64,000 bases of DNA from Candidatus Oxydemutatoraceae bacterium (GCA_965220085.1 CBDCOZ010000003.1:416001-480000); one strand, 5' to 3'; shown: positions 1 through 64,000, numbered from the stretch's first letter. Numbers and translations are program-made. Notes: generated by a model not told the origin, from the letters alone.

Positions 1-94
1 CGAGCGGTGGGCGATGTGATGCGGGGTTGTCGACCGATGATGAAAGCGCGGCGACAATTTATTACAATGAATACATTTTGACGGGGAAGCTTAT

Positions 95-838
95 ATGGCG
101 GGCCATAGCAAATGGGCAAATATACAGCACCGCAAGAAGGCGCAGGACGCAAAGCGCGGCAAGCTGTTTACAAAATTAATCCGCGAAATTTCGGTGGCGG
201 CGAGAATAGGCGGCGCACAGCCGGATGGCAACCCTCGTTTGCGTCTTGCGATAGCCAAAGCTCTGGAAGCGAATGTCAGCAAGGCGAATATTGAGCGCGT
301 GATCAAACGCAGTACCGGAGAGGCCGACGGAGCCGCATATCAGAGTTTGACCTATGAGGGTTACGCGACCGGAGGCATCGCGGTGTTGGTCGAGTGCATG
401 ACGGACAATAAGAACCGCGCGGTGGCGGAAGTGCGCCATGTGTTTGGCCGTTATGGCGGCAAGCTCGGCACCGCCGGTTCGGTCGCCTATCTGTTCAAAC
501 AAAGAGGCGCGCTGGACTATTCCAAAGAACACGATGAGGATGCGATCGTCGAGGCGACGCTGGAAGCCGGCGGCGATGATGTGGTCACAAACGACGACGG
601 CATTCGGGTGCTGACCGAACCCGCCGACCTGCTCGTTGTGCGCGACAAGATGGCGGCGGCGGGGTTTGTCGCGCAGAATTGCGAGTATGAGATGTATCCG
701 TCGGATTCGATCGCGGTGGAAGGCGATACCGCCGCCGGCGTGCTGCGCCTTTTGCAAGCGCTGGATGATTGCGAAGATGTTCAGAATGTGTATTGCAATG
801 CGGATTTCCCGAGCAATATATTGTCGGCGGCGGAATGA
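95..838 (+). CDS. yebC: YebC/PmpR family DNA-binding regulator
   Basis: MAGHSKWANIQHRK N-terminus, YEGY and TDNKNR motifs; lies upstream of ruvC. Confidence 0.97.
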   Translation: MAGHSKWANIQHRKKAQDAKRGKLFTKLIREISVAARIGGAQPDGNPRLRLAIAKALEANVSKANIERVIKRSTGEADGAAYQSLTYEGYATGGIAVLVECMTDNKNRAVAEVRHVFGRYGGKLGTAGSVAYLFKQRGALDYSKEHDEDAIVEATLEAGGDDVVTNDDGIRVLTEPADLLVVRDKMAAAGFVAQNCEYEMYPSDSIAVEGDTAAGVLRLLQALDDCEDVQNVYCNADFPSNILSAAE

Positions 839-1335
839 AGGACGAGCGCATTCTCGGCATCGATCCCGGTTTTCGGGTCAGCGGCTATGCGCTGATTGAA
901 AGCGACGGCAACGCGCATCGCTATATTGAAAGCGGCATTATCGATGTGACGAAATTGGAGTTGCCGCAACGCCTCGGCGCTATCTTTGATGCCGTGGCGG
1001 AAGTCATCGCCCGTTGCAAGCCCGATGCGGCGAGCGTGGAAGAGGTGTTTATGTCAAAGAACGCGCGCTCGGCGTTGGTGCTCGGACAGGCGCGCGGCGC
1101 CGCGATTTGCGCGGCCATCAAAGCCGGCCTGCCGGTGCACGAATACAACGCCAAGGCGATCAAGAAGTCGGTTACCGGCAGCGGCGGCGCGGACAAGAAT
1201 CAAGTGCGGTATATGGTTTGTCGTTTGTTACAGATCGCGGAGCGCGATTACCGGGATGAGACCGATGCGATGGCCATCGCCCTGTGCCATTCGTTTCACC
1301 GGCCGTCGGTTTTGCTTGCGGAGGCCGCGACATGA
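835..1335 (+). CDS. ruvC: Holliday junction resolvase RuvC
   Basis: ILGIDPG, LGQARG, DETDAMAIA; ATG at 835 overlaps the yebC stop. Confidence 0.97.
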   Translation: MKDERILGIDPGFRVSGYALIESDGNAHRYIESGIIDVTKLELPQRLGAIFDAVAEVIARCKPDAASVEEVFMSKNARSALVLGQARGAAICAAIKAGLPVHEYNAKAIKKSVTGSGGADKNQVRYMVCRLLQIAERDYRDETDAMAIALCHSFHRPSVLLAEAAT

Positions 1336-1928
1336 TCGCCCGTTTGACCGGCGAGTTGATTTTTAAGCAACCGCCTTTTTTGATGATCGATGTGAACAAT
1401 GTGTCTTACGAGATGCAGGCTCCTATGTGCACTTTCTATGCGCTGCCGGAGGTCGGTTCGCAAGTCACGGTATTGACCCATCTGCTGGTGCGCGAAGATG
1501 CGCATACGTTGTATGCGTTTATGAATATCTGCGACAGAGCTTTGTTCAAAGAATTGCTCAAAGTGAGCGGCATCGGCGCCAAGATAGGTCTGGCGATTTT
1601 GTCGGGCATGGATGTTGCGACTTTTCGCGAGTGCATCGGCGCGCGCGATGCGCAGGCCCTGACGCATGTGCCCGGCATCGGCCAGAAAACCGCCGAGCGG
1701 CTCATCGTTGAGATGCGCAGCCGCTTGGACAGCGGCTTCTGGAGCGATGTCCGCGGCGGCGACGGCAAAACGGCGGCCACGACCGAAGATGTGCGCAGTC
1801 AGGCGCAGGAAGCATTGGTGGCTCTCGGCTATAAGAGCGGCGACGCCAAGCGGATGCTCAAGCCGCTTGATATCGCGGACAAAAATATCGAGCAAGTCAT
1901 TCGCGAGGCGCTGAAAGGCGGCGCGTGA
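1332..1928 (+). CDS. ruvA: Holliday junction branch migration protein RuvA
   Basis: MIARLTG start, VREDA, HhH motifs VSGIGAK and VPGIGQKTAERL. Confidence 0.97.
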   Translation: MIARLTGELIFKQPPFLMIDVNNVSYEMQAPMCTFYALPEVGSQVTVLTHLLVREDAHTLYAFMNICDRALFKELLKVSGIGAKIGLAILSGMDVATFRECIGARDAQALTHVPGIGQKTAERLIVEMRSRLDSGFWSDVRGGDGKTAATTEDVRSQAQEALVALGYKSGDAKRMLKPLDIADKNIEQVIREALKGGA

Positions 1929-1949
1929 CGGATTAACGAGGACAGCGGC

Positions 1950-2987
1950 ATGGCGGACCCCGACTTGATGACCGGCGACGAACTGAGCGGCGAAGAGACC
2001 TTTGATGACAGCATTCGCCCGCGCCGCTTGGGCGAGTACATCGGCCAGCGGAAAGTCAAAGAGCAGATGGAGATCTTCATCAAAGCGGCCAAGGCGCGGC
2101 GCGAGCCGCTTGATCATGTGCTGGTCTTTGGTCCGCCGGGACTCGGCAAGACCACCCTGGCGCATGTGATAGCAAACGAGATGGAGGCCGCGCTCAAGCA
2201 AACGAGCGGTCCGATTTTAGAGAAGGCGGGCGATCTTGCCGCGCTGCTGACGAATTTGGAGCCGCACGATGTGTTGTTTATAGACGAGATTCATCGTCTC
2301 AACCCGTCGGTCGAAGAGATTCTGTATCCGGCGCTGGAAGACTTTCAACTGGATATCGTTCTCGGCGAAGGCCCGGCGGCGCGCTCCATAAAGCTTGATC
2401 TGCCGCCGTTTACGCTGGTCGGGGCGACGACCCGCGCCGGTTTGCTGACCTCGCCGTTGCGCGATCGCTTCGGTATCGCGCAACACCTTGAATTTTATGA
2501 CACGCAAGATTTGTCAAACATCGTGCTTCGTTCGGCGCGCATTTTGGGCTCCGTGATTGACGACAAAGGCGCGTATGAAATTGCGCGCCGCTCGCGCGGT
2601 ACGCCGCGCATTGCCAATCGCTTGTTGCGCCGAGTGCGCGACTATGCCGAGGTCAAGCAAGACGGCGCGATCAACCCGACAGTGGCCGACGACGCGCTCA
2701 ATATGCTCGATGTGGATCAAAACGGTTTGGATGTGATGGACCGTCGTTTGTTGCGAACGATGATAGAAAAGTTTAACGGCGGCCCGGTCGGTATCGGCAG
2801 TCTTGCCGTTTCTATTAACGAGGAGCGGGATACGATAGAAGACATCCTTGAGCCGTTCCTGATTCAAAGCGGGTTTCTGATCAGAACCCCGCGCGGGCGG
2901 CTGGTCACCGACGCCGCCTATCAATTGTTCGGCTTGGAACCGCCGCCGCGACCGGCGGCGGGGACGGGCAACCGCGATTTATTCTGA
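1950..2987 (+). CDS. ruvB: Holliday junction DNA helicase RuvB
   Basis: GPPGLGKTT Walker [27 protein letters not shown]. Confidence 0.99.
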
Positions 2988-2995
2988 GGATTGCC

Positions 2996-3391
2996 ATGGC
3001 GCGGGAGTGTCGCCGCTCGGTCGGGGTTTGTTACGAAGCTGCCGCTGCCAAAGGGGGCGTATATCATGCAAATTGCTTGCGTTTTCTTGCGCCGGCACGC
3101 GCCGAATGATCGCGTTCTCAGGGTTTTGCGCGGGATGCGTTAAAATTGGAGCAACGGGTCGCTGTGAAGGCGGTTGCGGCGAATACCGCAAGCCCGCTGT
3201 TTGTAATGACTTGTTCATGCTGTCGGTACGGCAGCGTTAAAGGGGCGAGTTTTGAGCGGCGGCATATGCGCCACAGCGATGAAGAGCCCGAAGCGTCGGC
3301 CAAAGCCGATATGACTGTCGCTTGTGTTGCAAGCGAGAGTATGCGGCCGATTCCAAATAATATAGCGGGGAGAATATCCAATGCAACCTGA
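2996..3391 (+). pseudogene. ybgC: Degraded tol-pal acyl-CoA thioesterase YbgC
   Basis: From ATG 2996 reads MARECRRSVGVCYEAAAAKGGVYHANCLRFLAPARAE then TGA (3107-3109), like YbgC VRVYYEDTDAGGVVYHA..F.ERARTE; EYRKPAVCNDL and ADMTVACV..ESMRPIP follow in other frames; canonical position before tolQ. Confidence 0.8.
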
Positions 3392-4079
3392 ATTAAATGT
3401 TTTTTCTTTAATCGCAGAGGCGACTTTTCTCGTCCAACTCGTGATATTGATACTGATACTTGCTTCGGTTATAAGTTGGACTTTCATCATAGCCCGCTAT
3501 CGCGACTTCAAGAATGTGCAACAAGAAGCCGATCAGTTTGAACAGCGGTTTTGGTCCGATGTGGATCTGTCGCAGTTATACGGCGATGTGGAAAAAGAGG
3601 GCCCGCAGGGAGGTCTGGCGACTATTTTTTCAACCGGCTTCAGCGAATATGTGCGCCTGCATAAGCAGGGAGCGTTGTCCCCTCTGGCGATTGCGGATAC
3701 CGCCGTGCGCTCTATGAAAGTGGCGCTGGCAAAAGAGGCGAATGCGTTGAACAGACACCTCAATTTCCTGGCCACGGTCGGCTCAACAGCCCCTTATATC
3801 GGGCTTTTCGGCACTGTCTGGGGCATCATGCACTCGTTTTTGGCATTGCAGAATGTGCAACAGGCTACGCTGTCTCTGGTCGCTCCCGGAATTGCCGAGG
3901 CCCTGATTGCGACGGCGATGGGTTTGTTTGCGGCGATCCCCGCTGTCATTGCTTACAACCGTTTTAGCGAGCGGACAAATAATCTGCTTGCCCGCTACGA
4001 CAACTTTATCGAGGAATTTACCGCTATCTTGCATCGTCAGGTGCATCGCGGTCAGGAAGGGAACCGAGAGCATGGCTGA
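3381..4079 (+). CDS. tolQ: TolQ
   Basis: FLATVGSTAPYIGLFGTVWGIM, APGIAEALIATAMGLFAAIPAV. Confidence 0.97.
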   Translation: MQPELNVFSLIAEATFLVQLVILILILASVISWTFIIARYRDFKNVQQEADQFEQRFWSDVDLSQLYGDVEKEGPQGGLATIFSTGFSEYVRLHKQGALSPLAIADTAVRSMKVALAKEANALNRHLNFLATVGSTAPYIGLFGTVWGIMHSFLALQNVQQATLSLVAPGIAEALIATAMGLFAAIPAVIAYNRFSERTNNLLARYDNFIEEFTAILHRQVHRGQEGNREHG

Positions 4080-4497
4080 TTTTCGCGCGCACCGCCCGAT
4101 GGCGGAGATCAACATCGTTCCGTATATCGATGTGATGCTGGTCCTGCTCATTATTTTCATGGTGACCGCTCCTTTGATTCAGCAAGGGGTTGAGATCAGC
4201 CTGCCGGAGGCGGCCGCGGAAGTTTTGGAGAGCGCGCCCGAGGTCGAGCCGCTGATCGTGACGGTTGATCAGAGGGGGAGGTTTTTTGTCAACCAGGGCG
4301 CGCGCGCCAATCAGGCGGTGACCGAAGACATCCTGTTTGCGGAACTCAAGCCGTTGCTTGCGGGCGCATCTGCGGCGCCGGTGTATGTTCGCGGCGACCG
4401 CAATGTCGCGTATGAGCATGTAATGACCGCGATGGTCGTGTTGCAGAGAGCCGGCGCGGGCGATATCGGATTGATTACGCGCCCGCCCGCAAACTAG
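4072..4497 (+). CDS. tolR: TolR
   Basis: AEINIVPYIDVMLVLLIIFMVTAP. Confidence 0.95.
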   Translation: MADFRAHRPMAEINIVPYIDVMLVLLIIFMVTAPLIQQGVEISLPEAAAEVLESAPEVEPLIVTVDQRGRFFVNQGARANQAVTEDILFAELKPLLAGASAAPVYVRGDRNVAYEHVMTAMVVLQRAGAGDIGLITRPPAN

Positions 4498-4515
4498 GCG
4501 CGGTCAAGACAATAG

Positions 4516-5337
4516 ATGCGCGCGCTCATACCATCATCGGCAATCCTCTCTTTATTGCTTCACGGCCTGATTGTCCTCATTGTCGGGTTTACTTTTGTGT
4601 CGTGCACCGGCGCGATGACACCGAGCGCCGAAGAGCCGGCGCAGGAGGACGAAGTGATCAAGGCCACGATGCTGACCGAAGAGGAGGCCATGCGGTATTA
4701 CGAGCACAAGCGTCAGAAGGAAGAAGCGTTGCGCCGTTTGCGAGCGGAGAAGGCGGCGGCCGAGAAGAAGCGCAAGGAACTGGAGCGCGCCAGAAAAAAG
4801 GCGCAACAAATGAAGTTGCAGGAGCGCAAGCGCGCCGAGCAATTGCGCATTGAGGAACAGAAGCGCGCCGCGCAAGAAGCGAAAAAGCGCGCCGAGGAAT
4901 TGCGGCGGGAAGCGTTGCGCAAAGAAGAGGCGGCGCGCATGGCAAGAGAAGAAGAATTGCGGCGGGCCGAGCAGGAAGCCTTGCGCAAGGCCGAGTTGGA
5001 GCGGTTAAACGCCGAGCATCAGGAGAAGATCAGGATGCGGAAGTTGCAAATCAGGGCCTGGACGAGGCAGTACATCGGCATGTTACGGGGGAGCGTGGAG
5101 GCGCGCTGGAAGAAGCCTCCCGCCAGTATCAAAGGCGGGGAATGCGTCGTGCGCGTGCGGCAGGAAAAAGACGGCACAATTGTCGATGTAAAGGTTGTCA
5201 GTTGCGCCGGCGATAAGCTGTACCGCTTGTCGGTCGTAGAAGCGGTGTGGAAGGCAAATCCGTTGCCCGCTCCGCCGGCAGACGATGTTTTTGATGCCGA
5301 GATTGAATTAACTTTTAAGCAGGAGTACGGAGGGTGA
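4516..5337 (+). CDS. tolA: TolA
   Basis: N-terminal TM with SLLLH, E/K/A/R-rich helical linker, TonB_C-like end; lies between tolR and tolB. Confidence 0.9.
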   Translation: MRALIPSSAILSLLLHGLIVLIVGFTFVSCTGAMTPSAEEPAQEDEVIKATMLTEEEAMRYYEHKRQKEEALRRLRAEKAAAEKKRKELERARKKAQQMKLQERKRAEQLRIEEQKRAAQEAKKRAEELRREALRKEEAARMAREEELRRAEQEALRKAELERLNAEHQEKIRMRKLQIRAWTRQYIGMLRGSVEARWKKPPASIKGGECVVRVRQEKDGTIVDVKVVSCAGDKLYRLSVVEAVWKANPLPAPPADDVFDAEIELTFKQEYGG

Positions 5338-6632
5338 TGTCGTATCGTTTTCATTTGTTATGGTTTGTCGTATCGGTATTGCTTGCCGCGCCGTCGGCAT
5401 CCGCGCGTCTTCAGGTTGAGATTACCGAAGGGGTCGAGGGCGGCATACCGGTTGCGGTGAGCGCTTTTGTCAATGAGCCGCAGGATGCCGCGCGCACATA
5501 CAGCAGAATTGTCGCTTCCGACCTTGCCTATAGCGGCTTGTTCAGTTTGGTTTCGGCCAAGGAGTTTGCAACCCTGGCCTTGCCGACCGACGCCCCGCAG
5601 ACCTATGATGCCTGGCATGAGAAAGGGATTGAAAAAATAGTCGGCGGCACGGTCGAGCAGGATAAGCTGCGGATCGTTCTGTTTGATGTGGTGCAAAAAA
5701 AGCGGCTTGCCGAATGGAGCATTCAAGTGCCCGGCGCTTCCCACGACCAAATTGCCCACCACGCCAGCGACTTGATCTACGAAGAGTTGACGGGCGTGAA
5801 GGGCATCTTCAGAACCAAAATAGCGTTTGTCAGTTCGGAATGGGTCAGTTATCGCGCGCGCAATTACCGCCTCAACATCGCCGATGCCGACGGCCATAAC
5901 ATCATCAGCATCTTTGACTCCAAAAAGCCGCTGATGACTCCGAGTTGGGCGCCGGATGGCAAACGTATCGTGTATATATCGTATGAAAACGGCGCGCCCC
6001 AGTTGTTTATGCAAGAACTTGAAACCGCCGAGCGCACCAACCTCTCGGTGACGCGCGGGCTTGGCAACGCAAACTCGCCGGAATGGTCCGATGACGGCAG
6101 TAAGATTGCGTTTGTCTCGTCAAAAGACGGCAACCCAGAAATATATGCGTATGACCTTGCGGCTTCCAAGTTGATCCGCATGACAGATAGCATTGCGATC
6201 GATACCGAGCCCAGTTGGGCGCCGAATAATACTTTGTATTTCACTTCCGATCGCAGCGGCAGTCCGCAGGTTTATCGGATTGTGCCGGGCGCCGGCAACC
6301 GGGCGGAGCGCATCACATTTGTCGGCGATTACAACTCGGATGCGGATATTTCCCCGCAAGGCGACAAGCTCGCCTATGCGAGCGCCAAAGGCGCGCGCTC
6401 GTCCATTGTGGTCAGGGATCTGGGCGCCGCCGGAGAGCTTGAATTGAGTTTTGGCAGTTTGGATGAGCGGCCGCGCTTCGCGCCGAACGGTCGCTTGCTG
6501 AGCTATCTGACTCAGGACGGATCGCGCAATGTGCTCGGTCTGGCAACGGTTGACGGCGTCTTCGGCAAGCTGGTGCCGGTCGAAGCCTCTTATGCGCGCG
6601 GCATATCGTGGTCTCCGTTACCGCGTCAATGA
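5334..6632 (+). CDS. tolB: TolB
   Basis: Signal peptide, LQVEIT, PD40 repeats (PSWAPDG, PEWSDDG, FTSDRSGSPQVY). Confidence 0.95.
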   Translation: MMSYRFHLLWFVVSVLLAAPSASARLQVEITEGVEGGIPVAVSAFVNEPQDAARTYSRIVASDLAYSGLFSLVSAKEFATLALPTDAPQTYDAWHEKGIEKIVGGTVEQDKLRIVLFDVVQKKRLAEWSIQVPGASHDQIAHHASDLIYEELTGVKGIFRTKIAFVSSEWVSYRARNYRLNIADADGHNIISIFDSKKPLMTPSWAPDGKRIVYISYENGAPQLFMQELETAERTNLSVTRGLGNANSPEWSDDGSKIAFVSSKDGNPEIYAYDLAASKLIRMTDSIAIDTEPSWAPNNTLYFTSDRSGSPQVYRIVPGAGNRAERITFVGDYNSDADISPQGDKLAYASAKGARSSIVVRDLGAAGELELSFGSLDERPRFAPNGRLLSYLTQDGSRNVLGLATVDGVFGKLVPVEASYARGISWSPLPRQ

Positions 6633-7582
6633 AAAGCATCATGGCACGAGCGCTGTTCGCGGCAATAGCCTCCGTATTTTTTGCGACGGCGGTCGGGGCG
6701 CAGCCCGCGGACAGCGCGTTGTTGACAGAATTGCTCAACCGCATTGAGCATCTGCAAAGCGAATTGGCGTCGGTGCGCGGCGAGAACGAACGCTTGCGAC
6801 ACGAGTTGGAGCGGTTCAAACGCAATACGGAAGAGAATTTCAAGCGCTTGCAAAGCGGCGAGTTTGGCAACGCCGCCGCCGCTGCGGAAGGCGATGGCGC
6901 CGGTACGGATACGGAACGCGCGGTTCCCGCCGATGCGGATGCGCAAGAAGCGACCAAGGCGGCGCCCGAGGCGACGGCGGAGACGCCCCCTGAGGAGGCG
7001 GTCGCAGAGTCCGAATCCGCAGAAAGCGCATTGCCGCCGGCTATGCCCTCTGAGGCGTCTGCGGAGACGCCATCTGAGGAGGCGGTCGCAGAATCCGAAT
7101 CCACAGAAAGCGCTGTGCCGCCGGCTGCCGCCGAGACAGCGGAGACTATGCCGCTGGCAACTATCGGCGCCGCCGTATCCGACGACGCTTTGGATGAACA
7201 GGAGTATTTTTCCTACCGCAATGCGATGAAGCCGCTGGAGGATGCCGATTATGCCAAGGCGCGCAAGCGCTTCGCGCGGTTTTTGCGCAAATATCCCCAA
7301 GGCAAGTATGCGGCGGATGCGAAGTATTGGGTTGCCGAATCGTACTACATTGCCAACAACTATAATCTTGCCGAACGTTATTACAAACAGGTCATTGCCA
7401 ATCACAAAGATCACAGGATGCACGACGAAGCGCTTCTCAGAATCGCCTCCATTCGCGAGACGCGCGCCGAGTGGGACGGCGCCAGAGCGGTATTGCAGAA
7501 ACTGAATAGCGAATCACAGGATGAAAAAATTCGCGCGCTCGCAAAAAGACGTCTTGAACGCCTCACACGCGAAGGCCGATAA
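6629..7582 (+). CDS. cpoB: Tol-pal system protein CpoB/YbgF with an acidic linker carrying an 84-bp internal duplication
   Basis: Signal peptide, coiled coil, C-terminal TPR (YPQGKYAADAKYWVAESYY); ETPPEEAVAESES-like unit occurs twice (about 6977 and 7061). Confidence 0.88.
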   Translation: MKSIMARALFAAIASVFFATAVGAQPADSALLTELLNRIEHLQSELASVRGENERLRHELERFKRNTEENFKRLQSGEFGNAAAAAEGDGAGTDTERAVPADADAQEATKAAPEATAETPPEEAVAESESAESALPPAMPSEASAETPSEEAVAESESTESAVPPAAAETAETMPLATIGAAVSDDALDEQEYFSYRNAMKPLEDADYAKARKRFARFLRKYPQGKYAADAKYWVAESYYIANNYNLAERYYKQVIANHKDHRMHDEALLRIASIRETRAEWDGARAVLQKLNSESQDEKIRALAKRRLERLTREGR

Positions 7583-7605
7583 GCCGGCGCGCACAGCGGG
7601 TAATC

Positions 7606-8253
7606 ATGCCGACCGATACGCTCAGAATTACCGAGATATTTTATTCGTTGCAGGGTGAGTCGGTTTCTGCCGGCATACCGACCGTATTCATCCGCTTGAC
7701 CGGTTGCCCCTTGCGTTGTCGCTACTGCGACACCGCGTATGCGTTCCATGGCGGCACAACGATGGATGTCGCGCGGGTATTGCGCCGGGTCAAGGGCTAC
7801 GGCGCATCACACGCAACGGTTACCGGCGGCGAGCCTTTGGCGCAACCGGCCTGTCTGCCCTTGCTCGGCGGCCTCTGCGATGCGTCTTATGCGGTGTCAT
7901 TGGAGACGGGGGGCATGACGGACATTGCCGATGTGGATTCGCGGGTATCCATTGTGATGGACATCAAGACCCCGGCCTCGGGCGAGGAAGCGCGCAATCG
8001 ATATCAGAATATCGGCTTGCTCGGCGACAAAGATCAAGTCAAGTTTGTCATCGTCAATCGGAGCGATTACGACTGGGCAAAAGAAATCCTTTCCGACTAC
8101 AATTTGTCCGAGCGTTGTTGCGTTTTGTTCTCGCCGAGTTGGGGCGAGCAAGATGCGGCCGAGCTCGGCCAATGGGTGTTGCGCGACCGCCTCCCCGTCC
8201 GTTTGCAATTGCAGTTGCACAAGGTCTTGTGGGGCGATCAGAGGGGACGGTGA
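7606..8253 (+). CDS. queE: 7-carboxy-7-deazaguanine synthase QueE
   Basis: EIFYSLQGE, radical SAM CPLRCRYCD, TGGEPL, LQLHK. Confidence 0.97.
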   Translation: MPTDTLRITEIFYSLQGESVSAGIPTVFIRLTGCPLRCRYCDTAYAFHGGTTMDVARVLRRVKGYGASHATVTGGEPLAQPACLPLLGGLCDASYAVSLETGGMTDIADVDSRVSIVMDIKTPASGEEARNRYQNIGLLGDKDQVKFVIVNRSDYDWAKEILSDYNLSERCCVLFSPSWGEQDAAELGQWVLRDRLPVRLQLQLHKVLWGDQRGR

Positions 8254-8292
8254 TGGGCGAACTATGCGGCATAATCGGCGGGGCGGGGTGAG

Positions 8293-8991
8293 ATGGCGGG
8301 CGCTGCGGTGGTGCTATTATCGGGCGGCTTGGATTCGGCGACGGCGCTCGCTATTGCCAAGGCCGACGGCAAAACCTGCCATGCTTTGAGCATCGCCTAT
8401 GGCCAAAGACACATCGCCGAGGTCGCCGCCGCCCGGCGCGTTGCCCGCCACATCGGCGTGGCCGAACACAAGGCGCTGGAGATCGATCTGGCGGATATCG
8501 GTCGTTGCGCCTTGACCGACAAAACGCTTCCCGTTCCGACCGGGCCGCAAGAGGGCATTCCGCCGACTTATGTTCCGGCGCGCAATACGATTTTCTTATC
8601 GCTGGCATTGGCGTGGGCCGAGACGCTGCGTTGTGATGCGGTGTATATCGGCATCAATGCGATAGATTACTCGGGTTACCCCGATTGCAGACCGCGGTTC
8701 ATACGCGCCTTTCAAGACCTTGCCGATCTGGCGACACAAGCCGGAGCGGAAGGGCGCGGTTGTCGAATCGTCGCGCCGCTGCTTTTGCTCGGCAAGGCGG
8801 ATATCATCCGCCAAGGCGCGCAACTCGGAGTGGATTACTCCCTGACGGTTTCTTGCTATCAGGCCGACAGCGAAGGGCGGGCTTGCGGACAATGCGATGC
8901 GTGTTGTTTGCGCAAACAGGGTTTTGCCCAAGCGGGGATACCCGATCCGACTGTGTATCTGAATGATGCCGGAAATACGCCGGATTCCTGA
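8293..8991 (+). CDS. queC: 7-cyano-7-deazaguanine synthase QueC
   Basis: [26 protein letters not shown]. Confidence 0.97.
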
Positions 8992-9198
8992 TAGCAGATC
9001 CGTCATGACTGATGCCGGAAATATGCCGGATTCCTTGTATCCGCACGGCATGCGACAGCAACACATCGGCTACGGCATCGCAGATTCCTAATAAAATGGC
9101 TATTTTCGCCGCAAAGGAGGCATCTCTATGAGCCCTGAGACCAAACCTGAAGCCCTGCCCCAGATGCCCGATATTCATGGCCTCAAACGGGCGCTTGC

Positions 9199-9438
9199 AT
9201 GATTTGCACTTTGTGGTATAGTGCGACACTTAAACAATCCACAAGCAACTGAGTGTTGTTTGTGTGCATATATCGTATAATTACATTTGCTAGAAACAGG
9301 AGATCAGACATTTGTAGATGACTTGCATTTTGTGGCAGCGTACAGCACTAAGAGTGCCAACACTAAACAATCCACAAACAGTTAAATATTGTTTGTGTGC
9401 ATACACTGTGCAACTGCATCCGCTAGAAACAGGAGACA
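9199..9438 (+). repeat. Diverged tandem duplication (about 133-bp period) of a promoter/RBS region, each copy holding a 25-bp palindrome
   Basis: Both copies read TAAACAATCCACAA.CA..T.A.T.TTGTTTGTGTGCATA...GCTAGAAACAGGAGA; palindromes at 9240-9264 and 9373-9397. Confidence 0.8.
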
Positions 9439-9445
9439 TGCCATC

Positions 9446-10633
9446 ATGATAAATACTATAAATCAAAAAATATTTAATACTACCCCCCCCCCCCCCCCCC
9501 CCCGCTGGCGGACAACGCTAACCCGGCTTAGCCTCTGGCCGCTGGCCCTGCTGGCGGCGGCCCTGTTTGTTCTCTGCGCTCAGGCGCAGGCGCAGACCAA
9601 CACTGCCGCCACCGGCGTACCGGCAGTCACTGATACTGACAGCGGCACTGACTTGACCATGGATGGTCCCAATGAGGACAGCGTACTCACCGTAGCCCAA
9701 GGCACCATAGCTGATGACGATGGCATAACCACATTCACGCCCACCTGGGCCTGGTATGAGGCCGATGCCCCGGCCAGCGGCACCCCCATGGACAGCGCCT
9801 ACTCCGCCATAGCCGGGGCCACCGCCGCCGCTTTCACGCCACTGCAGGAGCATGTGGGCAAGTTTCTGCGCGTCTGCGCCGCCTTTGAGGATGACGATGG
9901 CAACGACGAGACCCGTTGCTGGACCTCCGTTGCGGCGGTGGCCAACACCAATGATGTCAACTCCCTGCCCAGCAGCGTTGATTTCGCCATTGGTCGCACA
10001 TCCCGCTTTCGCCTGAGTGACTTTCGTCACGAAGACGAGGAGGGCGATGATTATGAGATAGATACTTTGATACTGACGGAAGTGCCCGTGCGCGCTCTCA
10101 GAGCTAATGGAAGAATAAATCTTGGATCGACCATATCTTTATTCCCAAGAGACTTCGCTTCAAACAGCGGCGCACTCACATACACACCGCCCGACACAGC
10201 CACGGTCGGCAGCAATCGCCTCAGCTTTAAATTCCAGATGTTTGACACCGGCCCCCCCGCCCTTCAATCGGGACCCCCCGCCGCCATGACCATCAACCTG
10301 GTGGCCAACAGTGCGCCCGATTTTGGCGATGCAGCGGTGGGCACCCGTATTTGGCCGCCCGGCACGACGACCGCGCCTCTGATATTGCCCGCAGCCACCG
10401 GCGGCAATGGCGCCATCACCTACGGCATAAGCCCGGCCCTGCCCGACGGCCTCGCCTTTGATGCCGACACTCGCACCATCAGCGGCACACCCACGGCGGT
10501 ATCCGCCGTCGCCGAATACACCCTCACCGCCGCCGATGCGGATGACGACGAGGCCACGCTGACCTTCGGCATAGACCCGATGCACCCCGTGCGCTTGCGC
10601 TTGCGCCTCTTCCTGGAAGGGCCGTTGCGGTAA
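9446..10633 (+). CDS. Secreted Ig-like/cadherin-like/He_PIG repeat protein with C-terminal VRLRLRLFLEGPLR tail (cargo 1)
   Basis: AGGAG RBS at 9431-9435; signal peptide ending AQAQAQ; ATGVPAVT...IAGAT...VGKFLRVC Ig-like module; LPDGLAFDADTRTISGTPT putative Ig domain. Confidence 0.85.
   Translation: MINTINQKIFNTTPPPPPPRWRTTLTRLSLWPLALLAAALFVLCAQAQAQTNTAATGVPAVTDTDSGTDLTMDGPNEDSVLTVAQGTIADDDGITTFTPTWAWYEADAPASGTPMDSAYSAIAGATAAAFTPLQEHVGKFLRVCAAFEDDDGNDETRCWTSVAAVANTNDVNSLPSSVDFAIGRTSRFRLSDFRHEDEEGDDYEIDTLILTEVPVRALRANGRINLGSTISLFPRDFASNSGALTYTPPDTATVGSNRLSFKFQMFDTGPPALQSGPPAAMTINLVANSAPDFGDAAVGTRIWPPGTTTAPLILPAATGGNGAITYGISPALPDGLAFDADTRTISGTPTAVSAVAEYTLTAADADDDEATLTFGIDPMHPVRLRLRLFLEGPLR
9483..9503 (+). 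repeat. Poly-C(21) tract in the 5' coding region of cargo 1
   Basis: 21 consecutive C encoding a polyproline run; the paralogue has only CCCC at the equivalent site. Confidence 0.9.
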
Positions 10634-10674
10634 CGGAAACACGCTTTATACACAAACCACACAGGAGTCATACG

Positions 10675-12162
10675 ATGAACAGACGAATTTTTAATACTGC
10701 CCCGCATTGGCGGGCAACACTCGCCCGGCTTGGCCTCCGGTCACTTATTCTGCCGGCCCTGTTTGTTCTCTGCGCTCAGGCGCAGGCGCAGAACGCCACC
10801 GGGGAACCGGGCGTCACGGCGGCCGACAGCGCCGACTTGACCATGGTCGGCCCGAATGAGGACAGCGCACTGACCGCCGCCCGTGGCGACATAGCCGACA
10901 CCGATGGCATCACCACATTCACGCCCGCCTGGGCCTGGCATGAGGGCGACACCGCCGATGGCGACTTCACCGCCATAGCCGGGGCCGCCGCCGCCACTTT
11001 CACCCCCCTGCAGGCCCATGTCGGCAAGTTCATCCGCGCCTGTGCCACCTTTGACGATGACGACAGCAACAGCGAGACCCGATGCTGGACCTCCGTCGCC
11101 GCTGTGGTCAATGTCAACGATATACCAGTTGGCCTGCCAAATACCATTTATGTGCCGGCGGGCGGCAGTTACACTTTCTCGGTGGACGACTTTCCCGTTA
11201 CTGATGAGGATGGCGACAGTCTGGTCATAGCGGGAGTGGCCAGGGCCTCCAAAGGCTCTCTTACCTTCAACGGCAATCCAATCACCTCGGCCTTGGTTGA
11301 TTTCACGGCCGCCCGACTGACAGCCGGCGCATTTGGCTACACGCCGCCCTCCGATGCGGGGCCCATGTCCGGCTATGCCACCTTTGAGTGGATTCCAACC
11401 ACCAAGGACAACTCAGCCGGCAACGTCGGTACAGTAACAGTAGCTACCACCATAGATCTGGTGTCGGCCACGGCATCGGCGGCCATGGGCGAACCGGCGG
11501 TGACGGCTACAACGGGCACCGCCCACCGCGAAGGTGTGGAACTGACCGCCAGCACAGGCACCGTGACCGATGCTAACGGCATCCCCACCCACACCCGTAT
11601 CTGGCAATGGCAACAGTCCGACGTCCGGGCCGGTCCATACGCCGACATCCCCGGGGCCGCCGCTGTCACCTTCACTCCCGCACGGGCCCATGTCGGCCGA
11701 TACATCCGCGTCTGCCTCAGTTTCACCGATGCCATAGACACCGCCGAGACCCGCTGCTCCGCTGGCAACGTCATCGCCTATGTCAATTCGGTGAGTGTGC
11801 CGACTGCCGCCGACGAATCAGAGCCCTATATTTTCAAGCCATCCGACTTCATGTTCCCGGGCGATGTCGGCAACCTGCAAAGCGTAACCATACGCACCGC
11901 CATAGCATCCGACAAGGGCATATTGCGCAACGGCGCCACCGCAGTGACCGCCGGCGCCACAGTGACCGCCGCCGCCCTGCGCAACGGCGACCTCACTTTC
12001 TATCCCGCGGGCAGATTCGCCGCCACCCCCAACTACGCCAGTTTCACCTTCACCGTGAACTATGGCGGCGGCATAAACACCGGAATCCGCACCATGAACA
12101 TACATCTGACGGAGCGCCTGCGCTTGCGCTTGCGCCTTTTCCTGGAAGGCCCGTTGCGATAG
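10675..12162 (+). CDS. Secreted Ig-like/cadherin-like repeat protein with C-terminal RLRLRLRLFLEGPLR tail (cargo 2), paralogue of 9446-10633
   Basis: Leader and first module closely similar to cargo 1; two ATGEP/AMGEP modules alternate with DF..D.DGD-type modules; same C-terminal tail. Confidence 0.88.
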   Translation: MNRRIFNTAPHWRATLARLGLRSLILPALFVLCAQAQAQNATGEPGVTAADSADLTMVGPNEDSALTAARGDIADTDGITTFTPAWAWHEGDTADGDFTAIAGAAAATFTPLQAHVGKFIRACATFDDDDSNSETRCWTSVAAVVNVNDIPVGLPNTIYVPAGGSYTFSVDDFPVTDEDGDSLVIAGVARASKGSLTFNGNPITSALVDFTAARLTAGAFGYTPPSDAGPMSGYATFEWIPTTKDNSAGNVGTVTVATTIDLVSATASAAMGEPAVTATTGTAHREGVELTASTGTVTDANGIPTHTRIWQWQQSDVRAGPYADIPGAAAVTFTPARAHVGRYIRVCLSFTDAIDTAETRCSAGNVIAYVNSVSVPTAADESEPYIFKPSDFMFPGDVGNLQSVTIRTAIASDKGILRNGATAVTAGATVTAAALRNGDLTFYPAGRFAATPNYASFTFTVNYGGGINTGIRTMNIHLTERLRLRLRLFLEGPLR

Positions 12163-12167
12163 CGCAA

Positions 12168-12205
12168 GCAACCCACAGCGGAGCAGGGGAGCGCTGTGGG
12201 GTTGC
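12168..12205. terminator. Stem-loop after cargo 2 (possible terminator)
   Basis: GCAACCCACAGCG...CGCTGTGGGGTTGC imperfect inverted repeat; no clear U-tract. Confidence 0.4.
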
Positions 12206-12256
12206 AAAGGATGAGAATATCGCAAATTGTTCTATAATCGCCATACCAAACAATCT

Positions 12257-13480
12257 ATGATGATGGACCTGACTCTTTTCGAACAAGTTTTGCTGTGGGG
12301 ATTCGTAATCGCCATAGTCATGGGCGCGGTGACTTCCAAGACCAATTTCTGCACGATGGGCGCGGTGTCGGACTGGATCAATATCGCCGATACCGGGCGC
12401 TTGCGGGCGTGGCTGTTCTCTATTGCGGTGGCGATACTTGGCGTCGCCGCATTGGACAGTGCGGCGGTTGTTGACATGACGTTGGCCGATAGCGGCGAGA
12501 CGGGCAAGCCGCCATACGGCGCTCCGCAGTTTGTCTGGTTGCGTTACGTTCTCGGCGGTTTGTTGTTTGGCATCGGCATGACGCTCGGCTCGGGCTGCGG
12601 TAACAAGACGCTGATCCGGATCGGCGGAGGCAATTTGAAGTCCGTCGTTGTCTTTCTTGCGATGGGCGTCGGCGCATACCTGATGATATATACCGACTTC
12701 GGTCATATCGCGTTCATCGGTTGGATGCCGGTGATGGACCTGGGGTCTTTTGGCTTGACGAGTCAGGGGGTTGACGAGATTCTCATGCGTTCCGCGGGCG
12801 GCGAAAGAGCCGCATGGGGATATATCACGCCGCTTGTGATAGGTGTCTTACTGCTCATGATAGCGTTTGCCTCAGCCGACTTTCGCAAGCAACCCGACAA
12901 CATGCTCGGCGGCGCGGTCGTCGGTCTTGCGGTGGTCGCCGCCTGGTATGTGACCGCCGGTCCGCTTGGGCAGACTTTGCTGGAGGAACTCGCTTTCTTG
13001 GATACGCCGCCGTACGATGCCGGGGCGCAATCGTTTACTTTTGTTAAGCCGAGCGGGCAGTTTTTCTATTGGTTGCAGGAAGGTTTCTCCCTGTCTTATT
13101 TAAGCTTTGCGTTGGTTGCCGGGTTTGGCGTCATTGTCGGGTCATTTTTGTATTCGGCGCTGAGCGGCGGCTTGCGTTTGGAAAAGTTTGCCGATGGCGC
13201 CGATTTTCTTCGGCACTTAATCGGCGGTCTGATGATGGGTATCGGCGGCGTGCTGTCGCTCGGGTGTACTTTTGGGCAAGCGATTACGGGCGCGTCCACG
13301 CTTGCCGTCGGTTCGTTCGTCACCTTTGTGTTCATCGTGTTTGGCGCCGCCGTCGCGCTGAAGTTTCAGTATTATCAGATGGTTTACGGGAGCGACACCA
13401 CGGTGTTCAAAACCTTGCTTACGGTATTTGCGGATTTTCGCCTCGTGCCGTCGTCTTGGCGCAAGTTGGAGAGCATCTGA
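12257..13480 (+). CDS. YeeE/YedE family sulfur-compound (thiosulfate) transporter
   Basis: NFCTMGAVSD, GMTLGSGC, GGVLSLGCTFGQ motifs; multi-TM. Confidence 0.9.
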   Translation: MMMDLTLFEQVLLWGFVIAIVMGAVTSKTNFCTMGAVSDWINIADTGRLRAWLFSIAVAILGVAALDSAAVVDMTLADSGETGKPPYGAPQFVWLRYVLGGLLFGIGMTLGSGCGNKTLIRIGGGNLKSVVVFLAMGVGAYLMIYTDFGHIAFIGWMPVMDLGSFGLTSQGVDEILMRSAGGERAAWGYITPLVIGVLLLMIAFASADFRKQPDNMLGGAVVGLAVVAAWYVTAGPLGQTLLEELAFLDTPPYDAGAQSFTFVKPSGQFFYWLQEGFSLSYLSFALVAGFGVIVGSFLYSALSGGLRLEKFADGADFLRHLIGGLMMGIGGVLSLGCTFGQAITGASTLAVGSFVTFVFIVFGAAVALKFQYYQMVYGSDTTVFKTLLTVFADFRLVPSSWRKLESI

Positions 13481-13597
13481 GGCGCGAACAAAGCGCGGGA
13501 ATCGCCGCGCCTTCTGTCAAACGATGCGGCGTTGCGGCTTGGATTTTTGCCCCTCCCAACATAGAATAGCCCCTCCCCGCTCAAAGGGGCAGCCGAC

Positions 13598-13673
13598 GGG
13601 TCGTTAGCTCAGCTGGCAGAGCACCGGACTTTTAATCCGATGGTCGCAGGTTCGAGACCTGCACGACCCACCA
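13598..13673 (+). tRNA. tRNA-Lys(UUU)
   Basis: GGGTCGTTAGCTCAG...GGACT-TTT-AATCC...GGTTCGAGACC...CGACCCACCA, 76 nt with encoded CCA. Confidence 0.97.
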
Positions 13674-13771
13674 TCATTTTGACAGAGCCAATTATTGCCG
13701 AAGTTGTATAATCATGGCGGACGGTTTTATTGATGACCCGACTTTGAAGGTTGTAAGGAGGTATGGAGATT

Positions 13772-15220
13772 ATGGCTGACACACCCGCGCTTGATTTGTC
13801 CAAGCGCCATTTTTTGGAGCCTGCCGAGCTCGATGAGGCGGGCTTGCTCGATTTATGCGGTTCGCTTGCGGGGGCAAGCGTCGATGATGCGGAACTGTAT
13901 TTTCAGTATGCCCGCAGCGAGTCTTGGGCGCTGGAGGATGGCATCGTAAAAGACGGTTCGTTCGATATCAGAAAGGGGGTCGGCGTACGGGTCATCGTCG
14001 GCGAGAAATCGGGTTTTGCTTACTCCGATGAGATTGCGCTGGCGGCTTTGGCCGATGCGGGGAAGGCCGCTCGCAGTATCGCTCATAGCGACGGCGGCAA
14101 GAGTGTGCGGGTGCGACAGAGGCTTGCTTCGACCGCGCTGTACGCCGCGGATGATCCGCTCACCGCGATGTCAGCGACCGATAAGGTCGCGCTGCTGCAA
14201 TCCATAGACGCGATGGCAAGGCGCAAAGATTCGCGTGTGAAGCAAGTCATGGCATCGATCAACGGCCTGTATGAAGTGGTTCTGGTGGCAAACGCCGACG
14301 GTCTGTTAGCCGCCGATGTGCGCCCGTTGGTCAGGATAAATGTGTCTGTCATCGCAGAGCGCAACGGCCGGCGCGAGATGGGTCGCGAGGGCGCGGGAGG
14401 TCGCTACGATTATGCCGGTTTGCTCAAGCAGAATGATCCTTCGGGTTTGGTTGACAGGGCGGTTGAGTCGGCATTGATTAATCTGGACTCGGTGGCCGCG
14501 CCGGCCGGCGAGATGGTTGTCGTACTGGGGCCGGGTTGGCCGGGCGTGTTGCTTCACGAAGCCATAGGCCACGGTTTGGAAGGCGACTTTTGTCGCAAGG
14601 GCGTATCAGCTTTTGCCGGGCGCATCGGCGAGAAAGTGGCGGCGCCGGGAGTGACGGTTGTAGACGACGGGACGCTGGCGCACCGCCGGGGCTCGCTCAA
14701 TATGGACGATGAGGGGACTCCGACATCGTGCACGACATTGATAGAAAACGGCGTGCTGAAAGGGTTTATGCAAGACAAACTCAACGCGCATCTGATGGGA
14801 GACAAGCCGACCGGCAACGGCAGACGCGAATCCTATGCGCACCCGACGCTGCCGCGGATGACAAATACCTATATGCTACCGGGGCCGCACTCGCCGCAGG
14901 AAATTATCAAATCGGTCGATAAGGGCGTGTACGCGGCTAATTTCGGCGGCGGACAGGTGGACATTACCTCCGGCAAGTTTGTGTTTTCCGCGAGCGAGGC
15001 CTATGCGATTGAGGGCGGTCAAATCGGGGCGCCGCTCAAGGGGATGTCCTTAATCGGCAACGGGCCGGATGTTCTGACCCGCGTGACGATGGTCGGCAAT
15101 GACTTGCGCCTCGATGCCGGAATCGGCGTGTGCGGCAAGAACGGACAGATGTTGCCGGTCGGAGTCGGGCAGCCGACTTTGCGCATAGACGGTGTGACGG
15201 TCGGGGGGACGGATGCATGA
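13772..15220 (+). CDS. tldD: Metalloprotease TldD
   Basis: GVLLHEAIGHGLEGD, TGNGRRESYAH, PRMTNTYM, CGKNGQ. Confidence 0.97.
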   Translation: MADTPALDLSKRHFLEPAELDEAGLLDLCGSLAGASVDDAELYFQYARSESWALEDGIVKDGSFDIRKGVGVRVIVGEKSGFAYSDEIALAALADAGKAARSIAHSDGGKSVRVRQRLASTALYAADDPLTAMSATDKVALLQSIDAMARRKDSRVKQVMASINGLYEVVLVANADGLLAADVRPLVRINVSVIAERNGRREMGREGAGGRYDYAGLLKQNDPSGLVDRAVESALINLDSVAAPAGEMVVVLGPGWPGVLLHEAIGHGLEGDFCRKGVSAFAGRIGEKVAAPGVTVVDDGTLAHRRGSLNMDDEGTPTSCTTLIENGVLKGFMQDKLNAHLMGDKPTGNGRRESYAHPTLPRMTNTYMLPGPHSPQEIIKSVDKGVYAANFGGGQVDITSGKFVFSASEAYAIEGGQIGAPLKGMSLIGNGPDVLTRVTMVGNDLRLDAGIGVCGKNGQMLPVGVGQPTLRIDGVTVGGTDA

Positions 15221-16560
15221 AACTCGCGGAGTTTGATGTTGCGGCGCTGAAGGACAAATCATGCGCGGCGATTGAGTATGCGTTGTCTTATGCGAAACAA
15301 AAGGGCGCGTCGGCGGCGGAATCGGCGGTAGGCTGCGGGCACGGAATATCGGCGACGGTGCGCTTGGGAGAGATAGAGACGGTAGAGTATGAAGACAATC
15401 AGAGCTTTGATATCACCGTGTACTTCGGCGCCAAAAGAGGCAATGCGTCTTCCTCCGATTTGAGCCGGGAATCCATTGCGGAAAGTGTCGACGCGGCCTG
15501 TGATATCGCCAGATATGTGTGCGAGGACGATTGCGCCGGGCTGGTTGATCGCGATGCGCTGGCTCGGGAAACGCCCGATCTGTCGTTGGATCATCCGTGG
15601 TCGGGAGGGCTTGACCGCGTGCTTGAAATCGCTATGCAGTGCGAGGAAGCCGCTCGTGTCGTCCCGCGGATCATCAACTCTGAGGGGGCCAGCGTCGATA
15701 CGCGCCGTCAGGTCGGGGCCTACGGCAACACGCATGATTTTCTGGCGGCGTATCCCTCCACCATACACGCGATGAGTTGCATTGCGGTTGCGGGAGACGG
15801 CGATGCGATGCAGCGTGATTATTGGTTTGCCTCGCGGCGCAATCCGACGCGTCTGAGCACGCCGCAGGCGGTGGGCAAGCGCGCGGCGGAGTGCGCGGTC
15901 GCGCGTTTGGGCGCGCGCAAACTAAAGAGTTGCAAGGCGACCGTATTGTTTACGCCGCGCACGGCGCGCTTTCTGATCGGGAACTTTCTCGGCGCGATCA
16001 GCGGCGGTTCCCTCTATCGCGGCACCTCGTTCCTGATGGATTCTTTGGACACCCAAGTGTTTCCTTCGTGGCTGCAACTTGACGAAGAGCCGCATTTGCC
16101 CGAGGGACTTTCCAGCGCGGCGTTTGATGCGGAAGGCGCGGCAACCCGCCCGCGCAGAATAGTCGCCGACGGGGTTGTGCGCGGCTATATTCTCGATACG
16201 TACTCGGCGCGGAAACTGGGATTCAAGACAACGGGTAACGCGGGCGGCGCGAGAAATCCCATTCTGCGCGGAGGGGAAGTGCCGTATGATGATTTGGTTG
16301 CGAAAATGGATAACGGGTTGATCGTCGGCGAGTTGATCGGCAACGGCGTGAATGCCACGACCGGAGATTACTCGCAGGGGGTCGCCGGATTCTGGGTAGA
16401 GAATGGCAAGGTCGCTTACCCGGTCGAGGAAGTGACATTGGCGGGTAATCTTCGCGATATGTTTATGTCTATCGCCGGTCTTGGCGATGACCTCGATGAG
16501 GAATCAAATATCCGTTGCGGCTCCGTCTTAATCGAGAATATGACGATCGCCGGCCTTTGA
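15217..16560 (+). CDS. pmbA: PmbA/TldE
   Basis: MQRDYW, FDAEG, TGDYSQG, EVTLAGNL; overlaps the tldD stop. Confidence 0.95.
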   Translation: MKLAEFDVAALKDKSCAAIEYALSYAKQKGASAAESAVGCGHGISATVRLGEIETVEYEDNQSFDITVYFGAKRGNASSSDLSRESIAESVDAACDIARYVCEDDCAGLVDRDALARETPDLSLDHPWSGGLDRVLEIAMQCEEAARVVPRIINSEGASVDTRRQVGAYGNTHDFLAAYPSTIHAMSCIAVAGDGDAMQRDYWFASRRNPTRLSTPQAVGKRAAECAVARLGARKLKSCKATVLFTPRTARFLIGNFLGAISGGSLYRGTSFLMDSLDTQVFPSWLQLDEEPHLPEGLSSAAFDAEGAATRPRRIVADGVVRGYILDTYSARKLGFKTTGNAGGARNPILRGGEVPYDDLVAKMDNGLIVGELIGNGVNATTGDYSQGVAGFWVENGKVAYPVEEVTLAGNLRDMFMSIAGLGDDLDEESNIRCGSVLIENMTIAGL

Positions 16561-16618
16561 GGTTTTGACAAGCCGCAGGGTTTTCTCATGCGGCGAATGA
16601 AAAAGGGAGGACGAAACA

Positions 16619-17380
16619 ATGTTAGCTGTTATATCACCGGCAAAAACTTTCGGTCACGGCAAGTGTGCGGTTGCGAACCGCACACAACCGGAGTTTCTGA
16701 ACGAAAGCAATAAGCTCGTTGCCTATTTAAAAAAGATGAATGAAAGCAATCTGCAAAAGTTGATGGGGGTCAGCCGGGCTATCGCAAAACTCAATGCGGA
16801 GCGTTATGCAAATTGGAAAAAATCTTTGCGGGCGGGACAGGCCGAATGCGCCCTGTCCGCTTTTCGCGGCGATGTGTACCGCAGTCTGGATTCGGATTCG
16901 TTTGACAAGAGAGATGTTGAGTTTGCGCAAAAGCATCTCCTGATATTGTCGGGTTTGTATGGCGCGCTGAAGCCGCTGGACCTGATTCAGCCCTATCGGC
17001 TGGAGATGGGGACGCGTCTGAAGACCGAGCGCTGCGATAACCTGTATCAATTCTGGGGCGACAAGGTTACGCAAGCGCTGAACTGCGAATTGCAAAAAGG
17101 CAAACCGAATGTGCTGATCAATCTGGCATCCGAGGAATACTTTCGCGTGATAGACGCGTCTCAACTCAAAGGCAAAATCATTGCGCCGATGTTCAAAGAA
17201 AAACGCGGCGGCGCTTATAAGGCAATCGGTATCATGGCGAAGCGCGCGCGCGGCGCTATGGCGCGCTATATCATAAAGAATCGTCTGCGCACCGTTTCCG
17301 CTATAAAGCAATTTGATTATGACGGCTATGGCTACCGGGATGATTTGTCGGACGATAGTCGGTGGGTGTTCGCGCGTTAA
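16619..17380 (+). CDS. yaaA: Peroxide stress protein YaaA (DUF328)
   Basis: ISPAKT, ILSGLYGALKPLD, YRLEMG, NLASEEY, AKRARG. Confidence 0.95.
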   Translation: MLAVISPAKTFGHGKCAVANRTQPEFLNESNKLVAYLKKMNESNLQKLMGVSRAIAKLNAERYANWKKSLRAGQAECALSAFRGDVYRSLDSDSFDKRDVEFAQKHLLILSGLYGALKPLDLIQPYRLEMGTRLKTERCDNLYQFWGDKVTQALNCELQKGKPNVLINLASEEYFRVIDASQLKGKIIAPMFKEKRGGAYKAIGIMAKRARGAMARYIIKNRLRTVSAIKQFDYDGYGYRDDLSDDSRWVFAR

Positions 17381-17399
17381 GCGCGCGCCCGCAGTGGCA

Positions 17400-17966
17400 A
17401 TGTGGTCTGAACGGGCAATATTTGTGCTGCGATTGATGTCGCTGAAGGCGGCGCCGCAGGATTATCCCGCTACGTCGCAATCGGTATTATGGGTGGCTGT
17501 GTTGATGTTTGCCGCCAAGATTCTTGCGGTCATGATTCTGGCGGCGATGGTCGGCGAAGCGGACGCGGAGCGGTTGGGGCTGCGACATAATGTCATTTTC
17601 CGCTCGGCTTTTGAAATCGTTTTTCTTATCGTCTTTCTAAAAGCCATGTTGTTGCTGTTTCGTTTTCCCATGCGTTTCCCGCAGACGTTTTGCGCGGTCG
17701 GCGGCGTTGCTATCGGTTTTGGCTTTCTCTTCATACCGATTCAGTATCTGACTCTCGCACAGGGATTGGGTATCGCCGAAGATGCGAACCCCGCCATGTC
17801 GCCGCTGCTGGTCATTGCCTATCTCGCGATGTTTGTTTGGCTTGTAAGAGTTCTCGGCAACATATTTATGCACGCCCTTGAGCTGCGCTTGCTATATGCG
17901 ATCGCCATTACATTTTTGCATATGATTGGCAAAGTGGCAGTGATGGCCGTCATTGGCGGTGTCTAG
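17400..17966 (+). CDS. Hypothetical integral membrane protein
   Basis: About five hydrophobic segments; APQDYP motif; lies between yaaA and mpl. Confidence 0.65.
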   Translation: MWSERAIFVLRLMSLKAAPQDYPATSQSVLWVAVLMFAAKILAVMILAAMVGEADAERLGLRHNVIFRSAFEIVFLIVFLKAMLLLFRFPMRFPQTFCAVGGVAIGFGFLFIPIQYLTLAQGLGIAEDANPAMSPLLVIAYLAMFVWLVRVLGNIFMHALELRLLYAIAITFLHMIGKVAVMAVIGGV

Positions 17967-19335
17967 ACAAAGCGTTTATGTCGCCGGTATCTGCGGCACA
18001 TTCATGACCGGGCTGGCGCGGATTGCCGGCGAGCTCGGTTGCAAAGTCGGCGGTTGTGACAAGACATTTTATCCGCCGATGAGCGAGCAACTTAAGCGGA
18101 TGGATGTATCCGTTGATAGCGGTTTCGCATTGCCCGAAGGGGATTGGGATTGCTATGTTATCGGCAACGCTTTGTCGCGCGGCAATCCGCTGGCAGAGGC
18201 GGTTCTTGAGCGCCAATTGCCGTTTTGTTCCGGGCCGCAGTGGTTGTATGAACGGGTCCTGCGCCGGCGCCGGACATTGTGTGTGGCGGGCACCCACGGC
18301 AAGACGACGACAGCTTCCATGCTGGCATGGATTCTTGAGCGCGCCGGCGCAAGCCCGGGGTTTTTGATCGGCGGGGTGCCGGGTAATTTTGGCATTTCTT
18401 CCCGCTTGGGTCGCTCCGATATGTTTGTGATAGAAGGCGATGAGTACGACACCGCTTTTTTTGATAAGCGTTCAAAATTCTTACACTGCCATCCGCGGGT
18501 GTTGATACTCAATAATCTGGAGTTTGATCACGCTGATATCTTTCCCGATCTGGATGCGATAAAGACACAATTTCATCACTTGATGCGCACTGTTCCGGCG
18601 GGAGGACTGGCGGTAGCGCGCGCGCACGACAGCGCGTTACAAGATGTTTTAACGCGCGGCTGTTGGTGCGAAGTGCAGACTTTCGGCTTGGATAGCGAGC
18701 GCGCGCAGTGGCAGGGGCGTATGCTGAAAAATGGTTTTGAACTGCTGTGCCAAGGGCGCTCACAAGGCGTTTGCGAGTGGGACATAGCGGGCGAGCACAA
18801 TGTTCTCAATGCGGTTGCCGCAATCGCAGCCGCCAACAAAGTCGGCGTGACGGCGGCGGAGTCGCTCGAAGCGCTCAAGACTTTTCGGGGCGTTAGCAGG
18901 CGGTTGGAGATAAGCGGTCGCTATGAGGACATTACTGTCTATGATGATTTTGCCCACCACCCGACCGAGATCAAAGCCGGCATCGCCGCTCTGCGCGCCC
19001 GCGGCAACGGAGGCAGATTGATTGCGGTTGTCGAACCGCGTTCAAACACGATGAAAAGCGGTTGCCACAATGCCGATTTGATCGCGGCGCTCGCTACCGC
19101 GGATCGGGTGTTCTTTTATCAGCCGGCGGATTTGCAATGGTCTTTGGAGGCGTTGGATCGCGGCGTCCTGCCCCAAGCCACAACGCATAAAGACATTGCC
19201 GCGATGAGCGAGGCCGTCGCCGCAGAAGCCCGGGCACAGGATCAGATACTGGTGATGTCCAACGGGGATTTCGGGGGCATGTGTCGGCGTATCGGCGAAT
19301 TGCTCGACAACCGGGCGGGCGCTAAAGATTCTTAA
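17953..19335 (+). CDS. mpl: Murein peptide ligase Mpl
   Basis: GICGTFM, AGTHGKTTT, EGDEYDTAFFDKRSKF, DDFAHHPT, EPRSNTM. Confidence 0.97.
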   Translation: MAVSRQSVYVAGICGTFMTGLARIAGELGCKVGGCDKTFYPPMSEQLKRMDVSVDSGFALPEGDWDCYVIGNALSRGNPLAEAVLERQLPFCSGPQWLYERVLRRRRTLCVAGTHGKTTTASMLAWILERAGASPGFLIGGVPGNFGISSRLGRSDMFVIEGDEYDTAFFDKRSKFLHCHPRVLILNNLEFDHADIFPDLDAIKTQFHHLMRTVPAGGLAVARAHDSALQDVLTRGCWCEVQTFGLDSERAQWQGRMLKNGFELLCQGRSQGVCEWDIAGEHNVLNAVAAIAAANKVGVTAAESLEALKTFRGVSRRLEISGRYEDITVYDDFAHHPTEIKAGIAALRARGNGGRLIAVVEPRSNTMKSGCHNADLIAALATADRVFFYQPADLQWSLEALDRGVLPQATTHKDIAAMSEAVAAEARAQDQILVMSNGDFGGMCRRIGELLDNRAGAKDS

Positions 19336-19627
19336 AGGCGTGTTCGGCGGCGTCCAGAGTCAGGCCGATGGCATCATCGGTATGGGCGGCCGAGCGGTGC
19401 CTTGTCCCAAGCCACAACATATAAAGACATTGCCGCGCTGCGCTCGGCCGTCGCCGCAGAGGCCCGGGCACAGGATCAGATACTGGTGATGTCCAACGGG
19501 GATTTCGGGGGCATGTGTCGGCGTATCGGCGAATTGCTCGACACCAGGGCGCGCGCTAAAGGTTCTTAAAGGCGCGTTCGGCGGCGTCCAGAGTCAGACC
19601 GATGGCATCATCGGTATGGGCGGCCGA
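19167..19627. repeat. Tandem duplication (234-bp period) of the convergent mpl/hemL 3' ends
   Basis: CCCAAGCCACAAC...GGCATCATCGGTATGGGCGGCCGA starts at about 19172 and again at about 19406. Confidence 0.92.
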
Positions 19628-20845
19628 TACGAAGCCCGCTTCGTACGGTGATGGCGCAAGATAAATACCTCGTTCGAGCATCAGGCGGAAGAATTGCTTA
19701 AACCGTTCGCCGTCGCATCGTTTCACCTGAGCGAAGCGTGTGATTTCGCGCTCGTGTTGAGAAGTGAAAAAGAACCCGAACATCGCTCCGATGTGGCGGC
19801 AAAAGAAGGGTATGTTTGCGGCGCGGGCGCGTTCGCAGAGCCCGTCGCTTAAGGCGGCGGTTTTGGAAGCGATTGCATCAAGCGTGTTTGATGCTGCCAG
19901 AATCTCAAGCGTCTTTAAGCCGGCCGCCATCGCGACAGGATTGCCGGATAAGGTCCCGGCCTGATAGACGGTTCCCGCCGGCGCCAAATGTCGCATGATC
20001 TTTCGCGCGCCGCCGAAGGCTCCGACAGGCATCCCCCCGCCGATGATTTTCCCAAGCGTTGTCAGGTCGGGTTTTGTCTCGCAGAGAGATTGCGCGCCGC
20101 CGTTGGCAACGCGGAATCCGCTCATGACTTCGTCAAAGATGAGCAGTGCGCCGTATGTGTCGCAGCATTCGCGCAATGTGCGGAGAAAGGTTGCGTCGCC
20201 CGGCACCAGATTCATATTGCCCGCGACAGGTTCGACGATGACGGCGGCTATCTCATCGCCGGTCTTTGCGAATGCTTCGCGCACTTGTTGCGGCTCGTTG
20301 TAGTCCGCCACGATTGTCTGCGCGGCGATGGCTTCGGGTACCCCGGGCGAGCCCGCAATACCGAGTGTCAGCGCGCCGGACCCCGCCGCGCTTAGCAAGG
20401 TATCGCTGTGTCCGTGGTAGCAACCGTCAAATTTGACAATCAAATTGCGTCCCGTGAATCCGCGCGCCAGCCGCACGGCGCTCATGGTCGCTTCGGTGCC
20501 GGAATTCACCATGCGCACCATTTCAACGGACTCTATCGCGGCGCAAATTTTCTCGGCCAGCAAGACTTCGGCTTCGGTCGGGGCGCCGAAACTCAGGCCC
20601 TTGCGCGCTGCGGCTGTGACAGCCTCCGACACCGCAGGATGCGCGTGGCCCAGAATCGCCGCGCCCCATGAGCCGACATAGTCAATATAACTTTTTCCGT
20701 CTACATCAAACAGATATGCGCCTTCGGCACGGGCGATAAAAGGCGGTTCGCCGCCGACCGCCGCGAAAGCCCTGACCGGAGAATTGACTCCGCCGGGAAT
20801 CAAGCCGCAGGCCCGGGCAAATAATTTTTGTGATTTATCGGTCAA
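19556..20845 (-). CDS. hemL: Glutamate-1-semialdehyde aminotransferase
   Basis: [43 protein letters not shown]. Confidence 0.98.
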
Positions 20846-21012
20846 TTTCTATGTCAGTTGCGCGCATAATGCGATATGATAACGCCTTATTTGAGTTTCA
20901 TTTCATGTGACTTCTGCAAAGCGGTGGCAAATATACGGTTATCGGCTTTCTGAGAGCTTGGTCTAAGACCATAATTTTATACGAAAATGGGTGTGATATC
21001 TGATTCCTGACT

Positions 21013-22368
21013 GTGTTAATTCGGATTAAAAAGGGTTTGGACATTCCCATCGGCGGGGCGCCGCGGCAAGAAATAGATAAGCCGGCGCCAACGTCAAAGG
21101 CGGCCTTTCTGGCTGCGGAATATCAAGGCTTGAGACCCCTGCTAAAAGTGGCGATAGGCGAGCGTGTTGTGCGCGGACAAGAGTTGTGCGCGCACAAGAC
21201 ATGGCCGCAGGTTCGTTTCCTGTCCCCGGTATCCGGCACCGTGCGCGCGATCAATCGCGGCGACTATCGCTTGTTGCAATCGATCGAGATCGAACCCGAC
21301 GGCGCTCGCAGCGAACAGTTCTCGCCGTGGGATGAAGCGAAGTTGCGACAGGCATCGCGCGACGAACTCGCGGCGCATTTGCAACAAGGCGGGTTGTGGC
21401 CCGCGTTCAAGACGCGTCCCTACGGCAAGATTCCGCCGCCGGACAGCGCGCCCGAGTCCATTTTTGTTACCGCGACAGACACCCGCCCGTTGGCGGCCGA
21501 CCCGCAAGTGATTATCGCCGACCGCAGCGAATACTTTGCCGTCGGTCTCAGGGCGCTCGCCGGGCTGACGGATGGCCATGTGTATCTGTGTGTCGCGGAG
21601 CAGTCATCGGTGCGGGCGATCGAGCATCCGCGGGTGCGGCGCGCGGAATTTGCCGGTCCGCATCCGGCCGGATTGGCCGGCACGCATATCCATTTTTTGA
21701 GTCCGGTGTGCGGCGACAAAGTAGCGTGGGTCATCAACTATCAGGATGTTATTGCGATAGGCGAGTTGCTTTTAAGCGGAGAATATCCGGCGGACAGAGT
21801 GGTCGCGCTGGCCGGCCCGGCGTGTCATAAACCGCGCTTGTTGAAGGTGCGTTTGGGAGACTCCATCGATGAACTCTGTCGCGATGAGCTGGAACAGGAC
21901 AATGTGCGGGTGATTTCCGGGTCGGTGTTGGACGGCGTTCGCGTCGACGGACAAAGCGGTCTGGCATATATAGGCCGTTTCCATCTTCAAATCAGCGCGT
22001 TGCCCGACCGCGGGCGGAGCAAGGTCATGGCGTGGATAAGGCCGGGTCTGGATTTGTTCTCCGTGACCCGGGTGTTTTTTCCTAGATGGTTGCGGCGCGG
22101 GCGCGACTTTTCATTTTCGTGTATGCAAAACGGCAGCGAGCGGGCGCTGGTGCCTTTGTCTGTTTACGAGCGGGTGTTTCCGCTTGATATGTTGCCGACC
22201 CCGCTGCTGAGAGCGCTGTTGGTGACGGATACCGAACAGGCGCAGGAGCTCGGTTGCCTTGAGTTGGAAGAGGAAGACCTGTCGCTGTGCTCGTATATAT
22301 GCCCCGGCAAGCACGAGTTTGGTTTCGCGTTGCGCAAGGCTCTTGATCAGATTGAAAAGGAAGGCTAG
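21013..22368 (+). CDS. nqrA: Na+-NQR subunit A
   Basis: IKKGLDIPI, GPHPAGL, LELEEEDLSLCSYICPGK. Confidence 0.97.
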   Translation: MLIRIKKGLDIPIGGAPRQEIDKPAPTSKAAFLAAEYQGLRPLLKVAIGERVVRGQELCAHKTWPQVRFLSPVSGTVRAINRGDYRLLQSIEIEPDGARSEQFSPWDEAKLRQASRDELAAHLQQGGLWPAFKTRPYGKIPPPDSAPESIFVTATDTRPLAADPQVIIADRSEYFAVGLRALAGLTDGHVYLCVAEQSSVRAIEHPRVRRAEFAGPHPAGLAGTHIHFLSPVCGDKVAWVINYQDVIAIGELLLSGEYPADRVVALAGPACHKPRLLKVRLGDSIDELCRDELEQDNVRVISGSVLDGVRVDGQSGLAYIGRFHLQISALPDRGRSKVMAWIRPGLDLFSVTRVFFPRWLRRGRDFSFSCMQNGSERALVPLSVYERVFPLDMLPTPLLRALLVTDTEQAQELGCLELEEEDLSLCSYICPGKHEFGFALRKALDQIEKEG

Positions 22369-22378
22369 GGGGAAGCGA

Positions 22379-23569
22379 ATGCGTATTAATTGGCCGGGCG
22401 AAGATCACAAATGGCATAAAGTTGCGGAGCCCATCCGCGAGATGGTGGATACCTTTGTCTTTTGGACCGACAAGACAACGACGACAGCGCCGCATATTCG
22501 CGATGGCATAGACCTCAAGCGCGTGATGAGTTATGTCGTCGTCGCCACGCTGCCTTGCGTGCTGATGTCGTGGTTTAACACCGGCTATCAGGCCAATTTG
22601 GTATTGGCGCAGATGGGCGAATTGGGCATATCCGGCTGGCGCGGCGGCTTGACCGCCGCCTTCGGCGTTGCGCGCGACCCGTCTAATATCGCGGCGTGCA
22701 TGTTTCTCGGTTTCTTGTTTTTCCTGCCGATATATCTGGTCACGGTTATCGTCGGAGGCTTATGGGAGGTTTTGTTTGCGGTCGTCAGAGGGCACGAAGT
22801 GAACGAAGGATTTTTCGTGACCTCCATGCTATACACCCTGACCTTGCCGCCCGACACGCCGCTGTGGCTGGTCGCATTGGGCATCTCCTTCGGCGTTGTC
22901 ATCGGCAAAGAAGTATTCGGCGGCACCGGCAAGAACTTTCTCAATCCGGCCCTGGTCGGCAGGGCTTTTTTATATTTCGCATACCCCGCGCACATGTCCG
23001 GCGACAGTGTCTGGGTTGCGGTGGACGGTTACAGCGGCGCGACCCCGCTTGGAATCGCCGCCTTATCCGGCGTAGAGGGCGTGATAGACAGCGGCTATCG
23101 GTGGTCACAGGCTTTTTGGGGGGTATTGCCCGGCTCGCTCGGCGAGACCTCCGCCGCCGGGTGTCTGCTCGGCGCCGCATTTTTGGTGTATACGCGCATT
23201 GCATCGTGGCGCATTATTCTGGGTGTCTTTGCCGGAATGGTCGTGACTTCTTCGTTGCTTAATTGGGTCGGCAACGATAGCAACCCGATGTTTGCGATGC
23301 CGTGGCACTGGCACCTTGTCCTCGGCGGCTTCGCATTTGGCATGACCTACATGGCCACCGAACCGGTATCGGCGACGGTGACCGATGCCGGACGGTGGAT
23401 CTACGGTTTGTTGATTGGCTTTTTGGCTGTTTTGATCCGGGTTGTTAATCCGGCGTTTCCCGAGGGGATAATGCTTGCGATTTTATTTGCCAATATATTT
23501 TCGCCGACGATAGACTACTTTGTCGCGCGATTTAATATCAGGCGCAGGATGAGACGTTATGGACAATAA
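22379..23569 (+). CDS. nqrB: Na+-NQR subunit B
   Basis: HIRDGIDLKR, KEVFGGTGKNFLNPAL, DGYSGATPL flavinylation motif. Confidence 0.97.
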   Translation: MRINWPGEDHKWHKVAEPIREMVDTFVFWTDKTTTTAPHIRDGIDLKRVMSYVVVATLPCVLMSWFNTGYQANLVLAQMGELGISGWRGGLTAAFGVARDPSNIAACMFLGFLFFLPIYLVTVIVGGLWEVLFAVVRGHEVNEGFFVTSMLYTLTLPPDTPLWLVALGISFGVVIGKEVFGGTGKNFLNPALVGRAFLYFAYPAHMSGDSVWVAVDGYSGATPLGIAALSGVEGVIDSGYRWSQAFWGVLPGSLGETSAAGCLLGAAFLVYTRIASWRIILGVFAGMVVTSSLLNWVGNDSNPMFAMPWHWHLVLGGFAFGMTYMATEPVSATVTDAGRWIYGLLIGFLAVLIRVVNPAFPEGIMLAILFANIFSPTIDYFVARFNIRRRMRRYGQ

Positions 23570-24344
23570 TTCCATCGCCAAAACCTTAATCGTTATCGTT
23601 TTGCTGTGCGGGGTTTGTTCCATCATCGTTTCGGCGATGGCGATCGGTTTGCGCCCGTTGCAAGAAGCCAATGCCCGGGCGGAGATCAGCCGCGGCGTGC
23701 TTGAGGTCTCGGGGCTGTATCAGCCCGGTGTCGATGAGGCCGAGTTGCTAAAACTGGCGGAGAGTCGCATCGTTGATCTTGCAACGGGACGTTTTGCCGA
23801 CGCGATAGCCGCCGAAGATTTTGATTTGCAGAGCGCGCTCACGGACCCGAGCCTGACGCGGGCGTTGAGCGCGCAAGAGGACATCGCTTCCATCGGGCGG
23901 CTGCCGAGATATATAAAAGTGAGCCTGATTCGTCGGGATGATCGCCTGTTGCGCATCGTGCTTCCGGTTTACGGCTATGGCTTGTGGTCTACCCTGTACG
24001 GATTCATCGCTTTGGAACCCGATGCGAATACGGTTTATGGGTTAAAATTCTATCAGCACAAGGAGACACCGGGGCTCGGCGGGCGGGTGGACAGCCCGGC
24101 TTGGCGCGCGCAGTGGCACGGCAAACGTATCTATGATGACGAGGGAAATCTGCGACTGACAGTCGGCAAATGCGGGACGATGACTAACAAGACGGAAGAG
24201 CATCAACTGGACGGCTTGTCCGGAGCGACACTAACCGCTTGCGGGGTGGATAACATCATTCGCTTTTGGTTCGGCAAACAAGCGTATGGTCGCTTTTTGG
24301 AATTGCGTCCGTTTGACGAAGGAGGCGGCGATGGCATGGGCTGA
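23559..24344 (+). CDS. nqrC: Na+-NQR subunit C
   Basis: [23 protein letters not shown]. Confidence 0.97.
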
Positions 24345-24984
24345 GAACAAAAAGGTTTTGCTTGACCCGTTAATCGATAACAACCCGATTACGCTGCAGA
24401 TACTCGGCATTTGTTCCGCATTGGCGGTCACCACAACACTCGCCGCATCTCTGATTATGTGCATGGCGCTGACTTCGGTGTTGGCTTTGTCAAACGCATC
24501 CATCAGCATGATTCGCAACCATGTGCCGACCAATGTGCGCATCATTGTGCAGATGACTATTATCGCGTCGCTGGTCATCGTGGCCGACCAGATTCTCAAA
24601 GCCTACATCTATGAGATTAGCAAAACGCTGTCGGTCTTTGTCGGTCTGATTATCACCAATTGCATCGTGCTGGGGCGGGCCGAAGCATACGCGATGAAAA
24701 ACCCCGTCGGCCTGAGCTTCATAGACGGTCTGGGCAACGGCCTTGGCTATAGCTTGGCGCTGATTTTTGTCGGCACGGTCAGGGAGTTATTCGGCTTTGG
24801 CACCCTGCTTTCGTATCCGGTATTGCCGACGGTCGAGCAGGGAGGGTGGTATGTGCCGAACGGTTTGTTGTTGCTGCCGCCGTCGGCGTTTTTCTTGATC
24901 GGCCTGATGATATGGGCGATTCGCAGCTGCCGCCCGCGGCAGGTCGAACAAGCCGAGTTTCGCATCGTCGCCAAAACGGGTTAG
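24331..24984 (+). CDS. nqrD: Na+-NQR subunit D
   Basis: [32 protein letters not shown]. Confidence 0.97.
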
Positions 24985-24988
24985 TCCG

Positions 24989-25597
24989 ATGGAACAATTG
25001 CTGCAATTATTCGTTAAATCTGTCTTTGTTGAAAATCTGGCTTTGGCCTTTTTCCTCGGCATGTGCACATTCCTTGCCATCTCAAAAAAGATGGAGAACG
25101 CCATCGGTCTCGGCATCGCGGTGATCGTTGTGCAGGCATTGACGGTGCCGTTGAATAATCTCATCTATCAGTTCTTTCTCAGGGATGGCGCTTTGTCCTG
25201 GGCCGGTCTGCCCCAAGTGGATTTGTCTTTTCTGGGTTACATCAGTTATATCGGCGTGATTGCCGCGGCCGTGCAACTGCTGGAAATGTTATTGGATCGT
25301 TTCTTTCCGGCGCTGTATGCCGCCCTCGGTATATTCCTCCCGCTGATTACGGTCAACTGCGCGATTCTGGGCGGTTCGCTGTTTATGGTCGAACGCAATT
25401 ACGACTTTGCCCAAAGCGTGGTTTACGGTTTTGGCAGCGGGGTCGGGTGGATGCTTGCGATTGTCGCTTTGGCCGGAATTCGCGAGAGACTGAAGTACAG
25501 CGATGTGCCGGACGGGTTGCAGGGGCTCGGTATCAGCTTCATCACCGTCGGTTTAATGTCGCTCGGCTTCATGGCGTTTTCCGGTATCAAACTCTGA
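24989..25597 (+). CDS. nqrE: Na+-NQR subunit E
   Basis: [22 protein letters not shown]. Confidence 0.97.
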
Positions 25598-26823
25598 TGA
25601 CAGTCGCGCTTGAAATTATCCTCGGCTTTGTTTTTTTCACGGCCATTGTCCTGATTCTGGTTTTCGTGATTCTGGCGGCAAAATCTTTTTTGGTGCCAAA
25701 GGGCGAAGTGCGGGTCACGGTGAACGGCGGCGAGAGCGGCTTTGCCACGACACCGGGCGGCAAGCTGCTTGGCGTGCTTGCGAGTCATGGCTTATTTGTC
25801 GCATCGGCCTGCGGCGGCGGCGGCACATGCGGGCAATGTCGGGTCAAAGTTCTGTCCGGCGGCGGCGCAATCCTGCCGACCGAGAAAACCTATATCACGC
25901 CCCGCGAAGCGCGCGATGGCGACAGATTGTCTTGCCAACTGACGGTGAAACAGGATATAGCGATAGAGCTTGCGCCGGAGGTGTTTGGCGCCCGGCAGTG
26001 GGAGTGCGCGGTGCGTTCAAATGATAATGTCGCGACATTTATTAAGAATCTGGCGCTGGAGTTGCCGTCCGGAGAAGATGTTGATTTCCGCGCCGGCGGA
26101 TATATCCAGATTGAATGTCCGCCGCACGATGTCAGGTTCTCCGATTTTGATATCGGCGAGGAATACCGCGATGCATGGGACGAACAAGGCTTATGGAAAT
26201 ATGAGTCACACGCGCATATGCCGGTCTCGCGGGCCTATTCCATGGCAAATTATCCCGAAGAGAAAGGCGTGGTTATGCTGAATGTCCGGATTGCTACGCC
26301 GCCGTCGCCGGAGTTGCCTCCCGGTGTGATGTCGTCGTATTTGTTTGCGCTCAAGCCCGGAGACAAGGTGACGATTGCCGGTCCTTTTGGCGATTTTTAT
26401 GCCAAAGAGACACAAAACGAGATGGTCTTCATTGGCGGCGGCGCGGGGATGGCGCCGATGCGCTCGCATATATTTGATCAATTGTTGCGCCTCAAGAGCC
26501 GGCGCAAAATCAGTTTCTGGTACGGCGCGCGCAGTTTGCGCGAGTTGTTTTTTGTCAAAGATTTTGATGACCTCGCTCGCGACCATGACAATTTTTCATG
26601 GCATATAGGATTGTCCGACCCGCAACCGAGCGACAGTTGGAGCGGCTATGTCGGATTCATCCATATGGTTTTATACGAGAACTATCTCAAGAACCATCCG
26701 CAACCCGAAGATTGCGAATACTATATCTGCGGCCCGCCGATGATGAACGATGCTGTGACAGATATGTTGCGGCATCTCGGCGTCGAAGATGAAAACATTA
26801 TGCTCGATGATTTTGGCGGGTAA
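25597..26823 (+). CDS. nqrF: Na+-NQR subunit F
   Basis: [12 protein letters not shown] 2Fe-2[36 protein letters not shown]. Confidence 0.98.
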
Positions 26824-27841
26824 AACCGCATTGCCGAAATCGCTCGCATGGGTGTGCGCGGCGTTTATCGTCGTTGCCTGCGGCGAACAGCGAGACGAGC
26901 ATGCTTTCCAAGGGCCGACCATGGGCACCAGTTGGTCGATCAAGATGTTTGAGTCTATGGACGAGTCGCAGTTTGATGCCGTGACTGCAAAGATAACGGC
27001 ATATCTGGATAAAGCGGAGGCGATGATGTCGACCTATGTCGCCGATTCCGATGTAAGCCGTTTCAACGCGTCGCGCTCGACCGAGTGGCAGGCGGTATCT
27101 CCCGAAGTCGCGGAAGTGGTCGCGTATGCGCAACATGTTAGCAAACTCACTCAGGGGGCGTTTGATATTACCGTAGCGCCGTTGGTCGAGCTGTGGGGCT
27201 TTGGCAGCGCCGAACGGCGGCAGCCGCCCGCTGCGGCGGATATTGAAAGCGCATTGCGGCGGTTGGGGTATCGGCGCCTGTCGGTGCGTCGTCAGCCGCC
27301 GGCGTTGCGCAAGGCTGTGCCCGGCCTGAGCATCGACCTGTCGGCGATTGCCAAAGGCTATGCCGCAGACGGTGTGGCGGATATCTTGCGGGCGCACGGA
27401 GTGACGAATTATCTGGCGGAGGTTGGCGGCGAATTGCGGGCATCCGGTATCAGCGGGAAGCTACAACCGTGGCATGTCGGCGTGGAAAAGCCGATACCCG
27501 GCTGGCGCGAAGTGATGCGGGCGGTGCAGCCGGACGGGGCCGGCATTGCGACATCCGGCGATTATCGGAATTTCCTTGAGACAGACGGGGAGAGGTATTC
27601 GCACGAAATTGATCCGCGCAGCGGAAGGCCGCTCCCGTACCGCGGCGCATCGGTCACTGTCATCGCCCCGACAGCGATGGCGGCGGATGCTTGGGCGACG
27701 GGTCTTTTTGTGGCGGGCAAAGAAAAAGGCATGGAGCTTGCGCAAGAGCAAGGGTTGGCGGTCTACTATATAGAGCAAACCGATGCCGGGTTCGCCCAGA
27801 CGATGAGCCAAGCTTTCTCCCGCTACCTTGTCGGCCCGTGA
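26789..27841 (+). CDS. apbE: FAD:protein FMN transferase ApbE (lipoprotein)
   Basis: VVAC lipobox, [29 protein letters not shown]. Confidence 0.95.
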
Positions 27842-27889
27842 AGTGTTTGTGCTTGTCGGAGCTCGGAGCGCCGACAGACACCCGCGCCG

Positions 27890-28072
27890 TTACTTGCGGG
27901 CGAGGATTTTTTTCGCAGTCGGCGATGCGCGCTTGTTGCCGGATTTGCACGATGCGCAATTAAGCCCGCCGCAACTGCCGCACAACGGTTTGCGCTTGAA
28001 GATGACGCCGATTGCCATCGCGCCGACGACGGTCAGCAAAACCAGGAAACTTGCGATATAGACTGTCCACAT
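27890..28072 (-). CDS. nqrM: Na+-NQR maturation factor NqrM (DUF539)
   Basis: TM followed by MAIGVIFKRKPLCGSCGGLNCASC. Confidence 0.8.
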   Translation of the reverse strand: MWTVYIASFLVLLTVVGAMAIGVIFKRKPLCGSCGGLNCASCKSGNKRASPTAKKILARK

Positions 28073-28140
28073 GGCTATAACTATAGCGCTATTGTCAATG
28101 GCTTGCGGATTCAAGCGGTATCAGGGTGTATAATATCAAT

Positions 28141-28977
28141 ATGTATAAAACGATTGTTTCCGCAAAGACGCTCGCGACACAGATCGATAACCCCGATTGG
28201 GTCGTATTCGATTGCCGTTTTGAAATCGGCGATCCGCAGGCCGGTCGCCGAGCATATTTGGAAGAGCATATTCCCGCGGCGCGCTATGTCAGTTTGGACG
28301 CCGACCTGTCGTCGCCGCCGACCGGCAGCAGCGGGCGTCATCCGTTGCCCGATGTCGATGCCATCGCCGACAAACTGGCGGCGCGGGGCTTGAGCGACCG
28401 TTCGCAAGCGGTCGTTTACGATGATGCAAACGGATCGATCGCGGCCAGAATGTGGTGGACCTTGCGCTGGCTCGGTCACCCGGCGGTCGCCGTATTGGAT
28501 GGCGGATTTAGCGCATGGTTGCGAGGCGGTTTGCCGACAGAACAGGAAGCGAGCGAGTGTGAGCGGGGTAATTTCAAGGCCCGGGCCAATGACAACATGT
28601 GGGTATCGACCGCCGATGTGGAAAAATCCCTTGCCGATGCCGATACGGTTTTGATTGACGCGCGCGCCCGCGCCCGCTTTGCCGGCGAGCAAGAAAGCGT
28701 GGATAAAAAAGGCGGTCATATTCCGGGGTCTGTCAGCCATCCGTTGACCGCTAATCTTGATAATAAGGGCTGCTTTTTATCCGCCGAAGAATTGCGCGCG
28801 CGGCATGAGCCCTTGCATAAAGCGACGACGATTCACACATGCGGGTCGGGGGTGACCGCCTGCCATAACATACTGGCGATGGAAATTGCGGGGATAGGCG
28901 ATTCAAAGTTATATGTCGGTTCGTGGAGCGAGTGGATTCGTTCGTCACAACGTCCTACGGCGACGGGGGAAGGTTAG
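28141..28977 (+). CDS. sseA: Two-domain sulfurtransferase (SseA-type)
   Basis: HIPAA, GRHPLP, AARMWW, LDGG, CGSGVTAC, YVGSWSEW. Confidence 0.92.
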   Translation: MYKTIVSAKTLATQIDNPDWVVFDCRFEIGDPQAGRRAYLEEHIPAARYVSLDADLSSPPTGSSGRHPLPDVDAIADKLAARGLSDRSQAVVYDDANGSIAARMWWTLRWLGHPAVAVLDGGFSAWLRGGLPTEQEASECERGNFKARANDNMWVSTADVEKSLADADTVLIDARARARFAGEQESVDKKGGHIPGSVSHPLTANLDNKGCFLSAEELRARHEPLHKATTIHTCGSGVTACHNILAMEIAGIGDSKLYVGSWSEWIRSSQRPTATGEG

Positions 28978-28981
28978 CGCC

Positions 28982-29521
28982 ATGAGAAGAATCACAGTCG
29001 ATGAATTTAAACAGGCGCTTGATGCGAGCGACGAGTCGCAGGTTGTCGATATTCGTTCTCCGAGCGAATATCTGGCGGTCGGGATAGCGCAAGCGCAGTC
29101 GTTGCCGCTGGCAAATTTTGATCAACTCGCCCCGTCGTTGGATCGACAAAGAGAAGTATATGCGCTGTGCCGCACGGGTCGCCGGGCGGAAGAGTTCTGC
29201 CATAAGATAGACCGGCTGGGTTTTAATTCGGTGCTCGTCGAAGGCGGCATTGAGGCTTGGAGCAAGCGTTATCCGGTGCGCCGCAACCCCAATCTGCCGT
29301 GGTCGATCGAGCGGCAGACACGTTTTGGCGCCGGCCTGTTTGTGTTTCTCAGTGTTGTGTTGGCGTTATTCGTTCATGTCAACTTTATTTATCTGGCGGG
29401 TTTTGTCGGCGCCGGTTTGATGTATGCGGGGGCGACAGACTTTTGCGGTATGTCCGCAATGCTTGCGAAGATGCCATGGAATAAACAGATTGCGGGCGGC
29501 ACGACCGAGACTTCCGCATAG
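28982..29521 (+). CDS. Rhodanese domain protein with C-terminal DUF2892/YgaP-like membrane domain
   Basis: VDIRSPSEY, CRTGRR, GGIEAW, IERQ, FCGMSAMLAKMPWN. Confidence 0.88.
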   Translation: MRRITVDEFKQALDASDESQVVDIRSPSEYLAVGIAQAQSLPLANFDQLAPSLDRQREVYALCRTGRRAEEFCHKIDRLGFNSVLVEGGIEAWSKRYPVRRNPNLPWSIERQTRFGAGLFVFLSVVLALFVHVNFIYLAGFVGAGLMYAGATDFCGMSAMLAKMPWNKQIAGGTTETSA

Positions 29522-29555
29522 ACAATGCATAAAGTATGGGCGGATATAGTCACCC

Positions 29556-30122
29556 ATGAACTTTTGTAGCCACTGCGGTTCGTCCGCTATCGTTTCTCAA
29601 ATCCCGCAAGGCGATACGCGCCGGCGCTTCACTTGCGCCGATTGCAACGCGGTGTTCTATGAAAACCCCAAAATTGTCGCGGCGTGCATTTTGGAATGGC
29701 AAGAGAAAATTCTTTTATGCCGGCGCGCGATCGAACCGCGCAAGGGGATGTGGACGGTTCCCGGAGGGTTTTTGGAGAACAATGAATCGATGGTAGAGGG
29801 CGCGTTTCGCGAAGCAAAAGAAGAGAGCGGCGCGACGGCGGAAGGACTCAAGCTGTTTTCTATCCACAATATAAAGCACGCCCATCAGGTGTATGTCACG
29901 TATTGCGGCCGGCTCGGCGGCGGCATATGCAGCGCCGAACACGAGACATCGGAGGTAGCGCTCTATGGCAAAAACGAAATCCCGTGGGATGAGGTCGCGT
30001 TTGCGGTTATCAAGGAAGCGTTACGGCTGTATGTGTCCGACGGCCGCAACGATTGTTCCGCAGTGTATCAGGGAGATATCGTAAAAAATAACGACGGCAC
30101 ATTTCATGTAACCCGCTATTGA
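29556..30122 (+). CDS. NUDIX hydrolase with N-terminal zinc ribbon
   Basis: FCSHCG...CADC, YENPK, PGGFLENNES..EGAFREAKEESG Nudix box. Confidence 0.92.
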   Translation: MNFCSHCGSSAIVSQIPQGDTRRRFTCADCNAVFYENPKIVAACILEWQEKILLCRRAIEPRKGMWTVPGGFLENNESMVEGAFREAKEESGATAEGLKLFSIHNIKHAHQVYVTYCGRLGGGICSAEHETSEVALYGKNEIPWDEVAFAVIKEALRLYVSDGRNDCSAVYQGDIVKNNDGTFHVTRY

Positions 30123-30433
30123 TCGGAACCGCCGAGACAAGGCGGTGTGTCATCAACCTTGCCGCCTCTGGCGGCCCATTCCGCGGGTGTCAGAGTATTC
30201 AACGAAAGCGCGTGAATGCCGCCGGTCAGTTCCGCTGCCAGCAGACTGTTGATGTGGCGGTGTCTTTGCAACAGGCTGCGCCCTTCAAAGGTATCCGCCA
30301 CTATAATCAGTTTGAAGTGTGATTCCGCTCCCGCCGGCACATTATGTTTTGAGCTCTCGTCGATGACATCAAGGCGCTCGGGGCGAACCTCGCTCGCGAT
30401 GATGCTCTCTATTTTTTTCCGCATGACTCCCAT
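30116..30433 (-). CDS. bolA: BolA family protein
   Basis: DESSKH, ESHFKLIIV, RHRHIN, IHALSL, PPCLGG. Confidence 0.92.
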   Translation of the reverse strand: MGVMRKKIESIIASEVRPERLDVIDESSKHNVPAGAESHFKLIIVADTFEGRSLLQRHRHINSLLAAELTGGIHALSLNTLTPAEWAARGGKVDDTPPCLGGSDQ

Positions 30434-30451
30434 AGCCGGATTATATCGCAA

Positions 30452-31246
30452 CTATGACATCCCGAGCCCGAAGAGGCGGGCGGCGTTCGCGGAGGTGCTT
30501 GCGGCGAGCGCGGACACTTCGGCCCCGATATGCTTGGCAACTTGTCGGCTTATGTGCGCAAGGAAAGCCGGTTCGTTGCGCCGGTTTTTGGGAGCGGGGG
30601 ACAGGTCGCGCGGCAGAAGATACGGCGCATCGGTTTCCAGCAATAACCTTTGCGGCGGAATCTTGCCGACCAATTCGCACAGATGCCGCCCGCGTCGTTC
30701 GTCACAAATCCAGCCGGTGATGCCGATGTAAAAATCGAGAGCGAGATAGTCGGCGAGTTCCCGCGCATTGCCGGCAAAGCAATGCACCACGCCGCCCGCG
30801 ATCTGGTCGCGATACGGTTTGAGCAGGGCTATGAAATCATCGTGCGCGTCGCGTTGGTGCATGAACAGCGGTTTGTTCAATTCTATTGCCAATTGGATTT
30901 GCCGTTCAAAAGCATCGCGTTGATCCGGCGGCGGCGAGAAGTTACGGTGATAGTCCAGACCGGCCTCGCCGATAGCCGCCGCTTTTTTGTGTGTTGCCAA
31001 ATCTTTTAACGCTTGGCAGGTATCGTCATCCCAGCTGTTCGCATGGTGGGGATGGACGCCGATGCATGCGCACAGCGTATCGGGGTAACGCTCGGCGAGG
31101 GCAATGGCCGCGCGGCTGTCGGTCACGCTTGATCCGGTGACAAGCATGGCATCCACGCCCGCCCGCTTGGCTTTGTTCAGGACTTCCTCACGGTCGTCGT
31201 CAAACGAACTGTGGGTGAGGTTGCAGCATATGTCGGTTAAGCTCAT
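30452..31246 (-). CDS. tatD: TatD family nuclease
   Basis: GVHPH, IGEAGLDY, HQRDAH, VVHCF, LLETDAPYL, RNEP. Confidence 0.95.
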   Translation of the reverse strand: MSLTDICCNLTHSSFDDDREEVLNKAKRAGVDAMLVTGSSVTDSRAAIALAERYPDTLCACIGVHPHHANSWDDDTCQALKDLATHKKAAAIGEAGLDYHRNFSPPPDQRDAFERQIQLAIELNKPLFMHQRDAHDDFIALLKPYRDQIAGGVVHCFAGNARELADYLALDFYIGITGWICDERRGRHLCELVGKIPPQRLLLETDAPYLLPRDLSPAPKNRRNEPAFLAHISRQVAKHIGAEVSALAASTSANAARLFGLGMS

Positions 31247-31423
31247 GTTTGGCGATTTTAATATTTCCGGCGGCGAAGCGTTCGACCCTCGGCTGATCGG
31301 GCCGACCTCCGGCATCTATTATCGCAGATATGGCGGGAAAAGAGGCGGTTTGCGCTTTATCTGATTTTGAGCAAGGCGCAATCGGTGATGAAAAACTGCT
31401 AAGCTTAGCCTTGGTATCTTTCT

Positions 31424-32533
31424 ATGTGGCTTATGAATCAGGAGACGGAACAGTCGGCGGATGAAGGCAGATGCGTTATTCATATCGATATGGACGCTTT
31501 CTTTGCCGCGATAGAGCAGCGGGATTCCCCGCAACTGGCCGGAAAGCCGGTTATTGTCGGCGGCCAACCCCATGCCCGCGGGGTGGTGGCGACATGCAGC
31601 TACGAGGCGCGTCAATTCGGCATCGCTTCGGCGATGCCCTCGGCGCGCGCCGCGCGCTTGTGTCCCGATGCGATTTTTATCAAACCTCGTTTCAGCGTCT
31701 ATCGCAGCGTGTCCCGGCAATTGCGCGAAGTATTTTTCCGCTTCACCGATTTGGCTGAGATGGTATCGCTTGATGAAGCATATCTGGACGTCAGCGAAGC
31801 CGCGCATGATATTGCGGCGGCTTGCGATGTGGCGCGGGCTATCAAAAGAACGATAAAAGACACGACCCGACTGACCGCGTCGGCGGGCGTTGCCAATAAT
31901 AAATTCCTTGCCAAAATCGCTTCCGACAAGGACAAACCCGACGGCCTGTTTGCGATATTTCCCGAGCGGGTCGGCGAGTTTATCGACGCCTTGCCGGTGC
32001 GTCTTTTTCACGGAGTCGGCAAGGTGACGGCGGCAAAGATGGAAGCGCTGAATATCAAGACGGGGGCGGACCTCAAACAGCATTCGATCGATGAACTAAT
32101 CGGTTTGTTCGGCAAAGCGGGGATTTATTACTATCACGCGGCGCGCGGCAAAGACGACAGGCGGATCATCGTTGATCGTCCGCGCAAATCCATCGGTTCG
32201 GAAAAAACATTTGAAAGCGACTTGCGGGACAAGGAACAGGCGGTTATGGAAATTAATCTGCAGGCGCGCAATGTGGCGCGGATGCTGGCGGAGCGGAGGA
32301 TGAGCGCGCGCACTGTTACCCTCAAGGTGAAATATTCCGACTTCAGTCAGATTACCCGCAGCCACACTTTTGCCCGCCCGATGAGCGGTTTCAAAGAGAT
32401 GCTGAGGTCCGTCTCCGCATTGATTGAGAAGACCGAGGTCGGGTCGCGCGCGGTTCGCTTGTTGGGCGTTTCGGTCTCAAATCTTTGCCGCAGCGACAGC
32501 GCCCGCCAAAGCGCTTTTGAATTTCCCGGCTAA
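31424..32533 (+). CDS. dinB: DNA polymerase IV
   Basis: HIDMDAFFA, CSYEAR, SLDEAYLD, NKFLAKIASD..KPDG. Confidence 0.97.
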   Translation: MWLMNQETEQSADEGRCVIHIDMDAFFAAIEQRDSPQLAGKPVIVGGQPHARGVVATCSYEARQFGIASAMPSARAARLCPDAIFIKPRFSVYRSVSRQLREVFFRFTDLAEMVSLDEAYLDVSEAAHDIAAACDVARAIKRTIKDTTRLTASAGVANNKFLAKIASDKDKPDGLFAIFPERVGEFIDALPVRLFHGVGKVTAAKMEALNIKTGADLKQHSIDELIGLFGKAGIYYYHAARGKDDRRIIVDRPRKSIGSEKTFESDLRDKEQAVMEINLQARNVARMLAERRMSARTVTLKVKYSDFSQITRSHTFARPMSGFKEMLRSVSALIEKTEVGSRAVRLLGVSVSNLCRSDSARQSAFEFPG

Positions 32534-32560
32534 CGGCTCTCGGACAATTCGGCGCGCCGG

Positions 32561-33739
32561 CTAGAACTCTAATTGCAAAATCTCGTTGGTTTGGTCTATG
32601 CGAAACTCAAAGTAGGATAAGACATCCATCCCCAAGATTCCGTCAAACGCGTGTTGCCCCGGCAACTCTGTGATGCCGACAGTCATGCCCTCAAATTCAA
32701 TGCCGCCAATCTCCAGTGTGTCCAGCGTGATGGTCTCAATCGTCTTCACATCGCTGGCGGTATGGATGGTCATCTCGCCCCTCTCCGGTTCGCCGTTCTC
32801 GTCCAGCCCCAACGTTTCTATAAAGCTGCTATTGAGAATAGAAATGGTCGCCCCGGTGTCTATCAAAAGCGTGGCGTCTCCGACATGATTGATTCCCGTC
32901 TCAACCAGAAACTGATTGTTGTTATTTGTGATCGGGATAGCAAGCGCGCTGTCTCCCAGTTCGACCAACTGTTCCAGCAAGCGAGTCAGGTTTTGTGCCT
33001 GAGGTCCGATGATGCTATCCCCGAGGGTTTGTCTCAATGTCGCAATGGCATCGAGCAAGGAACCTTGTCGGAATTGCGCTTCGCCGATCTTATAGCGGTA
33101 TTGCATCGCCTCGGACTCATCGGCATTTTCAAGCAGCGCGTAGAACAGCCCCGCTAACTTTTCCCATTGCTTGTTTTGCCGCAGAATTTTTTCATGCTTT
33201 TCCGTTGTCTCTTTGATGAAGGTATCGATGGCATCGGTCAGGGACGCGTCGTCAGAGTATATTTTTGCATCCAAAGCGTATTGCAAAGCCCGCTCATGGC
33301 GCTGGCTCAGCGCTTCTAATTTGGCCAACGCTAAAATGGCGCGCGGGCTATACGCATCTGCTTCAAGAAGTTTGTTGATTAACTCGCGAGCTTTCTGGCG
33401 GCGTCTCTGTCTGGTCAAGCGTTGCGCCTGCTCGATCAGGCGCAGTTCCATTTTCTCCGCTGTGACCGGGTGCGAGTCGATCAGTCCCGAATAGGTTTTG
33501 ATCGCGTTATCAATTTCGCCGTGTAGCAGTTGCTTGCGGAACATTTCCGTGTCCGCGCTCGCAGCGTCGGTGTTTGCCGCCGAACCGGATGCGGACAGCA
33601 TGGATTTTGCGCGCTGTATCGCGCTCAGATCCCCCCCCTGCGCCAGTCTGCTTATGGCGGTATCCGCCTGCCAAGCGTGCGCAAACCAGCCGATTACAAA
33701 ACCGATAAGCAACCAAAAAGTAATATTCAAAATAGGCAT
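32561..33739 (-). CDS. Membrane-anchored TPR-like protein with C-terminal retropepsin-like aspartyl protease
   Basis: N-terminal TM, helical middle, LLIDTGATIS and DGILGMDVL motifs. Confidence 0.85.
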   Translation of the reverse strand: MPILNITFWLLIGFVIGWFAHAWQADTAISRLAQGGDLSAIQRAKSMLSASGSAANTDAASADTEMFRKQLLHGEIDNAIKTYSGLIDSHPVTAEKMELRLIEQAQRLTRQRRRQKARELINKLLEADAYSPRAILALAKLEALSQRHERALQYALDAKIYSDDASLTDAIDTFIKETTEKHEKILRQNKQWEKLAGLFYALLENADESEAMQYRYKIGEAQFRQGSLLDAIATLRQTLGDSIIGPQAQNLTRLLEQLVELGDSALAIPITNNNNQFLVETGINHVGDATLLIDTGATISILNSSFIETLGLDENGEPERGEMTIHTASDVKTIETITLDTLEIGGIEFEGMTVGITELPGQHAFDGILGMDVLSYFEFRIDQTNEILQLEF

Positions 33740-33843
33740 ATATGCAAACTAATTCTATGGATTATTAGCATTTGCTATAATAACAGACATACTTAACCGA
33801 CTGATTCTTTAACCCCTTGGGTGCAAGGAAAGCGGGAAAAATT

Positions 33844-36069
33844 ATGGCAAAAAGGTCAAAGAAAAGACGTAAGATTACCGCAGGCAGAACCGAACAGGTT
33901 GGCCAGCAAGATAAGCGGCAGGCGGAAGAGCGGCAATCCGGCGGGTTTATTCTGAACGAAGAATTATCCCCCGCCCGCGCCACGAGATATATGCCGCCGC
34001 TGGATGTGCCGAAAGCATTTGTATGGTTGCTCGGCATCTTCATAGGTCTTGCCGCCATCATATCTCCCTACGGACAAACCGCTACCGGGTACAACCCCGA
34101 CTTGCATGTCAGCGCTTATTACCAGACCGGTGTGTTGCTCGTCATGTTGATGTATTTCGTGTTTCTGATGCGCAAGAACGACAACTGCGTCATATTGATT
34201 CCTCGTTCGCCGCTGGTATTGCCGGTTGTCATCCTGTTTTTGTGGATGGCGCTTTCCATCTTCTGGGTGCCCAGCCTGTACGAAGGCCTGCTCAAGACAC
34301 TCGATTGGGGCTCGGCGGTACTGGTCTTTTTGTTAATCGTGATGCTGGTTCGCGATGCGAAAAGTTTCCGGATTCTGTTGCTATGTATGTTTCTGAGCGG
34401 GCTTATAATCAGTCTTTTGGGCCTTGCCCAATACCTGTTCTCGGTGAACTGGGTGCATCAGCATCAGGCTCCCGCCGCCACCTTCGGCAACAAAAACATG
34501 GCGGCTCAATATATGGTTTCAACGGTGCCGTTCGGGTTGTGCTTGCTGTTTAATGAGCGCAACAAATGGAAATGCTGGTTTTTTGCAATTGGTTCGGCAT
34601 TTATGCTTTCCTTCCTTTACTACACCCACACTCGCGGCTCGTGGATATCTTTCTTTGGCGAGGTTGCGGTTATCATTTTGGCTCTCGTATTCTTCAGGTT
34701 CATGCACAAGTACAAACTCTGGATTAACTGGAACAAAGTGCTGTCGGTTATTGCGATGCTCGCGGTTTTCGCAGTGATGGTTCAGTTCACACCGACTACT
34801 TTTATCGATAAGGCCACATTGGGCATAGACAGTTACTTAAACCCCAGTGGTCAGGGTGTGAAAACGGGCTCGCTTGCCGAAAGCGTAAAAACCATAACAG
34901 AAGGTTTTTATGGCAGCAGGTCACAGCGATTTGCCATGTGGGAGAATACGCTGGCGATGATAAAAGACAACCTGATACTCGGCACGGGTATCGGCGGCTG
35001 GATGATTTTCTACCCCAAGTACCAAGCGGCGGTGGCCGAGGACATCATGTTGACCGAAGGATTTTTTCACCTCAACGCGCACAACGATTATTTGGAGTTC
35101 GCCAGCGAACTGGGCATGGTCGGCGTAGCGATTATTGTGTGGCTTGTCGTGATGTTGTTAGCGAGCATATGGCGGATTTTGGTAGCCCCCCATCTGGATG
35201 AGAGCGTTCGGGTTGCGGTACTGGCTCCGATTGTATCGTTTGCGGGCATTGCCGCGACAGCGCTGGTCAGCTTTCCGCTACAGCAAGCGACGACCATCAT
35301 GTACATCATGATGTGCTTGGGGTGTATCTCCGTAAGTTATTGGCAGGCGGGCGGGCATATCAAAGGGCCTTACCGCATTCGCCTGCCCAAGCTGGGGTTG
35401 CGGGTCGCTTTTGCCATGGTCTTATTGGTGGGCGCGGCATTTGCCGGCAGCACGCATTACAACTGGTTTGTTGCGGAATCCAATTACCGCAACGCGGTCT
35501 CGTCGATGCGTACCGGGCGCAACAAAGAATTCGGAAGATATGCCAAGCTCGCGGTCGAACAGCACGGGTTACGCAAGTATGTAAGCCTGTATCTCGGCAA
35601 TTACTATATCGGGCGCAAAGAGTACCGCAAAGCAATTCAAAACTTTGAAAGAGTGCTTGAGGATTACCCGTATCGCGTAGAAGTCATGCAAAACCTCGGG
35701 GCGGCTTACTTGCAAACCAATCAGCCGGACAAAGCCAAAAAGATATTTGAGTTGTGGGCCGATATCCAGCCGCATTCCATGCAGGCGCTTGTCTCGCTTG
35801 CCATACTCTACTCCCGTCTCGGCGAGAATGACAAAGCGATCAAGGCGCTGGAAAAAGGCGTCGAAGTATATAACAGGCGCAAAGCAAGATTTGCAAAGTG
35901 GGCGCCGGCAAAATTCGAGGAAGACGCCTGGAAGAAGTTTGACAAAAATTATAAGAGAGGGCGCGCGCTTTATAAGCGACTGAAAGGCGGCGGTACCCCC
36001 CCGCCGGCTGAGACGCTTCCGTCGGAGAAGCGGGATAGCAAACCTCCCGCAGCCGTCAATGCGCCGTAA
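33844..36069 (+). CDS. O-antigen ligase/O-oligosaccharyltransferase (Wzy_C) family protein with C-terminal TPRs
   Basis: Multi-TM, ATFGNKN, TRGSW, GTGIGGW, NAHNDYLE, TPR tail. Confidence 0.85.
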   Translation: MAKRSKKRRKITAGRTEQVGQQDKRQAEERQSGGFILNEELSPARATRYMPPLDVPKAFVWLLGIFIGLAAIISPYGQTATGYNPDLHVSAYYQTGVLLVMLMYFVFLMRKNDNCVILIPRSPLVLPVVILFLWMALSIFWVPSLYEGLLKTLDWGSAVLVFLLIVMLVRDAKSFRILLLCMFLSGLIISLLGLAQYLFSVNWVHQHQAPAATFGNKNMAAQYMVSTVPFGLCLLFNERNKWKCWFFAIGSAFMLSFLYYTHTRGSWISFFGEVAVIILALVFFRFMHKYKLWINWNKVLSVIAMLAVFAVMVQFTPTTFIDKATLGIDSYLNPSGQGVKTGSLAESVKTITEGFYGSRSQRFAMWENTLAMIKDNLILGTGIGGWMIFYPKYQAAVAEDIMLTEGFFHLNAHNDYLEFASELGMVGVAIIVWLVVMLLASIWRILVAPHLDESVRVAVLAPIVSFAGIAATALVSFPLQQATTIMYIMMCLGCISVSYWQAGGHIKGPYRIRLPKLGLRVAFAMVLLVGAAFAGSTHYNWFVAESNYRNAVSSMRTGRNKEFGRYAKLAVEQHGLRKYVSLYLGNYYIGRKEYRKAIQNFERVLEDYPYRVEVMQNLGAAYLQTNQPDKAKKIFELWADIQPHSMQALVSLAILYSRLGENDKAIKALEKGVEVYNRRKARFAKWAPAKFEEDAWKKFDKNYKRGRALYKRLKGGGTPPPAETLPSEKRDSKPPAAVNAP

Positions 36070-36099
36070 GTCAAGACATCCTAAGTCAAAGTGCGTTAA

Positions 36100-36951
36100 G
36101 TGATGTTATCGAGTTCCAGTATGTCCGCAGATTATGCCGTCGGGCTTAACCGGGCCTTTGCCAATCTGGTTGTAATCGTATTATTGCCCGTATGCTTCTA
36201 CCTGCTGTCCGATGTCTTTTGGAAAGTGTATTACCCCGACCCCTTGCAACCGAAATCCGCCGACAAAACCGGCGCCCGCGCTGTTTCGCGTTCGACCCAA
36301 GCGCCCGCTGCTTCATGGGATTGGTTTGTCATAAAGGAACCGGTCAAAGCGAGCAAACCGGCGACTGTGTCCAAACTCAACGCTTCTCTTGCCGGTGTGT
36401 TCGGGGTTGGCGACAAAGGCGTTGCGATGATTAAGGCGGACGGAGGTCAGGTCAAAGCCTATCGCGTGGGCGATGAAATAAAGTCCGGTATTGCGCTAAA
36501 GCGGCTCGGTTTAAACTATGTAATCCTGCTTCGCAACGGCGAGGAAGAAGAGCTCCGCATGAAGGGAGGCAACCTGTTTAATCGCGAGGAAGCGCCGCAA
36601 AGCGCCGGTGATGACAAGGCGGCCGGCGGCGTCAATACCGTAGATTCGGAACTGGCAAAAGTGATAAAAAAGGAGCCGTTTAAGCTGCTTGATCTGGTAA
36701 GGTTCAGGCAGGAGCGCGTTCCGGAGTACGGGCTCGGCTATAAGATAATTCCGCGCGGCGAACGCGGCGAACAAGCGATAAATGCCGCCGGCTTATACAA
36801 AGAGGATATGATTTTTCTGATAAATGGGCGCCCCATTGTACAATTGCCATCCGACCCCGTGGCTATGAAGAAGCTGCTTGAGTCAGAGGAGCTTAAGATT
36901 AGATTGCTCAGAGATGGGAGGGTAATGGATGTTACTATCGCGCTCAACTAG
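36100..36951 (+). CDS. gspC: T2SS protein GspC
   Basis: N-terminal TM, HR domain (LAGVF...AMI...YRVGDEI...VILLRNG), PDZ-like end; precedes gspD. Confidence 0.85.
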   Translation: MMLSSSSMSADYAVGLNRAFANLVVIVLLPVCFYLLSDVFWKVYYPDPLQPKSADKTGARAVSRSTQAPAASWDWFVIKEPVKASKPATVSKLNASLAGVFGVGDKGVAMIKADGGQVKAYRVGDEIKSGIALKRLGLNYVILLRNGEEEELRMKGGNLFNREEAPQSAGDDKAAGGVNTVDSELAKVIKKEPFKLLDLVRFRQERVPEYGLGYKIIPRGERGEQAINAAGLYKEDMIFLINGRPIVQLPSDPVAMKKLLESEELKIRLLRDGRVMDVTIALN

Positions 36952-39034
36952 CCGTTTCGCAATGGCGTTCTGCCTGCTGTTGTTGCTACAGCACACCGCA
37001 CAGGCGGCCTTGCTCAATTTCCGCGATGTGGAGATCCGCCAACTGATCGAGAGCGTCGCCGAGCTTACGGGCAAGAACTTCCTGGTTGACCCCCGCGTCA
37101 AGGGCAAATTCACACTGATTGCGACCACCCAAGTGCCCGACGATCAGGTCTACGATGTGATGCTGTCGGTTTTCAGAATGCACGGTTTGCGCGCGGTGGA
37201 AGGCCCGGGCGGTCTGACCCGCATCGTGCCGGCGAATATCGCCGGACGCTATTCGACATTGGACGAGTCGGAAGGCTTGGTAACCAAAATCATCCCGATC
37301 AAACATCTCAATGCCGGCGGGGTGTTGCCGATGGTCAGACCGCTGATGACAAGCCAGGCGCAAGTGACGATTCATAAAGAGACGAACTCGCTGATTGTGG
37401 TTGAGACCCTGTCCAATATAGAGCGGGTAGAAGAGATTTTGCGCGATTTTGACAAAGAGAGCGTCGGTTCTTATGAGATCGTGGACTTGGATTACATGAC
37501 CGCCAAGGACATGGTGAATGTAATCAACCGCGCCCGCAACAAGCAGATCAAGCACCTCGCTGATGTCGTTGCCGATACCAAATTCGACCGCCTTATTCTG
37601 ACCGGCGAGCCGCGTTTCCGCTTGCCGTTGCGCGCGCTGATAGCGGAGCTCGACGCGCCGCCCAGAGTGCGCAAAGGCAAAGCCGGGTTGGTTCGCATTA
37701 TTCACCTGAACTATGCCAATGCCGAAGAGATGAAGACGGTTCTGAAAGGACTGTTGACAAAACAGTTTCTTGAATTGGCCGACTTCGGCGCCGATACCGC
37801 GGACACAACGCCGGCGCCAAAGAAGAAAGTCGTCAAAGCCCCGAAGAAACCGGCGGACAAAAAAGATGCCAAAGAACCCGCGCCCGCTGCCGCGCCTTCG
37901 CCGATTACGAACAAGAGCTACACCATCCAGTCCGATGTCGCGACCAATTCGCTGATTGTGAGCGGCGCGACCAATATCGTGCAGGCGATTGTGGATGTGG
38001 TGCGAGAGTTGGATACGCCGCGACCGCAGGTGCTGATCGAAGCGATCATTGCCGAGATTACGCTGAACCGGGCGGCGGATTTGCAGACGCGGCTGGTAGG
38101 GCAAAAAACCCCGCGCGGGGCGGAGGAGCCGGTGACATTTTCCGGCGGCGCGGTAACCGGCATCACATCGTTGGAAGGGTTGTTTGCGGCGTTTAATTTT
38201 ATCGGCGGCCCCAGCGCGCAATATTTTGCCGGCGGACGGTTTAACGGCGGCGACTTGACCATCGGTTTGTTGATCAATGCGTTGCGAACGGATGCGACCG
38301 CGAATATCTTGTCAACACCGTCAATTTTGACCCTAAACAATGAGACGGCAAAGCTCGTGGTTGGCAGCGGCCGACCGTTTGTAGAGCGGTCGGAACTGAT
38401 TGCGGGTACCACCGAGTACCGCGATTTCTTTAAGCGGGAAGATCTGACACTGGAATTTGAAGTCACGCCGCAGATTACCAAAGGCGATGCGGTGCGTTTG
38501 AAAGTCAAACAAACCGACAAACGGGCGGATGAAGCGGCGCTTGCGGATAGCGGCGGAGGCGAGGTCAGAAACTTTTTATTGCCGACATTGAATCGTGAGA
38601 TCGAGACCGATGTCATCGTCAACGATCGCGATGTCATTATTCTCGGCGGCATGACCCGGGACGAGCGCGCCGACAGCAAGAGCGAAATACCGCTATTGGC
38701 GGATATTCCCGTTGTCGGTCATCTGTTTCGCGGTCGCGCCGGCAGCGAAAGGAAACTCAATTTGATGGTCTTTGTCCGCCCGACGATTTTCCGCACGCCC
38801 GAAGCCGCCGCCGATACCAGCGGCGACCGCTACGTTGCGTTGCGTTGGGAGCAGTTGCAGCAGTTGCAACGGGTTGACAGTTTGATCGATCAAAGTGATC
38901 ACGGTCCCAGTCTGATGCCGCCTCTGCGCGAGTTGCAAAATGACGGCAAGACCAAACGCAAAGTCAAAAAGCGCAAGAAACGCAAAAAGCGCATGCGGTC
39001 ATCGCGGGATGGCATCAGCCGCGCCGACGGTTAA
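36929..39034 (+). CDS. gspD: T2SS secretin GspD
   Basis: LNFRDVEI, VDPRVKG, QVLIEAIIAE, ILSTPSILTLNNE, PLLADIPVVGHLF. Confidence 0.96.
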   Translation: MLLSRSTSRFAMAFCLLLLLQHTAQAALLNFRDVEIRQLIESVAELTGKNFLVDPRVKGKFTLIATTQVPDDQVYDVMLSVFRMHGLRAVEGPGGLTRIVPANIAGRYSTLDESEGLVTKIIPIKHLNAGGVLPMVRPLMTSQAQVTIHKETNSLIVVETLSNIERVEEILRDFDKESVGSYEIVDLDYMTAKDMVNVINRARNKQIKHLADVVADTKFDRLILTGEPRFRLPLRALIAELDAPPRVRKGKAGLVRIIHLNYANAEEMKTVLKGLLTKQFLELADFGADTADTTPAPKKKVVKAPKKPADKKDAKEPAPAAAPSPITNKSYTIQSDVATNSLIVSGATNIVQAIVDVVRELDTPRPQVLIEAIIAEITLNRAADLQTRLVGQKTPRGAEEPVTFSGGAVTGITSLEGLFAAFNFIGGPSAQYFAGGRFNGGDLTIGLLINALRTDATANILSTPSILTLNNETAKLVVGSGRPFVERSELIAGTTEYRDFFKREDLTLEFEVTPQITKGDAVRLKVKQTDKRADEAALADSGGGEVRNFLLPTLNREIETDVIVNDRDVIILGGMTRDERADSKSEIPLLADIPVVGHLFRGRAGSERKLNLMVFVRPTIFRTPEAAADTSGDRYVALRWEQLQQLQRVDSLIDQSDHGPSLMPPLRELQNDGKTKRKVKKRKKRKKRMRSSRDGISRADG

Positions 39035-39039
39035 GGACG

Positions 39040-40779
39040 ATGTTTGAAAAATACTTTGGTCTCTCGGCCAATCCGTTTACGATTGCGCCGAATCCCAATT
39101 ACCTCTACCTGAGCGATCAACACCGCGAAGCGCTGGCGCATCTCCAGTACGGCCTGCATGAGAACGGCGGTTTTATCTTGCTCACCGGCGAAGTCGGCAC
39201 CGGCAAGACAACGATATGGCGCTGTCTGGTCGAACAACTGTCCGACGAAGTGGAGTTGGCGGTGCTGCTAAACCCGTGCCTGAGCGCGCGCGAGTTGCTG
39301 GAAGCGATATGCGACGAGTTTAAGATCGAATACGACAAAGACGCGGGCTCCAAACGCTTGACCGATGCCCTCAACCGCCACCTGTTGGATCGCCACCGCC
39401 AGGGCAAACGCTGCGTTTTGATAGCGGAAGAAGCGCAGAACCTGAGCGATGAGTTGCTCGAGCAGTTGCGCCTGCTGACCAATCTGGAGACCAATGAACA
39501 CAAGCTGCTGCAGATAGCGCTGATAGGCCAGCCCGAGCTGGCTGACAAGCTTGAGCAACCGCATCTGCGCCAACTCAGGCAACGCATCATTGCCAGATTT
39601 CATCTGCAGCCGCTCGGCGCCGATGAAGTCAAGACATATGTCGAGCACCGTCTTGCGACCGCCGGCAGCGCGGCCAATCTGTTTTCGCGCGACGCGCTAT
39701 TGCGCCTTGCCAAGTTATCGGGCGGAGTCCCGCGCCTAATCAACCTGATTTGCGAGCGCGCCTTGCTCGGTTGTTTCAGCGAAGGGCGGCGCCGGGCAGA
39801 CCTGAAAATTCTGGACACAGCGGCGCGCGAGGTTTTGGGCAAGCGCCGCGCGCCCTGCGCTTGGTTTGGCAAGAAGCGGATGAGCAAGATCGTGCGTTCG
39901 TGGGGAGTGCATGGCGATAGTTTTGTCCGGAGAGCCGCCGCACTTGCGACGATATTAGTGTTGCTGGTCGGGGGCACAATATTTCTGTTTCCAAGCATTG
40001 AACAGGCAGGCGCCAGATGGGCGGCAAGTGATGAACAGCCGCAAGTGGCTGTGAGCGACACCGCCGATGTTGCCGATAAGGAAGTTGCGAGCCGCGGCAG
40101 CGCCGAAGACTCGGATGCCAAATCGCCGCCGCCCGGCGCCGTATTGACCGGCTTGGATAAGTTAGAAGCGGACAGCCTGAAGAGCAACCCCTATGCGGTT
40201 TTGTTCGGCCTTTGGGGGGTGGAATTTGCAAATTCGGCGGAGTTGCCGTGCCAGTTTGGCCTCAGACACCGGCTTGACTGCTGGCATCGGCGCGGCGAGA
40301 TCAGCGGAGTCAAACGGGTCAATCGCCCGGCGATATTGAAGCTGCTCTCTGCGCAAGGCAAGCCTTTTTATGCGACCTTGACTAAGATTGCCGCGGACGG
40401 GGCTTTGCTGATGGATGCCGGAGGCGGCAATATTGAGCTGAGCGAACAGGAGTTGGCAATGGCGTGGACGGGCGAATACACTCTGCTTTGGCGGCGGCCT
40501 TCGGATTATCGCAACACCTTGTATCCCGGGGATAAAAGCGCCGCCGTGCGCTGGATTGCAAACAGTCTTGCAAACGTGAACGGCAAGCGCAAGCCGGTTT
40601 CGCCATCGGGGGTTTATACCGCCGCCTTGCAAAATCAAGTCCGCAGCTTTCAGGGCCGTTGCGGTTTGTTTGTTGACGGCCTCGTCGGCAAAGAGACCCT
40701 GATAAAAATCAACGCGCTCCTCGACCCGATGCCGCAACTGGCGCCGCTGAGCAAGTCCTGCCGCGGGCAACTGGGGTGA
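39040..40779 (+). CDS. exeA: ExeA/GspA ATPase with peptidoglycan-binding domain
   Basis: YFGLSANPF, GEVGTGKTT, EEAQNL, GQPEL, GVPRLIN, C-terminal FQ...GL.VDGLVG. Confidence 0.93.
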   Translation: MFEKYFGLSANPFTIAPNPNYLYLSDQHREALAHLQYGLHENGGFILLTGEVGTGKTTIWRCLVEQLSDEVELAVLLNPCLSARELLEAICDEFKIEYDKDAGSKRLTDALNRHLLDRHRQGKRCVLIAEEAQNLSDELLEQLRLLTNLETNEHKLLQIALIGQPELADKLEQPHLRQLRQRIIARFHLQPLGADEVKTYVEHRLATAGSAANLFSRDALLRLAKLSGGVPRLINLICERALLGCFSEGRRRADLKILDTAAREVLGKRRAPCAWFGKKRMSKIVRSWGVHGDSFVRRAAALATILVLLVGGTIFLFPSIEQAGARWAASDEQPQVAVSDTADVADKEVASRGSAEDSDAKSPPPGAVLTGLDKLEADSLKSNPYAVLFGLWGVEFANSAELPCQFGLRHRLDCWHRRGEISGVKRVNRPAILKLLSAQGKPFYATLTKIAADGALLMDAGGGNIELSEQELAMAWTGEYTLLWRRPSDYRNTLYPGDKSAAVRWIANSLANVNGKRKPVSPSGVYTAALQNQVRSFQGRCGLFVDGLVGKETLIKINALLDPMPQLAPLSKSCRGQLG

Positions 40780-41438
40780 TGTCTTACATTCTGTCGGCGC
40801 TGAAGAAAGTTGAGCGTGACCGTCAAACGGGCACGGCCCCGAGCTTGTTATCGGTGCAAATTGAAGAAGCGCCGGAGCTGGCGGGAAGCCGCTGGCCGCA
40901 AATTTTGATGTTGGCAATCGGCGTCATAGCGCTGCTGGCAGTCGGGATATGGCATTTGCCAAACTGGGTGGTGGGCACCGATTGGAATCAGGTTCTAAGA
41001 AGCGCCGGCATAGAGCGCCCGACGGCAACGCGCCTGTCGCCCGTCCGACCGCCGGCGCCGGCGGCGCCGGAGCCGCCCGCCCCGACATTCGGCGAGGCCA
41101 AGGATAGCAATCCGACAGAGCGGCCCGCCGCGACGGCGCGGGACGCGATGGCGGAGCCCTACCTGTCGCCGCCCCCGTCCGACCGCATACCGGCCTTTAA
41201 TGAGATAGCGCCGGAAGTGCGCGATCAAATTCCGCCTTTTTCGGTGTCCGGGTATTTATATTCGGCGCAACGCCCCCAAGCGAGCAAAGCGATTGTCAAC
41301 GGCGCGGCATTGCGCGCCGGTCAATACGTCAGCGATGATTTGATGATTAAGGAGATAAACGCCGACTACATCGTCATGGATTTTCGCGGCATGCCGTTCC
41401 GGATTGAGCACGGCGAATTTCCCAAAAACCGACCGTAG
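40776..41438 (+). CDS. exeB: ExeB/GspB
   Basis: MSYILSALKKVERDR N-terminus, TM, Pro-rich linker. Confidence 0.88.
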   Translation: MMSYILSALKKVERDRQTGTAPSLLSVQIEEAPELAGSRWPQILMLAIGVIALLAVGIWHLPNWVVGTDWNQVLRSAGIERPTATRLSPVRPPAPAAPEPPAPTFGEAKDSNPTERPAATARDAMAEPYLSPPPSDRIPAFNEIAPEVRDQIPPFSVSGYLYSAQRPQASKAIVNGAALRAGQYVSDDLMIKEINADYIVMDFRGMPFRIEHGEFPKNRP

Positions 41439-41447
41439 AAACCGACC

Positions 41448-42914
41448 ATGCAGATATCTTTTTCATACGCAAAACGCAACGGCGTCTTCATCGGCGAAGA
41501 CGACGAAAGCGAATTGGCGCTGTTTTGCCGCTCCGGCGTATCCGCTTTTGTATTGCAGGAAGTTCAACGCGGGTTTTCGCGCGAGTTTGACCTGCGTGTG
41601 CTCGGCGATGACGAGTTTGACCGCGCGATGCAGAAGTCGTATGCCAATCAGTCACAAAGCATGTCCATGGTCAGCGATGCCGAAGACCATGTGATGGGGA
41701 TGGACGAGGTCGCGGCGGCGTTGGAGGAGCCGGAAGACCTGCTGCAAAACGAAGACGATGCCCCCATCATCAAAATGCTCAATGCCATTTTCTTTGAAGC
41801 CATTCGCGATAAGGCGTCCGATATTCATATTGAGCCGTATGAACGCGAGGTGCATATTCGCTTCCGCCTCAACGGCACCTTGCGCACCATGCTGACGTCT
41901 TCCATTCGCTTGGCGCCGCTGATCGTGTCGCGGGTGAAGATTCTCGCGCGGCTGGATATCGCGGAAAAACGCGTGCCGCAGGACGGGCGCATAACGGTGC
42001 GCCTCGGCGGTCGCAACGTGGATTTGCGCGTTTCCACCTTGCCTTCGAGTTACGGAGAACGCGTGGTTTTGCGGGTATTGGACAAGCAAAGCGAGCAAGT
42101 CACCCTCGACCAATTAGGCATGAGCGCCGAAACCAAAAGACAGTTCAAAGGCTTGGCCAACCGCCCGCACGGAATCGTATTGGTAACCGGCCCGACCGGG
42201 TCGGGCAAGACGACGACTTTATATGCCGTGCTGGCCGAGTTGGACCATAATCGGCGCAACATCATGACCATCGAAGACCCGATCGAATATAACTTTGAAG
42301 GCATCAGCCAGACGCAAGTCAACACCAAGGCCGGCATGACTTTTGCCCGCGGCTTGCGCGCGATCCTGCGCCAGGACCCCGATGTAGTGCTCATCGGCGA
42401 GATTCGCGATAACGAAACCGCGGGCATTGCGGTGCAAGCGAGTTTGACCGGACACCTCGTTCTGTCCACGCTGCACACGAATACGGCGGTCGGCGCGGTC
42501 ACGCGTCTGGGCGATATGGGGGTCGAGCCGTTTCTCCTGACCGCGACTCTGCAAGGCGTGCTGGCACAGCGGCTGGTCAGAAGGTTATGCCCCGAATGTC
42601 GCGAACCGATGCAAATAGCAAGCGATGATCTGCGGCTGGAGGACTTGGGCTTTGATATGCCGAAAGACGCCGTTATCTGCGCGCCGAAGGGGTGCGAAAA
42701 CTGTCATCACAGCGGCTTTTCCGGTCGCTTCGGGCTGTTTGATCTGGTCAAGATGGACGACACACTGCGGCAGCAGACGCACGACGGGGCAAGCGAGTTG
42801 GAAATGGAAAAGCATGTGCGCAACAAACAGCCTGACTTGCGTCAAATCGGCATGGAGCATGTGTTGGCCGGCGACACGACGATCGACGAAGTGATAGCCG
42901 TCACACTGCGCTAA
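41448..42914 (+). CDS. gspE: T2SS ATPase GspE
   Basis: ASDIHIEP, GPTGSGKTTT, LRQDPDVV, TGHLVLSTLHTN, Cys zinc motif. Confidence 0.97.
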   Translation: MQISFSYAKRNGVFIGEDDESELALFCRSGVSAFVLQEVQRGFSREFDLRVLGDDEFDRAMQKSYANQSQSMSMVSDAEDHVMGMDEVAAALEEPEDLLQNEDDAPIIKMLNAIFFEAIRDKASDIHIEPYEREVHIRFRLNGTLRTMLTSSIRLAPLIVSRVKILARLDIAEKRVPQDGRITVRLGGRNVDLRVSTLPSSYGERVVLRVLDKQSEQVTLDQLGMSAETKRQFKGLANRPHGIVLVTGPTGSGKTTTLYAVLAELDHNRRNIMTIEDPIEYNFEGISQTQVNTKAGMTFARGLRAILRQDPDVVLIGEIRDNETAGIAVQASLTGHLVLSTLHTNTAVGAVTRLGDMGVEPFLLTATLQGVLAQRLVRRLCPECREPMQIASDDLRLEDLGFDMPKDAVICAPKGCENCHHSGFSGRFGLFDLVKMDDTLRQQTHDGASELEMEKHVRNKQPDLRQIGMEHVLAGDTTIDEVIAVTLR

Positions 42915-42930
42915 GGGATGGCTTTCGCCG

Positions 42931-44130
42931 ATGCAATCCTATAACTACCGCGCTTATGATGCCAAAGGCAAGATAGTAAAAGGGGTTCTGGAAGCGGACT
43001 CCGAGCGCCACTTGCGCGCGCGCTTGCGCGAACAGAAAATGACGCCGGTCCAAGTGTCTTTGGTCGGCGCCGCAAGCGCTTTGTTTCAATTCCGGCGCAA
43101 GGTAAATGGCAACGACTTGATGCTGGTGACAAGGCAACTCGCCACCTTGCTCGGTTCGGGCATGTCGCTTGAGGAAAGCCTGCGCCTGATGGCGGAGCAA
43201 GCGGAAAACGTGCAGATCAAAAGGCTGGTGTCGTCGGTGCGCAGCAAACTTTCGGAAGGGCACAGCCTGTCCGGTTCCATGCAAAAATCCCCGGCCAGCT
43301 TCCCGCCGGATTATATCGCCACGATATCGGCGGGCGAGGAAACCGGACACCTGACCGAAGTGTTGGAGCGGCTTGCCGACGAAGTGGAACAATCCGGCAA
43401 GGCGCGGCAGTCGCTGAAAGCGGCGTTGATTTATCCCGCTTTGATGCTGACCGTCGCCTTGTCGGTCGTTGTTTTGTTGCTGGTGTATGTGGTGCCGCAA
43501 GTCACGCGGGTATTCAGCCAGATGAATCAGGAACTGCCGGCATTGACTCAGGCGCTGCTGACCTTGAGCAACTGGCTGCAGATGTATGGCGGCTATCTGT
43601 TCATGGCGGTTGTCGGCTCCGTGCTGATTTTTCTTTTAATGTTGCGCAATATCGAAAATCGCAAAAAGTGGGACCGCTTCCTGCTCGGCGTGCCGCGTCT
43701 TAAATACTGGATCGTGACCAGCAACAGCGCGGGGTGGTCGAGGAGCCTGGGCATGTTGTTGAGCAGCGGGGTGCCGATGCTGGAGTCGCTGAAGATAGCC
43801 GGCGAGCGCATCGGAAACCTCGCCCTGCGCGAGAGTTTGGAAGATGTGTCTGACAGCGTGCGCGAAGGCGACGGCCTTTTTAAGGCGCTGCTGAAGACGG
43901 GCGACTTCCCGCCTTTTTTGATTCACATGATCAGCAGCGGCGAATCCAGCGGCGCGTTGGATAAAATGCTGATTAAAGTGGCGGACTACTATGATCAGCG
44001 CATACAGACGATGATTAATACCGCGCTCAAATTGTTTGAGCCGTTGCTGGTTATAATAATGGGCGGGGTCGTGCTGTTAATTGTTATGGCGGTGCTGGTG
44101 CCCGTTATCCAAATGAATCAGCTTATTTAG
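42931..44130 (+). CDS. gspF: T2SS inner membrane protein GspF
   Basis: RQLATLL.SG, GEETGHL, ALIYP, GESSGALD, FEP. Confidence 0.96.
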   Translation: MQSYNYRAYDAKGKIVKGVLEADSERHLRARLREQKMTPVQVSLVGAASALFQFRRKVNGNDLMLVTRQLATLLGSGMSLEESLRLMAEQAENVQIKRLVSSVRSKLSEGHSLSGSMQKSPASFPPDYIATISAGEETGHLTEVLERLADEVEQSGKARQSLKAALIYPALMLTVALSVVVLLLVYVVPQVTRVFSQMNQELPALTQALLTLSNWLQMYGGYLFMAVVGSVLIFLLMLRNIENRKKWDRFLLGVPRLKYWIVTSNSAGWSRSLGMLLSSGVPMLESLKIAGERIGNLALRESLEDVSDSVREGDGLFKALLKTGDFPPFLIHMISSGESSGALDKMLIKVADYYDQRIQTMINTALKLFEPLLVIIMGGVVLLIVMAVLVPVIQMNQLI

Positions 44131-44142
44131 CGGGAGACAAAG

Positions 44143-44544
44143 ATGATGAAAAGAAAACGTTCCAAGACGCAGGGCTTTACCCTGATCGAAATTATGGTTG
44201 TTGTTGTGATACTCGGCATCCTCGCCGCCCTCGTCGTGCCGAATATCATGGATCGTCCCGACATGGCGCGTCAGGTCACCGCCAAGCAGACAATCCGCGC
44301 GCTGGAAGCGTCGATCGACATGTATCGTCTCGACCACATGAACTATCCGACCACGCTGGAAGACCTCGTCAGCAGCGGCAACATGAAAGAGATTCCCCCC
44401 GACCCGTGGGGAAATTCCTTCCAATACGAACGCAGCGGCGGTCGCAGCGGCAAGGATTTTGATTTGTACAGTTATGGACGCGATGGGGTCGCGGGCGGGG
44501 CCGGCCTTGATTCCGACATCGGTAACTGGGAATCCAAGAACTGA
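44143..44544 (+). CDS. gspG: Major pseudopilin GspG
   Basis: QG/FTLIEIMVVVVILGIL, DPWGN, SYGRDG. Confidence 0.96.
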   Translation: MMKRKRSKTQGFTLIEIMVVVVILGILAALVVPNIMDRPDMARQVTAKQTIRALEASIDMYRLDHMNYPTTLEDLVSSGNMKEIPPDPWGNSFQYERSGGRSGKDFDLYSYGRDGVAGGAGLDSDIGNWESKN

Positions 44545-44554
44545 GCACAGCGGG

Positions 44555-45178
44555 ATGCGCAAGCGCGTCAGTGGCTTCACGCTGATCGAGCTGGTCGTTG
44601 TCGCCCTGATTATCGGCATCGTTATTTCCGCCGCGGTGCTTTCTGTTTCCGTCGGCGAGCGTTCGCGGGCAAAGGAATTCGGCCAGAAGTTCATCAGCGT
44701 GATGAATGCCCTGTCTAACGAGGCCATCCTCAACGGTCGCGCTTACGGCTTGCACTGGGACCAAGCGGGGCGCAAACATACGGTGGTGTGTCTGCACGAA
44801 GACAAGGGAAACTGGGTGGCGCTCGGCGGTTGCCCCGGCGATGACAAATTTCTCACCCGCTTGCTTGGCGGCGGCAACACCGCAAAACAATTGCCCGCCC
44901 GCTGGGGGATGACCTTCTCAACCGATGCGAATAGCGCGCCGATTGCCGGCTTCGGCGATGTGCCCGCCGTTGACGAAGATTCTGTCATCATTATCGAGTC
45001 GGCGGATGACGAAGAGGAAAAAAAGATAACCCCGTGGGTCAGTTTTGAGCCGACCGGATTGTGGCAGCCCGACGGAGTCATGCGGATATTGGTCAATCAA
45101 CAACACCAGATGGCATTCCGCTGGACGGCAACCGGCCGGGTCAATATTGTTCGCGCCCAACCGGAAGGCGGCCCGTGA
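44555..45178 (+). CDS. gspH: Minor pseudopilin GspH
   Basis: SG/FTLIELVVV prepilin motif; gene order. Confidence 0.85.
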   Translation: MRKRVSGFTLIELVVVALIIGIVISAAVLSVSVGERSRAKEFGQKFISVMNALSNEAILNGRAYGLHWDQAGRKHTVVCLHEDKGNWVALGGCPGDDKFLTRLLGGGNTAKQLPARWGMTFSTDANSAPIAGFGDVPAVDEDSVIIIESADDEEEKKITPWVSFEPTGLWQPDGVMRILVNQQHQMAFRWTATGRVNIVRAQPEGGP

Positions 45179-45585
45179 AGCATTTTCGTTCGGCCGGCTT
45201 TACCCTGATCGAAGTGCTCATCGCCGTCGTCGTCCTGTCTATTTCGCTGGGCGCGGCGCTTGAGGCCCTGTCCGGATTTGCCAACACCCAGGCGCGCTTA
45301 CAGGAACGCTACTGCGCGCATCTTGTCGCGTGGGAAGACGCATTATTCTTTTATGCCGACGACGACGAGGTGGTGCAAGCCGGTTTTTCCGAGCAGTGCG
45401 GAGTCGATTGGAAAGTGGATACCGAGGAGTTTGAAATTCATGCCGCCGAAGACTGCGAAGAAGACGAATATTGCCTGCCGATCAGAATCGTTGCGCAAAC
45501 GCTGAAAGTGTACTCGCCGGCCAACGACGATATTGATGCGCGCCCGTCCGCCCGCTTGCAAGTGGTTAAGTTACGGTTGGATTAA
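45175..45585 (+). CDS. gspI: Minor pseudopilin GspI
   Basis: AG/FTLIEVLIA, GTG start overlapping the gspH stop. Confidence 0.85.
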   Translation: MKHFRSAGFTLIEVLIAVVVLSISLGAALEALSGFANTQARLQERYCAHLVAWEDALFFYADDDEVVQAGFSEQCGVDWKVDTEEFEIHAAEDCEEDEYCLPIRIVAQTLKVYSPANDDIDARPSARLQVVKLRLD

Positions 45586-46269
45586 ATGCGGCGGCAAGGT
45601 TTCACATTGATTGAAGTGATCATCGCGATGATGATTTTTGCGATTATTACGACCCTGACATTTCAAGGCCTGCAAACCTCCATGGATGTGCAACAGAAGG
45701 TCGAAGAGAAGGCGGCGGTATTTAAGGACATGCAGTTACTGGTGACCTTGATGCACGAGGACTTTTCCAATTTGATTCGCCGCTCGGTGCGTCCCTCGCT
45801 GGGCGACGATTATCTGCCCTCTTTTGCCATCGGCGACATAACGGAGCAAGGCCGGGAGTCGTCTTACGACTGTGTGGTGCAGTTTACGCGCGCCGGTTTG
45901 CCGCAAGGCGTCGGCGCGTTGCGCTCCGGAATGGTTCGCGTGGCATATTGCTTTGATGACGACAGCAACTTATACCGCCTGCTGTGGCCGGTGTTGGATC
46001 GGGCGCAAGACAGCCTGCCAAACGAGAGCCTGTTGATCGAAGAGGTCGCCGAGTTTGCGGTGGAGCTGAGCGAAGAAGATTTGGAGGAATGGGAAGAATA
46101 CGAGTGCGGCGATACCGCCCGCTGGACCGATACCTGTCGTGATTGGCTTCCCGGCGGCAGCGTAAAGATGACGCTGGGGCTTGATACCGAAAGCGGTTTG
46201 GTCAGTTTTAGTCGCAGTTTCCCGGTTGGCAGCGGGGTAGGGATACAGCTTTGGAAACTAAAGGCGTAA
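45586..46269 (+). CDS. gspJ: Minor pseudopilin GspJ
   Basis: QG/FTLIEVIIA, RVAY...LYR..WPVLDRA. Confidence 0.9.
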   Translation: MRRQGFTLIEVIIAMMIFAIITTLTFQGLQTSMDVQQKVEEKAAVFKDMQLLVTLMHEDFSNLIRRSVRPSLGDDYLPSFAIGDITEQGRESSYDCVVQFTRAGLPQGVGALRSGMVRVAYCFDDDSNLYRLLWPVLDRAQDSLPNESLLIEEVAEFAVELSEEDLEEWEEYECGDTARWTDTCRDWLPGGSVKMTLGLDTESGLVSFSRSFPVGSGVGIQLWKLKA

Positions 46270-46271
46270 AC

Positions 46272-47591
46272 ATGAGGCGCGCATCGGGCATAGCGCTTTT
46301 GAGCGTGCTGATAGTTACCGCATCGGTGTCGGCGACCGCCTCGTGGTTGTTGTACAGCCAGCACATAAACATCAGTCGCACGTCTCAGGTGCTGGAGAGG
46401 GAGCAATCTTTCCTGTTTGCGTTAACGTTGGAAAAATTTGCGGGGGATCTGCTAAAACGAGAGGTTTACCCGCACGGCACGCCCAACCGGTTTTACGCGG
46501 CTAACAAAGGCGAGGGGCAGTGGTGGTCGCGCACCGCGCATCTGGGTCTGTTGCTTGGCGGGGTCAGCGGCGAAGTGTTCGAAGGGGTCAGCGGCATCAA
46601 CATGCAAATTTATGACCTGCAGGGGCTTTTTAACATTAACAAGTTGCTCGAAAGACCCGTTGACATAAGCGGTTGGAAAGGCGATATCGAGAAGTACCCG
46701 ATGATGGATTCCAGAAATTGGTCACAGGCGGTGATTCGAAATATCTTAAACAATGAAATCAGCCTGGCGGACCTCGATGATGATTCCGACATAACCCATG
46801 CCATGCTGTTTGACTCTTTGCGCGACTGGGTGGACCCCGATGATTCCGTGTATAACGACGGCGCCGAAGACGCCGCCTATAGCCTGTCACAAGTGCCCTA
46901 CCGCGCCGGCAACGCGGGCGGCTTGGCCATGATGCAAGAGCTGTTTTTTATCAACGGATTTAGAGAACTGTCGCGCGCGCAGGTTGAACGCCTGAACAAT
47001 TTGCTGGTCCCTCTGCCGATCTCGCGCGGTTCGAGACGGCTCAATCTATTGACTGCGCCGCCCAGATTATTGGAGTATCTGATAGAGCCGATAGTCGGCA
47101 AAGAAAAAGCGGCGGAAAAAGCGAGGGACTTGAGAGAGGCCATCTGCGAACCGCCGATCAATAACGCGGAAGCATTGCAAGCGAAGTTAAAAGATGTGTT
47201 AGTCGCGGATATTGAAGATGCAAATGAAGATACGGATGCCAATGCCGATAAAGATGCGGACGAAGTCAAAAAGGAAAACGAAGAAGAGAAGAAGAGAATC
47301 ATCGATTGGGCGGAACACGTCGGCGGCAAAATCTTCACCCTCGCCAGCGAGTTTTTTCTTGCGCACATATCGTTTCGCCATTTAAGCAGAGATTTTGAGA
47401 TGAATACCCTGTTCTACATCGACTTTCATTACCCCCAAGACGATGACCGCTATCCGGTGCAGGTGTTGTATCGTTATGCCGGCCCCAACCCCTATGAAGG
47501 CTTGCGCATGCACGAAGGCGCGAGCAACTGCCCGCCCCGCGAAGAAGAGGAATCGGACGACGACGAAAGCGAATCATTTGCACAACCGTAA
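46272..47591 (+). CDS. gspK: Minor pseudopilin GspK
   Basis: SG/IALLSVL, DLQGLFNIN, DWVDPD, GAED..Y. Confidence 0.9.
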   Translation: MRRASGIALLSVLIVTASVSATASWLLYSQHINISRTSQVLEREQSFLFALTLEKFAGDLLKREVYPHGTPNRFYAANKGEGQWWSRTAHLGLLLGGVSGEVFEGVSGINMQIYDLQGLFNINKLLERPVDISGWKGDIEKYPMMDSRNWSQAVIRNILNNEISLADLDDDSDITHAMLFDSLRDWVDPDDSVYNDGAEDAAYSLSQVPYRAGNAGGLAMMQELFFINGFRELSRAQVERLNNLLVPLPISRGSRRLNLLTAPPRLLEYLIEPIVGKEKAAEKARDLREAICEPPINNAEALQAKLKDVLVADIEDANEDTDANADKDADEVKKENEEEKKRIIDWAEHVGGKIFTLASEFFLAHISFRHLSRDFEMNTLFYIDFHYPQDDDRYPVQVLYRYAGPNPYEGLRMHEGASNCPPREEEESDDDESESFAQP

Positions 47592-47594
47592 AAA

Positions 47595-48752
47595 ATGACG
47601 GCGGCAGTGCGAAGCCTTATAATAAAACCATCATCACCGGAAACATTTGATATGCGGAAAATTACTCTTGACTCAACCATTGTCGAATTGACATCATCGG
47701 AGGAACGCGCTTCCCCCGCCAACATCGTCTGGGTTCCGTCCGAGCAACTGTCTTTCGCCGATTGCCAAATGCCGCCCACGCGCAAAATGTTGCATCAAAT
47801 GGTTTCATTCGCGCTGGAAGATCAGGTGCTGGAACCGATTGAAAAATTGCACTTTGCATTAGGCAATCCGAGCGCCGACACGATACCCGCCATCGTGGTA
47901 TCGCGCCGGCGAATGGATGACTGGGGCGAGTTGCTCGCAAGCGAAGGCATCGGCAAGCATGTATTGCTGCCCGACATATACGCCCTGCCCTTTGAAGCAG
48001 GCCGGGTCGGCATCTGGCACGAAGGCGACCGTTGCCTGCTTCGTAACGGAGCGCACTCTGGCTTTGCCGGCAGCCTTGAATGGATTTCGGTAATCGCGGG
48101 CATGGAAAGCTACGCTAACCGCCTGGATATTTATAGCGATAATGTCGAAGCGCTGCCGGAGGAATGGCGCCCGCTCGCGCGTCCCTTATTGGCGCCGTTG
48201 GATGAGATGATGTTGCGTTGCAACGGGCGCGACGCCATCAACCTGCTCCAAAGCGATTATCGAACCTCCGCCCCGATAGCCGCATGGGCGCGCCCGTGGC
48301 GCGCGGCGGCGGCGATAATGCTGGCCGCGCTGACCGCTCACATCGGCAACATGACAGTTGCCGAGCGCCTGCTGGATGCGCAGACGAACGAGTTGCAAAA
48401 GGCCACCGTCGGCTTGTTCAAGACAATCGATGCATCCGGCAACCCGAGCAATCTGCGCGCCCGGGTATCGCAACAAGTACGGAACCTGCGCGAGCATCAG
48501 AACAAAAGCGAAAACAACGCGTGGGATATTATGGTTGAGCTGGATCGGGCGCTTTCCGGGTGCGACAGTTGCCGCGTGGAGTCGCTTGAGTTGGATGTCA
48601 ACACGGCAAAAATCAAGCTCCGCAGCGAAGGCGACTTTGAGCAAATCAAAGACACCTTGCTCAACATTCGGTCGCTTGAAGCGAGTCACAAAGTGTTGCG
48701 CGAAGGCGAGGGCTACAACCTCTCGCGGTTTGAATTCAAGGCGGTGTCATGA
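47595..48752 (+). CDS. gspL: T2SS protein GspL (start may be 47652)
   Basis: FALEDQV..IE.LHFA, LPD..ALP, INLLQ, single TM. Confidence 0.85.
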   Translation: MTAAVRSLIIKPSSPETFDMRKITLDSTIVELTSSEERASPANIVWVPSEQLSFADCQMPPTRKMLHQMVSFALEDQVLEPIEKLHFALGNPSADTIPAIVVSRRRMDDWGELLASEGIGKHVLLPDIYALPFEAGRVGIWHEGDRCLLRNGAHSGFAGSLEWISVIAGMESYANRLDIYSDNVEALPEEWRPLARPLLAPLDEMMLRCNGRDAINLLQSDYRTSAPIAAWARPWRAAAAIMLAALTAHIGNMTVAERLLDAQTNELQKATVGLFKTIDASGNPSNLRARVSQQVRNLREHQNKSENNAWDIMVELDRALSGCDSCRVESLELDVNTAKIKLRSEGDFEQIKDTLLNIRSLEASHKVLREGEGYNLSRFEFKAVS

Positions 48753-49246
48753 AGTCTCCTTTTGCCAATTTGGCGCGACTGTGGCAAGCGCGCGAACCGC
48801 GCGAGCAAGTCATGCTTATTGCCACGGTTGTTCTGCTAACCGCCTTCGTATTTGAAACATTCGCGTACCAACCGCTGCGGGCGAACTACGACAGCAGCGT
48901 TACCCGCCACGCCGCCGCAACCGATGATTACCGCTGGTTGCAAAGCAAGGCGCGCACTGTGAAGGACTTGCGGGCAAACAGCTCTGCGACCGTGACGATG
49001 ACAGCGGAGCAAAAGCGCGATGCGATTGAACAAAGCCTGCTGGAGTCGGGAATGGAGTTTGATATGGAAGTATTTGACGAGGAAGAAGGCAAAGGCATTT
49101 TGGCAGTCCGCATTAAAATCGCCGCCGGCAGGTCTCTGATGCGCTGGGTCGGCAAGCGCATCGAAGACGGTTATTGGTTGCGGGAGTTGTCGCTCAAAGC
49201 GAACCCCCGAGGGGATGTCTCCGCAACCGTTCATTTTGAGTTATAA
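48749..49246 (+). CDS. gspM: T2SS protein GspM
   Basis: W..REPREQ, TM, YQP; follows gspL. Confidence 0.8.
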   Translation: MKSPFANLARLWQAREPREQVMLIATVVLLTAFVFETFAYQPLRANYDSSVTRHAAATDDYRWLQSKARTVKDLRANSSATVTMTAEQKRDAIEQSLLESGMEFDMEVFDEEEGKGILAVRIKIAAGRSLMRWVGKRIEDGYWLRELSLKANPRGDVSATVHFEL

Positions 49247-49255
49247 GGCGGCGGG

Positions 49256-50032
49256 GTGTCCGTGTTCAAGCGTCTGCTATTTTTATTGCTTCTTGTGGTT
49301 CTCCTGCTCGGCGCCTTCGCCGCCTCGGTGCCCCTGCGCTTTATGGTCGATAACGCTGTCGTCGCCTTGCCGAAGGGCATATCGGATTTGCGCGGCGCCA
49401 TCGCAAAGGGCTCTGTGCGGCTGGATGTTGCGACACTGCCCGCCGCCCGCCCGATCGCGGCATCGCTGCCATCGATTGACATCGCATGGCAGTGGTGCCC
49501 CGGCATTCCCGATCTGGCGGCGCTATGTGTGCAAGCGCGCAGCAGCGCCGCGGATGTCGGTCTTGCCGGCGCGCTCGCATGGTCGCCGTTTGGCGCCACA
49601 ATTTCCGCCGCCTCGCTGACAGGAAACATAGATAACTTCCCGGTCAAAACGAGTCGGGCTTCGCTGCCCGTGAGCATGCAAATGAAAATGTCTCTGGACA
49701 ATGCCCGCTTTGCGTCCGGCGCGCTATTCCCGCAAGATGTGCGGGGGCGGATAGCGCTGCAGAAGCTAACCATCGCCGGCTATGACCTGGGAGACTTCAA
49801 CGCGGCTCTGGCATCCGATGAACAAGGGCGCATCGGCATCCGCCTGCAAGGCAAAGGAGAATTGATACGGACAGTCGTCGGTACCGCCGGAGTGACGGCG
49901 AAAGGCTGGGACTACGACATCACAGTGAAAACCGAAGACACCATCGTGCGCAGCTTCCTTGAACGCCGTGGCAAACCGTCGGCCGCCGGCTTTCAACTGA
50001 CCGCCAAAGGCAACTGGCAACGCCAACCATAG
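49256..50032 (+). CDS. gspN: T2SS protein GspN-like
   Basis: N-terminal TM then beta-rich domain; last gene of the cluster. Confidence 0.65.
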   Translation: MSVFKRLLFLLLLVVLLLGAFAASVPLRFMVDNAVVALPKGISDLRGAIAKGSVRLDVATLPAARPIAASLPSIDIAWQWCPGIPDLAALCVQARSSAADVGLAGALAWSPFGATISAASLTGNIDNFPVKTSRASLPVSMQMKMSLDNARFASGALFPQDVRGRIALQKLTIAGYDLGDFNAALASDEQGRIGIRLQGKGELIRTVVGTAGVTAKGWDYDITVKTEDTIVRSFLERRGKPSAAGFQLTAKGNWQRQP

Positions 50033-50255
50033 CCCTCCCTTCGGGGGCTAAGCGGCCGCCTTGGCGGCAACTATTGCGCAGAGGCCGCAGACCCTTAAAT
50101 ACCGCCGGTCAGATAAACCGCGCCTTTCGTCACAATCGGTCAAACCGGCAGCGTTTTTAAGCGTATGTTTGGTTTTTTTAATGAGGGCGGACTTTGTTAT
50201 ACTATAGTTTATACAGTTAGTCCTCGCGAGTATTAACCGAAAAGAGGATTAAAAA

Positions 50256-50549
50256 ATGGAAGCACAAATGAATACCGAACAATACAACGCAATCATGGAC
50301 CAGCTTCGGATGCTTGGCACGAAATTTGATCACCTTGACACAAGGCTCGGCAACCTTGAGCAAAAGGTTGAGCACATTGACACAAGGCTCGGCAACCTTG
50401 AGCAAAAGGTCGGCGGGCTTGAAAAAGAGATGCGCGCATCTCACCAAAGCGCCATCCGCTGGGTGATGGGCTTGTTCGTAGCGGCATTGCTTGTAAACGG
50501 CCCGGTCATCGGCGCGATTGTCAGCGTCGTCATACTGAAGATGGTTTAA
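50256..50549 (+). CDS. Small coiled-coil protein with C-terminal TM (DUF1640/Bdr-like architecture), copy 1
   Basis: Heptads DTRLGNL/EQKV, then IRWVMGLFVAALL TM; AAGAGG RBS. Confidence 0.75.
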   Translation: MEAQMNTEQYNAIMDQLRMLGTKFDHLDTRLGNLEQKVEHIDTRLGNLEQKVGGLEKEMRASHQSAIRWVMGLFVAALLVNGPVIGAIVSVVILKMV

Positions 50550-50947
50550 TGAGCACGACCCTCGCACAACTCATGGAGCAAGCCGCAACCGCAGCAGACA
50601 CGGTAGAAGTAGCGGACGCAAAGAACATGGTCGGCGATGCCAACACCCAGTTTGTCGATGTGCGCGACCTGCGCGAGTTACAGGAACACGGCAAGATCCC
50701 CGGAGCGATTCACGCATCGCGCGGCATGCTGGAATTTCTAATCGACCCGCAAAGCCCGTATCACAACAAAGCGTTCGTGCCTGCCGGCGCAACAGAAGGG
50801 AAGCGCTATGTGGTCTATTGCAAGTCGGGCGGTCGCTCTGTTCTTGCCGCTGCCAGAATGAAAGAGATGGGATATCACAATGTATGTCACATGGCGGGCG
50901 GCTTTAAGTTGTGGCAAGATTCAGAGGGCGAGATCGAGCAAACATGA
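50549..50947 (+). CDS. Single-domain rhodanese, copy 1
   Basis: VDVRD..E, IPGAIHASRGMLEF, YCKSGGRS, MAGGF..W. Confidence 0.92.
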   Translation: MSTTLAQLMEQAATAADTVEVADAKNMVGDANTQFVDVRDLRELQEHGKIPGAIHASRGMLEFLIDPQSPYHNKAFVPAGATEGKRYVVYCKSGGRSVLAAARMKEMGYHNVCHMAGGFKLWQDSEGEIEQT

Positions 50948-51328
50948 TGGCTAGTCAAGCATTCGGAAATATCGCCGGACAATGCCCGCTTTGCAACCGG
51001 TGCGCCATTCCCGCAAGACATGCGGGGCGGATGGCGCCGCAACGGCTAACCCTCGCCGGCTTTCAACTGACTGCCAAAGGCAACTGGCAACGCCAACCAT
51101 AGCCCTCCCTCCGGGGGCTAAGCGGCCGCCGCCTTGGCGGCAACTATTGCGCAGAGGTCGCAGACCCTTAAATACCGCCGGTCAGATAGACCGCGCCTTT
51201 CGTCACAATCGGTCAAACCGGCAGTGTTTTTAAGCGTATGTTTGGTTTTTTTCAATGAGGGCAAACTTTGTTATACTTGGTGTATACAGTTAGTCCTCAC
51301 GAGTATTAACCGAAAAGAGGATTAAAAA

Positions 51329-51601
51329 ATGAAAACGCAAATGAATACCGAACAATACAACGCAATCATGGACCAGCTTCGGATGCTTGGCACGAAATTT
51401 GATCACCTTGACACAAGGGTCGGCAACCTTGAGCAAAGGTTCGGCAACCTTGAGCAAAAGGTCGGCGGGCTTGAAAGAGAGATGCACGCATCTCATCAAA
51501 GCGCCATCCGCTGGGTGATGGGCTTGTTCGTAGCGGCATTGCTTGTAAACGGCCCGGTCATCGGCGCGATTGTCAGCGTCGTCATACTGAAGATGGTTTA
51601 A
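51329..51601 (+). CDS. Small coiled-coil/TM protein, copy 2
   Basis: Near-identical to 50256-50549 with one fewer heptad. Confidence 0.75.
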   Translation: MKTQMNTEQYNAIMDQLRMLGTKFDHLDTRVGNLEQRFGNLEQKVGGLEREMHASHQSAIRWVMGLFVAALLVNGPVIGAIVSVVILKMV

Positions 51602-51787
51602 TGAATACCGCGCAATACAACGCAATCATGGGCCCGCTTTGCAACCGGTGCGCCATTCCCGCAAGATATGCGGGGCGGCGGGCACAGCAAAGGCTAACCC
51701 TCGCTGGCTATAACCCGGCGAGTTTTTGTTATACTGTGGTTCACAGTCCTCACGAGGATTAACCTAAGGGAGGACGAAAACAAGGAA

Positions 51788-52033
51788 ATGCAAATGGATA
51801 CCGCGCAATACAACGCAATCATGGGCCCGCTTCGGATGCTTGGCACAAGGCTCGGCAACCTCGGCACAAGGGCCGGCAACCTCGGCACCCGTGTCGGCGG
51901 GCTTGAAAAAGAGATGTGCGCATCTCATCAAAACACCATCCGCTGGGTGATGGGTTTGCTCGTAGCGGCATTGCTTGTAAACGGCCCGGTCATCGGCGCG
52001 ATTGTCAGCGTCATCATATTGAAGACAGTTTAA
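51788..52033 (+). CDS. Small coiled-coil/TM protein, copy 3 (diverged)
   Basis: Same TM tail; heptads GTRLGNL/GTRAGNL. Confidence 0.6.
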   Translation: MQMDTAQYNAIMGPLRMLGTRLGNLGTRAGNLGTRVGGLEKEMCASHQNTIRWVMGLLVAALLVNGPVIGAIVSVIILKTV

Positions 52034-52437
52034 TGAGCACGACCCTCGCACAACTCATGGAGCAAGCCGTCGCCGCCGTAGACACGGTAGAAGCAGCGAC
52101 CGCAAAGAACATGGTCGGCGATGCCAACACCCAGTTTGTCGATGTGCGCGACCTGCGCGAGTTACAAGAACACGGCAAGGTGCCGGGAGCGATTCACGCC
52201 TCGCGCGGCATGCTGGAATTTCTAATCGACCCGCAAAGCCCGTATCACGACAAAGCATTCGTGCCGGCAGGCGCGACGGAAGGCAAGCGCTATGTGATTT
52301 ACTGCAAGTCCGGCGGGCGCTCTGCTCTTGCCGCCGCCACAATGAAAGAGATGGGCTATCACAATATATGCCACATGGCGGGCGGCTTTCAGTCGTGGCA
52401 AGATTTAGAAGGCGAGATCGAGCAAGTAGATGACTAA
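52033..52437 (+). CDS. Single-domain rhodanese, copy 2
   Basis: MSTTLAQLMEQA start, near-identical to 50549-50947. Confidence 0.9.
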   Translation: MSTTLAQLMEQAVAAVDTVEAATAKNMVGDANTQFVDVRDLRELQEHGKVPGAIHASRGMLEFLIDPQSPYHDKAFVPAGATEGKRYVIYCKSGGRSALAAATMKEMGYHNICHMAGGFQSWQDLEGEIEQVDD

Positions 52438-52441
52438 TCAA

Positions 52442-52935
52442 GCATCTAAAAATGGAAAGCGCTGCGCGGTCTGTTGCAAGTCGAGCGGGCGCTCTGTTCT
52501 TGCCGTTGCAAGAATGCAAGAGATGGGCTATCACAATGTATGTCCCATGGCGGGCGGCTTTAAGTTGTGGCAAGATTCGGCAGGCGAGAGCGAGCGAACG
52601 GGTGACTAATCAAACATCTAAGAATCGAGTGAACGTCATGACTAATCAAGCATCTAAAAATCGAGCGAACGGCATGACTAATCAAGCATATGAAAAAGGG
52701 AAGCGCTACGCGGTCTGTTGCAAGAAGTTCTGCGGCGCGTTTAATCGCTCCCTGCATCTAAAAATGGAAAGCGCTGCGCGGTCTGTTGCAAGTCGAGCGG
52801 GCGCTCTGTTCTTGCCGTTGCAAAAATGCAAGAGATGGGCTATCACAATGTATGTCCCATGGCGGGCGGCTTTCAGTTGTGGCAAGATTCGGCAGGCGAG
52901 ATCGAGCAAACAGATGGCTAATCACGCATATGAAA
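52442..52935 (+). pseudogene. Two degenerate copies of the rhodanese 3' half (312-bp period)
   Basis: GGTCTGTTGCAAGTCGAGCGGGCGCTCTGTTCTTGCC...GAGATGGGCTATCACAATG matches the rhodanese CKSGGRS...EMGYHN region. Confidence 0.8.
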
Positions 52936-53000
52936 GCGGGCGTAAAGCCTTGTTTTACGGGGGTTTTTCAAATAATCTGACAACTCGCATAAAACAGGGG

Positions 53001-53029
53001 TTGCAATGCGGATACTTTGTGTCTATAAT
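53001..53029 (+). promoter_or_regulatory. Near-consensus sigma70 promoter for the 53175/54205 operon
   Basis: TTGCAA-N17-TATAAT; a second candidate TTGACT-N16-TAAAAT at 53049-53076. Confidence 0.6.
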
Positions 53030-53174
53030 CTGCTGTCAAAGGGTAACCTTGACTAAAAAATAATTATCTATAAAATAATTTTTAAGAATTGATTTTGAAT
53101 TAGCGGCCTGCTGTTTTGTGTAACGATACAGAAATAGCAAGCCGACATAACTTTAACCGAAAAGAGGTTTGAAC

Positions 53175-54137
53175 ATGAAAATACAACTCAAGCAACTCGT
53201 ATTCTATTTTGCAACGACGATGGCTTTTGTCGTCTTGTTGTCGGCTCACGCGAATGCGCAAAGGTCAATGAACACTGGTTTGTCAGATTTTATTCCCGCC
53301 GATGATCCGTATTGTCATGATGGTGAGGATGATAATTTCGTATCGAGAACAACGGTGACCGGTTCGGATACGCCGGGTGATCGGGGTGATGAAAACATAT
53401 CACCCTGTGAGGACATCACATTGTCTGTGGGGAACGACGATGACGATGCCACCACCGACGATGCTCCCTTCCCCGCTAGTGTTGTGGATTGGGTGCTGGT
53501 TGACTTGCGACAAGCGGGCACTGCCGAAGGCGCCGCAGTCGGTGGTGTCGTCGCGCGCAAGCCGGCGTTATTGCTGAGTAATGGGCGCGTAGTGGATGCC
53601 GCAGGGTTTATTGCCTCGACAGGCGCCGACCCTGAGAATACCGCTTGCGCCGGTATCGCTGAAGACGAAACGAATTGCCCGGCGGTTCAATTTGGTTCTG
53701 ATGCGTTTGGGACAGGAAGTCCCGAAGATGGTAACTACTTTATTGTGATTCATCACCGCAATCATGCGTCAGTGATGACGGCCGCGGCAGTCACAGTCAC
53801 TGGTAGCGCAGGTGCCTTTGATTTTGCAGATGCGACGGCGCCAGACGCAATATTTGGTAGCACTAGTAAGATGGTTTCAGGTAATCCACCGGTACTGGCG
53901 GCCCTGGCTGGTGATTCCGCCGCCATTGCTTTTGGAGGGACCATTGCTTTTAGAAACAAGGATAATGGGGTGTTGCCGTCCGATTTTTTGGGTATGTTTC
54001 CTCGATCAGCCCAGGGGGGATATAATTTCGCCGATATAAATATGGATCAAACTGCCGCGCCGTCTGATTGGCTTCCATACCTGTCACCTTCAAATAATCT
54101 AAGTCTAGGTACTGGGATTACAGTACAACCAAATTAA
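53175..54137 (+). CDS. Secreted stand-alone dockerin-like-containing domain lacking its first strand (putative adaptor)
   Basis: Signal peptide ...SAHANA; MNTGL..IP..DPY, VVDWVLVDLR, VVARKPALLLSNGRVVD, GNYFIVIHHRNH, ALAGD, GYNFADINMD motifs. Confidence 0.75.
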   Translation: MKIQLKQLVFYFATTMAFVVLLSAHANAQRSMNTGLSDFIPADDPYCHDGEDDNFVSRTTVTGSDTPGDRGDENISPCEDITLSVGNDDDDATTDDAPFPASVVDWVLVDLRQAGTAEGAAVGGVVARKPALLLSNGRVVDAAGFIASTGADPENTACAGIAEDETNCPAVQFGSDAFGTGSPEDGNYFIVIHHRNHASVMTAAAVTVTGSAGAFDFADATAPDAIFGSTSKMVSGNPPVLAALAGDSAAIAFGGTIAFRNKDNGVLPSDFLGMFPRSAQGGYNFADINMDQTAAPSDWLPYLSPSNNLSLGTGITVQPN

Positions 54138-54204
54138 GGAAAATACTATGAAATCAATCATGAATTTTTTACCAGACAAATCAAAATTAGTAGGAGTAAA
54201 TACT

Positions 54205-57200
54205 ATGAAATCAATTATGAAAAGAACATTTATCGGCTTATTTAGCTTAAGCATAATAGGCTTCGGAAATGTCCTATATGCACAGGATGCTGATCCTGCT
54301 TATGAGGAAGGTTTTTATGTGGGAGGCAATCCTACTGATGCCACATGTTCCGGTTGCGAGGAAGCAGAGATTCGTTTCAGCAACGCGACCGTTTCGGGAG
54401 AATCCTTTTCCTTTGATGTGGATATGAAGCCGGAGGCGACGGTCGGACTTGCTTCTTTCGGAGTGAGGGTCCAGTTGAACACTGATGCGATTAACAGAGC
54501 CGAGTGCGCGGTATCAAATGCCAGGCCTCCCGCAGCCGGAAGTGATATAACTGCTGTAGCAGATACCATCGCCGATGACAGATTTAACGTTATTTTGTCC
54601 AGACTCCCACAAGTGCTTGGTTTTGGCCCCAGCACGTCATTGTCAGACTTTATAGTGGTGAACGCTAATGTTTGGAACAGGATGTTTACAATGACCTGTC
54701 CTATAACGGATAATACGATGCCTGCTGAGATAGCATTCCACTCGGGTCTATGGAAGGAAGCTGCAAGAATTAATCTTACGCCTACTCTTGGGGCAGGAGA
54801 AACTAGATCTATAACAATTGCGTTGCGAGCAACGAACGCTTTGCTTGATGCACCGCTGTTTGAAGTGCCCTTCATGGTGGGTTACACGCTGGACGAGTGG
54901 GTGGGAGAGCCATCCGCAACCAGCCCGACTGTCACGGTCTATGACACGTTGAAGTACACGGTCAATTTCTCCGGTTCAATAGTGAGCGGACCGGATGAGA
55001 TCATGTATGACTTGGAAGCTGTGCGCAGAGATGGTTCCGTCATCGCTGCCGGCACCACCAGAGGCGGCGGTGCGGCGGCGGCCAGCACGGCTACTGCCAC
55101 TGCCACTACCGAGACTGCTGTTGCTCAGGGTTCCCCATCTGTCGTTGTTCTTCTGGATAGCATTATGGGGACGGGCACTACCGCCAGCGCTACTATTCTT
55201 ACGGATGCGGGCACTGCGACTGGTGTTATTATTCGGGAGAGCATTCCGGTCACTAGCGGCACTGCTGCCGGCGATTCCGGCCCGATTACGGGTGTCGTCC
55301 TTCCGGATGACGTTACCGAGGCGCTTACCGTTACAGAGGTAGAGGCCAACGGGACCTATACGGTGGAATTGAACAAAGGCGTCATCATTAATTTTGACAG
55401 CGAAGAAAACGCCGATAATCCAATTGACTACTATCGCATAGCGATGTACACGGGTTCGTCGGTGGTTCTGAATGCGACCGCGATAAGTGATGATATGTAT
55501 GCTTATACGCTACCGGATGAGGATCGAATACCGGTCCAAGACGAATGGGCGGCGACATTTAGCGATGTCACGGCGATTCCCATTAGCCGACTAGGCGACG
55601 ACAGGTTCCATGTCATCGTGAACTTCGGCGCTCCGGTGTCCGCTATTGATACCGCTGCCGGCGAAATCGCCATGAGTGTGATGTCTAATGGCGGCACGAT
55701 CACGGGCGCTTCGGTGGTGCCGGGTTCTCTCAGGCTGGGTTTCCCAACCGGTGTGAATCTGAACACCAATCCGACCGAGCTGATGGCAGTGGAGGCCGAG
55801 GCGAATGTGGTGAGCTTTATGGTTGACCCGACGGGTACTTTGGATCAAGGCGAATCAGCGCTTGGCAACGAAGTATTCACGGCGACCTTGCCATCCGGCT
55901 TGATTACCGTCGAAGGCACCAGCGAGTTTGATCCGCTGGAGTTTGAGGCCATTGAGAATGGCGCTCCGGAGATCAGAGCTTTCATGGTGTCTACTCAGAG
56001 CAAGGTCTACACAATAGGGGCCAACGATGCTCGTACGCTCGGAGATATCATCTATACGGCGACATTCACCGAGCCGGTTGGCGCCATTGCGGGTCAATTG
56101 AGAGCCGCTCTGACGACAACCGCCAAGCTTCACCCGCTGTCGGAAGACAGAATCATTGCGGGCATAGCGGGTTTGACCGCCGGCGCTTCTGTTACCGACG
56201 GGACGATTGCCTTCGGCGAAGCATTAAACCAGAGGCCGACGGTGTCTGTTTCGGGTAACGAAGCGACTCTGACCTTCTCGAATGTTGAGATCAGCAGCGA
56301 TGTGAACAGTCTTGTCGCTGTGATCGAAGCGGGTAGCCCTGTATTTGGTCTGGTTGAGGATTGCGAAAGCCTCACCGGCTGGTACACGGCTCCGGACGGC
56401 AGTCCGCGGCGCAATGCCAGAACGGATGCTTGTGTGGCACAAGAAGCCGCCGATGCGCCGACTGGCGATGTGGTGAGCGCTGAGCCTGCGCCAGTAGAAG
56501 GCGCCGGAACCGGCGCGCCGACTGATCCACACAGAGTTTCGCGTGTTGCCGGCCTTTATGTCGGAACACTGGCGGAGCGTATGGAGCATTTCCGCTGGAC
56601 AGTTAGCGCCGGCGTTGCGACAGTGGAGCCTCAGAATGCCAATGGCGATCCGTTCCCGCTTCGCGACCAAATGCGCAGTGTGCCGTTTCAGGTTCAATGG
56701 AGAATAGCCGATGCCAGAGGGTTCTCGCTCAGAGGCATGGAGGCTACGGCGTTGCAATACTATCAATTCCTTGAGGAAGTCGAGTTCAGAGACCGGCTGA
56801 CGGTCGTGCCTGACGGTGAGACCGCGGCTACGGTGATAGTTGAAAGAACTACCCGTACCGATGCTGTGGCTGTTCCGGTGGCTCTGGTAGACCCTGTCTC
56901 TGACGATGCGTCATTTGCAGCAGGGTTTGCCCCAGGCGCTAATCAAGGACCCGTTGAGATTCCTTTTGCTGATGCGACCCAGTTGATATATAGGATCAGC
57001 ACTTCCAGCACTGTTTGGAGAATGGGTGAGCCTTTGACAAGCTTGGCAACCGCCGTCTATGCCGCTGGCATTGTCGACCAAGCCAGAGCCGCTCGGCTGA
57101 ATGCCGGACAAACTCCGCCGGCAGTGGTGACGGGTGTCAGCCAGGGCTTCTTACAAGTGCAAGCCGGTAACACGGTGACGGTGACCTATGAAAATGGCAT

Positions 57201-58257
57201 GTCAGGCCCGGGTGCCCCCTGTGATTTGCTGGCGCTACCCGGCGCTACCGATGCATGTTCAAGCCTCCACGAGATGACGATAAGCACCTCGACAGAAGTC
57301 ACGGTGATGGCTATGCTGACGGGACGAAACGTTGAGTTGACAATAGATGCCAGCGCGCATGCTATTGGCGATATTGTTTCCCTTGGGCTTGACCTGAGAC
57401 ATGCCGGAAGCACCGAGTTCGTTCTGCCCCTCAACCTCGTAGTGGTGAATGACGCGGACGCGGAGATATTGGGAGGCGCCGACGCTAATGGCAACGGTAT
57501 CCCGGATGCGCAAGACATGGCGAGCGCTTACATTCTGCCTCTGAGCTCCATGGCCCTCTATGCTGCGCCGACCGACCGGTACAGCCTGTCGGCGAGAGTC
57601 GGTTATCGGACGCTTAGTCGCTTGGCAAGCCGCGTGGAAGGCGCTGACATGTTGGAAGCGCGTAACTTCCGCATGGGTGATCTCCCCGGTGTGTTTGGTT
57701 CCAATGATGCGGACATAATAGCTCTGCACTTTGCGAACTACAATGTCATGAGCGATGTCGTGGATGGCAATTATGTCGCCGGAAGAGTCGGCTTGGTGTT
57801 CTCACTGAACGGAGTGAGCGCTCTTACGGATGTCCCGGTGCGCTTTGAGAAGTACAGCGGGCGGACATTTGAACCCGTAGAAGGCAGCGATGCCGAATAC
57901 GGCACATTCAATAGTCAGGGTACCGTTGTCGGTACTGATGACTGTCCGGAGGATAACGGCTATGCCTCTTCGCCGTATCGTGACGCTGAGGGCAACCTCA
58001 TGACCGGTCGCGGTGATTGCATGGTTGTCTACATCACTGACGGCGGACAGTACGATGAAGATGGGCAGCGCAACGGGGTCGTAGTTGACCCGGGTCGTGC
58101 TGCTATCGGCGCCGCGCCTGAGGCTCCTCAGCCTACTGTCACCACCGGCGGTGGCGGCGGTGGCGGTGGCGCTATCGCTTTGAACGAAGTAATAGGCTTA
58201 CTTGCTCTGTTGGGACTGGTGGCCTACGGCATACGTCGGCAGCGTAGATACGAATAA
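54205..58257 (+). CDS. Large acidic surface protein with choice-of-anchor-U-like domain and GlyGly-CTERM (putative scaffold)
   Basis: Signal peptide; ITDGGQYDEDGQRNGVVVDPG; GGGGGGGG, hydrophobic TM, RRQRR tail; alternative start 54148 comes from a 57-bp duplication of RBS and start. Confidence 0.85.
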   Translation: MKSIMKRTFIGLFSLSIIGFGNVLYAQDADPAYEEGFYVGGNPTDATCSGCEEAEIRFSNATVSGESFSFDVDMKPEATVGLASFGVRVQLNTDAINRAECAVSNARPPAAGSDITAVADTIADDRFNVILSRLPQVLGFGPSTSLSDFIVVNANVWNRMFTMTCPITDNTMPAEIAFHSGLWKEAARINLTPTLGAGETRSITIALRATNALLDAPLFEVPFMVGYTLDEWVGEPSATSPTVTVYDTLKYTVNFSGSIVSGPDEIMYDLEAVRRDGSVIAAGTTRGGGAAAASTATATATTETAVAQGSPSVVVLLDSIMGTGTTASATILTDAGTATGVIIRESIPVTSGTAAGDSGPITGVVLPDDVTEALTVTEVEANGTYTVELNKGVIINFDSEENADNPIDYYRIAMYTGSSVVLNATAISDDMYAYTLPDEDRIPVQDEWAATFSDVTAIPISRLGDDRFHVIVNFGAPVSAIDTAAGEIAMSVMSNGGTITGASVVPGSLRLGFPTGVNLNTNPTELMAVEAEANVVSFMVDPTGTLDQGESALGNEVFTATLPSGLITVEGTSEFDPLEFEAIENGAPEIRAFMVSTQSKVYTIGANDARTLGDIIYTATFTEPVGAIAGQLRAALTTTAKLHPLSEDRIIAGIAGLTAGASVTDGTIAFGEALNQRPTVSVSGNEATLTFSNVEISSDVNSLVAVIEAGSPVFGLVEDCESLTGWYTAPDGSPRRNARTDACVAQEAADAPTGDVVSAEPAPVEGAGTGAPTDPHRVSRVAGLYVGTLAERMEHFRWTVSAGVATVEPQNANGDPFPLRDQMRSVPFQVQWRIADARGFSLRGMEATALQYYQFLEEVEFRDRLTVVPDGETAATVIVERTTRTDAVAVPVALVDPVSDDASFAAGFAPGANQGPVEIPFADATQLIYRISTSSTVWRMGEPLTSLATAVYAAGIVDQARAARLNAGQTPPAVVTGVSQGFLQVQAGNTVTVTYENGMSGPGAPCDLLALPGATDACSSLHEMTISTSTEVTVMAMLTGRNVELTIDASAHAIGDIVSLGLDLRHAGSTEFVLPLNLVVVNDADAEILGGADANGNGIPDAQDMASAYILPLSSMALYAAPTDRYSLSARVGYRTLSRLASRVEGADMLEARNFRMGDLPGVFGSNDADIIALHFANYNVMSDVVDGNYVAGRVGLVFSLNGVSALTDVPVRFEKYSGRTFEPVEGSDAEYGTFNSQGTVVGTDDCPEDNGYASSPYRDAEGNLMTGRGDCMVVYITDGGQYDEDGQRNGVVVDPGRAAIGAAPEAPQPTVTTGGGGGGGGAIALNEVIGLLALLGLVAYGIRRQRRYE

Positions 58258-58291
58258 TAATAAACTGTCATTAGCTTTTAGCTATACCTAT

Positions 58292-58327
58292 AAAGGCACA
58301 CTCCGAATGGGGTGTGCCTTTTTTTTA
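58292..58327 (+). terminator. Rho-independent terminator
   Basis: AAAGGCACAC-TCCGAATGGG-GTGTGCCTTT followed by a T-tract. Confidence 0.9.
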
Positions 58328-58379
58328 TGGGAATTATGTGCCCGAACAGATAAATGAGATTGCCGCTTCTTGAGCAGCA

Positions 58380-58700
58380 GCAGGTCCTTAATTGTCGCTT
58401 GGCCGGCTTCTTATTCTCATATATTGCCCCTGTCGGCAGCTTGCTTAGCAGCGCATCTTTTGCCGCTTCGGCGAACGCCTTGAGGGATATTTTCTTGTGC
58501 CCCCTAAAGACGGCTTGTTTTCGCTTAGATTGCCGCTTTTTGAGCGAGTAGCGGGTTCTTAATTGTCGCTTGTCGGCCTCTTATTCTCATGCATTGACCC
58601 TGTCGGCGGCTTCTCTGGCAGCACATCTTTTGCCGCTTCGGCGAATGCCTCAAGAGATATTCTCTTATGGTCACCCTTATAAAGACGGTTTATTTTCGCT
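58380..58700. repeat. Diverged tandem duplication (about 172-bp period)
   Basis: CTTAATTGTCGCTTG...CATCTTTTGCCGCTTCGGCGAA occurs twice. Confidence 0.75.
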
Positions 58701-58929
58701 TGGTGAGTCTCTTGTATGACAGCCGCTTGCCACCGTGCTTTTGGCTGACGCTTTCATGCGATCCGTTATGAATCCGGTCGATAACCCGCAAATCTTTATA
58801 TTCCAATGTTTTCGGGATTGCCTGTGTATTCGGTATATAATTCCTTTTTTATAGGGGGCGCGGCATTTGATGCCGTTACCAACCCTATGTATTCGGTATA
58901 TAATTCCTTTTTTATAGAGTGATTCAATT

Positions 58930-59607
58930 TTGCAAATGAGACATTACACCACAGCCGACACCTGCCATATCGTTTACGATGTTTTTCCAGTGATATTGGC
59001 ATTGGCATCGCTGGTTCTTGTGTGCACATCGCACAGCGATAAATTTCTGTATGACAGAGAGTTGCTCATGGAAGGGGAGTTATGGCGATTGATTACCGGT
59101 CATCTCAGCCACCTTACAGCCGGGCACGGGGTCCTCAATCTATGCGGCTTGGCGATTCTTATGATAGCGGGATATGGCATGGTCGGGCTGGGGATAGGTG
59201 TGCAACTGATTTGCTTGCTGTGCTTCGCTTTGCTGATATCGACGGCCTTTTATTTCTCCCTCCCCGACCTGCAATATTATGGCGGCCTGTCGGGCGCCTT
59301 GCACGGGCTTTATGCCCTCATTGCGGTCGTATATGGGTGTCCCCCCATAGGCGCTGTTGCCAATACCGGAAAATCGCTGTCTATGCCCCAAAAAGCGGCT
59401 TTTTTTACCCCGACTGCTATCGGCGGCATAATGTTGCTCGCGATGGCGGCTAAAGTCGTCTACGAGGTCTTTTTTGACCAGAATCGCTCAATAGATGGCA
59501 TACCTGTCCTCGTCGAATCGCACACAATTGGCGCACTGGCGGGCATCGGCGTATCGTTTGTGCTGATTCTTTTAATCCTTGAAGGCAAAGTAAAGCTGCT
59601 ACGCTAG
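58930..59607 (+). CDS. rrtA: Rhombosortase (rhomboid protease for GlyGly-CTERM proteins)
   Basis: YDR...GELWRLITGHLSH...H..LN, YGGLSGALHG catalytic Ser, ESHTIG catalytic His; adjacent to a GlyGly-CTERM gene. Confidence 0.88.
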   Translation: MQMRHYTTADTCHIVYDVFPVILALASLVLVCTSHSDKFLYDRELLMEGELWRLITGHLSHLTAGHGVLNLCGLAILMIAGYGMVGLGIGVQLICLLCFALLISTAFYFSLPDLQYYGGLSGALHGLYALIAVVYGCPPIGAVANTGKSLSMPQKAAFFTPTAIGGIMLLAMAAKVVYEVFFDQNRSIDGIPVLVESHTIGALAGIGVSFVLILLILEGKVKLLR

Positions 59608-59902
59608 TACCAACCATTGCCTCTCCTGCGCATTGCGCCGGATGCCGTGCGACGGTTTCTTTAAGGCTGGCACCGAGATTTCGGCAACCGCGCAAAAACC
59701 ATCCCGCAAACTCTCTTTCATGGCGCACCCCATAAACAACCCGCAAATAGTTTGTGGAGCACAAACAACTGATCAAGGACACACAAACAGTTTATGGAGC
59801 ACAAACAGTTTAAGGAACCACAAACAACAAATCAAGGACACAAACAACAGAGTTGTTTGTGCTCTTATCACCGTGCTCTCATTACCGTGCCTCATTAAAT
59901 AT

Positions 59903-60183
59903 TATAAGTAACCCGCAAACAATTGAGTATCATAAGTAACCCGCAAACAATTGAGTATCATAAATAACCCGCAAACAATTGAGTATCATAAATAACCCGC
60001 AAACAATTGAGTATCATAAGTAACCCGCAAACAATTGAGTATCATAAATAACCCGCAAACAATTGAGTATCATAAATAACCCGCAAACAATTGAGTATCA
60101 TAAATAACCCGCAAACAATTGAGTATCATAAATAACCCGCAAACAATTGAGTATCATAAATAACCCGCAAACAATTGAGTATT
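59903..60183. repeat. Spacerless tandem array of ten 28-bp units
   Basis: TAA(A/G)TAACCCGCAAACAATTGAGTATCA; ACCCGC core at 59911 and every 28 bp to 60163. Confidence 0.95.
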
Positions 60184-60187
60184 GTTT

Positions 60188-60223
60188 GCGCACCATGGCC
60201 GCGCACCATGGCCGCGCACCATG
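60188..60223. repeat. 13-bp tandem repeat, about 2.8 copies
   Basis: GCGCACCATGGCC repeated. Confidence 0.85.
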
Positions 60224-60229
60224 CTCGCA

Positions 60230-60675
60230 TAGCCGGTTTGATAGACAGTTTGGATTCGCTATCGGCGTCCCTCGTGGCAACAGTATCAACGCCGAGTTCT
60301 TTGTGAAGTTGATGATGCAAGTCTTTCCCGGCAAGATAGAACAAGCGCTCACCGACAACGGCTCCGAGTTCTGCGGCGCGTTTGATCGCTGCCTGCAAGA
60401 GCAAGGTATCGCCACTGCCACACATACTCGGATGCCCGAAGATGAAGGCATTCCATGAGCGCTTTCACCGCGCGATTCGGGAAGAACCTGCGGAGTTTGA
60501 AGAGGGCTTGTTGCTGACCGACATCCGGGCATTTCATGATTGTCGGATAAAATATCTGCTATGGTTTAATACCCAACGACCACATTACGGATTGAGGCTC
60601 CAAACACCTATGGCACAAATTACACAATATTTGCCCAAAGTTTCCAATATGTACTGGCATCCTACGCCGAATTGA
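60230..60675 (+). mobile_element. Truncated, frameshifted IS transposase (rve integrase core, IS481/IS3-like)
   Basis: LTDNGSEF in one frame, CPKMKAFHERFHRAIREE...WFNTQRPHYGL...TP in another; N-terminus missing. Confidence 0.85.
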
Positions 60676-60688
60676 GCGTTGCGCAACA

Positions 60689-61525
60689 TTGTGCTATGAT
60701 GACCGCATTGATTCGTTGGGAGTATTTGATATGACTGCTATGACTGCCATGACCGCGCCACAACGCCTGCTTCGCTGGCTTGTTGTCGCCTGCATTGCGG
60801 GTGCGCTGGCGCTGGCGTTGCCGGTAGTTTGGGATCTCATAGCGCCGGCCGATGCCGCCACGCCGAGCGCACAGCAAGCCTCCGGAGCGGGCGCAGCACA
60901 AGCGGCCGCACAGGCCGGCCTGAGCCTCTGGCAGGCGCTGTCCATAATGGGAGCCGGTTTTGCCTTGATTATGAGCGCCCTCGTGGGCACATGGATATGG
61001 CTAGATGCCAAATTCGGACGCATGGAAGCCAAGTTTGACGACAGGTTCAAGGAAGCGGATGCCAAGGCGGATGCCAGAACCAGAGAATCGGAGGCCAAGG
61101 TGGATGCCAGATTTGAGCGCATGGAAGCCAAGTTTGACGACAGGTTCAAGGAAGCGGAGGCCAAGGCGGATGCCAGATTTGAGCGCATGGAAGCCAAGTT
61201 TGACGACAAGTTCAAGGAAGTGGATGCCAGATTTGAGCGCATGGAAGCCAAGTTTGACGACAAGTTCAAGGAAGTGGATGCCAGATTTGAGCGCATGGAA
61301 GCCAAGTTTGACGACAAGTTCAAGGAAGTGGATGCCAGATTTGAGCGCATGGAAGCCAAGTTTAGCGACAGGTTCAAGGAAGTGGATGCCAGATTTGAGC
61401 GCATGGAAGTCAAGTTTGAGCGCATGGATGACAAGTTGAATGCCATTATCATGCATCTGGCAGGCATCAAGCGGGGCGACGATACGTTGCGCATTCAGGA
61501 TCAACGCCCCGAGGAAGCGTTGTAA
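60689..61525 (+). CDS. Membrane-anchored coiled-coil repeat protein (Bdr/DUF1640-like); start may be 60731 or later
   Basis: Two hydrophobic segments, then 54-bp repeats encoding RMEAKFDDKFKEVDARFE at about 61019-61440. Confidence 0.8.
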   Translation: MCYDDRIDSLGVFDMTAMTAMTAPQRLLRWLVVACIAGALALALPVVWDLIAPADAATPSAQQASGAGAAQAAAQAGLSLWQALSIMGAGFALIMSALVGTWIWLDAKFGRMEAKFDDRFKEADAKADARTRESEAKVDARFERMEAKFDDRFKEAEAKADARFERMEAKFDDKFKEVDARFERMEAKFDDKFKEVDARFERMEAKFDDKFKEVDARFERMEAKFSDRFKEVDARFERMEVKFERMDDKLNAIIMHLAGIKRGDDTLRIQDQRPEEAL

Positions 61526-61601
61526 TGAGACGAAAGGCGGAGTGGCAAAGACACTTGCAAACTGCCAACCAATTTATACGGCCGCCGTCAGAAGGAATGC
61601 C

Positions 61602-62020
61602 ATGAGCCGACAATTTTTAATCTCTCTCCCCTATGCGCATTCATTTTTGCGGCGGGGTTTGCGCGGCGCCGGCGCTCGCTTGCGCCTTCGTCGCGAACAG
61701 CGCACAAGCGCAAAAATGTGATCCAGACAAGCCGCTAATAGACCCGGAAGGCGGTTGCTGGGACATATGTCCGGCAGAATACCCGCTGTTAAACGGAAAC
61801 GCTTGCGTCGCCGCATGTCCGACAGACAAGCCGCTGACAAACGAAGGCTCTTGCGTTGCCGGTTGTCCGCAAGGACGAGAGGCTGTTAGCGGAACTTGCT
61901 ATGCCGTCTGCGAAGAAGGGCAAACGCGCCTCACGAAAGTAATTGGCGTTGGCGCTCCCGATGATACCGGTTGCGATGCCGAAGACGCGGCGGAGATTCT
62001 GCAGGATTGTGAGTTCCTGT
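61602..62020 (+). pseudogene. Disrupted secreted Cys-rich (furin-like repeat) protein
   Basis: AQAQ signal end then CWDICPAEYPLLNGNACVAACPTDKPLTNEGSCVAGCP; leader from ATG 61602 is out of frame; the ORF runs into a repeat array. Confidence 0.55.
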
Positions 62021-62985
62021 GTTGGAGTATCCCCTTTGCGAGGGCAACTGTGCGCGGAATGATCGGGTTGCGATGCCGAATAACTCGGCCTTGCGGGGAA
62101 ACGACTGGCAGGCAGCCTAGCGGTAGCCATCCCGAAACTTCCTTCCTCGCGTTGGAGTATCCCCTTTGCGAGGGCAACTGTGCGCGGAATGATCGGGTTG
62201 CGATGCCGAAGGACTCCTTTTGCGGGGGGCTGACTGGCAGGGATGAACCCGGAGCCTCTGGCAGGCATTGGGAGAGTCATGGCCTGTGCAAGTCATTGTT
62301 TCCCTCACCGGCGCGTCGTAGCCGATGTGTTGCTATTGCCTGTCGTGTTGATGCCAGGAATCCGGAGTGTTTCTGGCATTGTTCATGGAGTATCTCCTTG
62401 CGGGCAACTGTGCGCGGAATAATCAGGTTGCGATGCCGAATAACTCGGCCTTGCGGGGAAACGACTGGCAGGCAGCCTAGCGGTAGCCATCCCGAAACTT
62501 CCTTCCTCGCGTTGGAGTATCCCCTTTGCGAGGGCAACTGTGCGCGGAATGATCGGGTTGCGATGCCGAAGGACTCCTTTTGCGGGGGGCTGACTGGCAG
62601 GGATGAACCCGGAGCCTCTGGCAGGCATTGGGAGAGTCATGGCCTGAGCAAGTCATTGTTTCCCTCACCGGCGCGTCGTAGCCGATGTGTTGCTATTGCC
62701 TGTCGTGTTGATGCCAGGAATCCGGAGTGTTTCTGGCATTGTTCATGGAGTATCTCCTTGCGGGGCAACTGTGCGCGGAATAATCAGGTTGCGATGCCGA
62801 ATAACTCGGCCTTGCGGGGAAACGACTGGCAGGCAGCCTAGCGGTAGCCATCCCAAGACTTTCTTCCCTGCGTTGGAGTATCCCCTTTGCGAGGGCAACT
62901 GTGCGCGGAATAATCAGGTTGCGATGCCGAAGGACTCAACTCCTTGCGGGGGAGGGCTGACTGGCAGGGATGAACCCGGTGCGTC
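62021..62985. repeat. Tandem repeat, about 360-bp period, about 2.6 copies, with an internal roughly 60-bp subrepeat
   Basis: TGGAGTATC.CC.TTGCG.GGGCAACTGTGCGCGGAAT.ATC.GGTTGCGATGCCGAA near 62021, 62151, 62385, 62511, 62745, 62872. Confidence 0.9.
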
Positions 62986-63101
62986 TGCGGGTCGCGCAAG
63001 GCACATCGAGCAACTCGGTTTTGCTTTTGGCGTTTCCCTCACCGGCGCGTCTGCGGGTCGCGCAAGGGGAGGGTTGTGCGAAGGGGAATATAGCAGGCAA
63101 T

Positions 63102-63131
63102 AAAAAAAAGCCCGGCCATAGGCCGGGCTTA
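63102..63131 (-). terminator. Rho-independent terminator of the histone-like gene
   Basis: Minus strand AAGCCCGGCC-TAT-GGCCGGGC-TTTTTTTT. Confidence 0.9.
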
Positions 63132-63155
63132 ATAGGCAAGCACGGTGTGCCGTGC

Positions 63156-63563
63156 TTACCCTCTTCTAGCGGTTTTCCGCTTAACGGTGCGCTTCTTAGG
63201 AGCCGCTTTCCGCTTAACGGTGCGCTTCTTAGGAGCCGCTTTCCGCTTAACGGTGCGCTTCTTAGGAGCTGCTTTCCGCTTGACGGTGCGCTTCTTAGGG
63301 GCCGCTTTCCGCTTAACGGTGCGCTTCTTAGGAGCTGCTTTCCGCTTAACGGTGCGCTTCTTAGGAGCTGCTTTCCGCTTGACGGTGCGCTTCTTAGGAG
63401 CCGCTTTCCGCTTGACGGTGCGCTTCTTAGGAGCCGCTTTCCGCTTGACAGTACGCTTCTTAGGAGCTGCTTTCCGCTTAGCGGAAGCGCTCTTTAAAGC
63501 GATTCTACGTTTCGTTGGCCGTTTTTTGGTCAACTTCTTTTTAGTACGCCTTTTTATGGCCAT
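63156..63563 (-). CDS. Histone H1-like basic repeat protein (Hc2/AlgP-like)
   Basis: Nine KRKAAPKKRTV units (33 bp) with synonymous variation; GAGGAG RBS; own terminator. Confidence 0.88.
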   Translation of the reverse strand: MAIKRRTKKKLTKKRPTKRRIALKSASAKRKAAPKKRTVKRKAAPKKRTVKRKAAPKKRTVKRKAAPKKRTVKRKAAPKKRTVKRKAAPKKRTVKRKAAPKKRTVKRKAAPKKRTVKRKAAPKKRTVKRKTARRG

Positions 63564-64000
63564 CACTATCTCCTCTTGGTTTGGGAAAAAAGTCTGTGAC
63601 ATCCTCCCGTCGCATCGCCTTTCGCTTGCGGCTCGGGCTCTGCGCCTCCCGCGCGGGGAGAGACGGGGTTGGGATATGATTCTTTAAATAGGACACCTCC
63701 GTGGAAACCGTTACACCCCCTATTCTTAAATCTCGCGATTTAAGATGCAAAGTCTTAGCGCCCGTCACAAGGCTTCTCATTGCTTGATGAGCATGCACAA
63801 CGGAGAGCGCTTCAACTTTTCGTTGTTTTAGAGTAAGACTAAGAATATTGAGGTTATTGACGTGAGTCACAGAGGTATCCTGGTTTTTCAAATTGTTCTT
63901 GCAGGTGTTGTTGGTCAAGCCTGCTTTTAATTCGTTCAGAGAGGGTTTTGGCGTCTTTTTGACAGCGTCTGCGCGATTCAAGCAGTTGGTCGGCCATATT

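Follow-up and report, generated by a model that had tools for sequence, protein, structure and literature searches.

A 13-residue peptide shared by about 220 exported proteins and a single-copy adaptor predicted to receive it in an uncultured marine bacterium

About 220 exported proteins of a small uncultured marine bacterium with a symbiont-type genome (2.49 Mb) share one 13-residue peptide, and the genome holds about 190 such cargo genes. The peptide corresponds to the first strand of a beta-domain, the remainder of which is encoded once, as a secreted adaptor. Two of the cargo genes and the adaptor gene lie in the window, the whole 64,000-nucleotide stretch of DNA that was analysed. The best explanation, to which we give a probability of about 0.65, combines docking of the tag on the adaptor, anchoring on a neighbouring scaffold and variable display. 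No paper on this docking principle was found in the literature.

The shared peptide and its genes

The first-pass annotation had described two secreted Ig/cadherin-type proteins with a common tail in the window, and this description holds, both frames ending in RLRLRLFLEGPLR followed by a stop codon. Cargo gene 1 (9446..10633, + strand; 395 aa counted from the ATG) encodes the leader MINTINQKIFNT, a poly-Pro segment from a poly-C tract, a signal peptide, a He_PIG Ig-type domain and the C-terminal tag VRLRLRLFLEGPLR (10589..10630, +), in which residues 379-390 form the predicted adaptor interface. Cargo gene 2 (10675..12162, +; 495 aa) is without a poly-C tract and encodes a signal peptide, weak matches to Big_9/CshA-type repeats and the C-terminal tag LRLRLRLFLEGPLR (12118..12159, +).

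Where two cargo genes had been noted earlier, the search for further tag-ending frames in the genome gave 217 stop-to-stop frames that terminate in [FLIVM]LEGPLR-stop. These make up 18.7% of the genome DNA, and 185 of them are at least 150 aa long. At the DNA level, the R-x-R-x-F-L-E-G pattern occurs 217 times in the genome compared with once for the reversed control; the common tail is far beyond chance. The tag consensus is (L/I/V)RLRLR(L/I/V)FLEGPLR, with R-L-R-[LIV]-F-L-E-G-P-L-R invariant in all 185 long frames. Third-codon positions vary among the tagged frames, as do the stop codons (TAG 137, TAA 52, TGA 28), which shows selection on the peptide and not on the DNA. In three proteins the tag is N-terminal, placed between the signal peptide and GGS. 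The cargo consists of adhesin-like proteins, some of them giants of 6,000-15,000 residues. A tripartite C-terminal sorting signal was considered and rejected, since each of the 217 frames stops two residues past LEGP.

Of 90 C/G runs of 9-28 nt in the genome, 82 are sense poly-C tracts at the 5′ end of tagged genes, in frame in 23 (about one third). The tract of cargo gene 1 (9483..9503, +; 21 bases) follows the start codon, precedes the signal peptide and is in frame, that is, ON in the assembly; contigs of the sequencing runs break at this tract (9471-9514), and the raw data gave only 4 reads. The presence of poly-C tracts on 82 tagged genes suggests phase variation of these candidate switches.

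The adaptor and its domain family

The adaptor gene (53175..54137, +; ORF 53169/53175-54137) is present in single copy in the genome and encodes a secreted protein of 320 aa in which the first strand of the beta-domain is missing and the dockerin-like end is degenerate. An AAGAGG Shine-Dalgarno sequence is found 7 nt upstream of the ATG at 53175. When the ORF was read back, the motif order reported earlier was recovered: a signal peptide ending in ANA-Q is followed directly by RSMNTGLSDFIPADDPY, and then by VVDWVLVDLR, VVARKPALLLSNGRVVDA, YFIVIHHRNH, ALAGD and GYNFADINMD.

The contiguous domain that had been attributed to Bacteroidota does exist. It is an uncatalogued beta-domain of about 200 residues, commonest in Bacteroidota and Ignavibacteriota and very common at protein C-termini; a fused copy is absent from the source genome. 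Homologues of the adaptor comprise 23 near-length proteins and 1049 representatives at E<=1e-3. The 83 fused copies retrieved came from Bacteroidota, Ignavibacteriota, Calditrichota and a single genome of the family to which the window belongs. The strict strand h-[LFI]-[EQ]-G-[PAS] lies directly before M.T.L..IP..QPY in 68 of the 83, and obvious strand variants are seen in 14 of the remaining 15. Thus 82 of 83 fused copies have an FLEGP-type first strand, the lack of which in homologues would have spoken against a split domain. In contrast, the strand is present in 0 of 52 stand-alone adaptor homologues examined, and hhalign of adaptors against fused domains (Prob 100, E 2.2e-52) aligns it to the end of the adaptors' signal peptide. 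The proposal that the domain is cut exactly after its first strand is borne out by these comparisons, in which the sequences of tag and adaptor are exactly complementary.

The dockerin-like end that had been proposed was recognised by profile models in part of the fused copies. Pfam Dockerin_1 (PF00404) matches 14 of 49 fused domains and dockerin_GC 5 of 49, and the C-terminal 50 residues match type I dockerins in a PDB profile search (E 7e-4 to 0.05), but the window's adaptor has no dockerin HMM match at E<=1, and when aligned its loops appear degenerate. Por_Secre_tail gave no Pfam match in the 49 fused domains or in the adaptor, and identity with a T9SS C-terminal domain was rejected on this ground.

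Complex prediction of the adaptor with a tag protein gave ipSAE values of 0.82, 0.79 and 0.82, against 0.00 for the best of 3 controls; 58 of 80 solved complexes attain the ipSAE mark used, as do 2 of 110 mismatched pairs. At least 69% of contacts are common to the runs, with a partner pLDDT of at least 83, the adaptor's own pLDDT in the complex being only 58-62. On one side, tag residues 382-387 are predicted to pair with adaptor residues 172-175, and on the other with 215-218; the predicted interface also includes adaptor residue 34, which is the first conserved one past the cut. The tag is predicted to insert as a strand between two adaptor strands, in agreement with the earlier proposal of docking by beta-strand complementation. 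The predictor may just rebuild a fold known from fused copies.

Scaffold, gene order and the route to display

A GlyGly-CTERM-type protein, a rhombosortase and a T2SS had been placed near the adaptor in the first-pass annotation; the rhombosortase and the T2SS were recovered, together with a putative GlyGly-CTERM protein. The scaffold gene (54205..58257, +; alternative start 54148) encodes about 1350 aa, comprising a signal peptide, a conserved head domain that contains Cys and a choice_anch_U-like stretch. The last 38 residues (58141-58254, +), judged by eye, form a GlyGly-CTERM-type end consisting of TTGGGGGGGGAIALNEVIGLLALLGLVAYGIRRQRRYE, a Gly run, a hydrophobic helix and a basic cluster, and such ends were also seen by eye in counterparts from 9 genomes; no match of the scaffold to the NCBIfam GlyGly-CTERM model was listed at E<=1, and a regular expression for the motif missed it. 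A profile of 13 head domains found neither a cohesin nor any other match in PDB or Pfam. BLASTP and phmmer did not link the head to its counterparts in relatives, and the link was seen only in a MAFFT alignment with three conserved Cys. A terminator-like hairpin (58292..58321, +; 13-pair stem, T run) directly 3′ of the scaffold gene suggests that adaptor and scaffold form one transcription unit. The rhombosortase gene (58930..59607, +; TIGR03902, 96 bits, cut-off 84) follows after a gap of 673 nt, and TIGR03902 is above cut-off in 18 of 19 family genomes. The T2SS cluster (36100..49246, +) encodes GspC, D, A, B, E, F, G, two N-methyl pseudopilins, J, K, L and M, with Pfam matches above cut-off for C, D, E, F, G, J, K, L, M, A and B. 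The ORF beyond it (49256-50032, +) has no family match and is conserved in position in relatives.

The gene order is conserved. The adaptor, GlyGly-CTERM protein and rhombosortase genes, claimed earlier to be linked, are consecutive in six genomes (G000, G009, G010, G005, G018 and G014); the first two genes also adjoin in G006, G012 and G016, where the rhombosortase is not adjacent. T2SS genes are directly upstream in G000, G009, G013 and G010, and adjoin the full string in three of the six. A scaffold-type head domain is naturally fused to an intact adaptor-type domain in P0056, P0060 and P0073, and it is from gene order and this one natural fusion that we infer binding of adaptor to scaffold.

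Tag and adaptor are also co-distributed. Adaptor-like matches are found in 16 of 18 family genomes and the strict tag pattern in 10 of 18, each in 0 of 42 genomes outside the family; lineage-specific tag variants include LEGPLQ/LEGPFR, LEGALE and RVFLEGAVIP... The expected co-occurrence stands as far as confinement to one family is concerned; in G017 (85% complete, 230 contigs) no adaptor was found, with about 9 tags present (control 2). In the genomes of genus g5 and in G008, adaptor-like genes are present and no tags were found by the patterns tried. Fused and split forms occur within this one family: G004 has 28 domain matches, all inside open frames of 687-17,496 aa, with a contiguous strand at 8 of 8 loci checked, 0 tags, and a T2SS without adaptor or scaffold.

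According to the explanation preferred here, the peptide would be a docking tag, functional at either protein end, and the detached first strand of the beta-domain with its dockerin-like terminal module. In relatives, each surface protein would end in the complete domain, and this lineage would make the part beyond the first strand once, as the adaptor. Following Sec export, the tag of any cargo would slot between two strands of the incomplete adaptor, and the cargo would thereby gain in trans the module that relatives hold in cis. The dockerin-like end of the adaptor would hold the pair on the neighbouring GlyGly-CTERM protein. The adjacent rhombosortase would cleave and lipid-anchor this protein, and the adjacent T2SS would carry it to the cell surface. 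About 190 cargo genes would compete for the single adaptor, and the displayed set would vary between cells because 82 of them have slippage-prone poly-C tracts behind the start codon. Assembly site, surface display and phase variation are steps that we infer. Stoichiometry counts against this explanation, since about 190 cargo genes would have to share a single adaptor gene. Its boldest form, in which domain fission has produced a natural many-to-one tag-and-catcher, with about 220 proteins tethered to one lipid-anchored stalk and 82 poly-C switches choosing cargo at random for a programmable and combinatorial cell coat, is tentative, and we hold it at somewhat below even odds.

The same tag-adaptor binding could serve export instead of anchoring. 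The complemented domain would then be a folded T2SS signal and the adaptor a shared co-substrate or pilot through the secretin, the cargo possibly being released afterwards. The adaptor gene directly follows the T2SS cluster in the four genomes mentioned, and no other dedicated exporter was noticed for the 190 proteins (autotransporter barrels in 0 of 19 genomes); T2SS substrates are exported folded and have no known linear signal. G004, with fused cargo and a T2SS, fits both purposes. However, an export-only role leaves the three-gene string in six genomes unexplained, and the dockerin-like end of the fused domain in Bacteroidota and Ignavibacteriota points to attachment. We consider a secretion device unlikely.

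Still less probable is a reading in which other machinery recognises the tag as an autonomous signal for sorting or processing, the tag's likeness to the first strand being historical and the adaptor having its own function. Short C-terminal signals with dedicated enzymes are common (LPXTG, PEP-CTERM and GlyGly-CTERM; PMC3237569), and in G017 tags are accompanied by no detected adaptor. Yet the tag has neither a hydrophobic helix nor a basic tail and can be N-terminal; its exact strand is missing from 52 of 52 adaptor family members, tags and adaptors are restricted to the same family, and the predicted complex passes with controls at 0.00. That the tails are relics of cargo genes with a truncated C-terminal domain, or a DNA-level repeat such as a recombination site or mobile element, is very improbable. 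About 31 short orphan frames (<100 aa) do carry a terminal tag, some as tandem copies, and TAG-CGCGAG past the stop is partly conserved, but this reading is largely refuted by the codon-position and stop-codon variation under which all 185 long frames keep the peptide. Conservation is absent more than 9 nt past the stop, the adaptor gene is without any copy of the tag DNA, and almost a fifth of the genome would have to be relics.

Should the predicted binding of tag to adaptor hold, bacterial surface proteins would be sorted and displayed in a new mode, by a domain split between cargo and shared receiver in place of a processed sorting signal or a folded docking module. The mode would account for the handling of about 190 adhesin-like proteins by a 2.5-Mb symbiont-type genome and would assign a role to the uncatalogued domain so common at protein C-termini in Bacteroidota and Ignavibacteriota. 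It would also tie GlyGly-CTERM/rhombosortase anchoring to indirect display, and protein engineering would gain a genetically encoded pair of natural origin, a 13-residue tag with its receiver. With fused and split forms in one bacterial family, the evolutionary step is directly testable.

Comparison with known systems

In the cellulosomes of Clostridia, secreted proteins plug into a cell-anchored scaffold by one small module through cohesin-dockerin display. Here too, many different secreted proteins would share one small module and a cell-anchored scaffold, and the end of the fused domain matches type I dockerins; the cargo, however, has a 13-residue strand in place of a folded module, the dockerin-like part is on a third protein, the adaptor, no cohesin was detected, and the host is Gram-negative with a putatively lipid-anchored scaffold. 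Donor-strand complementation or exchange, as in chaperone-usher and type V pili, supplies an incomplete beta-sandwich with a strand from another polypeptide. The adaptor likewise is without one strand, as seen from the strand counts and hhalign, and the tag is predicted to lie between two of its strands. In contrast to pili, no polymer would form and no chaperone or usher was noticed within the window; one receiver would serve about 220 unrelated donors, and the strand would come from fission of a domain still contiguous in relatives. SpyTag/SpyCatcher is an engineered split CnaB2 domain, in which a 13-residue tag reconstitutes a beta-domain at either terminus, as proposed here, but the present tag is natural, belongs to another, uncatalogued fold family and has no evident isopeptide chemistry.

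At contingency loci of Neisseria and Campylobacter, genes for surface proteins have long homopolymeric tracts near the 5′ end of the coding sequence. The poly-C tracts described here are placed alike, as slippage-prone repeats inside the reading frame and putative switches, with about a third in frame. They differ in number and length (82 tracts in 2.5 Mb, up to 28 bases), in their host, an uncultured symbiont-type genome, and in that all tract genes share one docking tag.

Surface localisation of VesB of Vibrio cholerae requires GlyGly-CTERM, rhombosortase and T2SS (PMC6219818), and rhombosortase adjoins its target in single-target genomes according to Haft and Varghese (PMC3237569). The scaffold with its putative tripartite end, the rhombosortase beside what is apparently its main target and the adjacent T2SS resemble that system. 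Known surface proteins of this type each have their own GlyGly-CTERM, whereas here only two proteins apparently do, one of which would bear about 220 others via the adaptor. With LPXTG, PEP-CTERM, MYXO-CTERM and T9SS C-terminal domains the tag has in common that one signal is found on dozens to hundreds of unrelated exported proteins; unlike the tripartite signals, it lacks both a membrane helix and a basic tail, implies no processing enzyme, and occurs at the N-terminus as well.

Tagged cargo genes and their poly-C tracts

The genes of cargo 1 (9446-10633) and cargo 2 (10675-12162) encode proteins that combine a signal peptide with Ig/cadherin-type repeats (He_PIG at E 2e-09; weak matches to Big_9 and CshA). 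As the first-pass annotation had read, both end in one shared tail, RLRLRLFLEGPLR, followed by a stop codon. The genome-wide scan for further open frames with this tag was carried out on all 2,492,841 bases (3 contigs) of the genome, and [FLIVM]LEGPLR-stop terminates 217 stop-to-stop frames. Elsewhere in the genome [FLIVM]LEGP occurs only 8 more times. Every one of the 185 tagged frames of at least 150 aa finishes with the eleven residues R-L-R-[LIV]-F-L-E-G-P-L-R. With starts as chosen by us, the tagged frames total 155,554 residues, or 18.7% of genome length, and include giants of 15,193, 14,215, 13,255, 9,777 and 6,024 residues. Pfam was run on 40 frames drawn at random from the 170 tagged ones between 150 and 1200 aa in length (the 15 longer frames being left out). 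Matches were to He_PIG (5), Cadherin_4 (4), Flg_new_2 (3) and PPC, Cadherin, CshA_repeat and LDcluster4 (1 each), the majority being without a match. Single-linkage clustering of the cargo was uninformative, as 182 of 185 fell into one cluster.

In the tag DNA, codon positions 1 and 2 are fixed and position 3 is variable. The stop codon also varies (TAG 137, TAA 52, TGA 28), and DNA conservation ends about 9 nt downstream of it. The tag peptide is therefore under selection, and a DNA repeat is excluded. About 31 tag copies lie in short frames (<100 aa), some in tandem, as with three copies 168 nt apart on contig C3; these represent gene tails that are orphaned or duplicated in tandem. A partly conserved TAG-CGCGAG after the stop was noted with these short frames. 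Three of the 8 additional [FLIVM]LEGP occurrences are proteins that carry the tag at the N-terminus, in the order signal peptide, short linker, LRLRLRVFLEGPLR, GGS and rest of the protein (C1:36355-38001, C1:23865-25292 and C3:1171407-1173515; two are PPC-repeat proteins). Thus, a C-terminal position is not required for the tag.

Cargo 1 has 21 C (9483-9503) between start codon and signal peptide. There are 90 C/G runs in the genome, 9-28 nt long, compared to 2 A/T runs. Tagged frames have 82 of the 90 at their 5′ end, as poly-C on the sense strand and likewise between start codon and signal peptide. Runs of at least 12 nt number 83 here compared to 0-15 in 18 relatives. The ATG leader is in frame in 23 of the 82 tracts in the assembly, where tract lengths are error-prone; in most of the remaining 59 the leader, conserved as M..Q(I/V)FNT, lies in a different frame. 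Contigs of three sequencing runs break at the cargo 1 tract, and 4 raw reads lie over 9300-12300. Judged from sequence, the pattern bears the signature of slipped-strand phase variation, and the tagged genes with poly-C look like contingency loci at unusual scale.

The adaptor and its fused counterparts

The adaptor gene (53175-54137) has an AAGAGG ribosome-binding site and encodes a signal peptide ending ANA-Q. Read-through or fusion of cargo to adaptor is ruled out by this Shine-Dalgarno sequence and signal peptide, the latter conserved across 52 homologues. The cleavage site is followed by RSMNTGLSDFIPADDPY and then by VVDWVLVDLR, ARKPALLLSNGRVVDA, IHHRNH and GYNFADINMD, the motifs and order recognized earlier. 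The adaptor is a single copy in the genome, which has no fused copy of the domain, and searches of Pfam and NCBIfam assigned it to no family. A search of 1.84 billion representatives gave 1049 matches at E≤1e-3, the best being stand-alone proteins of 260-330 aa and the weaker ones C-terminal domains of long proteins; near-length homologues number 23.

The first-pass annotation suggested that a domain contiguous in longer proteins is cut here precisely after its first strand, and the comparison of stand-alone and fused forms bears this out. In all 52 stand-alone homologues examined (a count that leaves out P0018, which is without the DWVLVEL anchor) M..L..(I/V)P..DPYC comes directly after the signal peptide, and the strand h-L-[EQ]-G-[PAS] is found in none. 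By comparison, 68 of 83 fused copies, drawn from Ignavibacteriota, Bacteroidota, Calditrichota, others and a genome of the window's own family with fused cargo domains (G004), carry the strict motif for this strand immediately upstream, and in 14 of the remaining 15 a plain variant stands there, KVFLAGAY for example. Across 49 fused copies the consensus reads KVFLEGPY......M.T.L.....LP..QPY, to be compared with RLFLEGPLR in the tag. Comparison by hhalign of the aligned adaptors with the aligned fused domains gave Prob 100 and E 2.2e-52. In it strand 1 of the fused domain falls on the last part of the adaptors' signal peptides, and the mature adaptor therefore begins just past strand 1. By these alignments, the adaptor is the remainder of a split domain without its first strand.

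At its C-terminal end (50 residues) the fused domain resembles type I dockerins (Pfam matches in 14 of 49; PDB matches at E 7e-4 to 0.05), with a dockerin_GC match in 5 of 49; the beta-part is absent from all libraries searched. An atlas search with an adaptor homologue returned only unnamed Bacteroidota clusters, 15% of them with dockerin. Within the family, G004 has 28 adaptor-like stretches, embedded in open frames 687-17,496 aa long. The contiguous form ...ARVVLQGALL...MRSDL..LP..QPY...IVDWVLVELR...IHHRNH...GDVDRNGVID was present in 8/8 of its loci read, C-terminally in seven, and the strict tag has no match in this genome.

Predicted binding of tag and adaptor, and their distribution

The complex was modelled with the mature adaptor (with alignment) and the last 100 residues of cargo 1, comprising an Ig domain and the tag. 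The prediction of adaptor with tail proposed in the first-pass annotation placed the tag in the interface, with ipSAE of 0.82, 0.79 and 0.82, and 0.00 in all three controls. Of 80 solved complexes, 58 attained this mark, as did 2 of 110 mismatched pairs. The runs had at least 69% of their contacts in common; pLDDT was at least 83 for the partner and 58-62 for the adaptor. The cargo 1 side of the predicted interface is residues 379-390, i.e. the tag. Its residues 382-387 are predicted to contact two flanking adaptor stretches, 172-175 and 215-218 (numbered from the TTG at 53169), and also 111, 139-141 and 192 in the conserved VDWVLV, SNGRV and FIVIHHRNH strands. Residue 34 of the adaptor, the first conserved one after the cut, is within the predicted interface. 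These predicted contacts, the opinion of a model that may know the fused fold, match the expectation for strand complementation. We judge strand complementation between tag and adaptor likely.

The adaptor profile matches 16 of 18 other family genomes, which are kin and not independent, and none of 42 genomes of neighbouring families. The strict pattern R-x-R-x-F-L-E-G gave 217 matches in the window's own genome (control 1), 1-23 matches each in 10 of the 18 family genomes (control 0) and none in the 42 outside genomes (1 control match overall). Tags are lineage-specific, and the patterns used for them miss divergent variants; the loose pattern was set aside in several genomes where controls were high, as in G020 (27 vs 25). 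Variants include LEGPLQ-stop and LEGPFR-stop in 'Candidatus Porisulfidus'-related genomes, where the adaptor is flanked by two giant genes that end in the tag, LEGALE-stop in G019 and G021, and RVFLEGAVIP and longer tails in G009 and G013. Tag and adaptor are both confined to the family among the genomes compared, and one genome (G011) has neither by profile and tag patterns. Counting against pairing, G017, an assembly 85% complete and in 230 contigs, shows about 9 tags (control 2) yet lacks an adaptor match, and genus g5 and G008 have adaptor-like genes and no tags by the patterns used.

Neighbourhood and a proposed route to the cell surface

The putative scaffold, encoded by the gene next to the adaptor (54205-58257), has a C-terminus made up of a Gly run, then a hydrophobic helix and lastly RRQRRYE. 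Its gene is followed by that of a rhombosortase (58930-59607; TIGR03902, 96 bits, cut-off 84), and a complete T2SS cluster lies at 36100-49246, so that the neighbours named in the first-pass annotation are in place. Promoter-like sites 5′ of the adaptor and a terminator-like hairpin 3′ of the scaffold gene were seen (weak consensus evidence). Six genomes have the order adaptor, large GlyGly-CTERM-type protein, rhombosortase: the window's own, G009, G010, G005, G018 and G014; the first two genes also adjoin in G006, G012 and G016, with the rhombosortase elsewhere. The adaptor is immediately downstream of T2SS genes in this genome, G009, G013 and G010. At a locus of G004 (L160, C1:1125300-1145299), the rhombosortase comes immediately after the T2SS cluster, with no adaptor or GlyGly-CTERM giant between.

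An alignment of 13 sequences shows that the large proteins have in common a head domain, about 200 residues long and marked by an A.N motif and three conserved Cys; it occurs also on tag-ended giants flanking an adaptor. When the scaffold was compared with neighbouring giants of relatives, BLASTP and phmmer found weak local matches only. In metagenomic proteins P0056, P0060 and P0073 and at L105:7514-9466, a scaffold-type head is naturally fused to an adaptor-type domain that is intact, its first strand (LVEINVLLGGGVRG) included. A GlyGly-CTERM regex, which passes over the scaffold itself, found one further clear candidate in the genome (C3:1167958-1169079), a 373-aa protein with a PPC domain, 2.3 kb upstream of an N-terminally tagged PPC protein.

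Other features of the window were also noted. A Wzy_C (O-antigen ligase-type) protein with fused TPR repeats (33817-36069) is immediately upstream of the T2SS cluster. Between that cluster and the adaptor is a duplicated block (50217-52573) with two rhodanese genes (50549-50947, 51916-52437), each with a near-identical antisense ORF upstream. Of two repeat-built ORFs (60689-61525 and 63145-63687), one carries ERMEAKFDDKFKEVDARF units in tandem after a membrane helix and the other nine copies of the 11-residue unit KRKAAPKKRTV on the minus strand.

In the proposed mechanism, the tag would fill the first-strand place of the incomplete adaptor, and the complemented adaptor would dock on the putative GlyGly-CTERM protein, leading to surface display of the cargo. 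We give this whole chain a probability of about 0.65. In the main rival the tag likewise binds the adaptor, and the complemented domain would be a T2SS export signal. That the tag acts autonomously as a signal is unlikely, as the stand-alone homologues lack just this strand and the tag is also found N-terminally. It is improbable too that the tags are relics, the peptide being under selection. A DNA element is a similarly poor account of the tags: the peptide is conserved, whereas third codon positions and stops vary, and this variation ruled out a repeat or recombination cassette.

The autotransporter barrel PF03797 was found in none of 19 family genomes at E≤1e-5. Full-text literature searches found no description of this tag, adaptor and scaffold system; they covered the articles themselves, and supplementary files might mention it. 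A rhombosortase and its single target tend to adjoin, as stated by Haft and Varghese (PMC3237569). In Vibrio cholerae, VesB is described as reaching the cell surface via GlyGly-CTERM, rhombosortase and T2SS, by means of a lipid-like modification (PMC6219818).
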